Shown here in pieces: positions 1 to 25,229 of a DNA stretch of 25,229 nucleotides (within the stretch, counting starts at the first letter, position 1; each line of letters starts with the position of its first letter). Source of the stretch: an uncultured Tepidisphaeraceae bacterium (GTDB taxonomy: Bacteria; Planctomycetota; Phycisphaerae; Tepidisphaerales; Tepidisphaeraceae); NCBI GenBank assembly GCA_964433485.1, contig CAYSSA010000002.1, positions 6,661-31,889 of the forward strand, written 5' to 3'. A model generated the notes under the pieces. The model saw only the letters and a list, made by a program, of their open reading frames with translations, did not search any database and was not told the DNA's origin. The position numbers and the translations under genes were made by a program.

Positions 1-267
1 CATGTAGTCGTGGATGGCCCATTCTTCAGCCACAGGCTCGGTGGATTTGGCGAGCATGGCGGTGATCTCGGCGTGGATGTCGTCCGCATCTTGGTCAGCG
101 TCGATCCAGCATCCGTGCAGTTCGCCGGCGTTGTAGTCGGCCAGGGAGGCCACGTAGATGCGGGGCGTGTACTTCGGGGTGGGCTTGGCCGGTGGCGGCA
201 TTGAATCCGCGGCGGCGGTGGGGTCGGTTGCGGCGGGAATCAGGTCATTGGATTGCTCGGCTTTCAT
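1..267 (-). CDS. ardA: ArdA-family antirestriction (DNA-mimic) protein, 3'-truncated by the window edge; not in the ORF track
   Basis: Manual translation of the minus strand from ATG at 267 (GGAGG 5 nt upstream, 273-277) gives MKAEQSNDLIP...PRIYVASLADYNAGELHGCWIDADQDADDIHAEITAMLAKSTEPVAEEWAIHDY. The frame stays open to base 1. RIYVAxLxxYNxGxLxGxW...EEWAIHDY is the ArdA N-terminal signature. Confidence 0.9.
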   Translation of the reverse strand, partial: MKAEQSNDLIPAATDPTAAADSMPPPAKPTPKYTPRIYVASLADYNAGELHGCWIDADQDADDIHAEITAMLAKSTEPVAEEWAIHDYM

Positions 268-270
268 GAT

Positions 271-340
271 GTCCTCCATGAGGTTCTGGGTTTCGGGTCT
301 CTCACCCCGGTTGGAGAGCCGAAACCCGGAACCGGAGGAC
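271..340 (-). promoter_or_regulatory. Long leader stem-loop pairing with the ardA Shine-Dalgarno
   Basis: Three stacked stems: gtcctcc(271-277)/ggaggac(334-340); ggttctgggtttcgg(282-296)/ccgaaacccggaacc(319-333), one mismatch; ctctc(299-303)/gagag(314-318). Total about 27 bp. Function is inferred. Confidence 0.65.
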
Positions 341-589
341 TCCAGAGCGCAGGGGCTGCAACGCGAGGCCGGGCGTATTGCACGGCGCCTGACGGGCGAA
401 ACCTGGCAAAGCAGTGCGTCGCCTTCGGCCGGAGACGAAACGGCGTCCCGAAGCGAGGGAGGGAAGGCCGTGAATCCCGCGATCCGGGGCTATCCCGGCG
501 GCCAATCACGTCACACTGCGATTCCGATGGATCGCGAAAAGTGCTCCTCAAAGCGGACGAGAGACCGCTGGAGCATCGGTTGGTGTCCA

Positions 590-597
590 AGTATACT
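590..597. promoter_or_regulatory. Possible bidirectional -10 element (AGTATACT palindrome gives TATACT on both strands) between the divergent ardA and kinase genes
   Basis: Sequence match only; no convincing -35 hexamer on either strand. Confidence 0.2.
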
Positions 598-671
598 CCG
601 TGCCGCTTGGTGGTCGGACTTCGTTCGCTCTCCGGTGGATGCACCTCTCGACCACGGAAACCAGGTGACCT

Positions 672-3600
672 ATGGCTGACTCAGAGCAACTGCTCAAGCT
701 GTTTCAAGAATGGCAGCAAGCACAAGATGGGCGCTCTCCAGAGGAAATCTGTAAAGACCACCCGGCGCTGCTGGATGAGTTAAGGATGTGCATTGAGCGG
801 GCTCGGGCGAAGGAAGAACCAGCGGATGCCCCGGCCATTGAGGCCGGCGATCGACCATTTGAGAGGCGAGTCCAGTTCCCGAAGATCGCGGGCTATACGC
901 TCCTGCGAGAACTCGGCCGGGGTGGACAAGCGGTGGTCTATCAGGCCCTGCAAGAATCCACGCACCGGAAAGTGGCGTTGAAAGTGCTGCTGGAGGGGCC
1001 ATATGCCTCGGCCTCGGCGAAACGCCGATTCGAGCGGGAGGTGGAGCTGGCCAGCCACCTCAAGCACCCGAACATCATCGCAGTCTTCGACAGTGGAACC
1101 ACGGACAGCGGGCAGCCGTTTTATGTCATGGATTATGTGCGGGCGGTACCGATCACCCAATACGTCCGCGACAACACCCTCAGCTTGGAAAAGGTGCTGG
1201 AGTTGTTCGCCGTGGCGTGCGATGCCGTTAACCACGCACACCAGAAAGGCGTCATTCATCGCGATCTCAAGCCCAGCAACATGCTGGTGGATGCCGAAGG
1301 AAACCTGCATATCCTCGATTTCGGTTTGGCCAAGGCGGTCACTGACCGGCAGGAGACGCTTGCGACCGTCACCGGGCAGGTGATGGGAACGCTGCCTTAC
1401 ATGAGTCCCGAGCAGACCAAGGGCAATCCCGACCTGATTGACACGCGGGCAGACGTGTATGCGCTGGGGGTGGTCCTTTATGAGATGCTGACCGGATCGT
1501 ACCCGTATCCGGTGCTGGGTGAGATGGCGGAAGTGCTGAAGCACATCGCTTCCACCGAACCCGCACCGCTGACCCGAAGCTGGACAACAGCAAGCGGCAT
1601 CAGCCGTTCAGCACGCATTCGTTCGGGCTGTCCAATCAATGATGAGGTGGAGACCATCACGCTCAAAGCCCTCTCCAAGGAACGGGAGCGGCGATACCAG
1701 AGCGCGGGCGAGGTGGCCAGAGACATCCGGCACTACCTGGCGAACGAGCCGATCGAGGCGAAACGCGACAGCGGGATGTACGTTCTGAGGAAGACCCTGC
1801 GGAGATATCGGGTGCCTGTGGCTATGGCGCTGGCGTTTGCGGTCATCTTGGTTGCGGCAACGGTGGTTTTGTCAGTCGCCTTGCGAACGGTTGCCGCAGC
1901 CAAACACAATCTGGTACTTGAACGCGACAATACCCGGAAGGAACGCGATCGGGCCAATGGGAACGCCGAACTGGCAGGCAAACACGCCGAGGAAGCTACC
2001 CGCAATGCCCGAGGCGCGCGCGATGCGTTGGCCGCCACTGGCGAGAGCCTGCTTTTGCAGCGGCAGTTCGCGGCGGCAAGGCGCAGCTTCTTGGAGTGCC
2101 GACGATTGTCAGAGTCCCTCGGCCTGCCACAGGATCAATCAGTGGCAGGGCTATTGGATAGCTATTCAAGAGTCGGTGCATCACTCCTTGGCTTCGAAGA
2201 AGACGCGCCGTCAACGGCATTCGCGGGCCATAGCGGACCTGTGATGGCGATTGCGTGGTCGCCTGATGGGCGAATGGCCCTGTCGGCAGGCGGTTCCCTC
2301 TCAGAGGATCGAAATGCGGGCGGTGACAAGGCTATTCGCATCTGGGACGCAGCAAAGGGGGTGCAGAAAGCCAAGCTCTTGGGCCACAGCGGCACCGTGC
2401 GCGCGGCTGCGTTTCTACCTGACGGGCGCAGAGTCATTTCCGCCTCAACTGACGGCACCGTCAGACTCTGGGATGCGCAGACTGGATCTGAACTCCGCGT
2501 CTTGGCGTCCGTTCCAGAGATCATCAGTTCCCTGGCGGTGTCGAAGGACGGCAACACGGTCGTCTTCGGATCGTATAGCCGCGACTTCCTGAGCAAGCGT
2601 GATGCGTCAGGTCACCTTCGAGTGTACGATTTGCCGTTGGGGCAAGAGCGAATTCGTCTCAAGGGCAATCCGGGCAGGGTGCATGGCGTGGCCATTTCCC
2701 CGGATGGGCGCTACGCAACCACGGTCGGCTTTCTCCGCGAGGTCAGAGTCTGGGATTTGCAGTCAGGCGAGCAGCGGATCGCATTGAAGGGCAATGGGAA
2801 CATTGTGAACGCGGTCGCTATTTCGCCAGACGGTCAGTTCGTCGCCGCTGGCGGGTGGGATCGCAGAGTGCGCGTCTGGAGGCTCGACAATGAGCTTCCC
2901 CTCACGGAGTTGGATGGGCATGATGGCGCGATTGAGTCCATCGCGTTCACGCCATCCGGCCAAAGCCGGCTTCTTACCGGCGCTACCGATCAAACCGTCA
3001 AATACTGGGACATAACCAATCGAAGGGAGATCACAACGTTCATGAGCCATACGGGCCCAGTGGCAAGTGTGTCATTCTCCCCTGATGGGCGAAGCGCCTT
3101 ATCTGCGGGGCACGATGGCAAGATCCATTTGTTGGATCTATCAACAGAGATCAGCATCGTTCGGAACTTTCAAAGCCCGGTCTCGAAGGTTGCTGTTTCG
3201 TCTGATGGACGGATGCTGGCATGTGCAACCAGGTTGGGTATTCGACTCCTGGATGCGCATACAGGCCAACAGTTGCAGACCTTTACTGATCCCGGTACGC
3301 CCGCCGCCATACCGTACGCTGTCACCTTCTTCGCGAAGCATGATAAGCTGTTGGTGGGCAATCACGACGGGACCATTGTCGTTTGGGATCTCCGCAGCGG
3401 CAAGCGGTTGGCTCAGCTCGTTGGGCATAAAGGCCGCGTTCAAGCCATTACGGTGTGTCACGATGATGCAATCTGCGTGTCCGGCGGAGATGACACGGCG
3501 GTTCGCGTGTGGGACTTAGAAAAGGGAACGCTGCTGCGCGCACTCGCGGGCCACACCGATCAAGTTTGTTCCGTGGCCGTCTCGCCCGACGGGACCGCCA

Positions 3601-5042
3601 TCGCATCGGCGGGTGATGACGGGGCCATCTTGCTTTGGGATCTTCAATATGGACGTCAGACGCAAAGGTTGTTGGGTCACGTCAATCTGGTTCACGAAGC
3701 AGTATTCGTCGACCATGGGCGCAGAATCCTGTCAATTGGCTTTGACCAGAAGATCAGGCTGTGGGACTTAGCGTCCGCCACCAACATTGCCACATGGACG
3801 GGCACAGGACACTTCGGCACGAGCTTAACGGTCTCCGCTAATGGCCGATATGCAGTATCGGGAGCCATTGAGCCAATCGTTCGACTGTGGGACGCGGTTA
3901 CCGGAGAGCACATACACGCGTTCAAAGGCCACACGAACAACGTCGAGAGCGTTGCGTTTGCCCCCGACAACACCACCTTCTATTCAGGGAGTTGGGACGG
4001 CACCGTTCGGCGTTGGGACATGGCAGCGCCTGACACGTACCGCAGATTTCAGAAGAGCGTATGTGCTGCCATAAACACGCTGAGGGCAAGCCCAAGTGAT
4101 GCCAGGGCATTAGTTACACTCGCGGAGTGGTACGCCTTCCGAGGATGCGACCGCTGGGCCGCTGATCTGCTTGAGGAATCAGCCCAGCATGGCGGTACGA
4201 TCTCCAGTCTGATGCTTGCACGGTGTTACTGGAGGTTGGGCAGGCTTTCGGATGCACATCGGCTATTTGGGAATGCCATTGCACAGAAGGAAGCCCCGGA
4301 AGACTATCTGCTGCTCTGTCGTGCAGCCGTCGCAGCGGCGATGGAGCGAGAACGGACGTCCAACATCACCATCGGAGCATCCGATGACTCGGAACTCAGC
4401 GTGTTTTCTGAGTTTACGCGAGCCTGCAGAGCTGCCATGGCGTCAAACACCAACAACCATTGGCCGCAGTTTCAATACGCATGTCTGCTTGTGCATCAGG
4501 GCGCGTTGGAGCAGCACCGCATGCACTGCAATGCCATGTTGAAGAAGTTCAGTGACACCAGCGACCGAGCCATCGCAGACCGGGTGGCCAAAGCATCACT
4601 CTTCGTGCCCCAAGCCAATATCGACCTGGCCCGTGCATGCGAGTTGGCCGATCGGTCAGTTGCAGGCCCGGCACATCAGTGGAGTCACTATTTTCAGCTC
4701 ACCAAGGCCCTGGCCGAGTACCGCAGCGGCCGATTCCAGGCGGCGGGTGAATGGGCCAGCAAGAGCGCCTCTGCGACCCGCGGGGGCAATGCCGTGCATG
4801 CGTTCATCGAGGCATCGCTGGTACTGTCCATGGCGCAGCAACGCACTGGGCGGCTGGCTGAGGCAAGCAAAGCATTCAAGGAGGCGGTCGATGGCATGGA
4901 CAGAATCCTGCAACCTGGGCAGAAGGGATTCGAGGGTGGCTTCCATGACTGGATCATCTGCCAAGCGCTGCGCAAGGAAGCGGAAGCCCTGGTGAAGGGT
5001 GTCCCAGCCACTGTCCCGGCGACACAGCCCGCACGACAATGA
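672..5042 (+). CDS. Planctomycete-type Hanks Ser/Thr protein kinase with TM segment, 14 WD40 repeats and TPR/helical C-terminus
   Basis: Kinase motifs: LGRGGQAVVY, VALK, HRDLKPSN, DFG, GTLPYMSPEQ, DVYALG. Hydrophobic segment VPVAMALAFAVILVAATVVLSVAL. I counted 14 GH...WD-type repeats at about 2215-4025. TPR-like LARCYWRLGR and LAEYRSGRF segments follow. Confidence 0.95.
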   Translation: MADSEQLLKLFQEWQQAQDGRSPEEICKDHPALLDELRMCIERARAKEEPADAPAIEAGDRPFERRVQFPKIAGYTLLRELGRGGQAVVYQALQESTHRKVALKVLLEGPYASASAKRRFEREVELASHLKHPNIIAVFDSGTTDSGQPFYVMDYVRAVPITQYVRDNTLSLEKVLELFAVACDAVNHAHQKGVIHRDLKPSNMLVDAEGNLHILDFGLAKAVTDRQETLATVTGQVMGTLPYMSPEQTKGNPDLIDTRADVYALGVVLYEMLTGSYPYPVLGEMAEVLKHIASTEPAPLTRSWTTASGISRSARIRSGCPINDEVETITLKALSKERERRYQSAGEVARDIRHYLANEPIEAKRDSGMYVLRKTLRRYRVPVAMALAFAVILVAATVVLSVALRTVAAAKHNLVLERDNTRKERDRANGNAELAGKHAEEATRNARGARDALAATGESLLLQRQFAAARRSFLECRRLSESLGLPQDQSVAGLLDSYSRVGASLLGFEEDAPSTAFAGHSGPVMAIAWSPDGRMALSAGGSLSEDRNAGGDKAIRIWDAAKGVQKAKLLGHSGTVRAAAFLPDGRRVISASTDGTVRLWDAQTGSELRVLASVPEIISSLAVSKDGNTVVFGSYSRDFLSKRDASGHLRVYDLPLGQERIRLKGNPGRVHGVAISPDGRYATTVGFLREVRVWDLQSGEQRIALKGNGNIVNAVAISPDGQFVAAGGWDRRVRVWRLDNELPLTELDGHDGAIESIAFTPSGQSRLLTGATDQTVKYWDITNRREITTFMSHTGPVASVSFSPDGRSALSAGHDGKIHLLDLSTEISIVRNFQSPVSKVAVSSDGRMLACATRLGIRLLDAHTGQQLQTFTDPGTPAAIPYAVTFFAKHDKLLVGNHDGTIVVWDLRSGKRLAQLVGHKGRVQAITVCHDDAICVSGGDDTAVRVWDLEKGTLLRALAGHTDQVCSVAVSPDGTAIASAGDDGAILLWDLQYGRQTQRLLGHVNLVHEAVFVDHGRRILSIGFDQKIRLWDLASATNIATWTGTGHFGTSLTVSANGRYAVSGAIEPIVRLWDAVTGEHIHAFKGHTNNVESVAFAPDNTTFYSGSWDGTVRRWDMAAPDTYRRFQKSVCAAINTLRASPSDARALVTLAEWYAFRGCDRWAADLLEESAQHGGTISSLMLARCYWRLGRLSDAHRLFGNAIAQKEAPEDYLLLCRAAVAAAMERERTSNITIGASDDSELSVFSEFTRACRAAMASNTNNHWPQFQYACLLVHQGALEQHRMHCNAMLKKFSDTSDRAIADRVAKASLFVPQANIDLARACELADRSVAGPAHQWSHYFQLTKALAEYRSGRFQAAGEWASKSASATRGGNAVHAFIEASLVLSMAQQRTGRLAEASKAFKEAVDGMDRILQPGQKGFEGGFHDWIICQALRKEAEALVKGVPATVPATQPARQ

Positions 5043-5668
5043 GGATGGACCGTATGGCAACATCCGGCAACAATAAGGAGTCTTCGAAGCTCGATCCGTC
5101 CCTGGCCACGCGGAAGTCGATCTTCATTCACATCAACAGCCCCGACACCCAAGCCAGAGAACTGGCTTGGGAGGAGTTCAATGAGAAATACGGGCCGATC
5201 ATCGCCGGATGGGCGCGCCGATGTGGTGCAAGCCATGATGAAGCGATGGATATTGTGCAGAACGTCATGCTCGGCTTCTTCCGTGTGTCGCCGGCGTTCG
5301 TCTACTCGCCGGACCGTGGCCGGTTCCGGGGCTACTTGAAGACCGCCACGTTGACTGCCCTGCACAAGGTGCTGAGCAAGCGGATGCAGCTTGCGGATAG
5401 TGCCGCAATCGGTCAGACGCCAGCCGCGGACAGTCAGTGGGATCAGACTTGGGAGGCTGAACTGCTCCGGAAGGCGATGTCGTGCGCAGAAATGCAGTGC
5501 AAATCGGAGCATTATCAGGTCTTCCTTCAGCATCAGATCATGGGCCTGACTGGCGACGCGGTGGCGCAAGCCTGCGGCATGAGCGTTGCCAACGTTCACA
5601 AGGTCTGTCAGCGAGTCCGTGATGTCATTCGGGGAGAACTTACCCGTCTCGAAGTCGAATACGGCTGA
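5039..5668 (+). CDS. ECF-type sigma-70 factor (planctomycete type); start may be ATG 5054
   Basis: AWEEFNEKYGPII...EAMDIVQNV (region 2), FVYSPDRGRFRGYL, and a region-4 HTH (AVAQACGMSVANVHKVCQRVR). ATGA overlap with the kinase stop at 5039-5042; GAGGA lies 8 nt before ATG 5054. Confidence 0.9.
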   Translation: MRMDRMATSGNNKESSKLDPSLATRKSIFIHINSPDTQARELAWEEFNEKYGPIIAGWARRCGASHDEAMDIVQNVMLGFFRVSPAFVYSPDRGRFRGYLKTATLTALHKVLSKRMQLADSAAIGQTPAADSQWDQTWEAELLRKAMSCAEMQCKSEHYQVFLQHQIMGLTGDAVAQACGMSVANVHKVCQRVRDVIRGELTRLEVEYG

Positions 5669-5901
5669 GGCTCCGTAGCCATCGCATTTCCAGCGGCTGG
5701 GGTCACGCTGGTTTGACGTTTGACTCCTCGATCCCTTGCCTGTGTCGCCGGCCATCTACGCCCCAACCGGCAACTTCACCGATTTCGTCAGTCATCACCC
5801 GGATCACGGCTATACGTCTGCGAAAGCGGCAATCAACGTCAGCGTGGCGTTGATCAGACCGCTGTGATTTGCAGATGGCCAACGTGGCCAAGGAGCATGC
5901 C

Positions 5902-6615
5902 GTGCTTTCCAACACCCTCTTTCCATCTTCAACCAGCCCGTTTCAGAGATTTGTCCCGAATCCCGATCTCAGACGGTTAAGGACCATTCCCCGACGCGTG
6001 TCACGCACGCCGGCTGCGGTTTCCGTTGGACCGCGCAGGATGATGATCCCCGTTTTCGGGCGTGATCGCCTCGGGGCATTTGGCGACATCCTCGGGACCA
6101 TCGCCGCCCTCAACTGCAACGTCGTTTCCAGCACGTTTCTGGTACACGAGCGTTACTTCGATGGTTTGATCTGCGTCACCGGCAGCGACGACAGCCTTCG
6201 GCAGCTTCGCCAGGTTGCGGCGGACGAGCCCTTTGTCTCGGACCTCGGGATCGTTCAGGTACTGTACGATCGCACCGAGAGCCGATCCGCTCCGGATATG
6301 TATGACATCCACATGACCGCACCGAACAGGCCGGGGCAGTTGGCAAGTCTCTGCGAACTCACCGCCAACAGCGGCTTGAATATCCTCTATGCCTACGGTT
6401 ATGTGACACGGGGGTTGGCCAACGCCGCTTCTCTTTGCGCCGCCTACCTGCTGGTCGACAGGAAGTCACCGCTGGCCGACTTCGGTCAGTTCCACCGCGA
6501 GGCCCGCAAGTTGGAAGCATGCCAGGGGATGGCGATTGTCGGTCCCCAACCCCACTTTGAGCGGCTGGACCGCGATCGGGCTGTCTGGCCGACTGCCCGC
6601 CTTCCGATCGTCTGA
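5902..6615 (+). CDS. Tandem ACT-domain protein (GcvR-like architecture)
   Basis: Two ACT-like motifs: VFGRDRLGAFGDILGTIAALNCNV and MTAPNRPGQLASLCELTANSGLNI. AGGAG (5891-5895) supports GTG 5902; upstream starts at 5869 or 5875 are possible. Confidence 0.7.
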   Translation: MLSNTLFPSSTSPFQRFVPNPDLRRLRTIPRRVSRTPAAVSVGPRRMMIPVFGRDRLGAFGDILGTIAALNCNVVSSTFLVHERYFDGLICVTGSDDSLRQLRQVAADEPFVSDLGIVQVLYDRTESRSAPDMYDIHMTAPNRPGQLASLCELTANSGLNILYAYGYVTRGLANAASLCAAYLLVDRKSPLADFGQFHREARKLEACQGMAIVGPQPHFERLDRDRAVWPTARLPIV

Positions 6616-6635
6616 ACAGCGCCGCATCGTTTGGG

Positions 6636-6667
6636 CCGAGCGCCGGCACTGCCCTGCCGGTGCTCGG
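6636..6667. terminator. 13-bp GC-rich stem-loop after the ACT gene (no U-tract; terminator or processing site)
   Basis: ccgagcgccggca-ctgccc-tgccggtgctcgg, with one G-T pair. Confidence 0.35.
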
Positions 6668-6715
6668 TAATACGGACTCCATTCTCACGCTTACAGCAAC
6701 AACTCAGGCTCAATT

Positions 6716-7249
6716 ATGCAAACAAACACACCAAATCTCATCGTCTCTCATCATTGCGTACGTCGGTTTCGTGAGCGGATTGCGAGTGCATCCAGCATGT
6801 CAACCACCGCGATCCGGCAGAGGATCCGTGTGAGCATCGCCCGCGGCCAGGAATATGGGCATCAGCAAGGCACTGATCGTGCCTTCAAGTGCCTGGTGGA
6901 TGATGCACATGGTCCCGTCTTGATTCCGCTGGCGGTTGACGCGGAAACCGGTGAATTGATCGCCAAGACAGTCCTCACTGCCGAGCAACTGGCAGTCAAC
7001 GCCCAGGCTCGACGCCGCCGTTATCGATGTGTAAGGCGGCGGCGTGCTGGCAATGACCGACGTATCCCAGGTATGGCAGAATCGGAACCGGAGTCCGTGC
7101 GTCTGCCCCGAATCGGGGTGCATCGCCGTCAACTCAGCCATTTGAGACAGTTGGATCAGGAACAGGAAGTCGTCCAGTTGGGGTGTTCCTGCATACGGTC
7201 GCGTTGGCACAGGCCTGACGTGCCATCCGGAGTGCCAGACGATGCGTGA
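6716..7249 (+). CDS. Hypothetical protein; N-terminal ~95 aa resemble DUF4258/BECR-fold RNase-like domains, followed by an Arg-rich tail
   Basis: LIVSHHCVRRFRERI...LIAKTVLT matches the H..(x)R..ER ... V.TV pattern. Weak RBS. C-terminal half is of doubtful coding quality. Confidence 0.45.
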   Translation: MQTNTPNLIVSHHCVRRFRERIASASSMSTTAIRQRIRVSIARGQEYGHQQGTDRAFKCLVDDAHGPVLIPLAVDAETGELIAKTVLTAEQLAVNAQARRRRYRCVRRRRAGNDRRIPGMAESEPESVRLPRIGVHRRQLSHLRQLDQEQEVVQLGCSCIRSRWHRPDVPSGVPDDA

Positions 7250-7287
7250 TGCCTGCATTGCCCCTGATGCGTCAGAGGCGACTGTTC

Positions 7288-7327
7288 AGAAGGCAAAGTA
7301 CCCGGTGCGCTCACACGCACCGGGTAC
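7288..7327 (-). terminator. Rho-independent terminator-like hairpin downstream of parB, between convergent genes
   Basis: Perfect 12-bp stem gtacccggtgcg(7298-7309)/cgcaccgggtac(7316-7327) with a 6-nt loop, followed on the minus strand by TTTGCCTTCT. Confidence 0.7.
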
Positions 7328-7352
7328 CTGCTTCGAGGAAGTGACTTCCCTT

Positions 7353-9230
7353 TCACGCGGCTTCTTCTGCCGCTCCCGGTTCCTCGGCCGGTTCCCGCAA
7401 ATTTGCGGGGAGCCAGGCATTGAGCTTGTCGGCCAGGGCCTTGTCCTCCATGCGGCCCTCGGCGGCGTCAGCGAAGAGCTTGTCGAGCGACTCAACCAAC
7501 TCGCTCTTCTTCTTCCGCTCGGCGGCGGAGCGGTAGGCCGGGCCGCGAATCTCGCCGATCAGGTGGGCCAGTTGCACCTTCTGGAAGCCTTTGAGCCATG
7601 CCGCCTCTGGCCGCCAGCAGCGGCGGATATCCACGGCCAGTTCCTTGGCCAGCCGGGCAATCAGCGGCGTGACACGGGACGGGTGGGCGGTGAGCAACTC
7701 CACCGTCAGCAGGTCAATCAGGGCGTACAGTTTCTCCTCCGGCAGGGCCAGCAGACGCTCATACGCCTCATCATCCGACAGGGAATGATCGGCGGTGAAG
7801 GGGTCCAGTTCTGCTCGCCGCTGCCGCAACTCATCCAGAGCGGGTGAGTGCAAGCCCTCGGAATTGCCGGCGTGCAGGGTGGTGCCGTTGGCATCGCGGC
7901 GGATGGCCAAGGCCTCGGTCCGCACCTTGTCGTGAAGCACAAGGACCAGCAGCCGCTTGCGGACCAGCGTGTTGCCCATGGCTGCCTGACGCACGGCCAG
8001 GGCCTGATGGGCGAAGGTGGCTGCCGTCTGATTGTCGCTGAGATTGTCGGATGTCGGGGCCGGGGGAACGGGAGCCGGGCCGACGCCATCGCCGCTGTTG
8101 GCGGGCATGCCGGCCTGCGGTCGCTGCCGGGGGATGCGGTGTTCCCGCCGAATCCGACCATCCGGGTCGATGATCAGGAACACCGTGCCCACGGCCTTGG
8201 TTTCCTCGGCATAGCTGACCGGGGCATTGTCCGTCAGTTCCTTCTCACGGGCATCCAACTCTTCCAGTTTCTTCTCGATTCGCTCGCGAAGGGCCTCATC
8301 GTCCTCGCCCGCTTCCTCGAACATTCCCTCCAGCTTCTGCCGCCGCTGAGCGAGTTTGGTGAGCTTCTTGGTTACCTGCTCATCGTAAACCGGCTCCGGC
8401 TCGGCCATGCTCCACAGCCGGTCCTGAATGTCGGCCTGCGGGCCGATGACCACTTCCGACCAGCCTTCCTCGATCAGGCCCTCCCGCTCGCGGATCAGGG
8501 CATCGGCCTGGGCCTGCATGAAGGCGGACCGCTCCACCAGCACCCGCTGGCTGAACAGGTCACGGCTGACGGCAGGCTCCGTCAGGGTGTTTACGTCGAA
8601 CAAGGCATGGCTGGCGTCCATCCAGGCGTTGTTGACGATGTTGCGGACCTGCTCGGCGTGACGGGGCTTGCCGCCGGTTTCCCGCCAGATTTCTTCCTGC
8701 CGCTCATCTGGCACGGCCGCGAAGGCCTCGGCGGTGGCGGTGTCAATCTCCCCCTGGCGGTAGGCCACTTTCACGATGTCCGTGAGGGTGGCCAGCTTCA
8801 TCCGCTGGCGGACGTAGCGCTCGTTGACGCCGAACTCGGCGGCGATGGCGGCGACGCCCTTGGCATCCTCGCGGGCCAGCTTGGCGAAGGATTCGGCTTC
8901 GTCCAGGGGGTGCATGCCCTCGCGGGCGAAGTTCTCGGCCAGACTCATGGCGTCGGCCGTCAGGTCGTCCACGGCCCGGACCTCACAGGGAATTTTGGGG
9001 TTGCCATCCCCCCGGTGGATTTCCCGCAGGGCCACCAGCCGCCGATTCCCGGCGATGATGGAATAGGCCTTGTCGGCCGACTCCCCCACGGGCCGGACCA
9101 CCAGAGGTTCCAGCAGGCCATGGGCACGGATCGACGCCACCAGCCGGCGATGGGCCTCCCGCTCGGGCTTCACCCGGCGGGGGTTGCGGCGGCTGGCCAC
9201 CAACTGCGACAACGGAACGGAAACACGCAT
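7353..9230 (-). CDS. parB: Long ParB/RepB/Spo0J-family protein (625 aa, mobile-element type)
   Basis: Start reassigned to ATG 9230 (GAGGAGG 5 nt upstream). ParB N-terminal domain: PLSQLVASRRNPR...HGLLEPLVVRP...IIAGNRRL...SLAENFAREGMHPLDEA. HTH: IAAEFGVNERYVRQRMKL. Long C-terminal extension. Confidence 0.9.
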   Translation of the reverse strand: MRVSVPLSQLVASRRNPRRVKPEREAHRRLVASIRAHGLLEPLVVRPVGESADKAYSIIAGNRRLVALREIHRGDGNPKIPCEVRAVDDLTADAMSLAENFAREGMHPLDEAESFAKLAREDAKGVAAIAAEFGVNERYVRQRMKLATLTDIVKVAYRQGEIDTATAEAFAAVPDERQEEIWRETGGKPRHAEQVRNIVNNAWMDASHALFDVNTLTEPAVSRDLFSQRVLVERSAFMQAQADALIREREGLIEEGWSEVVIGPQADIQDRLWSMAEPEPVYDEQVTKKLTKLAQRRQKLEGMFEEAGEDDEALRERIEKKLEELDAREKELTDNAPVSYAEETKAVGTVFLIIDPDGRIRREHRIPRQRPQAGMPANSGDGVGPAPVPPAPTSDNLSDNQTAATFAHQALAVRQAAMGNTLVRKRLLVLVLHDKVRTEALAIRRDANGTTLHAGNSEGLHSPALDELRQRRAELDPFTADHSLSDDEAYERLLALPEEKLYALIDLLTVELLTAHPSRVTPLIARLAKELAVDIRRCWRPEAAWLKGFQKVQLAHLIGEIRGPAYRSAAERKKKSELVESLDKLFADAAEGRMEDKALADKLNAWLPANLREPAEEPGAAEEAA

Positions 9231-9237
9231 ACAGACC

Positions 9238-9533
9238 TCCTCGAAAAAGAGGATTTGTTGCGGCAACCGGCTCCGAGCCACACCGGCCCAGCGTTTTTTT
9301 CCCGGCCGCCGCTCTCGCAAGAGAGCTGGCGGCGGCCGGGAAAGAACCCCCGGCGGCACCCCGTGGAGGCGCCGGGAGCGAGCGGGGAGTGACGGGCTGA
9401 AGCGGAGCGCCGCCTGCGTAATCGCCGAAGGCCAGTCATCGGCGGCGCGCAGCGCTCGGCACGACAAGAGCGAGCGACCAAGCCGGAGCGGGGTGTCGCC
9501 GGGCGGCTCACACCGCGGCGAAGCCGCCGTGAG
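9238..9533. promoter_or_regulatory. Structured non-coding leader upstream of parB
   Basis: Main hairpin 9298-9343: 13 bp + 6 bp, 4-nt bulge, GCAA loop. Further stems: 9349-9355/9370-9376, 9423-9428/9439-9444, 9453-9457/9468-9472, and 9507-9533 with a GCGAAGC core. Stem 9238-9242/9249-9253 covers the SD. Confidence 0.5.
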
Positions 9534-9549
9534 GCTGGAAACTCGATGA

Positions 9550-11019
9550 TCAGATGTAATAGCGGAATTGTGGTAACGGTTCTCGATCCTGCCCCGTCGG
9601 CATTTCTCGCATGATGTCGCCGACCAATCGCGAGAAGCGTAGTGTAATAGGCATCAACCCGGCGAAGGATGCCGAGTTCCAGTTCATCTTGGTGAGCGTG
9701 AGAATCTCTTGAAGCAACGCCTCAATGGAGCTGTCGCCAAAATGGTCGGCGACTTGGAGCGGCGAGGGCACATGGCCGTGTGGGTAAGCCTTGAGCGCCG
9801 GGATGAACCCGGTTGTGTACAGATAGTGCGTGTCGCCAACCTGAAAACTCGTGCCCCGGAGCGGTGGATATTGCCCCGCGCGGAGCAGTCGGGCCTGGCT
9901 GGTTGGACTGACCGCAAGCAGGTCGAATTGCTGCACCTGTTTCAGGGCGGCCTCAAAGCCCTTCTTCTCATCCGGCCAGAAGCGAGAGGATTTGTGAATC
10001 ACAACGCGGGTGGGCTTCTGGCGCATCTCTGCTTCGTAACGGCGGAGCACCAGAGCAATCAGGTCGTTCGCCATTGACTCGCTCAAGTGGGGTGAGTTCC
10101 CGTGCTTGTCCTCGTCCCAGAGGAAATCCTGACCCCTGAGGACAATTCCGTCGCCGTGTTCGTCGAACGCCTGCGCAACGCTGCTGCGCATCTGCTGGGA
10201 CTTGGAGCCAAGGGAGCGAAAGAAGCTGATCCCGATGTAACATGTGCCGGGCCGCAACTGGCGAGGTGACCATGGAATACCGCCGCACTTGAAATACATC
10301 CCCGTAAAGAAGTTCCACGCGCACTTGGATCGGTGATCGACCTTCTTTGAGTCGGGGGCCGCCTCAGAAGTCCGCTGGAGAAGGATCTGCGTGGGCAGGC
10401 GGTACTTCATCGCCTCGGCCTTGAGTGCTCGGCGAAAATCACGATGCACCGACCCGAGAACGGGATCGGTGTAATCCACCGTCTTGCAATCCTCAAGAAG
10501 CGAATCAGGCAGGGCAAGAACGACGTATGTGGGCGGATTGTCTCGCTCCGACAGGAGGCGCAACTTTTGGGAAACCAGGTCCAGTGCTGCGGTGAAGCGA
10601 TCCCGAAGCAGCCTTGGCTGCTCTACCCCCGTCAAATCATGCGTGGTCAGGACTTCATTCAGGCTTGGGTCCACCATCAGATCAGAGAAAAATCCACGGT
10701 CGCTCTTGAAGCCCGGAAAGTCGGGATGATCGGAGTTGCCCTTGGCGCCTTCCGCACATGAGGTGATCCAGTTACGGGAAGACTCGATGCTCTCGCCTGT
10801 TCCGATGAAGCCCAAGCGAATGGTCAAGGGGTGGCGGGGAAGGTCGAGGGATCGCGGGCCGAAAATCGCGATTCCCGTTTGGGGGCTCACATGTTCACGC
10901 CCGCCGCAGAAACCCAAGGGAGGCTCAGATAGGTACTGGGCCTTCAGTACCGGCGCGGTGATGTCGATACGGCGGATCGGCTTTGAGGTGGCGTGATGCA
11001 AGTGTTTATGCTTCTTCAT
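9550..11019 (-). CDS. Short prokaryotic Argonaute (MID-PIWI only, 489 aa, catalytically inactive)
   Basis: Start at ATG 11019 (GAGGAGG RBS). LSEPPLGF...GIAIFGP N-terminus; MID motif FRRALKAEAM...PTQIL...YFKCGGIPW (R-K type); PIWI CYIGISFF, VVIHKSSRF, LTKMNWN, PITLRFS. GIS and HKSS replace the catalytic Asp positions. No N or PAZ domains. Confidence 0.95.
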   Translation of the reverse strand: MKKHKHLHHATSKPIRRIDITAPVLKAQYLSEPPLGFCGGREHVSPQTGIAIFGPRSLDLPRHPLTIRLGFIGTGESIESSRNWITSCAEGAKGNSDHPDFPGFKSDRGFFSDLMVDPSLNEVLTTHDLTGVEQPRLLRDRFTAALDLVSQKLRLLSERDNPPTYVVLALPDSLLEDCKTVDYTDPVLGSVHRDFRRALKAEAMKYRLPTQILLQRTSEAAPDSKKVDHRSKCAWNFFTGMYFKCGGIPWSPRQLRPGTCYIGISFFRSLGSKSQQMRSSVAQAFDEHGDGIVLRGQDFLWDEDKHGNSPHLSESMANDLIALVLRRYEAEMRQKPTRVVIHKSSRFWPDEKKGFEAALKQVQQFDLLAVSPTSQARLLRAGQYPPLRGTSFQVGDTHYLYTTGFIPALKAYPHGHVPSPLQVADHFGDSSIEALLQEILTLTKMNWNSASFAGLMPITLRFSRLVGDIMREMPTGQDREPLPQFRYYI

Positions 11020-12310
11020 CGTCGCCCTCCTCTTCCGGTTCCAGGTCGGTGAGGTCTCCAGCTTCCTCCTTGATGGCATCAAGTTCGGCCAGGGTGAACA
11101 GATCCTCCTCATAGGAGATGTGGGTGAACGACTTGGCATCGTTGGGAACTCCAGGCCAAGAAAGCGTAGTGTTGAGGAGTTCCGTACTGATGGTCAAGTG
11201 CTGACCGCCGCCATAATCGAAGACGATACGCGGCGTGCCGTTGGAGAGGAAATCCCGCCAAAAATTCACCTCCGTCAGCACGTTGGCGTTGTACATGTGC
11301 GACTTGCGGCTGGTTACGCGGCGACCTGTCCCCTTGGGCGTGATCGCCTTGAAGCCATCGAAGGTGAATCGACGTTCCGGACGAATGGAAAGACACCACT
11401 GCCCATCCGCCACGCGATGGAAAGCCAGCCCCACGGCCATGTGCTCCCAATATTTCTTTACTTCCCCCGTGTGTTTGAAGAACGGGTTCCACGCCACCTT
11501 TCGGGAGACCTGTTTGCCGGTCAAAGACGTGTAGACTACCGACAGATCCTGGCCGGGCTTCGCAGGTTCAAAATAGTACCGGCTGTGCTCCTTGTCGAGT
11601 TGGAGTCGCATGCGGCCCGTGAGCTTATTGAGGGAGCGGTTGAGCAACTGCACATACCACCGGGCGCGGTCGGGGTCATCCCACCACCGTACGGCGGGGA
11701 TTGGCCGGGCTTGGCTAAGGTTGGTTACGTCTCGGAAGGGGCTCTGGCTAGAGGTAAGGTTGTCGAATGTGTACAGCTCTCGGTCGCGGACAATGTAGGG
11801 GAGCATGACTTTGGGATTGTCCGGGGCGTGGAGTTTTGCACGAACGTCTGGCTCCTCCACGGTGCATGAGACAGCGAAGATGGTCATTGGGACATGTGTG
11901 ACCGGCAGCAACGTGCTGTGGACGGTATCTGTAACTTGGGCCTCGGGTTGGCTGGTGTGGAGAAACAATTGCCGGGGCGTCAACTGCTGTTGCACCCAGC
12001 GTTCGTGGTCCAGCTTCATCTGAACAAGCTTCTCAACCGTGTAGGTCTGAGGCTGTCGATCCACGATCTCGTGGTGAGCATGGCAGAGCAGGAGCAGGTT
12101 ATCGTAGCCATCCAACTCCCCGCCGGGTGGCTGCTGAGTGCTGCGTGGCCCTCCGGGGCTCTGTGCCACGATGTGCGCGATTTCCCCCAGCGTCACCGAT
12201 GGATCATTTTCGTTGGCGGAAACTACCAGTCCGCGGCGGCAATCCGGAAACGAACATGTGGCGCCAGATTTGCCCCACAGAATCTGTTTGATCCGGTCGG
12301 TGATTGCCAT
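11006..12310 (-). CDS. HNH endonuclease-APAZ fusion, partner of the short pAgo
   Basis: N-terminal HNH: LWGKSGATCSFPDC...GEIAHIV...GPR...DNLLLLCHAHHEIVD. The rest is APAZ-like (STLLPV, YVQLLNRSL, RYYF, LSIRPERRFTFDG, YNANVLTEVNFWRDFL) with an acidic tail. Overlaps the pAgo start by 14 nt. Confidence 0.88.
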   Translation of the reverse strand: MAITDRIKQILWGKSGATCSFPDCRRGLVVSANENDPSVTLGEIAHIVAQSPGGPRSTQQPPGGELDGYDNLLLLCHAHHEIVDRQPQTYTVEKLVQMKLDHERWVQQQLTPRQLFLHTSQPEAQVTDTVHSTLLPVTHVPMTIFAVSCTVEEPDVRAKLHAPDNPKVMLPYIVRDRELYTFDNLTSSQSPFRDVTNLSQARPIPAVRWWDDPDRARWYVQLLNRSLNKLTGRMRLQLDKEHSRYYFEPAKPGQDLSVVYTSLTGKQVSRKVAWNPFFKHTGEVKKYWEHMAVGLAFHRVADGQWCLSIRPERRFTFDGFKAITPKGTGRRVTSRKSHMYNANVLTEVNFWRDFLSNGTPRIVFDYGGGQHLTISTELLNTTLSWPGVPNDAKSFTHISYEEDLFTLAELDAIKEEAGDLTDLEPEEEGDDEEA

Positions 12311-12320
12311 CGTGCCTCCC

Positions 12321-15300
12321 TCAAGTCAGCTTGAAGTCTGCGTCCACGTCCTTCAGCAGAGCGTTGATGTCACTTACGACGGAGGCGGGCGGGGGTGTCT
12401 TTCCGTCGCCGACCTCCAGGCGGACATGGAACTTCATGGCGACCTTCGCCTTTGCCTTGACTTCCAATAGCGCCGGGATGAGGTCCCCCAAGTCTTGAAC
12501 CTGCGACGGCTCAAAATCCGCCGCGGCGCTCCTGACATTGGGCGGCGCAGAACCTCCACCAGGTCCGCCGCCCGCGCCGCCCCCAGTTCCGCCGCCGGCG
12601 CCTGCGGTGGCGAGCTTGATCTTCACCGTCTGGGCGGCGGGTAGGTCGGATGGCCAAGGGGCAGAGTCGTCAGTCAAGGCAATGAACCTCGCCTGTAATG
12701 ATCCGCCGATCACGTCGCGCACGGTCTTCCACGGCAGCGTGTTGCCTGCCTGCTGAGATAGCGCGGTGGCGATGGCCAGGGCGGTTGTATTGCCGTCCTT
12801 CCACGCGGCGGACAAGTTCTCCGGCAGGATTGCGGCGGCCGAAATCGGTGGCGGCGGCGTGCGCAGTTTGGCGCTGGGGGACAGTACCCCGGCGGGGATC
12901 GGTTCAGCCAAAAGGCTGGCAGGCCCGGACAACAGCCACACCTTGCCGGCGGCGACGGCTTCACCGATGGCGGCGTTGACTACGTCGGCGGACGCCTTGG
13001 GAATTGGCATTGGTTCCTGGAAGCCGCCCTTATCCACCTGTACGACGGTCTTGCCGCCGAAATAATCGAGCGCCGCCTGGGCGGTAAGCTCGTCGCCGGC
13101 CCACAGCGATGGCAGCGCTTTGGGCGCAAGTAATTCCGGAGAAATGTCGGCCAGTTCCGCCGCTTCGGGCAGAACTAGCTCCAGCGCCGGGTCGGCCAGC
13201 GCCGCATCGTCCGGCTGCGAACGCCACCAGGTCCGGAATGTACGGTCCGGTCGTTGGAGCTTGAGAACGAACGTCCCCTGAACGCAGCCACCGACGAGCG
13301 TTTCGACAATTGCCTGCGCCTTGAGCATCTTGGGAAGGTGCGGCAGTTGTGCGAAGGCACCCGCCAGATCCTTCACGCGGCGGCTGGTTTCGCCGCCTTT
13401 CCACAGGTTGTACGGGCCATCTGGCAATAGGGCTTCGGCGGTAATGGCTGTGTCCTGGACGCGGGAACGGCTGTCATTCTTGATGGTGTCAAAGTGCGCA
13501 TCTTCGCCGACGGTGATCTTGAATGCCTGGACCTCGTCCTTGTCCGAAACCGTCACGACGATGCAATAGGCTTGGCGAATGGCCTCCGGCACGCGAGCCT
13601 TGGCCTTGTCGATGTTGATCTTGAGGGTCTGCAAGCGAGCGACATCCACGGAGCCCTTCTGCTTCTTCTCCTCCTCGTTCTTCGGCGTCAGGTCGTTCAT
13701 GACCCGCTCCCACGCAAGGAAATCGCGCATGCGGGCTTCGGCTGCACTCAGGCCGTCCTTTGAGGCAGCCAGGAGCAGGACCGCGTTGCGGAAGACGCGC
13801 GGCTTTTCCGGGCCGGTCGTCTCATCCAGGAATCGCTTGGCTTCCGGGCTGGGTTTGCCGGAATCCGACGATGCGCTTGGTGACATGATGGCGTAGTGGA
13901 ACAGTCCATCGTCCTCAATGTCCCTCGCCTTGGTCGGAAGCGTGTGGACGCGGACACCGGCCGCCGAGGCGCCGCTGGTCAGCGTCTTGGCCTTGCCAAT
14001 CTCATCGACCAACCTCGCCCGGACCAACTCGTCGGTGATGTTCGCCGCGGCGGCGGACTGCATCTGAATCAGGTTCGGGCGATTGCCCAACCGCCATTCA
14101 GCGGGCAGTTGCCCTTCCTTCTCGGGCATATTGGTGTCGTCAAGCCAGTGGCTATTACGCGCCCACCGGGCCAGGCCCTTCTCAAGCTCGATTTTGTCCG
14201 GGCGGCACGGACCGATGAGCATCAAGAGGTCCCGGGTCTTGGCGCTGCGTCCGGTGGGCTGGGAATGCAGGAAGGTGGCCATGGCGGCCTGCTCAATCTC
14301 GCGCAGCTTCAGACCGACGGCTTCCGACTGTACGCGGCGAGCGCTTTCCAATTCGTTCTCCACAATGCCCGTCCAGCGCGTAGCCTGGCCGTCGCCAACG
14401 ATGGTGTCGGCAATCGAGACGAGCTCGCGGGCAGCCTCGGAAAGCCCAGCCTGTTTCGGCGAGCTGAGGAACACAGACGCGCCCACCAGAGGGCTATCGT
14501 CCCATTTCTCGGCCTCGCGTAGCGCCAACGCGAACGTGCGCAGCACGCCGCGGGTCTTCTGGAATCGCTCGATCCCTGCTGCCCACTTGGAGTAGAACAC
14601 GTCCGTCAATTCGGGGTGGAAGGGGTAGCTCTTGAGGTATCGCTCCTCCGCCGTTGCACCCTGCTTGGCCGTCTGGTCGTCCAGAGCGGCGATGCCCTTG
14701 AGGGCCGCGATGACGTGCTGCGGCCAGGTACCGCGCAACTCCACCGATTTGGGATCGAACAGCCGGCGGCGGAGCACCTCGGCCACGTCATCCTTCTCAA
14801 CAGGCTGCACGGCCTCCTCTCGCTGGCGCTGGAAGATATCGTACAGACCCGACACGATCTTCTTGCCCAGCGGATCGGCCTGGTCTTTTGGTTCGCTGGA
14901 CAGCAGCGACGCCACGATGCAGCACCGCTGAACCTTGGCCGCCGCCTGAGTCAGGTACTGGAAGAATCCAACGAGCACGTCCAGGAAGCCGGGCTCCAAG
15001 TGACATCGCACCTTGGCGTACAACAGCACCTCGTCGAGAAGAATCAGAATCCCCAGCCCGGATTTAAGGGGGAGCGACAACAACTCGGTTAGCGTGTTTT
15101 CGGCCGGGGGCGTGTTGCGTTCCTCGGCTTTCCCCTCAGCGTTCAACAGCTTGAGACCTTGATCGCCCGCGAGCTGGTAGGCCAGCAGGCTCCACGGCTG
15201 CTTGAGCCGGCGCACGGCGCCATCGGGGCCGCGCACGTCGCAACCCGTCTCAACGTCCAGTTTGTCAAAGCAGAGCGCGGCGACGCGAGCTTTCGGGGGC

Positions 15301-15674
15301 GCCTGGCCAATGGTCTCGGTGAACTCGCGTACAGCGGGCAGGTCCGGCAGGTTGTCCGGGTCATGCACCAGGTGACGCATCGTGATGAGCGTGTGCGTCT
15401 TGCCGCCGCCGTACGTCAATTCGAGCTGCCGGACGGCTTTGTCGTTCTTGCCGGCCAGACGCAGAACCACGTCACGCACCAAATTGCGCAGGTTGTGCGT
15501 GGGGAACGTCAGGGCGAAGAATTCCTCCGGCTTCTCATACAGCGGCCGCATGCCGTTCTGCATCATGACTTCGTACAGATCGGCCGCGAACATGTGCAGC
15601 GGCAGGTCGCCGCTGCGCAGGTCGCTGCGGAGTTGGACAACCTCGTGCCACGGTTTCCAGGATAACTTAGCCAT
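12321..15674 (-). CDS. DUF499-family AAA+ ATPase
   Basis: KPWHEVVQLRSDL...FAADL...PEEFFALTFPT N-terminus; Walker A LTYGGGKTHT; Walker B LILLDEV; SYPFHPEL; FQKTRGVLR; Gly-rich linker near the C-terminus. Confidence 0.92.
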   Translation of the reverse strand: MAKLSWKPWHEVVQLRSDLRSGDLPLHMFAADLYEVMMQNGMRPLYEKPEEFFALTFPTHNLRNLVRDVVLRLAGKNDKAVRQLELTYGGGKTHTLITMRHLVHDPDNLPDLPAVREFTETIGQAPPKARVAALCFDKLDVETGCDVRGPDGAVRRLKQPWSLLAYQLAGDQGLKLLNAEGKAEERNTPPAENTLTELLSLPLKSGLGILILLDEVLLYAKVRCHLEPGFLDVLVGFFQYLTQAAAKVQRCCIVASLLSSEPKDQADPLGKKIVSGLYDIFQRQREEAVQPVEKDDVAEVLRRRLFDPKSVELRGTWPQHVIAALKGIAALDDQTAKQGATAEERYLKSYPFHPELTDVFYSKWAAGIERFQKTRGVLRTFALALREAEKWDDSPLVGASVFLSSPKQAGLSEAARELVSIADTIVGDGQATRWTGIVENELESARRVQSEAVGLKLREIEQAAMATFLHSQPTGRSAKTRDLLMLIGPCRPDKIELEKGLARWARNSHWLDDTNMPEKEGQLPAEWRLGNRPNLIQMQSAAAANITDELVRARLVDEIGKAKTLTSGASAAGVRVHTLPTKARDIEDDGLFHYAIMSPSASSDSGKPSPEAKRFLDETTGPEKPRVFRNAVLLLAASKDGLSAAEARMRDFLAWERVMNDLTPKNEEEKKQKGSVDVARLQTLKINIDKAKARVPEAIRQAYCIVVTVSDKDEVQAFKITVGEDAHFDTIKNDSRSRVQDTAITAEALLPDGPYNLWKGGETSRRVKDLAGAFAQLPHLPKMLKAQAIVETLVGGCVQGTFVLKLQRPDRTFRTWWRSQPDDAALADPALELVLPEAAELADISPELLAPKALPSLWAGDELTAQAALDYFGGKTVVQVDKGGFQEPMPIPKASADVVNAAIGEAVAAGKVWLLSGPASLLAEPIPAGVLSPSAKLRTPPPPISAAAILPENLSAAWKDGNTTALAIATALSQQAGNTLPWKTVRDVIGGSLQARFIALTDDSAPWPSDLPAAQTVKIKLATAGAGGGTGGGAGGGPGGGSAPPNVRSAAADFEPSQVQDLGDLIPALLEVKAKAKVAMKFHVRLEVGDGKTPPPASVVSDINALLKDVDADFKLT

Positions 15675-16917
15675 GTGATCGTCCTTTCGTCGCCGCCCGC
15701 GTTTCCAGGGCGTGCTGGGTCGCCAAGATTTCCTGGCGCAGAGTCTCGGGATCGGGAAGTTGGGTGAGGTATTTGGACGCGAACACCTGGGCGCGAATCC
15801 CGCCCATCGCGTACTTCACCACCGCGTCCTCTTTGTCGCTGCACAGAATGATGCCGATCGGGTCGTTCTCGCCGGCCATCGTCAAATGTTCTTTAACGTA
15901 GGTGAGGTACAGGCTCATCTGCCCGGCGTCGGCATGGTTGAACGACCCTCGCTTCAGGTCGAGCACCACCAGGCAGCGCAGCACGCGGTGGTACAGCAGC
16001 AGGTCGATGCGATACCACTGGCTGCCCACGCGAATCCGCTTCTGCCGCGCCACAAAGGTGAACCCGGCCCCCAGTTCCAGCAGAAACCATTCTAGGTGCC
16101 GAATGAGCGCATCCTCCAGTTCGCTCTCGCTGTACTCGTCCTTGAGATCGAGGAACTCCAGCAGGTACGGGTCGCGCACCTCATCCTGGGCCGACACTGC
16201 ATCCTCCGGCCGCGCAATCTGTCCGCGGGCCAGCATGGCGGCTTGCTGTTTGGAATGCGACGTGCGCTCAAAAAACTGTGTGCCAATCTGCCGGTCCAAC
16301 TGCCGCACCGACCAGCCTCCGCGGATCGCCTCGCTCTCATAAAAGACGCGGGCGTGCGGCTTCTCCACCGCCATCAATCGCACGTAATGCGACCAGGACA
16401 GTGGGAACGCGCCGGCAATCGCCATAAAGCCGGATTCGGCGGACACCGTCTGCAACATTCTCGACGGTGTCGAGACAATGATACCGCCTGATTCCGCCGA
16501 CGGTGTCGGCAGAATACCACCCCCGGATTCGCTCGACAGCGCCGAGCATTTTGCCCTCGCCTCGAATTGTCTCGACGGTGTCGAGACAATTTCCCATGCG
16601 AGATAGAACGCCCGCATCCGTGCCACGTTCGGCCTGGAGAACCCTCTCCCGTGCCTCGTTGTCAGGTCTGCCGAAAGGCGTTCCAGCAGCTTCTCCCCGT
16701 ACTCGGATGTTGCCTTCCCGCCTTGTTCATGCTCCACGATCCGCCGGCCGATTTCCCAATAGGTCGCGGTCAGGATCGCGTTGACCGACCGGGCAACACC
16801 TCGGCGAGCCTGCTCCAGCAAGCCGGATATGCCGGTGAGCAACTGGCCATAGTCGCCGGCCCGCGCGACGATGCTCGTCGTAACAGGCCGCTTCTTCTTG
16901 GACGTGCTTCGTCTCAT
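15667..16917 (-). CDS. yhcG: YhcG/DUF1016-family PD-(D/E)XK nuclease
   Basis: TATYWEIGRRIVEHEQGG, GRGFSRPN, LSWSHY, WSVRQLDRQI, RDPYLLEFL, LLELGAGFTFVARQKR, IDLLLYHR, VVLDLK, DAGQMSLY, PIGIILC. ATGA overlap with the methylase stop. Confidence 0.93.
   Translation of the reverse strand: MRRSTSKKKRPVTTSIVARAGDYGQLLTGISGLLEQARRGVARSVNAILTATYWEIGRRIVEHEQGGKATSEYGEKLLERLSADLTTRHGRGFSRPNVARMRAFYLAWEIVSTPSRQFEARAKCSALSSESGGGILPTPSAESGGIIVSTPSRMLQTVSAESGFMAIAGAFPLSWSHYVRLMAVEKPHARVFYESEAIRGGWSVRQLDRQIGTQFFERTSHSKQQAAMLARGQIARPEDAVSAQDEVRDPYLLEFLDLKDEYSESELEDALIRHLEWFLLELGAGFTFVARQKRIRVGSQWYRIDLLLYHRVLRCLVVLDLKRGSFNHADAGQMSLYLTYVKEHLTMAGENDPIGIILCSDKEDAVVKYAMGGIRAQVFASKYLTQLPDPETLRQEILATQHALETRAATKGRSHG
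16432..16591 (-). repeat. Five ~25-27 nt palindromic units with a GAC-NNN-GTC core, in frame within yhcG
   Basis: Units at about 16565-16591 (perfect 12-bp inverted repeat), 16527-16551, 16491-16515, 16456-16480 and 16432-16455. They encode IVSTPSRQF, KCSALSSES, ILPTPSAES, IVSTPSRM and MLQTVSAES. Confidence 0.85.
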
Positions 16918-19900
16918 GCTTCACCCGCTTCTGGTATGCCCGGCAGCATCGGCCCCTGTTCCTTGACAGCGCCCTTGGCGCCGATGTGATTGCTGATGCT
17001 CTCCAGCAGCGAACGCTCGCTGTTGGTGGACAGTTCGATGAGGGACTGCACGACGCGCTTGAACAACTCGTTCCGCCGCAGTGCATGCTGATCAAGGTAT
17101 CCATCGACCTTCTGCACATCGCCTTCTTTCCACAAGTGCATCACACGGTGGATGCGGTCGATTAGCGGCACGGCCTTGCCGGCTGGGGCTTCGTAGCCAA
17201 TGCTCTTGCCACGTCGCTGGTTCCACGCTTTTAGCTTCACCTTTCCGCCGCCACCGGCATCGCCTTCATCCGCGTCAGCATCGACGTCGTCGTCACCTTC
17301 GGTATCGGCGGCATCAACATCGGCATCGGCGGCATCTTCATCAGCGCCGGCGTGCGCGATGATCTCCCATGTACGATCGAGATCGCTGTCGGTGAGGCCA
17401 CAGGCGGTAGCGTAGAGGATGCACGCGCCCGCTGGCGCATCATCCATTCCGAAGTCATGGCGGTGCAGCAGGTAATAGGCTGTCACCTCATCCAAACGGT
17501 CGGCGGCGGCCAAGTCGGAGCCTTTCTCGCCGGTCAGCACCTGGCCGACGACATAGTCCACCACCATTCGCCGGACGTGGTTGAGAAATTCGCCGACGGT
17601 CATCGTGGCGTTGGGCTCGTTGGCCTTCCGCACGACGGGGTGTTTACTGTATGCCTCCAACGCCGGCCCGGTGGCCGCCCAGACGAAGTCCGGGCCACGT
17701 ATCCCCGCGTCCCAATACTCTCGCAGGCGATCCGCAATGTTGGCCTTCATCTCCTGCAGGACAGTATTGTCCCAGCCTGGGCGAGCCGTGGCCGGACGTT
17801 TTCTGCAAACGAGCCACACGGACGAGGCGAGAGCCGCGGAACCCAAGGAGCGAACGCGATTGCCCATTTCGGTCTGAATGGGCCACGACCCGTCCACTGT
17901 GAATCCAGCACGGATGATCGCCGAAACGAGCGTTTCCCAGGCATTCGGTTGCTTATTGGCGAAGACGATTACGAGGCGACCTTCGGGCTTTAGAGCTTGC
18001 GCACACGCAACGAATGCGCGGGCCATGCCATCTTCATATGCCTGCTTGCTCTTAGTGCCGTCCATCCCATGACGGCTGCAATCATCGATCAATTCACCGT
18101 CGTTGGCTTCGTGGTTCCACTTCGGTGAAAGAGGCGAGTTGAACGCAGTGTCGATAGCGGGTGACGCGCCTTGCAAAGACCTGCGTAACCACACATAGAA
18201 GAAGTCCATCAAGTCAGAGTATGGAATGGCATCGTAGTACGGCGGGTCGGTTAGGATGATGTCCAGCCCGTCGGACAAAGCTTGCGTGGCACTGCCGGAT
18301 TTCACGCATGGTGCGGGCTGTCGCTCGATAGCGGCGAGCGTCCGAGAAATGAATAGCGCAATCCATTCGATGGCGCCCAGATAACCACCGGACGTTTCGG
18401 AGGCAACTCCGACTTCAGTGAAGTCCCACACCATCGGCAAGGCGAACCTGCCGAAGGTATTCCGCATCTTCTCGCCACTATTATGCCAAGTACAAACGGC
18501 TGACCCGTAGTCTGCAAGGCGATCAGCGGCGATAGCCAGATACGCCTCAACGGCCTCGATCCATTCCGGCGGGTAACTATTGGCGGCAAGGACTTTGCCC
18601 GTTTGCCGTGTAGCCGACACCACGGTGCCCAAAGCTGTGAGTTGTCGGGCAGTAAATAGCTTTCGCCATCTGTCAAATCCGTATAGCGGCACGCGCATCC
18701 CGAGTGCGTCCTCGCTGGGCATTGGCTCCTCCGGGATGCCGAACGGCACATTGGCAAATGCCTGCTCAATCCGCTCCTGATCTGGCGTGGCGACCGCTAG
18801 CTCGAACTCGGTTGGTAGGCGGTATTCCTTCCCATCGGGGCCGTCCACGACGACGGCTGTCATGACACTGCCCAAACGGTTCGCCCGGCCTTCAGTGCGC
18901 ATATCCTCCATTGTCATGATGGCTGGGCAGCAAGGGCACTTGGCGCCGGCGCGGCTCATGGTGCCGGCGGCGATGCGTTTGTCGTGCTCGCGGCGCTGGG
19001 CCGCATTGCCGCCCTGGACAGGGACATTGGCCTGGATGCCGAACACGACCCGCTTGGTGCCCGACGGGTTGGGCACGACGGCTGCTGACGCCGATGATGC
19101 GAAATGGGCCGCCACCTTGGCGCGGACGGCTTCCGCCGTCTGCTCCATGTGTGGATCGATATCGCGCGCCTCCATCGTCAGCAGTACGCGCTTGCGGTCC
19201 TTCTTGCACAGCCACCGGGTCTTGAGCAGCGGTATTTGCGAGCGGCAATTTTTGCACGTGACCGTCCGCGCCCACAGATAGGCGACGGTCGGCTTGGCCA
19301 CCCATCGCGGGTTACGCCTGTCGGCAACGTAATCCTCTGTGAACTCGCCGTTCAACGAGTTGATGTCGGCGGTGCCATCGTCGGTCAGCGGAACCAGGCG
19401 CATGGGTTGGCGCTCATAGGCGACATGGTCTTTCTTTAGCGGTTCAAAATCGGCATAGGTGGGGTAAAGGCCGGCAAGTTCGCGGCGGGCATGGTCCAGC
19501 ACCCACTGGCCCCAGCCACGGATATGCCAAGCCAGATCGGCGTCGATGGCCATGTCGCCGCCGGCGATGTCGAGGCTCATCTGCTCCCCGTGTTCCAGCT
19601 TGTGGCCGAGTTGCTCCAGTCGCTTCTTCACTTGCGCTTTACTCAGGCCATGCGCTTTGAAGAAGGACTCCATGAACGTCTTATTGTTCAGGATGAACTT
19701 CGGCAGCGACCGCTTCTGCCCGGCCAACTTCTGCGGATACTCCAACGTGCATTTGAGGATGAACCACGCGACGGGGTTAATATCGACAGCCGTGGCCTCG
19801 CAACCCAGGCGCATCGCCTCAAACGGAATTGCGCCGCCGCCGGCGAACGGATCGAGCACCTTGGGGGCGCGGCCGCCGTAGGCTTTGCGAATTTCCTGAC

Positions 19901-20255
19901 GGAACCATTCGAGCGTGTCGGCGTTCTCGACTTCGCGACCCCAGTGAAGGATGCCGCCCTCGGTCTCCTCCTTGATCCGGTCTACGACCTGTCCGTTGGG
20001 CATCTTCTTCTTTTCGATCCGCTTGACGACCTTGCCGCCGATCTTCTCGCATAGTTCGCGGCGTTTCTCCGGATCGCCCGGGTCGGGAAGCAGCGTGGCG
20101 ATGAGCGCTGCCCGGCAAGCCGCCAGCGGCCGCCGCGCCGGCCAGATGTGAAGTGTCGAAATATGCCCGTGGCGGACTGCCTTCTCGTGGACAGAATCCA
20201 GCGAAGTCTGTTTCAGCGGGAATGCGTGTTCGATGAGTCGGGAAAAGTCAGTCAT
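16914..20255 (-). CDS. DUF1156-family DNA amino-methyltransferase (probably N6-adenine)
   Basis: DUF1156 signature GHISTLHIWPARRPLAACRA; motif I VLDPFAGGGAIP; motif IV ILTDPPYYD; CKNC and CPCC Zn-ribbon pairs; WPIQTE. Confidence 0.93.
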   Translation of the reverse strand: MTDFSRLIEHAFPLKQTSLDSVHEKAVRHGHISTLHIWPARRPLAACRAALIATLLPDPGDPEKRRELCEKIGGKVVKRIEKKKMPNGQVVDRIKEETEGGILHWGREVENADTLEWFRQEIRKAYGGRAPKVLDPFAGGGAIPFEAMRLGCEATAVDINPVAWFILKCTLEYPQKLAGQKRSLPKFILNNKTFMESFFKAHGLSKAQVKKRLEQLGHKLEHGEQMSLDIAGGDMAIDADLAWHIRGWGQWVLDHARRELAGLYPTYADFEPLKKDHVAYERQPMRLVPLTDDGTADINSLNGEFTEDYVADRRNPRWVAKPTVAYLWARTVTCKNCRSQIPLLKTRWLCKKDRKRVLLTMEARDIDPHMEQTAEAVRAKVAAHFASSASAAVVPNPSGTKRVVFGIQANVPVQGGNAAQRREHDKRIAAGTMSRAGAKCPCCPAIMTMEDMRTEGRANRLGSVMTAVVVDGPDGKEYRLPTEFELAVATPDQERIEQAFANVPFGIPEEPMPSEDALGMRVPLYGFDRWRKLFTARQLTALGTVVSATRQTGKVLAANSYPPEWIEAVEAYLAIAADRLADYGSAVCTWHNSGEKMRNTFGRFALPMVWDFTEVGVASETSGGYLGAIEWIALFISRTLAAIERQPAPCVKSGSATQALSDGLDIILTDPPYYDAIPYSDLMDFFYVWLRRSLQGASPAIDTAFNSPLSPKWNHEANDGELIDDCSRHGMDGTKSKQAYEDGMARAFVACAQALKPEGRLVIVFANKQPNAWETLVSAIIRAGFTVDGSWPIQTEMGNRVRSLGSAALASSVWLVCRKRPATARPGWDNTVLQEMKANIADRLREYWDAGIRGPDFVWAATGPALEAYSKHPVVRKANEPNATMTVGEFLNHVRRMVVDYVVGQVLTGEKGSDLAAADRLDEVTAYYLLHRHDFGMDDAPAGACILYATACGLTDSDLDRTWEIIAHAGADEDAADADVDAADTEGDDDVDADADEGDAGGGGKVKLKAWNQRRGKSIGYEAPAGKAVPLIDRIHRVMHLWKEGDVQKVDGYLDQHALRRNELFKRVVQSLIELSTNSERSLLESISNHIGAKGAVKEQGPMLPGIPEAGEA

Positions 20256-20260
20256 TTACG

Positions 20261-21190
20261 TCATCCTTGAGCGAGGGCAATCTCGCCAAAACTCCAAGAG
20301 CGACCGCCCTTCGTGCCGATTAGCAGGGGATTTTGCGGCGGAGCGATCGTCAACTTCACGTGCCCTTGTTTGCGTGTCGTGATCATCTTGTAATCCGCGT
20401 CGCCGACCTTGATGCCACGAACCGGATCCTGGCAGTATCGCGAGTCAACGTGAGGGTCTTTGGACACAACGGAGACCAAGACGACCGCGGGCTTGGCGAG
20501 GTTCAGGAGGTCAACGGAGTAGGCGGAGGCATGACCATGGTGAGGGGCCACCAAAATGTCGATTCCGGTCACGAACGGCCGCCAGGCGGCGCCGTATTGG
20601 CCAGTGTCCGCAATGATGGCTTCCCACGCCTCTTTTTCCAAATCGCCGCATAGGAGGATTGAGTTGCCATGCACGTCGATGCGAGTAACGACGCTGGCGT
20701 TGTTCACGCGACTGTTCGCTTGGCCGCCGACCTGCCTCGCCACCGTCACGGGCAAAGCCAATTCACGAATCACTACGCCGCCATAGTCTGGATAGCCGGT
20801 GGTCGTGAATGTACCCGCGAAGTGCGAAGCGAAGGCGTGTACTTCAGGCCACGAGTCATCGGTACTCGTTGAGCGGCAGTCCTCCAGGTACTCCTGGTCG
20901 AAATCGACGGTCTTGAGGAAATCCGGTCCGTACTCGAAGAGACGAGCATGGTCGGCCAGGTGATCACAATGCAGGTGACTGATGGTGCCCTTGAGAAACC
21001 TGAAGGGAGTGCGGATCATCAACTGCGCGTACGGCGAGGCCGATGCCGGCGTCTCGCGGCGTGCAATCCACTGGATCGGTGAAAACGTGGATGTGCAGCC
21101 TGCATCGAAGAGACACCAGCGGCCATTAGGCAAGCGCAGGCCAGCGCATTGCCCATGATCGACATTGAAGAGGAAGAATTCGGTATTCAC
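20261..21190 (-). CDS. ComEC/Rec2-type metallo-beta-lactamase-fold hydrolase (MBL-2, 309 aa)
   Basis: Start reassigned to GTG 21190 (GGAGG RBS; GTGA overlap with the upstream stop). Motifs: FNVDHGQC, FDAG, SHLHCDH, NNASVV, LLCGDLE, APHHG, VSV, TTRKQGHV. No signal peptide. Confidence 0.88.
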   Translation of the reverse strand: MNTEFFLFNVDHGQCAGLRLPNGRWCLFDAGCTSTFSPIQWIARRETPASASPYAQLMIRTPFRFLKGTISHLHCDHLADHARLFEYGPDFLKTVDFDQEYLEDCRSTSTDDSWPEVHAFASHFAGTFTTTGYPDYGGVVIRELALPVTVARQVGGQANSRVNNASVVTRIDVHGNSILLCGDLEKEAWEAIIADTGQYGAAWRPFVTGIDILVAPHHGHASAYSVDLLNLAKPAVVLVSVVSKDPHVDSRYCQDPVRGIKVGDADYKMITTRKQGHVKLTIAPPQNPLLIGTKGGRSWSFGEIALAQG

Positions 21191-21846
21191 GCCGGCCTCC
21201 CGTTGTTGGCAGCGGCCGGCAGCTGCAGGTACTGAACGAACACCTCGCGTGCATAGCGAACGGCAAACCGGTGCATGCGATAGATGGCGAGCGAAATGAG
21301 CACGGCGAGGATTACCTCCACCTTCCACGCCCGCCAATGCATGATTGCCGATGCAACCAGAAGCACAATCAAGCCGGCTGCAATGCCGCGGCAGAGTCCG
21401 TAGTTGCCATTGAAAATGTCAACGCGGTTGTTCTGCTTTGCCGCTTCCACGGCGGCGTAAACCTGCCGGGTGATTGCGTACCACTGCTTGGCAGTGGCGT
21501 TAGACAGAGCAAATGCTGGGTCGCTCACGCTCAAACGGACACGCCCTTCGAGCATCGTGCGCTGTGACGGAGCAATTATTTCGTGTTTGCCGCTGCGAAC
21601 CCAGTCCGTCGGCATCCCGCCCCAGAACCACCACCAGCCCGTCTCGACTGCATTGCCGATTGCTTGAAGAAGCTGCCCGGCAACATAGGCGAGAATCAAA
21701 CCGACGCCAAGGCTTCCAAGGGAAACACTGGAAATGGCGACCAGATCTTTGCTGTGGTCGGGGAAGAACAAGAGTACCAGGCCGACGATGAACACCATGC
21801 CTGGCGCGATGACGCCCGCCGTTCCGTAGAAATCGAACTCTTTCAT
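21187..21846 (-). CDS. Uncharacterised 4-TM membrane protein (219 aa; alternative TTG start at 21885)
   Basis: Hydrophobic segments: AGVIAPGMVFIVGLVLLFF, LGSLGVGLILAYVAGQLL, GIAAGLIVLLVASAIM, VEVILAVLISLAIY. Soluble middle loop; GAGG RBS before ATG 21846. Confidence 0.8.
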   Translation of the reverse strand: MKEFDFYGTAGVIAPGMVFIVGLVLLFFPDHSKDLVAISSVSLGSLGVGLILAYVAGQLLQAIGNAVETGWWWFWGGMPTDWVRSGKHEIIAPSQRTMLEGRVRLSVSDPAFALSNATAKQWYAITRQVYAAVEAAKQNNRVDIFNGNYGLCRGIAAGLIVLLVASAIMHWRAWKVEVILAVLISLAIYRMHRFAVRYAREVFVQYLQLPAAANNGRPA

Positions 21847-21881
21847 AACCGTACCTCGCTTCCATAGCCGCGTCATGTACC

Positions 21882-22838
21882 TCAACGGTCATACTGGGAA
21901 CGAATCGTCGGCTTTGCCGCGGCGTCATACGTGATCTCGATGTTTCCCTTCCAGCGGGTGGACCATACGTTCTCCGAGTGCTTCCGGTACTTGTCGGATG
22001 CGTCTGTTTCGGGTTTCTTGCCCACGGATACGATGGTGTATTGCGGCTTCATCAACTCGACGGCCCTATCGTGATAACCGGAATCACGGCCGTGGTGACT
22101 CGCCTTCAGGACTGTGCACTTCAATCCTGATCCGTACCGTTTCACGAGATCATCCCACACCACTTCTTCCGCATCACCGGCCAGGACGATTTTCACGCCG
22201 CCAAGGGTTACGCGCAGCACATAGCTCAGGTCGTTGACGTTGTCCGAATCTTGAATTGCCCGGAGGGTGGCGGGATTGGGGTGAAGGATGTCGATCCCGT
22301 CACCACCATCGACGCCGTCGGGGTCCTGATTCCAGAATGTGCCTTTGTCGCCACAGTATTTCCGAAGCACTTTGGGGGAGCCGTTGGGCGACCCGCGGAG
22401 CCGCTTGTACTCGTTCCACGATTTCCGGTCGGCATCGCTTGTGAGATCAGGAATGAATGTGTGGTCCGTGTCCCAGAAGTTCACAATGTCAATGTTGTGC
22501 GCCTTGAGTTGCTCAATGCCACTCAAATGGTCAAGGTGAGGATGCGTTTGAACATAGCGGAAGATGTCCTTGCCTGGGTAGTTCTTGCTGAGGAATTCAA
22601 TCGGGTTTGTCAGCTCGATGTCATAGCCGGCCTCCTTGACCATGCCGTAGCTGCGCTGGCCAAGAGCTTCGGCAAGCATCAATCGCATGTTGCCCTGTCG
22701 ATAATACTGACTGACTTCCGCGAGGGATTCGTGGTCTAACTCGGTGCAGTTGTTCACGTCAACGACCGTCAGTCGGCCGCTGGCGTGTTCGATAACGGTG
22801 CAGTCGCCATGCCCGACATTTAAGAAGGTAATCTTCAC
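21882..22838 (-). CDS. ComEC/Rec2-type metallo-beta-lactamase-fold hydrolase (MBL-1, 318 aa)
   Basis: Motifs: FLNVGHGDC, THPHLDH, NDLSYV, LAGDAE, KASHHG, VSVG, STRWKGNI. GTG start overlaps the helicase stop (GTGA), with a GAGGAGG RBS. Confidence 0.9.
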   Translation of the reverse strand: MKITFLNVGHGDCTVIEHASGRLTVVDVNNCTELDHESLAEVSQYYRQGNMRLMLAEALGQRSYGMVKEAGYDIELTNPIEFLSKNYPGKDIFRYVQTHPHLDHLSGIEQLKAHNIDIVNFWDTDHTFIPDLTSDADRKSWNEYKRLRGSPNGSPKVLRKYCGDKGTFWNQDPDGVDGGDGIDILHPNPATLRAIQDSDNVNDLSYVLRVTLGGVKIVLAGDAEEVVWDDLVKRYGSGLKCTVLKASHHGRDSGYHDRAVELMKPQYTIVSVGKKPETDASDKYRKHSENVWSTRWKGNIEITYDAAAKPTIRSQYDR

Positions 22839-25229
22839 AGCGACTCCTCCTCAGCCACTTGGGCGATTTGGGCCGCCGATATCGCAACGCCACCGACCGT
22901 TATGGTCGAACGGATGGTCCGCTCATTGGTCTGCTGCTTGGAGAATGGTCGCACCAGCAGCTTTTGAAATGGGTCTTGCACGCGGACCATCGTGGGCGTA
23001 GGCGTGGCACATTGATAAACGACGTAAAGCCAGTAGCCGTCCCGGAGATTGCAGGCCCTGGCCCATTCGTTGTCGGAGATTTGAATCTCCCCGGTCGTCG
23101 CGCGGCCTTTGACCTCGATGGCACGAGTTTCTCGTAGCGTGCCCTCACGGGGAGGCCGAAGCGAGAGCAGGTCGAATCCGGGATTGTCGGTTAGGCCGGC
23201 GGCGCGGGCTAGCTCGGGAGTGTGGACATCCTGCACAATAGCGCCGGCGGCTTCCTCGTATGCGCGAGCAAGATCCATCGCAACTCGTTCAACGTCGGCG
23301 TCGTGCTGCTCCAGATCGTCGGGATTGGTCGATGGCACGACAAGAGCGTGCGCCAGGAACGTCAGGTGTCCGGGGGCAATCAACTCCGGCTCTCGATGGA
23401 GTGTTGCCACTGCCATGGCGCGGCGTTGGGCGAGGGAACGTTGCTGGTCCTTGATCTCCTTCAGCGCCTTGAGTGCCGCGGAGTTTCCGGACCGGGACTT
23501 TTCCGATTGCTTCACCCGGGCTGCGGCAAGCTCAGCTTCCTGGAAGTCAAAGCCACGCTGGACGAACTGCTCGCGCTCTGGGAGTGTGGCCAGAAGCGCA
23601 GTTCGTCGTTCCATCGCCATCGTGCGGGCGACGCGCTCGACCATGAACGCCTGGGCCTGGGCCTTGAGCTTCTCGGCGGACATGGCAATGCGCTGCGCCG
23701 CCGGCGGGAGGCCATGGCCGCCTCTGAGCAGCAGCAGGTGTTCGACCGGGCAGAGAGCAAGTTCGACACCCTCGCGCTGCTTAACACCAACAAGCGTGCA
23801 ATCGAGAATCTCCTCGCTGGCCAGATCGGGAAGCTCGGGGTCGGCTTGGCGGACGACGCTGACCAGGGCAAGGTGAAAAAGGTACGGCTTGTCGGTGGTC
23901 GGATCGACGAACACGGCACCGCGAAGGGCCTGGTCGCCCAGACGGTCGCTCACGACGGCGCGGAAACGCTCGAAAACAGGCTCTCCCGGGTGGACCCAGA
24001 TGCGGGCGTCCTTCTCCGTGGGCAGCGGCCGCACAACGGAGAGGCATCCGCGCTGGCGGGCCGGATACATTTCGAGCGTGTGGAGGAGGAGGTCAATAGC
24101 GCCCTTCGAGGCCGGCCGCATGGAGAAGCAGGCATCCATGTCGCCATCAAGCTCGATATCCACGAGCGGTGCGGCGTTTTCGACGTAGTTCCTGACATAG
24201 CCCGGCAGCAGACGGCAATATGCCTCCTGCTGGAGGTCTTCACGCAGCCGTGGGAGTTGGCGCTTCACGTCGCCCCCGTCGCCGTAGAGCATGCGCTCCT
24301 GCGCAGCCAGTGCCTCCACCTGCTCCTTGGTGAGGCGGCCGTCCAATTCGCTGGCGACGGAACCGGCGCCGTCCACCAAAGCCTGCTCCATGTAGGTCTT
24401 GAGGGAGACGCCCTCAAAGAGACGGCCGATGGAGTCGAAGACCTTTTCGCTGCCCAGACTGTCGCGGATGGTATCGAGCTTGTTTAGAAGCGTCTGGATG
24501 ACCAAACCCTCGCGGGTCTTGGGCGCGACGAGGTTGACGATCTGCACAGGGTCGTGCTTCTGGCCATAACGGTGAATGCGTCCCATCCGCTGCTCAAGGC
24601 GGGCAGGATTCCAGGGGATGTCGAAGTTCACCATGATCCAGCAGAACTGGAGGTTGATGCCTTCGGCAGCGGCGTCGGTGCAGATCATGAAGCGGGCGCC
24701 GCCGTCTTCGTGGGGCAGGCGGAATCGTTCGACCTGTTCCTGGCGCTCGGTGTAGAACATGCCGCCATGAATCTGCGCGATCTGCCCTGTGTATCCCATG
24801 CCCCCCAGTCGCTGGATGAGATAGGTGAGCGTGTCACGGTGCTCGGTGAACACGATGAATTTCTCACCGGCGAAGCGCTCGTCGGTCAAAACTTCCCGCA
24901 ACTTGTCGAACTTTGATTCGGCGCCCTGGTCGAAAACCTTCTGCGCCAGGTTGCGAAGGCCAACCACCTGCTCGCGCTCGACGACAAGATCGGTCAGCGA
25001 AGCAGCGATGACGCCGGCGAGCAGGCGATCCTCGGACACTTCGCCTTCCTCAAGTCCATCTTCGGGCGATTCTTCGTCGGCTGTCTTCGTATCGAGAACA
25101 TCATCCTCCTCGGCCAGACGGCGCTGGAGAATGACAAGCTGTTCCTCGGTGAGTTTGCCTTCCTGGACTTGCCGGATCAGGTCGTCGAGTTTGCCGATCC
25201 GGCGCTCGAATGATCGCAGCAGCGCGAAC
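22835..25229 (-). CDS. SF2/SNF2-type helicase with C-terminal DUF3883 (NOV-C-like) nuclease domain, 5'-truncated
   Basis: The frame is open to the window end (FALLRSFERRIGKLDDL... precedes the ORF-track start at 25039). Helicase motifs IV-VI: FIVFTEHRDT, TDAAAEGINLQ, DIPWNPARLEQRMGRIHRYGQ. C-terminal PGFDLLS...IEVKG...SDNEW...YWLYVV. Confidence 0.92.
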   Translation of the reverse strand, partial: FALLRSFERRIGKLDDLIRQVQEGKLTEEQLVILQRRLAEEDDVLDTKTADEESPEDGLEEGEVSEDRLLAGVIAASLTDLVVEREQVVGLRNLAQKVFDQGAESKFDKLREVLTDERFAGEKFIVFTEHRDTLTYLIQRLGGMGYTGQIAQIHGGMFYTERQEQVERFRLPHEDGGARFMICTDAAAEGINLQFCWIMVNFDIPWNPARLEQRMGRIHRYGQKHDPVQIVNLVAPKTREGLVIQTLLNKLDTIRDSLGSEKVFDSIGRLFEGVSLKTYMEQALVDGAGSVASELDGRLTKEQVEALAAQERMLYGDGGDVKRQLPRLREDLQQEAYCRLLPGYVRNYVENAAPLVDIELDGDMDACFSMRPASKGAIDLLLHTLEMYPARQRGCLSVVRPLPTEKDARIWVHPGEPVFERFRAVVSDRLGDQALRGAVFVDPTTDKPYLFHLALVSVVRQADPELPDLASEEILDCTLVGVKQREGVELALCPVEHLLLLRGGHGLPPAAQRIAMSAEKLKAQAQAFMVERVARTMAMERRTALLATLPEREQFVQRGFDFQEAELAAARVKQSEKSRSGNSAALKALKEIKDQQRSLAQRRAMAVATLHREPELIAPGHLTFLAHALVVPSTNPDDLEQHDADVERVAMDLARAYEEAAGAIVQDVHTPELARAAGLTDNPGFDLLSLRPPREGTLRETRAIEVKGRATTGEIQISDNEWARACNLRDGYWLYVVYQCATPTPTMVRVQDPFQKLLVRPFSKQQTNERTIRSTITVGGVAISAAQIAQVAEEESL

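What the first reader, a model, noticed from the sequence alone, without database searches (positions are those of the whole stretch)
9550..25229. One translationally coupled nine-gene defence operon joining a restriction-like core to an HNH short Argonaute
Seen in sequence: nine co-oriented genes with coupled or near-coupled junctions: helicase/MBL-1 GTGA overlap; 35-nt gap; TM/MBL-2 GTGA overlap; 5-nt gap; methylase/yhcG ATGA overlap; 8-nt overlap; 10-nt gap; 14-nt overlap. I saw no internal terminator. Established knowledge: DUF499 ATPase + DUF1156 methylase + SNF2 helicase-nuclease resembles the restriction-like system of Gao et al. 2020, and short pAgo/APAZ systems are usually stand-alone two-gene units. 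Inference: the core may act as a first-line self/non-self restriction layer, while its nuclease products or failure trigger the pAgo-HNH abortive layer. The alternative is a hotspot that collects independent modules.
Basis: partly seen in the sequence, partly recalled or inferred. Interest (0 to 1): 0.85.

Follow-up and report, generated by a model that had tools for sequence, protein, structure and literature searches.

The report
Argonaute-HNH module appended to Hma operon
Nine tightly packed defence genes on a conjugative element are real, but they are a patchwork of four separable known modules, not one dedicated machine; the Argonaute-HNH pair (SPARHA) turns out to sit habitually at the tail of restriction-type operons.

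Summary
All catalytic motifs are intact and I found no convincing internal terminator. The first gene (hmaA) runs about 1.26 kb past the window end.

The genes form a mosaic of four modules:
- an Hma / type-1 BREX-related core: HmaA SNF2 helicase-nuclease, HmaB DUF1156 methylase, HmaC DUF499 ATPase;
- an MBL-4TM-MBL cassette (PDC-M48-like) between hmaA and hmaB;
- a YhcG nuclease (PDC-S02) between hmaB and hmaC;
- a complete SPARHA system (HNH-APAZ plus short pAgo), closely related to the solved AcaSPARHA, 10 nt after hmaC.

About 100 related Hma loci carry these cargo modules in every combination. Only one other has SPARHA. On the HmaC tree the SPARHA-linked rows are scattered. Hma as a host of embedded defence genes is already published.

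From the SPARHA side the link is not random. Of 49 dereplicated SPARHA loci, 11 lie directly downstream of, and co-oriented with, a methylase-containing restriction operon (Hma, type III, type I or PglX), in at least nine separate lineages. Earlier notes of this scan report other Argonaute modules in Hma operons on other DNA.

Verdict: layered, co-transcribed but separable modules. Direct biochemical coupling is possible and untested.

The parts
22835..25229 (-). hmaA, 3' two thirds. SNF2 helicase (Helicase_C) with a C-terminal NOV_C / PD-(D/E)XK nuclease. The gene continues outside the window to an ATG at window-coordinate ~26490, where it also carries an N-terminal XRE-type HTH_3 and the SNF2 N lobe.
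   Evidence: PADLOC HmaA 2e-72, Pfam Helicase_C and NOV_C. The N part gives HmaA 2.3e-49, HTH_3 and SNF2-rel_dom. The apparent split is an N run. GAGKT, DEAH and EVK motifs are present.
21882..22838 (-). MBL-1: metallo-beta-lactamase-fold protein (putative nuclease/hydrolase). First gene of the cargo cassette in the hmaA-hmaB slot.
   Evidence: PADLOC PDC-M48B 3.6e-25, Pfam Lactamase_B weak. HPHLD motif. The same cassette sits at the same place in L049, L146, L149 and L151.
21187..21846 (-). Four-helix membrane protein, 219 aa. Middle gene of the cassette.
   Evidence: No Pfam family; weak PADLOC Csx27 match 1.7e-5. Four hydrophobic stretches: 6-31, 34-64, 149-173, 178-196. Homologues of 42-45% identity follow MBL-1 in L049, L146, L149 and L151.
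20261..21190 (-). MBL-2: second metallo-beta-lactamase-fold protein. Third gene of the cassette.
   Evidence: PADLOC PDC-M48B 2.5e-16. HLHCD motif. Present in L049 and absent from the two-gene version in L146/L149/L151.
16914..20255 (-). hmaB: DUF1156 N6-adenine DNA methyltransferase, 1113 aa.
   Evidence: PADLOC HmaB 1.8e-119; Pfam DUF1156 4.3e-17. FAGGG and DPPY motifs.
15667..16917 (-). YhcG / DUF1016 PD-(D/E)XK nuclease (PADLOC candidate PDC-S02). Cargo in the hmaB-hmaC slot.
   Evidence: Pfam YhcG_C 4.8e-56, DUF1016_N 1e-39; PADLOC PDC-S02 5e-129. Present at this slot in about 14 of the related Hma loci and absent from the others.
12321..15674 (-). hmaC: DUF499 AAA+ (ORC/Cdc6-like) ATPase, 1117 aa.
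   Evidence: PADLOC HmaC 2e-70; Pfam DUF499 1.8e-14. GGGKT and LILLDE motifs. 86% identical to the closest relative, L043.
11006..12310 (-). HNH-APAZ: effector subunit of SPARHA, 434 aa.
   Evidence: PDB 9om4_A (AcaSPARHA HNH endonuclease) 2.5e-150 over residues 1-431. H46, N71, H79 and H80 are invariant in 17 relatives. N71/H80 are the residues mutated to kill AcaSPARHA (PMC12738770).
9550..11019 (-). Short prokaryotic Argonaute (MID-PIWI), 489 aa: sensor subunit of SPARHA.
   Evidence: PDB 9om4_B 1.1e-186; PADLOC pAgo_I 2.1e-147. The start at 11019 is chosen by the GAGGAGG upstream and by where the homology begins.
9231..9549 (-). Spacer after the unit, with GC-rich hairpins and no T tract. 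Probable end of the transcription unit.
   Evidence: Read directly. Its fold is not better than shuffles (z = -1.3), so function as a terminator is only inferred.

Best explanation
The region is one co-transcribed string of nine genes carried on a conjugative element. It is a patchwork of four separable defence modules.

(1) The scaffold is an Hma system, also called a type-1 DUF499-centred BREX-related system. HmaB methylates adenines in host DNA. HmaC, an ORC/Cdc6-like ATPase, helps recognise DNA. HmaA, an SNF2 translocase fused to a PD-(D/E)XK nickase, attacks unmodified invader DNA. Here HmaA also carries an N-terminal XRE-type HTH that may autoregulate the operon.

(2) The hmaA-hmaB junction holds an MBL / four-helix membrane protein / MBL cassette.

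(3) The hmaB-hmaC junction holds a YhcG nuclease. Both (2) and (3) are candidate defence modules of the kind known to be embedded in Hma.

(4) Ten nucleotides after hmaC comes a complete SPARHA system. The short Argonaute loads small RNAs and pairs them with complementary invader DNA. It then polymerises with HNH-APAZ into filaments whose HNH domains degrade DNA indiscriminately, which is abortive infection.

The modules are linked by shared transcription and shared transfer, not by an obligate nine-gene mechanism. The result is layered defence: methylation-based restriction first, and an RNA-guided suicide nuclease for invaders that persist.

Shown here: gene order, junctions, family membership, intact motifs, independent turnover of the modules, and the recurrent position of SPARHA behind restriction-type operons.

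Inferred from homologues studied by others: the biochemical activities.

Inferred only: co-transcription, autoregulation by the HTH, and the benefit of layering.
For: Family assignments and intact motifs.

Tight junctions and no convincing internal terminator.

Modularity:
- The MBL-TM(-MBL) cassette occurs in the same slot in L049, L146, L149 and L151 without YhcG or SPARHA.
- YhcG occurs in about 14 loci without the other cargo.
- Other loci carry a caspase in slot 1 (L041, L004).
- No sampled locus repeats the nine-gene set.
- 35 of 79 Hma loci have a co-oriented gene within 150 nt after hmaC. The families are very diverse: DUF2130, ApeA-HEPN, TIR, OLD-TOPRIM, PDC-S28 and others.
- SPARHA-linked HmaC rows are unclustered on the HmaC tree.
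- In L004 the same SPARHA is followed, with a 4-nt overlap, by a further gene and ZacABC. Tight co-oriented packing therefore also joins plainly distinct systems.

Autonomy of the modules:
- SPARHA homologues protect as a two-gene unit in E. coli (PMC12738770).
- HmaA alone defends against T4 (PMC11232893).

Embedding is a described property of Hma: 62.7% of 1,485 systems hold embedded genes, and embedded genes have the host system's orientation in 96.7% of cases (bioRxiv 10.1101/2024.01.29.577857).

Non-random link from the SPARHA side:
- 11 of 49 dereplicated loci lie directly behind Hma, type III, type I or PglX operons.
- In a 401-genome sample of the phylum, full-length HmaC occurs in only 5 genomes and full SPARHA in 2.
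Against: - Co-transcription is not shown. No RNA run holds this DNA, and a promoter inside the 3' end of hmaC cannot be excluded.
- Promoter and terminator scans use E. coli-type consensus, which may not fit this phylum.
- The SPARHA sample comes mostly from short metagenome contigs. Negatives were annotated only in aggregate, so the counts are lower bounds and the denominators are rough.
- The recurrent SPARHA-restriction link could reflect direct biochemical coupling, which this explanation treats as unnecessary.
- The roles of the MBL cassette and YhcG are unknown.
Confidence: 0.68

Rival explanations
1. Direct biochemical coupling. Restriction-type translocase-nucleases (HmaA here; Res or HsdR elsewhere) nick, unwind or fragment unmethylated invader DNA. 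This exposes single-stranded target DNA, or yields substrates that let the RNA-guided pAgo pair with the invader and fire the HNH filament. Alternatively, inhibition of the core by a phage anti-restriction protein releases SPARHA, as with PrrC and EcoprrI.
For: - SPARHA lies directly downstream of, and co-oriented with, Hma in five separate places on its tree.
- It also lies behind type III, type I and PglX operons.
- The type III Mod-SPARHA pair is kept through a clade in which Mod has diverged to 62% identity.
- Sister SPARHA lineages sit behind Hma (L106/L107) and type I (L114/L119).
- Every partner found is an NTP-dependent translocating system; none is a simple type II pair.
- A different short pAgo system (SIR2-APAZ + pAgo) abuts hmaB in L054.
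- Notes e1-3348337, e1-1201199 and e1-3997789 report other Argonaute modules in Hma operons on other DNA (unchecked here).
Against: - SPARHA homologues work alone in E. coli (PMC12738770).
- About half of SPARHA loci stand behind a divergent gene, often next to an XRE-type regulator.
- From the Hma side SPARHA is rare, about 1 in 76 loci sampled without regard to SPARHA.
- The same host types (Hma, BREX, type I) are the published general hosts of embedded cargo of many kinds, so the choice of partner may reflect the host's habit rather than SPARHA's mechanism.
Confidence: 0.18
2. Pure juxtaposition. The 3' flank of hmaC is simply a cargo slot. SPARHA landed there by chance recombination, brings its own promoter, and gains nothing from the neighbour.
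For: - The 3' flank of hmaC holds very diverse cargo in 35 of 79 loci.
- Closest HmaC relatives carry other genes there.
- The hma region is published as an insertion hotspot (PMC11232893).
- A relative at 95-99% nucleotide identity in run X3 matches hmaA, hmaC and part of YhcG but not the SPARHA or MBL stretches. This is weak evidence, because contigs show presence and not absence.
Against: - A 10-nt gap holding only a ribosome-binding site leaves no intergenic room for a promoter. The same holds in L004 (11 nt) and L060 (24 nt behind a different gene).
- With full-length HmaC in about 1% of sampled genomes, fewer than one of 49 SPARHA loci should touch Hma by chance. At least five independent lineages do.
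Confidence: 0.1
3. A dedicated, integrated nine-gene system in which all parts depend on each other.
For: Uniform orientation and translational coupling at all eight junctions.
Against: - No other sampled locus has the same gene set.
- Each cargo module occurs without the others.
- There is no co-divergence of HmaC and SPARHA.
- Equally tight coupling joins SPARHA to ZacABC in L004.
Confidence: 0.04

Closest known systems
Hma system with embedded defence genes (PADLOC; Payne et al. 2021; bioRxiv 10.1101/2024.01.29.577857), also called the type-1 DUF499-centred BREX-related system (PMC12839542). HmaA was tested against phage T4 in PMC11232893.
   Same: - Same three core proteins with the same domains: SNF2 helicase + NOV_C nuclease, DUF1156 methylase, DUF499 ATPase.
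- Same strand.
- Cargo in both internal junctions, within PADLOC's limit of three embedded genes per junction.
- The cargo families (PDC-M48-like, PDC-S02) match PADLOC 'phage defence candidate' models, the class that paper released from genes embedded in defence systems.
   Different: - A complete Argonaute system is appended after hmaC rather than between hma genes, so it falls outside the published definition of embedded.
- The main texts I searched of those three papers do not mention Argonaute cargo.
- HmaA here starts with an XRE-type HTH, whereas PMC12839542 describes a TUDOR domain at that end of type-1 helicases.
SPARHA (short prokaryotic Argonaute, HNH-associated), clade S2B; AcaSPARHA cryo-EM structure 9om4 (PMC12738770).
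   Same: - Two overlapping genes in the order HNH-APAZ then MID-PIWI pAgo.
- Very strong full-length matches to both chains of 9om4.
- HNH catalytic residues conserved.
   Different: It has no upstream region of its own. It sits 10 nt behind a restriction-type operon on a conjugative element. The published work describes and tests SPARHA as a stand-alone pair.
PrrC embedded in the EcoprrI type I restriction locus, and BrxU embedded in BREX (own knowledge; BrxU is also discussed in bioRxiv 10.1101/2024.01.29.577857).
   Same: A suicide or second-line effector is encoded inside or at the end of a methylation-based restriction operon, in the same orientation.
   Different: For PrrC a physical and regulatory dependence on the restriction enzyme is established. 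Nothing of the kind is shown for SPARHA.
RM-type orthogroups enriched in pAgo operons (Ryazansky et al. 2018, PMC6299218).
   Same: That survey already listed SAM-dependent methyltransferases, type III restriction endonucleases, DEAD-box helicases and HsdS among proteins enriched next to pAgos.
   Different: It treated them as pAgo-associated proteins. It did not describe pAgo modules as cargo at the 3' end of complete restriction operons, and did not resolve SPARHA or Hma.

Membership tests
Hma / type-1 BR system | SNF2-family helicase fused to a C-terminal PD-(D/E)XK (NOV_C / DUF3883) nuclease (HmaA) | tested here: met
   PADLOC HmaA 2e-72 and 2.3e-49 for the two parts; Pfam SNF2-rel_dom, Helicase_C, NOV_C. 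GAGKT, DEAH and EVK motifs present. The apparent break is an N run.
Hma / type-1 BR system | DUF1156-type N6-adenine methyltransferase (HmaB) | tested here: met
   PADLOC HmaB 1.8e-119; Pfam DUF1156 4.3e-17. FAGGG and DPPY motifs.
Hma / type-1 BR system | DUF499 AAA+ ATPase (HmaC) | tested here: met
   PADLOC HmaC 2e-70; Pfam DUF499. Walker A GGGKT and Walker B LILLDE.
Hma / type-1 BR system | All three genes on one strand, each once, with at most three embedded genes per junction (PADLOC rule quoted in bioRxiv 10.1101/2024.01.29.577857) | tested here: met
   Three genes lie between hmaA and hmaB and one between hmaB and hmaC, all on the minus strand. Each of HmaC and HNH-APAZ matches once in the genome.
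Hma / type-1 BR system | Methylation-dependent protection against phage or plasmid | not testable with these tools
   Needs methylome and challenge assays.
SPARHA | Partner protein with an N-terminal HNH nuclease domain (catalytic residues intact) fused to APAZ | tested here: met
   9om4_A 2.5e-150 over residues 1-431. PADLOC hits to HNH effectors (residues 2-110) and to Aga PNTD/APAZ (118-425). H46, N71, H79 and H80 invariant.
SPARHA | Short (MID-PIWI only) pAgo of clade S2B encoded immediately downstream | tested here: met
   489 aa; 9om4_B 1.1e-186; next best matches are SPARDA-type pAgos. 14-nt overlap with HNH-APAZ. The clade name is taken from PMC12738770; I built no pAgo-wide tree.
SPARHA | Guide-RNA / target-DNA dependent filament formation and collateral DNA cleavage | not testable with these tools
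   Known for AcaSPARHA and MllaSPARHA (PMC12738770); inferred here from close homology.
PDC-S02 (YhcG / DUF1016 candidate defence gene) | DUF1016_N plus YhcG_C PD-(D/E)XK domains in a single gene | tested here: met
   Pfam 1e-39 and 4.8e-56; PADLOC PDC-S02 5e-129. The defence function of this family was not checked.
PDC-M48 (two-gene candidate) | Both components, A and B, present | tested here: inconclusive
   Both MBL proteins match PDC-M48B (3.6e-25 and 2.5e-16). The membrane protein matched no PDC-M48A model, only Csx27 weakly. I therefore call the cassette PDC-M48-like.
   One of about 76 independently sampled Hma loci has SPARHA. SPARHA-linked HmaC rows are unclustered. Five separate Hma-linked places on the SPARHA tree have Hma-free sisters.

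The most novel reading that the evidence does not exclude
Short Argonaute abortive-infection modules, here SPARHA, may be preferential second-layer partners of NTP-dependent, methylation-based restriction systems (Hma, type III, type I, BREX-like). Restriction activity on unmethylated DNA, or its blockade by anti-restriction proteins, would gate Argonaute activation. The restriction operon would then supply more than a promoter: it would supply the non-self signal. This would answer how RNA-guided short pAgos, which sample the whole transcriptome, concentrate their lethal response on invaders.
Probability: 0.18. Interest if true: 0.8.

Novelty: new variant of a known kind. Interest (0 to 1): 0.45.

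Why it matters
As a single locus this is an ordinary example of a published habit: defence genes nest in Hma operons. What goes beyond that is the view from the Argonaute side. In this sample roughly a fifth to a quarter of SPARHA lineages sit, without room for a promoter of their own, at the tail of complete restriction operons of four kinds. Sister lineages switch between kinds.

If this survives a proper census, it would mean that this toxic, RNA-guided suicide nuclease is usually expressed and transferred as an appendage of a self/non-self discriminating system.

That is directly testable with this compact 17-kb operon: measure synergy, guide loading and activation with and without the methylase and the helicase-nuclease. 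It bears on the open question of how short pAgos avoid autoimmunity.

The locus also gives a natural case of four stacked modules on a conjugative element that itself carries the anti-restriction gene ardA.

Tried and rejected
- **hmaA pseudogene: rejected.** The gene appeared as two overlapping ORFs. Alignment to three intact relatives shows the break is a run of about 89 N in the contig.
- **RNA evidence for co-transcription: none obtainable.** Only DNA runs (hot-spring metagenomes) hold the sequence. The RNA runs offered share only related proteins.
- **Read laying.** Logan contigs are short and at 3-5x depth. They confirm the hmaC/HNH-APAZ junction (record 9) but cannot test much more.
- **Mobile-cassette signature around SPARHA: none seen.** I compared the flanks of the window, L004, L060 and L005 for conserved repeats or an attC-like site and found no shared element.
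- **Canonical terminator after the pAgo: not found.** There are GC hairpins without a T tract, and the fold is not better than shuffles.
- **ParB-like gene as a tenth operon member: rejected.** It is separated by a ~320-nt spacer, has its own GGAGG-ATG, and has no homologue next to SPARHA or Hma in any locus.
- **SPARHA compensating for a lost HmaA nuclease** (the pattern described in PMC12839542): not the case here, because the NOV_C motif is intact.
- **Control set of other short pAgo loci (L021-L040): too small and unevenly annotated for a fair test.** Some also have HsdM-like neighbours, so the restriction link may be general to short pAgos.
- **Complex prediction: not run.** I do not claim that any of these proteins bind each other.

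Full report
**1. The observation**

The window is G000:C2:6661-31889, part of a 46.8-kb contig from a 69%-complete genome assembled from a hot-spring metagenome.
- two GTGA overlaps and one ATGA overlap;
- overlaps of 8 and 14 nt;
- gaps of 35, 5 and 10 nt.

Each start is preceded by a purine-rich ribosome-binding stretch. A consensus scan found one weak minus-strand terminator-like site inside the unit, without a T tract. Overall it found fewer sites than in shuffled sequence (6 against 14.9).

Two corrections follow from reading beyond the window.
- The first gene continues about 1.26 kb past the window end, to an ATG at window-coordinate ~26490.
- It looked split into two ORFs. Alignment with three intact relatives shows that the break is a run of about 89 N in the contig, not a frameshift.

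Downstream, the pAgo stop at 9550 is followed by about 320 nt with GC-rich hairpins. After that comes a GGAGG-ATG near 9230 that most likely starts the ParB-like gene. The unit therefore ends at the pAgo. A Logan contig of run X2 bridges the hmaC/HNH-APAZ junction without mismatch, so the join is not a scaffolding artefact.

**2. What the genes are**

Family assignments come from Pfam and PADLOC.

| Gene | Assignment | Key evidence |
|---|---|---|
| hmaA | N-terminal XRE-type HTH_3, SNF2 helicase, C-terminal NOV_C PD-(D/E)XK nuclease | PADLOC HmaA 2e-72 and 2.3e-49 |
| MBL-1, MBL-2 | two metallo-beta-lactamase-fold proteins | PDC-M48B |
| TM | four-helix membrane protein between the two MBL genes | no Pfam family |
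| hmaB | DUF1156 adenine methylase | PADLOC HmaB 1.8e-119 |
| YhcG | YhcG/DUF1016 nuclease | PDC-S02 5e-129 |
| hmaC | DUF499 ATPase | PADLOC HmaC 2e-70 |
| HNH-APAZ | SPARHA effector | PDB 9om4_A 2.5e-150 |
| pAgo | short Argonaute | PDB 9om4_B 1.1e-186 |

Catalytic and nucleotide-binding motifs are intact throughout:
- HmaA: GAGKT, DEAH and EVK;
- HmaB: FAGGG and DPPY;
- HmaC: GGGKT and LILLDE;
- the MBL proteins: HxHxD;
- the HNH domain: H46, N71, H79 and H80.

The HNH residues are invariant in 17 relatives. N71 and H80 are the residues whose mutation kills AcaSPARHA.

The surroundings indicate a conjugative element. They include ArdA (window 1-279), a large ParB-like protein, a DUF932 protein and a TraG/TrwB-type coupling protein.

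**3. View from the Hma side**

I collected 19 and then 80 loci around HmaC relatives from species-representative genomes. I scored them with the window's proteins and with local profiles.

The three core genes are always there. The cargo is not.
- The MBL-TM(-MBL) cassette sits between hmaA and hmaB in L049, L146, L149 and L151.
- A caspase sits in that slot in L041 and L004.
- YhcG sits between hmaB and hmaC in about 14 loci.
- No locus repeats the window's combination.

After hmaC, 35 of 79 loci with enough flank have a co-oriented gene within 150 nt. The families are very diverse: DUF2130, ApeA-HEPN, TIR, OLD-TOPRIM, PDC-S28, a Cas-like protein and others.

Only L004/L188 (HmaC 81%, pAgo 84% identical) also has SPARHA, with an 11-nt gap. 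There SPARHA is followed, with a 4-nt overlap, by one more gene and a complete ZacABC system. It is preceded by a GajB-like gene, PDC-S19 and a caspase. Tight co-oriented packing is thus no evidence of one system.

On a tree of 98 HmaC proteins the five SPARHA-linked rows need five changes, no fewer than shuffled labels need. The window's nearest HmaC relatives (L041, L140, L043, L141) carry other genes, or end, after hmaC.

**4. View from the SPARHA side**

I collected 17 genome loci and 80 metagenome loci. They give 83 clusters at 90% identity. Of these, 49 have at least 1.5 kb upstream.

In 23 of the 48 loci other than the window, the nearest upstream gene is divergent. XRE-type HTH proteins are the commonest neighbours, which fits a stand-alone unit with its own control.

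In 11 of the 49, a complete or partial restriction-type operon lies directly upstream in the same orientation:
- Hma: window, L004, L102, L107, L131;
- type III Res/Mod: L064, L068, L071, L073;
- PglX: L092;
- type I HsdR-M-S: L114.

L010 has HmaC 4.5 kb upstream, and L139 has a Res-like gene 1.5 kb upstream. Short contigs show the ends of HmaC (L103), Mod (L063, L069) or PglX (L093) just before HNH-APAZ.

On the HNH-APAZ tree the Hma-linked rows occupy five separate places, with Hma-free sisters. L106/L107 (Hma) are sisters of L114/L119 (type I). The Mod-SPARHA pair persists through a clade in which Mod has diverged to 62% identity.

L068 reads Res-YhcG-Mod-HNH-APAZ-pAgo, a type III parallel of the window's methylase-YhcG-ATPase-SPARHA.

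L054 has a different short pAgo system (SIR2-APAZ + pAgo) 4 nt before hmaB.

**5. Is the link more than chance?**

In a sample of 401 genomes of the window's phylum, a full-length HmaC of this kind occurs in 5 and a full-length HNH-APAZ in 2. Payne et al. found 1,485 Hma systems in 234,099 RefSeq genomes.

If Hma is present in about 1% of genomes, fewer than one of 49 SPARHA loci should touch it. At least five independent lineages do.

This is a rough argument, not a corrected test. The samples differ in origin, and many neighbours were annotated only in aggregate.

**6. What is already known**

- Payne et al. (bioRxiv 10.1101/2024.01.29.577857) described embedding. 62.7% of Hma systems hold embedded genes, 22.8% of those genes encode known defence systems, and embedded genes have the host system's orientation in 96.7% of cases. 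BREX, DISARM and type I R-M behave likewise. That paper made its untested candidates (PDCs) searchable in PADLOC; the families matched here, PDC-S02 and PDC-M48, carry that prefix.
- PMC11232893 showed that HmaA alone defends against T4. It called the hma region an insertion hotspot, with 66.5% of systems carrying insertions.
- PMC12839542 renamed these systems type-1 BR systems and proposed that embedded nucleases act as backup effectors.
- The main texts I searched of these three papers do not mention Argonaute cargo.
- Ryazansky et al. 2018 (PMC6299218) had already listed methyltransferases, type III restriction enzymes, helicases and HsdS among proteins enriched in pAgo operons.
- Three earlier notes of this scan report other Argonaute modules in Hma operons on other DNA: a pAgo-HEPN module, a long-B pAgo-SIR2 pair and SPARTA. 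One of those notes led me to the Payne preprint, which I then read.

**7. Mechanism and verdict**

The best-supported reading is a co-transcribed mosaic. An Hma restriction-like scaffold carries two embedded cargo modules and a 3'-appended SPARHA. Each module can act alone. Together they give layered defence on a conjugative element.

Its layered-defence idea fits the SPARHA side and matches the published general model. A dedicated nine-gene machine is not supported.

Direct coupling would mean that restriction activity, or its inhibition, gates Argonaute firing. It remains possible, at about one chance in five, and is the interesting case to test.

Shown here: anatomy, family membership, intact motifs, module turnover and the recurrent linkage.

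Inferred: co-transcription, regulation by the HmaA HTH, all enzymatic activities (from homologues) and any synergy.

Noticed in passing
L003:1238-1329 (window-coordinates ~25577-25668, outside the window): A run of about 89 N inside hmaA makes the gene look like two overlapping ORFs. It is either a scaffold gap or withheld bases. Relatives are continuous there.
   Followed up: yes
window 1-279 (-), 7353-9230 (-); L003:8573-9610 (-), L003:12162-15248 (-): ArdA anti-restriction protein, a large ParB-like protein, a DUF932 protein and a TraG/TrwB-type coupling protein flank the operon. The defence string is therefore cargo of a conjugative element that also carries an anti-restriction gene.
   Followed up: partly
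window 672-5042 (+), 5039-5668 (+): A 1456-aa Ser/Thr kinase with many WD40 repeats is translationally coupled to a protein with sigma-70 region 2. The pair is unrelated to the finding.
   Followed up: no
L003:952-2151 (-), first ~65 residues: HmaA here and in its close relatives begins with an XRE-type HTH_3 domain. PMC12839542 describes a TUDOR domain at the N terminus of type-1 BR helicases. This may be an autoregulator of the operon.
   Followed up: partly
L131:9974-15901: Behind an Hma-like operon there is an HNH-APAZ gene with no detectable pAgo after it. Instead come a 117-aa ORF and a 1380-aa PDC-S37/Hhe-like helicase. This may be a decayed or rewired SPARHA.
   Followed up: partly
L054:1-5848: A SIR2-APAZ + short pAgo pair (SPARSA-type) ends 4 nt before hmaB in a Pseudomonadales genome. 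No hmaA was found within 10 kb upstream of hmaC.
   Followed up: partly
L010:557-12930: A Gemmataceae contig holds the same three module types as the window, in another order: HmaC, two unknown genes, an HTH-M78 (RmrA-like) regulator, SPARHA, then a 235-aa protein and a PDC-M48B MBL protein (3e-93).
   Followed up: partly
L068:3012-12707: Res - YhcG - type III Mod - HNH-APAZ - pAgo, all coupled. This is a type III restriction operon with the same embedded YhcG and the same appended SPARHA as the window's Hma operon.
   Followed up: partly
L060:3720-3880: Directly after the pAgo stop of the closest metagenomic SPARHA relative, the sequence reads like the C-terminal two thirds of ribosomal protein S12. 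This may be a chimeric contig or an insertion next to rpsL.
   Followed up: no
L230:4159-8910 and 13663-17226 (window ~13100-17850 and ~22600-26165): Run X3 (another study) holds contigs 95-99% identical to hmaC, part of YhcG, part of hmaB and hmaA. It holds nothing at that likeness for SPARHA, the last ~290 codons of hmaC or the MBL cassette. This hints at cargo and C-terminal-domain turnover between very close relatives, but contigs cannot show absence.
   Followed up: partly

What the first reader, a model, noticed from the sequence alone, without database searches (positions are those of the whole stretch)
9550..12310. HNH-APAZ plus inactive short pAgo (HNH-effector Argonaute system)
Seen in sequence: the pAgo lacks the DEDX tetrad (GIS, HKSS) and has an R..K 5'-guide-binding motif. 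The partner carries a Zn-binding HNH (C-x4-C...AHI...N...CxxHH) fused to APAZ. Established knowledge: characterised short pAgos use TIR (SPARTA), Sir2 (SPARSA) or DREN (SPARDA) effectors activated by guide-target recognition. By my recollection an HNH-APAZ type has recently been named SPARHA; this needs verifying. By eye the HNH resembles the type found in CBASS Cap5-like effectors. Inference: target-activated collateral DNase causing abortive infection, here in a probable planctomycete.
Basis: partly seen in the sequence, partly recalled or inferred. Interest (0 to 1): 0.72.

Follow-up and report, generated by a model that had tools for sequence, protein, structure and literature searches.

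The report
SPARHA: short Argonaute with HNH nuclease
This is an intact two-gene bacterial immune system (SPARHA) in which a cleavage-dead short Argonaute controls an HNH DNA-cutting partner; the system type was characterised in 2025, so this copy from a hot-spring planctomycete is an ordinary new member, notable only for sitting directly behind a DUF499/Hma restriction-like operon.

Summary
Minus-strand genes 12310..11006 (HNH-APAZ, 434 aa) and 11019..9550 (short pAgo, 489 aa, 14-nt overlap) align over their full lengths with the two chains of the solved AcaSPARHA filament (PDB 9OM4; E 2.5e-150 and 1e-186).

Conserved features:
- HNH catalytic residues H46, N71 and H80
- the zinc ligands C19, C24, C76 and H79
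- the bridge glutamate E43
- the MID 5'-phosphate binders R196 and K200
- the sensor loop
- the target-base tyrosines

None of the four PIWI catalytic positions holds an acidic residue. SPARHA ("short prokaryotic Argonautes, HNH-associated") was named and characterised in Nat Commun 2025 (PMC12738770). There, RNA-guided recognition of DNA makes filaments whose HNH tetramers shred DNA, causing abortive infection. This scan has already reported SPARHA operons in other genomes. The host is a Tepidisphaeraceae planctomycete (RpoB 92%).

One feature is less ordinary. The cassette starts 10 nt after the DUF499/HmaC gene of an Hma (BREX-related) operon, probably on a conjugative element. All six members of its subclade abut a helicase operon of this kind. 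In five of them Hma components are confirmed, in varying arrangements. Two distant SPARHA loci are also Hma-linked. A functional link is unproven. Verdict: new member of a known kind, low interest.

The parts
11006..12310 (-). HNH-APAZ effector gene (434 aa, P0001)
   Evidence: Full-length match to PDB 9om4_A 'HNH endonuclease' of AcaSPARHA, E 2.5e-150. 577 homologous protein clusters at E<=1e-10.
11978..12310 (-). HNH nuclease head, residues 1-111. Zn ligands C19, C24, C76, H79; catalytic H46, N71, H80; bridge E43.
   Evidence: PADLOC Cap5/SAVED-HNH effector models, E 1e-34 to 1e-27, over residues 2-111. Cap5 structures 7rwm and 7rwk, E 5e-11 and 4e-10. The residues are invariant or nearly so in alignment A1. 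Aca N71A/H80A and Mlla H53A abolish activity (PMC12738770).
11018..11962 (-). APAZ region, residues 117-431, ending in an acidic tail. Y340 lines the pocket for the target base.
   Evidence: PADLOC Aga_*-PNTD1-PNTD2 models, E 1.6e-33 and 4.7e-31. Aligned with the APAZ of 9om4_A and weakly with the SPARDA DREN-APAZ 9qbl_A and 9qbq_A. Y340 is invariant.
9550..11019 (-). Short pAgo gene (MID-PIWI, 489 aa from ATG 11019)
   Evidence: PDB 9om4_B, E 1.1e-186, over residues 24-489. PADLOC pAgo_I, E 2e-147. The start is supported by homologues and by a GGAGG.
9664..10347 (-). PIWI domain stretch matched by Pfam Piwi, with a dead catalytic site (S265, P310, S344, gap/Ser)
   Evidence: Pfam PF02171 scores only 15.7 bits, below its cut-off.
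11006..11019 (-). 14-nt overlap of the HNH-APAZ stop (TAA 11008..11006) with the pAgo start (ATG 11019..11017): translational coupling
   Evidence: Sequence read. The same 11-14-nt overlap occurs in relatives L010, L011, L015 and L173.
12311..12320 (-). 10-nt spacer (contains GGGAGG) between the DUF499/HmaC stop and the HNH-APAZ start
   Evidence: junction sequence. No promoter-like or terminator-like site lies at the junction.
12321..25229 (-). Neighbouring system, not part of SPARHA: a co-oriented Hma / BREX-related operon. HmaA helicase 22835..25229+ ; MBL 21882..22838 ; Csx27-like 21187..21885 ; MBL-like 20261..21337 ; HmaB DUF1156 methylase 16914..20255 ; YhcG nuclease 15667..16917 ; HmaC DUF499 ATPase 12321..15674.
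   Evidence: PADLOC HmaA 2e-72, HmaB 1.8e-119, HmaC 2e-70. Pfam DUF499, DUF1156, YhcG_C, Helicase_C and NOV_C.

Best explanation
A canonical, intact SPARHA defence module.

Inferred by homology:
- The HNH-APAZ protein and the short pAgo form a heterodimer in which pAgo sequesters the HNH head and keeps it off.
- The pAgo MID pocket (R196, K200, D194, D228) holds the 5' end of a small guide RNA taken from abundant invader transcripts.
- When the guide pairs with more than about 10 nt of complementary invader DNA, the duplex pushes out the PIWI sensor loop (H306-L312).
- The complexes then polymerise into helical filaments. The released HNH heads dimerise and tetramerise into double active sites.
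- With Mn2+, these sites cut double-stranded DNA indiscriminately. The cell's DNA is destroyed and the plasmid or phage does not spread (abortive infection).

Shown here: gene integrity, domain architecture, conservation of the residues named above, and operon structure.

From the literature on relatives (Mlla/Aca/LheSPARHA), not tested for this copy: binding, guide type, filament formation, and DNase activity.
For: - Both proteins align over their full lengths with the two chains of the AcaSPARHA cryo-EM structure 9OM4 (E 2.5e-150 and 1.1e-186).
- HNH residues H46, N71, H80, E43 and the CCCH zinc site are conserved. They are invariant or nearly so across 37 homologues. The equivalent mutants are dead in Aca and MllaSPARHA.
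- MID R196, K200, I212, D194 and D228, PIWI Y384, APAZ Y340 and the sensor loop HGNSPHL are conserved relative to AcaAgo.
- The PIWI tetrad is absent.
- The order HNH-APAZ then pAgo holds in every related locus with enough downstream sequence.
- In the tree, the pAgo's nearest neighbours are all pAgos with HNH-APAZ partners.
- The distribution among relatives is patchy, typical of defence cargo. Only 1 of 60 related genomes has a clear homologue.
- The mechanism comes from PMC12738770.
Against: - Nothing was measured for this copy. No RNA run holds the locus, so expression is unknown.
- Three residues that contact the first guide base or the opposite target base in AcaAgo differ here: G163 is K179, R164 is T180, and R367 is Q383. 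These positions vary across the family, so the 5'-nucleotide preference may differ from Aca's 5'-A.
- This subclade's pAgo has an extra basic tail of about 17 residues at the N-terminus, of unknown effect.
Confidence: 0.9

Rival explanations
1. SPARHA is here functionally integrated with the neighbouring DUF499-centred Hma (BREX-related) system. It would be co-transcribed as the last two genes of one operon and would act as that system's back-up suicide effector, or be regulated by it, rather than working as an autonomous module.
For: - A 10-nt spacer with a Shine-Dalgarno sequence separates the HmaC stop from the HNH-APAZ start. No promoter-like or terminator-like site lies there.
- The same order, HmaC then SPARHA, recurs in three loci. 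In L010 HmaC is 81% identical. In L011 the SPARHA proteins are 83-88% identical (76.7% at DNA level), but HmaC is only 28% identical, and DNA homology starts exactly at the HNH ATG and ends at the pAgo stop. The third is a distant Thiodictyon locus, L015.
- In L176 and L179, SPARHA sits divergently next to an HmaA that is 67-70% identical to the window's.
- L028 has SPARHA directly upstream of HmaA.
- On the pAgo tree, Hma adjacency needs at least three independent changes.
Against: - Only 3 of about 35 SPARHA loci with adequate flanks in the species-representative genomes have Hma components nearby.
- Mlla, Aca and LheSPARHA work alone in E. coli and in vitro.
- The orientation and side relative to Hma vary (downstream of HmaC, divergent from HmaA, upstream of HmaA). 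That fits linkage within a defence island better than a fixed operon.
- Hma operons also hold other variable inserts: YhcG and MBL genes here, a HEC-02 ATPase in L015, Abi_C in L176.
- The 2026 survey of DUF499 systems does not mention Argonautes.
Confidence: 0.12
2. The biological role is mainly competition between mobile elements. The Hma+SPARHA island would be cargo of a conjugative element and would protect that element by killing cells that acquire rival plasmids, rather than serving as chromosomal anti-phage immunity. The molecular mechanism would be the same as in the best explanation.
For: - The same 46.8-kb contig carries ArdA fragments, an ImmA/IrrE-HTH pair, a PRTRC-type ParB directly downstream of the pAgo, and a TraD/VirD4-like coupling protein.
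- The closest SPARHA relatives lie next to type IV secretion genes: TrbI, CagX, VirB8, TrbL, VirB4 and TrbC.
- Characterised SPARHA is triggered by plasmid ori transcripts.
Against: - No relaxase or integrase was identified, and the ends of the element are unknown because this is a MAG contig.
- MllaSPARHA also reduces plating of 4 of the 13 phages tested.
- No plasmid in PLSDB carries a pAgo more than 36% identical to this one.
Confidence: 0.3
3. The genes are a silent or decaying remnant, intact by chance but not functional or not expressed.
For: No expression data are available. The genome is a 69%-complete MAG.
Against: - Both ORFs are full length, with every residue that was tested in relatives conserved.
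- The translational coupling is preserved.
- Subclade homologues at 69-88% identity keep the same lengths, which argues for purifying selection.
Confidence: 0.04

Closest known systems
AcaSPARHA (Acidithiobacillus caldus short pAgo + HNH-APAZ; PDB 9OM4), with MllaSPARHA and LheSPARHA (Kanevskaya et al., Nat Commun 2025, PMC12738770)
   Same: - Two-gene order and overlapping genes.
- Cap5-type HNH head with the same catalytic and zinc residues.
- APAZ domain.
- MID-PIWI pAgo with a dead PIWI site.
- R/K 5'-phosphate pocket, D228 (the U2 contact), sensor loop 1, and the Y384 and Y340 target-base pocket.
- Both proteins align over their full lengths. HNH-APAZ is about 55-60% identical and the pAgo is 58% identical to a near-copy of AcaAgo.
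   Different: - The host is a Tepidisphaeraceae planctomycete from a hot-spring metagenome.
- The pAgo has a basic N-terminal tail about 17 residues longer.
- First-base contacts differ: G163/R164 are K/T and R367 is Q.
- The cassette abuts an Hma/DUF499 operon.
- It is untested biochemically.
SPARDA (short pAgo + DREN-APAZ; PDB 9qbl, 9qbq, 9qbp)
   Same: It belongs to the same S2B short-pAgo group and has the same APAZ adaptor logic. It is also an RNA-guided collateral nuclease activated by target DNA. Its pAgo is the next-best solved match (E 4.5e-65).
   Different: The effector head is a DUF4365/DREN PD-(D/E)XK nuclease, not an HNH. Only the APAZ part of P0001 aligns with it (residues 168-356, E 1e-6).
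CBASS effector Cap5 (HNH-SAVED; PDB 7rwk, 7rwm, 8fm1)
   Same: The HNH head is of the same subfamily (E 5e-11). According to the SPARHA paper, both are activated by oligomerisation into HNH tetramers.
   Different: The Cap5 sensor is a SAVED domain that binds cyclic nucleotides. Here the sensor is APAZ plus a pAgo that binds a guide-target duplex. There is no SAVED match beyond residue 111.
SPARTA and SPARSA (short pAgo with TIR-APAZ or SIR2-APAZ)
   Same: The short-pAgo/APAZ heterodimer is activated by RNA-guided recognition of DNA and by oligomerisation, with an abortive-infection outcome.
   Different: Those effectors deplete NAD+ rather than cutting DNA. Their pAgos are much more distant (E 1e-46 and 1.8e-19).

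Membership tests
SPARHA | Short pAgo made of MID and PIWI only (no N or PAZ domains) | tested here: met
   The protein is 489 aa. Residues 24-489 align with residues 7-471 of the 471-aa MID-PIWI chain 9om4_B. PADLOC pAgo_I covers positions 2-455 of 455.
SPARHA | PIWI catalytic DEDX tetrad lost | tested here: met
   Against TtAgo D478/E512/D546/D660, this protein has S265, P310, S344 and a gap/Ser. All 40 SPARHA pAgos aligned share S, P/A and S/T at the first three positions.
SPARHA | MID pocket residues that anchor the guide 5'-phosphate (Aca R180, K184) and the second guide base (D212) | tested here: met
   R196, K200 and D228 are present, and each is conserved in at least 116 of 118 family members.
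SPARHA | Partner protein with an N-terminal Cap5-type HNH domain and intact catalytic His/Asn/His and CCCH zinc site | tested here: met
   H46, N71 and H80 are present, with C19, C24, C76 and H79. PADLOC HNH-effector models score E 1e-34 to 1e-27.
SPARHA | Partner C-terminal APAZ domain | tested here: met
   PNTD1-PNTD2 profiles score E 1.6e-33 over residues 118-425. The region aligns with the APAZ of 9om4_A and of SPARDA 9qbl_A.
SPARHA | Operon order HNH-APAZ then pAgo, with the two genes coupled | tested here: met
   The genes overlap by 14 nt. The same order is seen in about 40 related loci.
SPARHA | pAgo belongs to the HNH-associated clade of S2B short pAgos | tested here: met
   The best solved match is SPARHA (E 1e-186), against SPARDA at 4.5e-65, SPARTA at 1e-46 and a SIR2-type at 1.8e-19. 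In the tree, all of its near neighbours have HNH-APAZ partners. The references with other effectors sit on long branches. Strict monophyly of SPARHA against them was left unresolved as a polytomy.
SPARHA | Sensor loop SL1 and target-base pocket needed for filament activation | tested here: met
   SL1 reads HGNSPHL here and HGNSAHM in Aca. Y384 and APAZ Y340 are conserved. The Mlla connector-loop and interface-loop residues could not be mapped because no Mlla sequence was held.
SPARHA | Stable heterodimer; filament formation dependent on guide RNA and target DNA; Mn2+-dependent collateral dsDNA cleavage; abortive infection | not testable with these tools
   This is inferred from homology to the characterised systems. 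No complex prediction was run, because homology to a solved heterodimer already sets the odds.
CBASS Cap5 (HNH-SAVED) | SAVED cyclic-nucleotide sensor domain fused to the HNH | tested here: not met
   Matches to SAVED-HNH models and to Cap5 structures cover only residues 2-111. The rest of the protein is APAZ.
Hma / DUF499-centred BREX-related system (as a component) | Regular co-occurrence with the helicase-methylase-DUF499 core | tested here: not met
   Hma genes adjoin SPARHA in only 3 of about 35 adequately flanked genome loci. They do adjoin it in at least five of the six members of this subclade.

The most novel reading that the evidence does not exclude
SPARHA cassettes are recurrently recruited to DUF499-centred Hma (BREX-related) operons. 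In this lineage they would be co-transcribed with them as a nine-gene unit, so that a methylation-based first line and an Argonaute-triggered suicide nuclease act as one coordinated, co-mobilised two-layer system on conjugative elements.
Probability: 0.12. Interest if true: 0.55.

Novelty: new member of a known kind. Interest (0 to 1): 0.24.

Why it matters
On its own this matters little. It adds a Phycisphaerae/Tepidisphaeraceae member from a hot-spring metagenome to a defence family that was biochemically and structurally characterised in 2025. It also shows that Pfam and NCBIfam still fail to name either protein. Pfam HNH_2 and Piwi both score below their cut-offs, and NCBIfam gives no hit, so such operons are annotated as 'HNH endonuclease' plus 'hypothetical protein'. 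A copy from a hot spring could interest people building SPARHA-based DNA detection. The repeated placement next to Hma/DUF499 operons on conjugative elements is a small lead on how defence modules assemble into layered islands.

Tried and rejected
- Pfam alone is nearly blind here. HNH_2 scores 17.7 bits (cut-off 21) and Piwi 15.7 bits (cut-off 28.9). NCBIfam has no model for the HNH-APAZ protein.
- The longest pAgo ORF (start 11139, 529 aa) was rejected in favour of ATG 11019.
- The search for related loci with the single protein found only an HNH-only relative. The alignment-based scan was needed.
- The Pfam Piwi search of the window's own genome found nothing, although the pAgo is there. 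This is the same sensitivity problem.
- PLSDB plasmids hold no SPARHA-type pAgo. The best match is 36% identical and has SMEK or DUF4365 partners.
- The promoter and terminator scans were uninformative, and the sigma-70 consensus may not apply to planctomycetes. The hairpin downstream of the pAgo is not significant (z = -1.9).
- The tree did not resolve SPARHA monophyly against the long-branched TIR, SIR2, DREN and SMEK references.
- The helicase in L173, upstream of SPARHA, is only weakly HmaA-like (39% over 200 aa). That locus counts as doubtful for the Hma link.
- I did not run structure prediction or complex prediction. A solved homologous heterodimer at E 1e-150 and 1e-186 makes them uninformative.
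- The Mlla connector-loop and interface-loop residues were not mapped, because no MllaAgo sequence was available from a tool.
Full report
**Observation.** The window has two overlapping minus-strand ORFs at the stated place: 11006..12310 (434 aa) and 9550..11139 (longest form 529 aa). The first protein shows C19-x4-C24, EIAH46IV, N71 and C76-H-A-H79-H80. The second shows CYIGIS and VIHKSS.

The pAgo start needs one correction. The nine closest homologues are 476-492 aa long and begin at the position of M41 with a similar basic tail. ATG 11019 is preceded by GGAGG and overlaps the upstream TAA stop by 14 nt. The pAgo is therefore 489 aa (9550..11019). Residue numbers below use this form.

**Identity.**
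- Pfam is almost blind to both proteins. HNH_2 scores 17.7 bits and Piwi 15.7 bits, both below their cut-offs.
- PADLOC profiles are decisive. Residues 2-111 of the first protein match Cap5/SAVED-HNH effector heads (E 1e-34 to 1e-27). Residues 117-431 match the PNTD1-PNTD2 (APAZ) part of Argonaute-associated proteins (E 1.6e-33). The second protein matches class I short pAgo (E 2e-147).
- Against solved structures, the two proteins align over their full lengths with chains A and B of 9OM4 (E 2.5e-150 and 1.1e-186).
- 9OM4 is the AcaSPARHA filament of Kanevskaya et al., Nat Commun 2025, the paper that named SPARHA.
- The next-best pAgo structures are SPARDA (4.5e-65), SPARTA (about 1e-46) and a SIR2-type pAgo (1.8e-19).

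**Functional residues.**
- In an alignment of 37 HNH-APAZ homologues, C19, C24, H46, N71, C76, H80 and Y340 are invariant. E43 and H79 are at least 90% conserved.
- These are the zinc ligands, the catalytic residues (Aca N71A/H80A and Mlla H53A are dead), the bridge glutamate (Mlla E50A is dead), and the APAZ tyrosine lining the pocket for the first target base.
- For the PIWI site I fetched TtAgo from plasmid pTT27 and aligned it through 40 SPARHA pAgos. D478, E512, D546 and D660 correspond to S265, P310, S344 and a gap/Ser. No position is acidic, and the family shares this state.
- I used P0233, a near-identical AcaAgo copy, for numbering. The 5'-phosphate binders R180 and K184 are R196 and K200 here. 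I196 is I212, D178 is D194, D212 is D228 and Y368 is Y384. Sensor loop 1 (HGNSAHM in Aca) is HGNSPHL.
- Only the first-base contacts differ: G163/R164 are K/T and R367 is Q. These positions vary across the family. The characterised systems already differ in 5'-nucleotide preference.

**Mechanism.** By homology, the pair is a heterodimer that is off at rest. A small guide RNA sits in the MID pocket. Pairing with invader DNA displaces the sensor loop, and the complexes polymerise into filaments. HNH heads then form tetramers with double active sites, which shred dsDNA in Mn2+ and cause abortive infection. For this copy only the sequence prerequisites are shown; the activity is inferred.

**Distribution and host.**
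- The family is large: 577 HNH-APAZ clusters and over 1,300 pAgo clusters at E<=1e-10.
- An alignment-based scan of species-representative genomes gave about 44 SPARHA loci. They come from Planctomycetota, Nitrospirota, Gammaproteobacteria, Chloroflexota, Acidobacteriota, Gemmatimonadota, Actinomycetota, Verrucomicrobiota and Cyanobacteriota. The pAgo always lies directly downstream.
- Only 1 of 60 relatives of the host genome has a clear homologue, a patchy pattern typical of defence cargo.
- The genome's RpoB fragment is 92% identical to Tepidisphaeraceae MAGs, so the host is a planctomycete of class Phycisphaerae.
- The DNA is held in hot-spring metagenome runs. No RNA run holds it.
- This scan has already reported SPARHA operons in other genomes.

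**Surroundings.** The cassette is the 3' end of a co-oriented gene string: HmaA helicase, MBL, a Csx27-like membrane protein, an MBL-like protein, HmaB (DUF1156 methylase), a YhcG nuclease, HmaC (DUF499 ATPase), then a 10-nt spacer with GGGAGG, then HNH-APAZ and the pAgo. Hma systems were recently reclassified as DUF499-centred BREX-related systems. That survey does not mention Argonautes.

The adjacency recurs in other loci:

| Locus | Relation to the window | Arrangement |
|---|---|---|
| L010 (Planctomycetales MAG) | SPARHA proteins 80-83% identical, HmaC 81% | HmaB, HmaC, 12-nt gap, SPARHA, then a Zac system |
| L011 | SPARHA proteins 83-88% identical (76.7% at DNA level); HmaC only 28% | DNA homology to the window starts exactly at the HNH ATG and ends at the pAgo stop |
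| L176, L179 | HmaA 67-70% identical | SPARHA divergent from HmaA |
| L015 (Thiodictyon) | SPARHA about 52% identical | HmaA, HmaB, HEC-02, one further gene, HmaC, 105-nt gap, SPARHA |
| L028 (Anaerolineae) | distant SPARHA | SPARHA directly upstream of HmaA |

On a pAgo tree, the window sits in a six-member clade (support 100/99). All six members abut such a helicase operon, though the L173 helicase is only weakly HmaA-like, so the link is confirmed in five. Hma adjacency needs at least three independent changes on the tree.

Against a specific link:
- Only 3 of about 35 adequately flanked genome loci are Hma-linked.
- The side and the orientation vary.
- SPARHA works alone in E. coli.

I read this as defence-island linkage, possibly with co-transcription in this lineage. 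I give a true functional coupling about 0.12.

**Mobile-element context.** The 46.8-kb contig also carries these elements:
- ArdA, split over two reading frames
- an ImmA/IrrE-HTH pair
- a PRTRC-type ParB 82 nt downstream of the pAgo
- a TraD/VirD4-like coupling protein

The closest SPARHA relatives lie beside type IV secretion genes. The island is probably cargo of a conjugative element. No relaxase or integrase was found.

**Verdict.** This is an intact new member of a characterised system, so interest is low. The Hma association is recorded as a lead.

Noticed in passing
window 12311-25229 (-); L010, L011, L015, L028, L176, L179: SPARHA cassettes repeatedly abut Hma/DUF499 (BREX-related) operons in different arrangements. 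Some lie downstream of HmaC, some are divergent from HmaA, and one lies upstream of HmaA. On the pAgo tree this needs at least three independent juxtapositions. In L011 the SPARHA proteins are 83-88% identical to the window's (76.7% at DNA level), but the adjacent HmaC is only 28% identical.
   Followed up: partly
window 15667-16917 and 20261-22838 (-); L015:5416-7080; L176:514-2919; L179:341-2695: The gaps between the three Hma core genes hold different cargo in different loci. The window has a YhcG nuclease and an MBL/membrane-protein/MBL trio. L015 has a HEC-02-type ATPase plus a 178-aa gene. L176 has Abi_C plus a 472-aa gene. L179 has Hypoth_Ymh plus a 465-aa gene. The inter-core positions therefore behave as variable accessory slots.
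   Followed up: partly
window 1-279 (-) and G000:C2 6299-6682 (L182, -): The ArdA antirestriction gene appears split. Pfam ArdA positions 1-50 lie in the frame of window 279..1. Positions 64-149 lie in a different, overlapping minus-strand frame just left of the window. This is a frameshift or a MAG assembly error.
   Followed up: partly
window 7353-9467 (-); L183:11362-14448 (-); L182:3019-4272 (-): Signs of a conjugative element surround the defence island. A 704-aa PRTRC-type ParB lies 82 nt downstream of the pAgo. The contig also has a 1028-aa TraD/VirD4-like coupling protein and an ImmA/IrrE-HTH pair. No relaxase or integrase was found on the contig.
   Followed up: partly
window 10960-11070 (-): The acidic C-terminal tail of HNH-APAZ (..EPEEEGDDEEA) and the basic N-terminal tail of this subclade's pAgo (MKKHKHLHHATSKPIRR) are encoded around the same purine-rich overlap, which also supplies the pAgo's Shine-Dalgarno sequence. 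The basic tail is absent from AcaAgo (471 aa).
   Followed up: no
L028:644-5054: In an Anaerolineae MAG the HNH-APAZ ORF is cut short at 349 aa. A 470-aa opposite-strand ORF lies between it and the pAgo. This is probably a SPARHA operon disrupted by an insertion.
   Followed up: no
window 672-5668 (+): A 1456-aa Ser/Thr kinase with a large WD40 array overlaps by 4 nt a downstream gene for an ECF-type sigma factor (Sigma70_r2). The pairing may be a regulatory unit.
   Followed up: no
L010:12764-19912: In the closest named relative (a Planctomycetales MAG), SPARHA is followed by a 233-aa unknown gene and a complete ZacABC system. The locus order is Hma, SPARHA, Zac, a three-system defence island.
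   Followed up: partly

Follow-up and report, generated by a model that had tools for sequence, protein, structure and literature searches.

Symmetric and hairpin-forming DNA elements have been described in bacteria in several forms. The operators of controller (C) proteins and other helix-turn-helix (HTH) regulators are located at promoters and conserve the bases that are contacted, and their uncontacted positions need no complementarity. Integron attC sites are recognised as folded single-strand hairpins in which structure is conserved over sequence; located at the 3′ end of each cassette, they are imperfect, contain extrahelical bases and depend on an integrase. The palindromic elements of Rickettsia insert in frame. 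Symmetry can also arise through mutation itself, as replication template switching perfects short inverted repeats and gives rise to loop inversions as well as to compensated changes of several bases (PMC5941160; PMC8794818). Lavi et al. (2018) were concerned with non-coding repeats of E. coli and do not mention yhcG (PMC5941160), and Monttinen and Loytynoja (2022) studied RNA genes (PMC8794818). Our literature search found no palindrome or hairpin described for yhcG or DUF1016, and neither a functional study nor binding data for any YhcG/DUF1016 member.

Here, we describe a cluster of palindromes within a yhcG-type gene in a stretch of 25,229 nucleotides of DNA from an uncultured Tepidisphaeraceae bacterium, which we call the window. 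The gene and its palindromic units are as follows:

15667-16917, minus strand: yhcG-type gene, 416 aa, from the open reading frame and its translation.
16565-16591, no strand assigned: unit 1, the primary copy; perfect 12/12 arms, coding-strand loop ACC; encodes I-V-S-T-P-S-R-Q-F (aa 110-118).
16527-16551 (core 16531-16547), no strand assigned: unit 2, degenerate; 6 Watson-Crick pairs plus one G.T of 7, loop GCT; encodes K-C-S-A-L-S-S-E-S.
16491-16515, no strand assigned: unit 3; 11-bp arms, 10/11 paired plus one T.G, loop ACC; encodes I-L-P-T-P-S-A-E-S.
16455-16479 (core 16459-16475), no strand assigned: unit 4; 7/7 pairs, loop ACC.
16434-16458 (core 16439-16453), no strand assigned: unit 5; 5/6 inner pairs, one A.C mismatch, loop GGT; encodes L-Q-T-V-S-A-E-S.

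A first-pass annotation of the window had proposed these five palindromes, and all of them were recovered on the coding strand with 3-nt loops and a common codon register, in which the loop consists of the third base of a Thr (or Ala) codon and two bases of the next codon; its rendering of unit 2 as complete has to be amended, given the G.T pair. The compensated arm changes that it pointed out (TCGAC/GTCGA versus CCGAC/GTCGG) are there, and so is the last loop, the GGT of unit 5, as the reverse complement of ACC. A palindrome with a 3-nt loop, arms of around 11 bp and a fixed register ahead of the W-[ST]-H motif is thus found intact in unit 1, with 12 of 12 pairs, and in degenerate form in the other units. 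The five differ among themselves at positions 4-8. Unit 4 is 100% identical to unit 1 over 21 nt, forming a direct-repeat family with it, and is therefore a duplicate or conversion product of that unit, while the counterpart of unit 2 is better at the same place in homologues (in L008, for example, 7 perfect pairs, or 11 with one mismatch allowed).

The encoded protein has the architecture of its family, with a DUF1016_N domain (PF17761, residues 30-218, E = 1e-39), the palindrome-bearing linker and a YhcG_C PD-(D/E)XK nuclease domain (PF06250, residues 245-396, E = 4.8e-56), both from Pfam. Membership of the YhcG/DUF1016 family, for which both domains are required, is also supported by a PADLOC match to YhcG (PDC-S02, E = 5e-129); NCBIfam returned no name for the protein. 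Since the N-domain profile has only 137 positions and is stretched over residues 30-218, around 50 extra residues must lie ahead of the L-S-W-S-H-Y motif, and it is inside this insert that all five palindromes are found. Overlaps of 4 nt and 8 nt join the gene to the methylase gene upstream and the DUF499 gene downstream, respectively, and these neighbours are HmaB (a DUF1156 methylase; E = 1.8e-119) and HmaC (a DUF499 ATPase; E = 2e-70). Together with the HmaA helicase (E = 1.4e-69), which lies upstream of yhcG along with two metallo-beta-lactamase-fold genes, they make up an Hma defence system in one operon according to PADLOC. A nuclease-APAZ gene and a short pAgo gene lie downstream, so that the first-pass annotation was correct in placing DUF499 and pAgo genes after yhcG. 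The family itself is very large, with 24,524 cluster representatives at E ≤ 0.001, and an HmaB-like gene adjoins yhcG in 15 of the 80 homologue loci.

A search of the PDB with the family profile found no solved relative. An AlphaFold model built with 22 close sequences had a pLDDT of 42 and was set aside in favour of one built with a 73-sequence alignment (mean pLDDT 83). When this whole model was used in a fold search, only the nuclease domain was matched, with a fold close to NucS/EndoMS (probability 1.0), Can2, Bax1 and MspJI, and no match was returned for the N-terminal domain. In that domain, the model has two helices and then, at residues 108-122 (corresponding to unit 1), a beta-hairpin with block-mean pLDDT 68-93, an arrangement that resembles a winged helix, without a fold match. 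Residues 132-134 and 139-158, which correspond to units 3-5, have pLDDT values below 50 and are modelled as disordered. The predicted hairpin of unit 1 may be a real wing-like hairpin or, equally, an artefact, because a DNA palindrome yields antiparallel covariation of amino acids in the alignment.

These palindromes are not private to the window gene. We examined homologue DNA from many phyla, taking 80 loci from genomes and 80 from metagenomes, and found units in around 150 homologues. On this comparison, a DNA palindrome lies at a fixed codon position in nearly every YhcG/DUF1016 gene, that of E. coli K-12 included, and the window palindromes are local copies of this family-wide element. 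The units usually have 11-12 perfect pairs around a 3-nt loop, with the consensus ATT-nnn-C[A/C/G]GAC-RSY-GTC[T/G]G-nnn-AAT (short form ATT-nnn-CAGAC-RSY-GTCTG-nnn-AAT), in which the nnn triplets vary from gene to gene yet stay mirrored between the arms. Family membership reaches both bacteria and archaea, and nearly all members have at least one unit; subfamilies at around 30% identity, among them a paralogue from the window's own genome, share the register and the 3-nt loop with unrelated stems. The yhcG gene of E. coli K-12 has three units, one of them with perfect 15-bp arms. At the protein level, the relatives carry a variable number of I-x-Q-T-x-S-like units, in which the residue just ahead of Thr and the one just behind Ser change together (Q with G/A, S with R/S, P with A/G, and E or A with R), and these pairs are what the nucleotide palindrome demands.

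A chance origin of the window palindromes is excluded. Perfect palindromes with a 3-nt loop and arms of at least 12 occur only 10 times in the whole 4.4-Mb genome, unit 1 included, and those with perfect arms of at least 6 occur at around 4e-4 per position genome-wide, which leads to an expectation of about 0.065 in 160 nt versus the 3 observed. A motif search of the window gave 5 matches against 0.77 expected, 3 of which fall in the linker, the remaining 2 being matches elsewhere with 3 mismatches. In addition, the 176-nt stretch folds as single-stranded DNA at -43.8 kcal/mol, compared with -30.4 ± 3.1 for shuffles (z = -4.4).

The symmetry is kept in the nucleotides rather than in the peptide. 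Among 145 units, the arms pair in 88.3% of cells versus 72% in shuffles, although these units were chosen partly by pairing and the percentage is inflated for that reason; double-sided changes number 241 versus 83 in shuffles, affect all 11 pairs and were not reached in any of 500 shuffles, and slid registers pair in only 23-42% of cells. A cleaner test comes from 212 distinct units defined by their peptide alone, in 198 of which the third base of the Ser codon complements base 2 of the codon that precedes Thr (chi-square p = 4e-37). Codon usage follows the same pattern. For instance, the Ile codon is ATT in 90% of units versus 25% elsewhere in the same genes, the Ser codon is TCT in 83% versus 11%, and K/E/Q codons end in A in 94% versus 42%, while the codon following Thr has G as its third base in 97% of units. 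Shuffling synonymous codons within genes reduces the sites with arms of at least 7 from 1.30 to 0.027 per linker. Thus, both homologue alignment and codon shuffling, which the first-pass annotation had put forward as checks of its proposal that selection acts on DNA/RNA symmetry rather than on the peptide, came out in its favour: homologues have 0-7 units whose arms covary and whose symmetry is kept while the peptide changes, and palindromes are 48-fold rarer after shuffling. What stands of that proposal is the nucleotide level, on the strength of synonymous codons, shuffles and homologues, and what does not is the RNA alternative, as no G.U tolerance is seen.

We consider that there is about an even chance that the unit is an inverted repeat with concerted evolution of its two arms, for which template switching during replication is the most plausible cause. 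Intrastrand template switching, or quasi-palindrome correction, would keep the arms alike by using one as the template for the other in one step, the peptide being carried along with the DNA. Slippage or recombination between units could then multiply or remove them in a tolerant, disordered linker, where the extra copies would decay, while the primary unit would be better preserved since part of the folded N-terminal domain (the modelled beta-hairpin) is encoded by its two arms as well. Several features by which such a process would be recognised are found here, namely strict Watson-Crick arms, mirrored multi-base changes and persistence in the absence of coding or RNA constraint. For instance, unit 1 of the window gene and that of P0002, a 77%-identical relative, differ at three adjacent pairs on both arms, a change in the one-step style that we count for template switching. 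If the arms are made alike in this manner, compensated changes can be explained without selection on pairing. In the window gene itself, we would give roughly balanced odds to the cluster consisting of an inverted repeat at DNA level in one intact copy and four others in decay, and the data require no operator or RNA role for the units.

Some observations sit less easily with local mutation. Template-switch events are inferred from sequences, and none has been directly observed. The T.G mismatch of unit 3 has been left uncorrected in both the window gene and P0002, and, being common to the two, it must be old; a synonymous G>A would repair it. The near-universal retention of the unit, its defined arms of 11-12 bp and the A/T ends that are kept in GC-rich genomes look more like selection than drift. 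In the unpaired loop, 99% of units use ACA or ACG for Thr, versus 51% elsewhere, a bias that arm correction alone does not explain. Furthermore, the first unit is better kept in the window's clade, which speaks against a purely local mutational process, although constraint on the protein could also explain it. Together, the retention, the arm length, the purine preference in the loop and the preservation of the first unit argue that more than mutation is at work on the units.

The number of units per gene ranges from 0 to 7 in homologues, with a mode of 2, and in E. coli alone the K-12 allele has three units, the O157:H7 allele one perfect unit and another allele two, with a 78-nt difference between the K-12 and O157:H7 genes. 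These counts support the gain and loss of units that had been suggested from the window sequence. In the assembled contigs of public metagenomes that cover the window, we found no linker indel and no copy-number variant. A relative of around 95% identity from a sediment metagenome has 16441 G>A, which gives an A-T pair at the mismatch of unit 5, and has one pair of unit 3 broken. Unit 1 is perfect in 3 of 4 genes among the nearest relatives, and the fourth gene departs from them at three neighbouring pairs, on each arm. More generally, 58% of genes in the window's clade have a perfect first unit, versus 15% for later units (Fisher p = 1.5e-7 with non-independent sequences), a test that is confounded by protein constraint and shared ancestry, and the contrast is absent in genes outside the clade. 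Per-unit perfection is also lower in multi-unit genes (0.56 versus around 0.33), and, although this comparison is confounded by how units were ascertained, it is suggestive of redundancy.

The main alternative is that the units are duplex sites bound by a symmetric dimer, the simplest candidate being the helical N-terminal domain of YhcG, with autoregulation or a roadblock within the operon as the outcome. The first-pass annotation had this as its main idea, and none of our findings speaks positively for several operators bound by the N-terminal domain of the same protein or for a roadblock ahead of the DUF499 and pAgo genes. We regard it as unlikely on balance, though it is compatible with several of the features described above. 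The site is symmetric and around 27 bp long, with conserved outer ATT/AAT and inner GAC/GTC, and the RSY loop is symmetric on both strands. Because the motif is almost only found within yhcG genes, site and gene would travel together, and the setting of yhcG, flanked by a methylase gene on one side and effector genes on the other within a tightly coupled operon, would suit such a role. On the protein side, the two helices and beta-hairpin of the AlphaFold model are reminiscent of a winged helix, the nuclease fold is of the dimeric, NucS-like kind, and some relatives bear an extra XRE HTH domain at the N-terminus. Nevertheless, the nnn triplets, if uncontacted, need not be complementary for duplex binding, and yet they are, and the units of a single gene differ at positions 4-8, which are supposedly recognised. 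Stems are also wholly different between subfamilies. Moreover, a transcription factor operator would be expected at a promoter and with the same sequence at each site, but the search of the whole window found no good copy near a promoter or in an intergenic stretch, all good copies being in the coding linker, and the window's genome has no motif match outside the yhcG paralogues. Taken broadly, some function of the units in cis as DNA, possibly through YhcG binding, is a modest possibility, while it seems rather doubtful that the palindrome is a cis DNA site recognised by the surrounding YhcG, be it by the N-domain on the duplex or by the NucS-like nuclease domain on the hairpin.

The pairing of non-conserved positions, which duplex binding leaves unexplained, is what a hairpin requires. 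The units might thus be extruded as hairpins or cruciforms, or form single-stranded DNA hairpins, and serve as targets of the encoded nuclease or of recombination or transposition, gene and site together being in that case a self-contained and possibly mobile module. The gene is indeed highly mobile across phyla, with copies carried by mobile elements and present in records of phages (PMC4316617). Two independent truncations in E. coli that are associated with insertion sequences (IS) end in the third palindrome, one at an IS1 junction at nt 385 and the other at a junction at nt 406. These two junctions are anecdotal, and the nt-406 truncation is found in many E. coli genomes that may descend from one ancestral event. 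A cruciform with 11-bp arms and a 3-nt loop needs strong negative supercoiling, a demand that counts against this possibility, and we found neither target duplications nor defined element ends, so that, on the whole, we hold it to be improbable.

It would also be conceivable that the units act in the mRNA, where the hairpins could, for example, pause translation between the two domains, influence processing or stability, or be bound by the nascent protein. Being on the sense strand, the hairpins are transcribed, and they would be stable; at position 12, G is frequently found facing C or U. Tolerance of G.U on the sense strand was nevertheless sought among unit mismatches and was not found: in 140 units, there are 23 G.T versus 42 A.C mismatches, and the 74 single-mismatch units comprise 16 G.T, 29 A.C and 29 transversions. 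The loops are RSY (purine, C or G, pyrimidine) in 93% of 199 well-paired units, and this class is its own reverse complement, which would be unexpected for an RNA made from one strand. Thus, the symmetry resides at the level of DNA and not RNA. The loop inversion that template switching can leave between units with identical arms was seen in 9 of 16 pairs versus 0.53 expected, which is no different from chance. An Rfam scan of the palindrome region of the window gave no match even at E = 10, so that none of the marks of a structured RNA element (a family match, G.U tolerance or a strand-specific loop) is seen here, and a perfect unit survives outside any reading frame. An RNA role for the units is therefore unlikely, and we give very little weight to the specific mRNA functions listed above.

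That frame-free unit comes from a search of five complete genomes, in which every good match lies in or beside a yhcG locus or remnant and a reversed control pattern had 0 matches. The only exception to a location in an intact yhcG is a 5-kb region of a Latescibacterota genome, which contains a truncated yhcG, a scrap of linker with two units and a perfect 11-bp unit without a surrounding reading frame, 28 nt upstream of a winged-helix regulator gene. A palindromic unit can thus outlive its yhcG gene, and we count this unit for the concerted evolution of arms by mutation. The same loose copies beside a broken yhcG, together with the size and hairpin shape of the units and their variable copy number, could bring to mind a small mobile palindromic element of the REP/REPIN or Rickettsia type inserted in frame. 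However, the confinement of matches to yhcG loci or remnants, in the window's genome as well as in the five complete ones, means that the unit is not a dispersed REP-like repeat, which would have many scattered and mostly intergenic copies. Its position and codon register are fixed throughout the family, even at around 30% identity, and there is no RAYT-type gene in the window. Insertion of a mobile palindromic element is thus largely refuted, and its probability is very low indeed. Lastly, selection on the I-x-Q-T-P-S-... peptide repeat alone, for example, for cross-strand pairs of a beta-hairpin, with DNA symmetry as a by-product, is scarcely credible in spite of the conserved Q-T-x-S motif and of mirrored residues that could covary at the protein level if the modelled hairpin of unit 1 is real (it may itself reflect palindrome-induced covariation), as it is refuted by the pairing of synonymous positions, the codon biases and the loss of palindromes on synonymous shuffling, and distant subfamilies keep the palindrome with unrelated peptides.

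Concerted evolution of the arms, our preferred explanation, has consequences beyond this locus. A very large nuclease family, found in E. coli K-12 and within defence operons that include Hma and restriction-modification-type ones, has a protein segment with a sequence dictated by the symmetry of the DNA, which makes the units a clean natural case for weighing selection on nucleic-acid structure against concerted mutation. The amino-acid covariation caused by the palindrome mimics antiparallel contacts, and it may mislead structure predictors and coevolution methods. Should the site be functional, it would represent a new coupling of a defence nuclease to its own gene. If YhcG were to recognise it, the nuclease gene and its site would form a self-regulating or self-targeting module moving between defence operons, in which a DNA hairpin encodes the very beta-hairpin that reads it. 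The palindrome is directly testable in E. coli K-12.

Among known systems, the symmetric operators of C proteins and HTH regulators in restriction-modification operons resemble the YhcG units in being located in a defence operon, where they could time nuclease expression, but the YhcG units are in the middle of a gene, translated and covarying at every position. Integron attC sites similarly keep structure rather than sequence, although none of their extrahelical bases, their location at cassette 3′ ends or their integrase is found at the YhcG units. REP/BIME, REPINs with their RAYT transposases and the Rickettsia elements are also short hairpin palindromes, sometimes within reading frames and with variable copy number, but they have tens to hundreds of dispersed copies and are mobilised in trans, whereas the YhcG unit is restricted to yhcG genes or what is left of them. 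The short inverted repeats attributed to template switching share with it strict Watson-Crick arms that remain perfect during evolution and multi-base compensated changes, but neither of the two studies includes a family-specific, in-frame element (PMC5941160; PMC8794818). Finally, the inverted repeats of mitochondrial genes are likewise perfect repeats in coding sequence with both arms translated, so that the protein accommodates the symmetry of the DNA. Those repeats, however, reach 284 bp, are lineage-specific, are scattered over many genes and encode conserved protein regions, whereas the YhcG unit measures around 27 bp, occupies one fixed codon position in a single gene family of bacteria and archaea, varies in copy number, and has a peptide that follows the DNA.

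In the AlphaFold model of YhcG, the stretch of protein that the perfect palindrome encodes (amino acids 106-123, window 16548-16601) forms a beta-hairpin, with strands at residues 108-112 and 118-122 and two helices preceding it. On this prediction, the hairpin in the DNA would seem to code for one in the protein, although the antiparallel covariation induced by the palindrome may mislead the model. A close YhcG relative of 474 aa (P0065) is fused at its N-terminus to an XRE-type helix-turn-helix domain (residues 14-64).

The window's own genome contains two further DUF1016 paralogues (contigs C302 and C213; 53% and 30% identical), each with its own palindrome in the same register, and the distant one (30%) has a different stem, ctcgcacc ACT ggtgcgag. 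Elsewhere in this genome, two contigs (C26:9600 and C189:7480) share one perfect palindrome with 13-bp arms, gaacccccgcgaa AGG ttcgcgggggttc, which may represent either a small repeat family or a terminator present more than once.

The yhcG gene itself belongs to a single, tightly coupled operon on the minus strand (window 9550-25039), which holds every gene listed here except the last:

Gene 1, minus strand: HmaA helicase
Genes 2-3, minus strand: two metallo-beta-lactamase-fold genes (PADLOC PDC-M48B-like)
Gene 4, minus strand: HmaB, DUF1156 methylase
Gene 5, minus strand: YhcG (PDC-S02)
Gene 6, minus strand: HmaC, DUF499 ATPase
Genes after HmaC, minus strand: nuclease-APAZ protein, then class I short pAgo
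7353-9467: ParB-like gene, 704 aa, after the operon

Where two units are neighbours, the 3′ arm of the first also makes an inverted repeat with the 5′ arm of the second (alignment A4, for instance homologue rows L027:3307-3337 and L030:3472-3502), and therefore unit arrays can fold in alternative registers. Units are also found outside any reading frame: in one Latescibacterota genome, loose palindrome units adjoin a truncated yhcG, and one of them, a perfect copy with 11-bp arms, precedes a winged-helix (HTH_24) regulator gene by 28 nt. The regions concerned are:

L196:1501-1525
L203:1430-1525
L199:1501-1620

In E. coli, yhcG alleles carry one, two or three units (L105:9828-10955, L106, L107, L108 and L109), and about a quarter of the matching genomes have partial yhcG genes. 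Two junctions fall within the third palindrome of E. coli yhcG: an IS1 junction at nt 385 and, in E. coli B, another transposase-linked junction at nt 406.

What the first reader, a model, noticed from the sequence alone, without database searches (positions are those of the whole stretch)
20261..22838. MBL hydrolase - 4TM protein - MBL hydrolase: candidate undescribed three-gene module
Seen in sequence: two divergent ComEC-type MBL proteins, both with intact HxHxDH, GD and HHG metal ligands and no signal peptide, flank a 4-TM protein. The trio is coupled at the outer helicase junction and splits the helicase from the methylase. Hand-counted spot GC is lower: 28/60 at 22441-22500 versus 41/60 at 23641-23700 in the helicase. 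I recognise no named defence system with this layout. Inference 1: a split-ComEC-like, membrane-anchored nuclease complex that degrades DNA at its point of entry. Inference 2: nucleotide-processing phosphodiesterases that make or remove a signal gating a membrane effector (the anti-Pycsar phosphodiesterase Apyc1 is an MBL-fold enzyme).
Basis: partly seen in the sequence, partly recalled or inferred. Interest (0 to 1): 0.8.

Follow-up and report, generated by a model that had tools for sequence, protein, structure and literature searches.

The report
Membrane protein with two ComEC-like nucleases
Three tightly packed genes inside a phage-defence operon encode a Csx27-type membrane protein flanked by two ComEC-like metal-dependent nucleases; this is a two-enzyme version of a widespread gene pair that was already predicted in the literature, and I found no experimental test of it.

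Summary
Window 20261-22838 (minus strand) encodes MBL1 (318 aa), a 4-TM protein (219 aa, true start at 21846) and MBL2 (309 aa). The genes are translationally coupled and lie between hmaA and hmaB of an Hma (helicase-methylase-ATPase) defence system.

- **The enzymes.** Both are stand-alone ComEC-type MBL hydrolases with intact metal ligands. They share only 25% identity.
- **The membrane protein.** It belongs to the Csx27 family.
- **How conserved the pairing is.** In 55 homologous loci from 12 phyla, the membrane gene has an adjacent co-oriented ComEC-like MBL gene in 44. That gene lies upstream in 16, downstream in 27 and on both sides in 1.
- **Contexts.** The pair occurs inside Hma systems (24 loci) and beside type I R-M genes. 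It also occurs beside E2-E1-JAB operons and alone on mobile DNA.
- **Two-MBL versions.** These recur in three gene orders but are optional. The relative with the closest membrane protein among the loci I inspected (L071, 77% identity) lacks the second MBL.

So the module is not undescribed. Makarova et al. 2019 predicted this Csx27/ComEC-like/ubiquitin-like/DNA-modification link, and PADLOC lists the MBL as PDC-M48B. This scan also found the pair before on other DNA.

The likely function is a mobile, membrane-anchored nuclease cassette acting on incoming DNA. I found no experimental test of it. The structure-based binding test gave no verdict.

The parts
21882..22838 (-). MBL1: stand-alone ComEC-type metallo-beta-lactamase-fold hydrolase (318 aa), of the clade usually found upstream of the TM gene
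   Evidence: ORF. Matches PADLOC PDC-M48B at 3.6e-25 and Pfam Lactamase_B at 8.8e-5. More than 1000 homologues, many named 'competence protein ComEC' by JGI. The family profile matches ComEC MBL domains best in the PDB (9ic4, 6e-16). HPHLDH, GD and HHG are intact. In the tree it falls in the clade of upstream partners.
21187..21846 (-). Csx27-family 4-TM membrane protein (219 aa) with a conserved helical domain of about 85 aa between TM2 and TM3
   Evidence: Start fixed by homologues. Matches the PADLOC Csx27 profile over its full length at E 1.4e-5; 31 of 40 relatives match, best 6e-9. AlphaFold model pLDDT 92.4. Four hydrophobic segments; the large loop and the tail are rich in K and R, which predicts that they face the cytoplasm. 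No solved structure shares the fold.
20261..21190 (-). MBL2: second, divergent stand-alone ComEC-type MBL hydrolase (309 aa), of a clade found downstream of the TM gene
   Evidence: GTG start overlaps the TM stop as GTGA. Matches PDC-M48B at 2.5e-16. The family profile matches ComEC/Rec2 best (9vcb, 1.4e-15). AlphaFold model pLDDT 94.8; the best fold match is the ComEC beta-lactamase-like domain 9ic4 (E 8.6e-15, TM 0.61/0.69). HLHCDH, GD and HHG are intact.
22835..25229 (-). hmaA: SNF2-type helicase with a C-terminal NOV_C domain (3' part; the gene runs off the window). Host system, not part of the cassette.
   Evidence: PADLOC HmaA 2e-72. Pfam Helicase_C and NOV_C. GTGA overlap with MBL1.
16914..20255 (-). 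hmaB: DUF1156 N6-adenine DNA methyltransferase of the host Hma system
   Evidence: PADLOC HmaB 1.8e-119. Pfam DUF1156 4e-17. Starts 5 nt after the MBL2 stop.
15667..16917 (-). YhcG/DUF1016 PD-(D/E)xK nuclease, a second embedded gene (PADLOC candidate PDC-S02)
   Evidence: Pfam YhcG_C 4.8e-56. PADLOC PDC-S02 5e-129. L062 has the same gene in the same position, between the methylase and the DUF499 ATPase gene. L069 also has it directly after the methylase gene, but that locus ends inside it.
12321..15674 (-). hmaC: DUF499 ATPase of the host Hma system
   Evidence: PADLOC HmaC 2e-70. Pfam DUF499.

Best explanation
The three genes are a two-enzyme version of a widespread mobile cassette. The cassette consists of a Csx27-family four-helix inner-membrane protein plus one stand-alone ComEC-type MBL phosphodiesterase/nuclease (here two). 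In this window it is embedded, and translationally coupled, between hmaA and hmaB of an Hma (DUF499-centred, BREX-related) defence system.

Most likely it is a self-contained module against phages or plasmids, working as follows:
- The membrane protein has its N-terminus, large conserved loop and C-terminal tail on the cytoplasmic side.
- It holds the cytoplasmic, catalytically competent nuclease(s) at the inner face of the membrane.
- There they cut DNA that is entering the cell. Foreign DNA would thus be recognised by where it is, not by a modification.

Shown here by computation: the gene structure and coupling, the ComEC-type fold and intact active sites, Csx27-family membership, the conserved adjacency, and the repeated moves between defence contexts.

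Inferred: physical binding of the MBLs to the membrane protein, DNA as the substrate, and the defence phenotype.
For: - Identity of the parts.
- Coupling of the genes.
- Conserved adjacency: 44 of 55 loci from 12 phyla have a co-oriented ComEC-like MBL next to the TM gene. Four more have an MBL-like gene in an adjoining E2-E1-JAB operon, four are cut by contig ends, and only three full-flank loci lack one.
- Reciprocal test: 3 of 3 sampled MBL1 homologues are followed by a TM family member.
- Defence contexts: inside Hma in 24 of 55 loci; after type I R-M hsdS or hsdR genes; next to integrases, transposases and HipA or VapBC toxin genes.
- Mobility: the Hma/non-Hma label needs at least 7 changes on the TM tree. 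The trio is 57.3% GC against 61-64% for the hma genes.
- Autonomy: 13 loci with at least 4 kb on both sides have the TM gene but no Hma.
- Literature: embedded genes in Hma are often independent defences (Payne et al. 2024, 10.1101/2024.01.29.577857). The Csx27-family hypothesis of Makarova et al. 2019 is summarised in PMC8209922 and PMC7642515.
Against: - I found no experimental data for this family outside type VI-B CRISPR. There, Csx27 repressed Cas13b interference when expressed in E. coli (PMC8209922).
- The complex prediction for the trio scored 0.00, which is no verdict and so no support for binding.
- The substrate is inferred only from homology to the ComEC MBL domain. The next-best solved relative, Pce/CbpE, is a phosphorylcholine esterase.
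- From my own knowledge, the MBL domain of ComEC is thought to face outward, whereas these proteins have no export signal. The analogy to ComEC is therefore not exact.
- In all Hma loci the cassette sits at the same junction, directly after hmaA. This could also mean functional dependence on Hma.
Confidence: 0.45

Rival explanations
1. Abortive-infection membrane effector. The Csx27-like protein would be the killing or arresting part, forming a pore or depolarising channel as Csx28 does for Cas13b. The MBL enzyme(s) would sense infection or control the pore.
For: - Csx28, the other type VI-B membrane accessory, is an octameric pore that depolarises the membrane (PMC12669027).
- The TM protein is far more conserved than its partners: 46% mean column identity with 24 invariant columns. 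The MBL partners fall into at least 4 deep clades and are swapped. This is the pattern of a conserved effector with variable sensors.
- Weak fold resemblance to small 2TM effector proteins in AFDB.
Against: - The catalytic ligands of the MBLs are invariant, so hydrolysis is essential rather than mere sensing.
- The TM fold shows no significant match to any solved pore.
- Csx27 and Csx28 are unrelated proteins.
Confidence: 0.2
2. Integral accessory subunits of Hma. The MBLs and the membrane protein would work only together with HmaABC, for example as its restriction nuclease or as a membrane tether for the complex.
For: - The cassette sits between hmaA and hmaB in 24 of 55 loci, and in the loci where the hmaA end could be seen it follows hmaA directly or after other embedded genes.
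- It is translationally coupled to hmaA.
- Secondary sources say Makarova et al. 2019 tied the Csx27 family to a DNA-modification system (PMC8209922). From my own memory of the abstract, this concerned a distinct subfamily.
Against: - The pair is found without Hma in at least 13 full-flank loci, and next to type I R-M, E2-E1-JAB operons or mobile-element genes.
- Hma context is scattered on the TM tree (at least 7 changes).
- HmaA here already carries its own C-terminal NOV_C domain. A nuclease domain fused to HmaA was reported to confer defence in Halomonas (PMC11232893, title and abstract only).
- 37% of Hma systems have no embedded genes.
Confidence: 0.15
3. Signal-processing phosphodiesterases. 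The MBLs would make or destroy a nucleotide second messenger that gates the membrane protein.
For: - The MBL fold includes cyclic-nucleotide phosphodiesterases.
- There are weak profile hits to 3',5'-cyclic-nucleotide phosphodiesterase 1 (4ojv, E 0.006) and to 7t28_A, a 'putative metal-dependent hydrolase' (E 0.007).
Against: - ComEC nuclease domains match 9-13 orders of magnitude better.
- No cyclase, CD-NTase or nucleotide-sensing protein family turned up among the recurrent neighbour families of the 55 loci or in the neighbours I scanned.
- No Pfam family, and so no known ligand-binding domain, was detected in the TM protein.
Confidence: 0.07
4. A DNA-uptake device (a minimal, split competence channel) rather than a defence.
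For: The enzymes' nearest relatives are ComEC/Rec2 domains. Makarova et al. 2019 proposed ssDNA channels for uptake and possibly degradation.
Against: - The contexts are defence systems and mobile elements, not competence genes.
- The proteins lack the ComEC channel domain and OB domain.
- The cassette moves horizontally and is patchy.
Confidence: 0.06

Closest known systems
Csx27-family membrane proteins and their non-CRISPR neighbourhoods (Makarova, Gao, Zhang, Koonin 2019, FEMS Microbiol Lett 366:fnz088). The paper is not held in the library; it is cited and summarised in PMC7642515 and PMC8209922.
   Same: - A protein of about 200-220 aa with four TM helices that matches the Csx27 profile.
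- Operons with ComEC-like MBL genes, with E2-E1-JAB multidomain proteins, and inside a helicase/DUF1156-methylase/DUF499 DNA-modification system. These are the associations the secondary sources attribute to that paper.
   Different: - There is no Cas13b or CRISPR array here.
- This locus has two divergent MBL genes flanking the TM gene. None of the secondary sources I could read mentions a two-MBL form, but I could not read the original paper.
PADLOC phage-defence candidate PDC-M48 (Payne, Hughes, Fineran, Jackson 2024, bioRxiv 10.1101/2024.01.29.577857; cassette FAM_01875>>FAM_00178; listed as a candidate only; I found no test of it)
   Same: Both MBLs match PDC-M48B models (3.6e-25 and 2.5e-16). 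The candidate was found by the same 'embedded in a defence system' logic.
   Different: - None of the 41 TM proteins tested matched a model named PDC-M48A, so the A component could not be identified here.
- PDC-M48 is a two-gene candidate. This locus has three genes.
ComEC/Rec2 C-terminal MBL nuclease domain
   Same: It is the best sequence-profile and fold match for both enzymes, with the same H-x-[HD]-x-D-H ... GD ... HHG ligand pattern.
   Different: - ComEC is one polypeptide of about 800 aa with an OB domain and a many-helix competence channel. Here the MBL is a free protein of 309-318 aa.
- The membrane partner is an unrelated 4-TM protein. Sequence identity to ComEC domains is low (18% in the fold match).
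Hma system (HmaA helicase, HmaB methylase, HmaC ATPase; Payne et al. 2021, PMC8565338). PMC12839542 renames these DUF499-centred BREX-related systems.
   Same: The genes flanking the trio are HmaA, HmaB and HmaC. 62.7% of Hma systems carry embedded genes.
   Different: The trio is cargo, not core. It also occurs without Hma.
Csx28 of type VI-B2 CRISPR-Cas (membrane pore)
   Same: A small membrane accessory protein of a defence system. It is a possible model for a membrane-effector role.
   Different: I found no detectable homology. The PADLOC scans of the TM proteins listed no Csx28 model, and no solved structure shares the TM fold.

Membership tests
Csx27 family of 4-TM proteins | Significant full-length similarity to the Csx27 profile | tested here: met
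   PADLOC PDLC01605 Csx27: the window protein scores E 1.4e-5 over residues 1-202 against profile positions 1-190 of 206. 31 of 40 relatives match, best 6.2e-9.
Csx27 family of 4-TM proteins | About 200 aa with four transmembrane helices | tested here: met
   219 aa. Four hydrophobic segments. The AlphaFold model has pLDDT 92.4 and long helices at 6-27, 48-74, 140-169 and 174-207.
Csx27 family of 4-TM proteins | Operon partners: ComEC-like MBL, E1/E2/JAB proteins or DNA-modification genes | tested here: met
   MBL adjacent in 44 of 55 loci. An E2-E1-JAB protein in 7 loci. Hma in 24 loci.
Csx27 proper (type VI-B1 CRISPR accessory) | Encoded next to cas13b and a CRISPR array | tested here: not met
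   No cas13b-like ORF lies in the operon. The neighbours are hmaA, hmaB, yhcG, hmaC and a short pAgo.
ComEC/Rec2 | MBL domain with a full set of metal ligands, closest to ComEC domains | tested here: met
ComEC/Rec2 | Fusion to the competence channel and OB-fold domains in one polypeptide of about 800 aa | tested here: not met
   MBL1 is 318 aa and MBL2 is 309 aa, and each is only an MBL domain. The matches to ComEC chains cover only their C-terminal residues, about 540-800.
PADLOC PDC-M48 | B component (MBL model) | tested here: met
   PDLC04673/04675: 3.6e-25 for MBL1 and 2.5e-16 for MBL2.
PADLOC PDC-M48 | A component (FAM_01875) adjacent to B | tested here: inconclusive
   No protein in the window or in the scanned loci matched a model named PDC-M48A. 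The family description is not in the stored supplements.
Hma system | HmaA helicase, HmaB DUF1156 methylase and HmaC DUF499 ATPase in one locus | tested here: met
   2e-72, 1.8e-119 and 2e-70. This applies to the flanks. The trio itself is not a core Hma gene.
MBL-fold cyclic-nucleotide phosphodiesterases (Apyc1-like) | Closest similarity to such enzymes, with a cyclase or nucleotide-gated effector nearby | tested here: not met
   Only marginal hits (E 0.006-0.007) against 1e-15 for ComEC. No cyclase family turned up among the recurrent neighbour families or in the scanned neighbours.

The most novel reading that the evidence does not exclude
The two catalytically intact, deeply divergent MBL paralogues assemble together on an oligomer of the Csx27-like protein. 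This would form a 'split ComEC' that threads or captures DNA at the membrane and destroys it. Foreign DNA would be recognised by its location, independently of the Hma methylation mark. Swapping of the second MBL between lineages would reflect an arms race with phage inhibitors or DNA modifications.
Probability: 0.12. Interest if true: 0.7.

Novelty: new variant of a known kind. Interest (0 to 1): 0.33.

Why it matters
The Csx27-like/ComEC-like pair is among the more widespread defence-associated cassettes for which I found no experimental test:
- It occurs in 12 phyla in this sample.
- A 5.8-billion-sequence database holds more than 1000 homologues of MBL1.
- It repeatedly nests inside Hma and next to type I R-M genes, and it occurs beside ubiquitin-like E2-E1-JAB operons.

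Working out its function would also bear on what Csx27 does in type VI-B CRISPR systems. It would test a published idea that bacteria can destroy DNA at the membrane as it enters.

What this window adds is that versions with two active MBL enzymes recur in three different gene orders, and that the second enzyme is optional and exchangeable. Any experiment should therefore compare the pair with the trio. As a discovery in itself the locus is not new.

Tried and rejected
- **Complex prediction** of MBL1 + MBL2 + TM with my own alignments: score 0.00, no verdict. This is neither support nor evidence against binding.
- **Fold searches with the TM model.** Foldseek against the PDB gave nothing below E 0.6. 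VIA-align wide gave only generic helical hairpins at Z below 8. The ESM Atlas gave TM-scores below 0.4. AFDB clusters gave only its own family and uncharacterised membrane proteins.
- **A sequence profile of the TM family** against the PDB gave only noise, E 0.07 or worse.
- **The identity of PDC-M48A** could not be found. The supplements are cut, and there were no hits for lactamase, ComEC or Csx27.
- **The primary paper** (Makarova et al. 2019, PMC6700684) is not held. I rely on two secondary summaries and on my own memory of its abstract.
- **Phage genomes:** no TM homologue. **Plasmids:** one, in Polymorphobacter megasporae.
- **An apparent frameshift in hmaA** just outside the window turned out to be a run of N in the assembly, not a broken gene.
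- **An earlier idea that the ancestor of this clade was TM-then-MBL** (from the TM tree) was dropped. Closer relatives showed that MBL1-TM is the constant part and the downstream MBL is variable.
- **E2-E1-JAB and its MBL-like partner** are absent from the window's own genome, which is only 69% complete.
Full report
**Anatomy.**
On the minus strand the window carries one tight operon:
- hmaA: SNF2 helicase with NOV_C, 22835 to beyond 25229.
- MBL1: 21882-22838.
- A 4-TM gene: 21187-21846.
- MBL2: 20261-21190.
- hmaB: DUF1156 adenine methylase, 16914-20255.
- A YhcG/DUF1016 nuclease: 15667-16917.
- hmaC: DUF499 ATPase, 12321-15674.
- An HNH-APAZ protein plus a short pAgo: 11006-12310 and 9550-11139.

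- helicase/MBL1: GTGA overlap preceded by GAGGAG.
- MBL1/TM: 35-nt gap with GAGG before the ATG at 21846.
- TM/MBL2: GTGA overlap.
- MBL2/methylase: 5-nt gap.

Homologues fix two starts. Nearly all listed relatives of the TM protein are 208-250 aa and align from the Met at 21846. MBL2 aligns from the GTG at 21190.

The trio is 57.3% GC against 60.8-63.6% for the hma genes and 61.6% for the genome.

**The enzymes.**
MBL1 and MBL2 are only 25% identical, but both are ComEC-type.
- MBL1 has more than 1000 homologues, many labelled 'competence protein ComEC' by JGI.
- Its family profile matches ComEC MBL domains best among all solved structures (9ic4 at 6e-16, then 30bt, 9vc6 and 9vc9).
- The MBL2 profile does the same (9vcb at 1.4e-15).
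- The confident MBL2 model (pLDDT 94.8) has the ComEC beta-lactamase-like domain as its top fold match (E 8.6e-15). The next match is the phosphorylcholine esterase Pce.
- The ligands are present: HPHLDH/GD/HHG in MBL1 and HLHCDH/GD/HHG in MBL2. They are conserved in both families.
- Neither protein has a signal peptide.
- They are free MBL domains of 309-318 aa, not ComEC itself.

**The membrane protein.**
- It has no Pfam match.
- It matches the PADLOC Csx27 profile over its full length, and so do 31 of 40 relatives (best 6e-9).
- The model is confident (pLDDT 92.4).
- It has four hydrophobic helices and a conserved helical domain of about 85 residues between TM2 and TM3.
- The distribution of K and R puts that domain, the N-terminus and the C-terminal tail in the cytoplasm.
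- The family is strongly conserved, with 24 invariant columns across phyla.
- No solved structure shares the fold.

**Conservation of the neighbourhood.**
A scan of one genome per species gave 55 true loci from 12 phyla. I clustered all open frames across the loci and then ran profile searches. The results:
- A co-oriented ComEC-like MBL gene lies next to the TM gene in 44 loci: 27 downstream, 16 upstream and 1 on both sides.
- Of the other eleven, four carry an MBL-like gene (c28) in an adjoining operon with a Prok-E2_A/ThiF-E1/JAB protein.
- Four more are cut by a contig end.
- Three lack an MBL despite full flanks.

The reverse also holds. Three of three sampled MBL1 homologues, including one in the cultured Pelotomaculum thermopropionicum SI, are followed by a TM family member.

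The contexts are:
- between hmaA and hmaB in 24 loci;
- after type I R-M specificity or restriction genes;
- beside E2-E1-JAB operons in 7 loci;
- alone among integrases, transposases and toxin-antitoxin genes.

On the TM tree the Hma/non-Hma label needs at least seven changes. The pair has therefore moved in and out of Hma repeatedly.

**Pair or trio?**
The MBL partners fall into at least four deep clades. MBL1 belongs to a clade of upstream partners and MBL2 to a clade of downstream partners.

Among the window's nearer relatives:

| Locus | TM identity | Arrangement |
|---|---|---|
| L071 | 77% | hmaA-MBL1-TM-hmaB, no second MBL |
| L001 and L069 | 68% | MBL1-TM-MBL, but the downstream enzyme is from another clade (31% identical to MBL1) |
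| L070 | 59% | MBL1-TM-MBL2-type (53% identical to MBL2) plus an extra 354-aa gene |

Two other two-MBL orders exist. One is TM-MBL-MBL inside an Hma system (L062/L063). The other is MBL-MBL-TM after hsdMSR (L068).

So the constant unit is TM plus one MBL. A second MBL is a recurrent, optional and exchangeable addition. In the window, L062, L069 and L070 its ligand motifs are intact. In L068 the extra copy has an N-x-D-x-D-H variant.

**What is already known.**
- The flanks are a catalogued Hma system. Payne et al. report that 62.7% of Hma systems carry embedded genes, many of them independent defences.
- Their PDC-M48 candidate (cassette FAM_01875>>FAM_00178) supplies the models that both MBLs match.
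- I could not identify its A component. No TM protein matched a model of that name.
- Makarova, Gao, Zhang and Koonin (2019) tied the Csx27 family to natural-transformation components, ubiquitin-like systems and a DNA-modification system.
- I could not read that paper. It is summarised in PMC7642515 and PMC8209922, and my recollection of its abstract agrees with them.
- I found no experimental test of the non-CRISPR family in the library.
- Earlier follow-ups of this scan reached the same identification on other genomes. I saw those notes only after my own identification.

**Mechanism.**
My best reading (0.45) is a self-contained membrane-anchored nuclease cassette. The membrane protein's cytoplasmic face would hold the active MBL enzyme(s) at the membrane to cut entering DNA. 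The parts, coupling, conservation and mobility are shown by computation. Binding, substrate and phenotype are inferred. The one binding test available gave no verdict.

The rivals are:
- an abortive-infection pore with the MBLs as sensors (0.2);
- Hma-dependent accessory subunits (0.15);
- signal-processing phosphodiesterases (0.07). This has weak homology support, and no cyclase family turned up among the recurrent neighbour families or in the scanned neighbours;
- a DNA-uptake device (0.06).

**Verdict.**
- The claim of an undescribed module is not supported.
- The two-MBL layout is a modest new variant of a known, predicted family for which I found no experimental test.

Noticed in passing
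L058:1222-1310 approx. (own genome C2, about 330-420 bases beyond the window's right end): hmaA looks frameshifted in a tblastn comparison, but the break is a run of about 89 N in the assembly (a scaffold gap or masked stretch). The gene need not be broken.
   Followed up: yes
window 15667-16917 (-); also L062:16132-17397 and L069:13936-14666: A YhcG/DUF1016 PD-(D/E)xK nuclease (PADLOC candidate PDC-S02) is embedded between hmaB and hmaC here and in L062, an Hma locus that also carries the TM/MBL cassette. In L069 it follows hmaB directly, but the locus ends inside it. In L034 and L035 it sits between hmaA and the TM gene instead.
   Followed up: partly
L026:4477-7882; also L003, L010, L011, L047, L049, L055: An MBL-like protein of about 400 aa (matching the PADLOC RTasMBL and LmuA models) is paired with a 760-aa Prok-E2_A + ThiF-E1 + JAB protein. 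The pair lies next to the Csx27-like gene in seven loci. In L047 and L049 no ComEC-like MBL is present, so this MBL-like protein may take its place.
   Followed up: partly
L060:8051-8983 and L068:7170-7988: One MBL subclade (the PADLOC PDLC04674 type) has N-x-D-x-D-H in place of H-x-H-x-D-H, so the first metal ligand is changed. Whether these copies are active is unknown.
   Followed up: no
L044:4432-6753: In a Cyanobacteriota MAG the TM homologue (31% identity) lies at the end of a 774-aa open frame with no Pfam or PADLOC match. This may be an N-terminal fusion or an artefact of a long open frame in GC-rich DNA.
   Followed up: no
L069:8700-9533 and L070:6713-7777: Further cargo lies between the cassette and hmaB in close relatives: an Abi_C-domain protein (L069) and an unannotated 354-aa protein (L070). 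The same junction seems to collect several embedded genes.
   Followed up: no
L067:7715-7981: An 88-aa NOV_C fragment, which looks like the 3' end of an hmaA, sits directly upstream of an MBL-TM pair in a locus with no Hma system. Either the cassette moved with a piece of hmaA or an Hma system decayed around it.
   Followed up: no
window 9550-12310 (-): An HNH-APAZ protein (434 aa) and a short pAgo (529 aa; PADLOC pAgo_I 2e-147) directly follow hmaC in the same orientation. This makes a defence island with at least four systems.
   Followed up: no
window 672-5042 (+) and 7353-9467 (-): A 1456-aa Ser/Thr kinase with a long WD40 array, followed by a sigma-70-like gene, and a 704-aa ParB-like protein lie on the other side of the island.
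   Followed up: no
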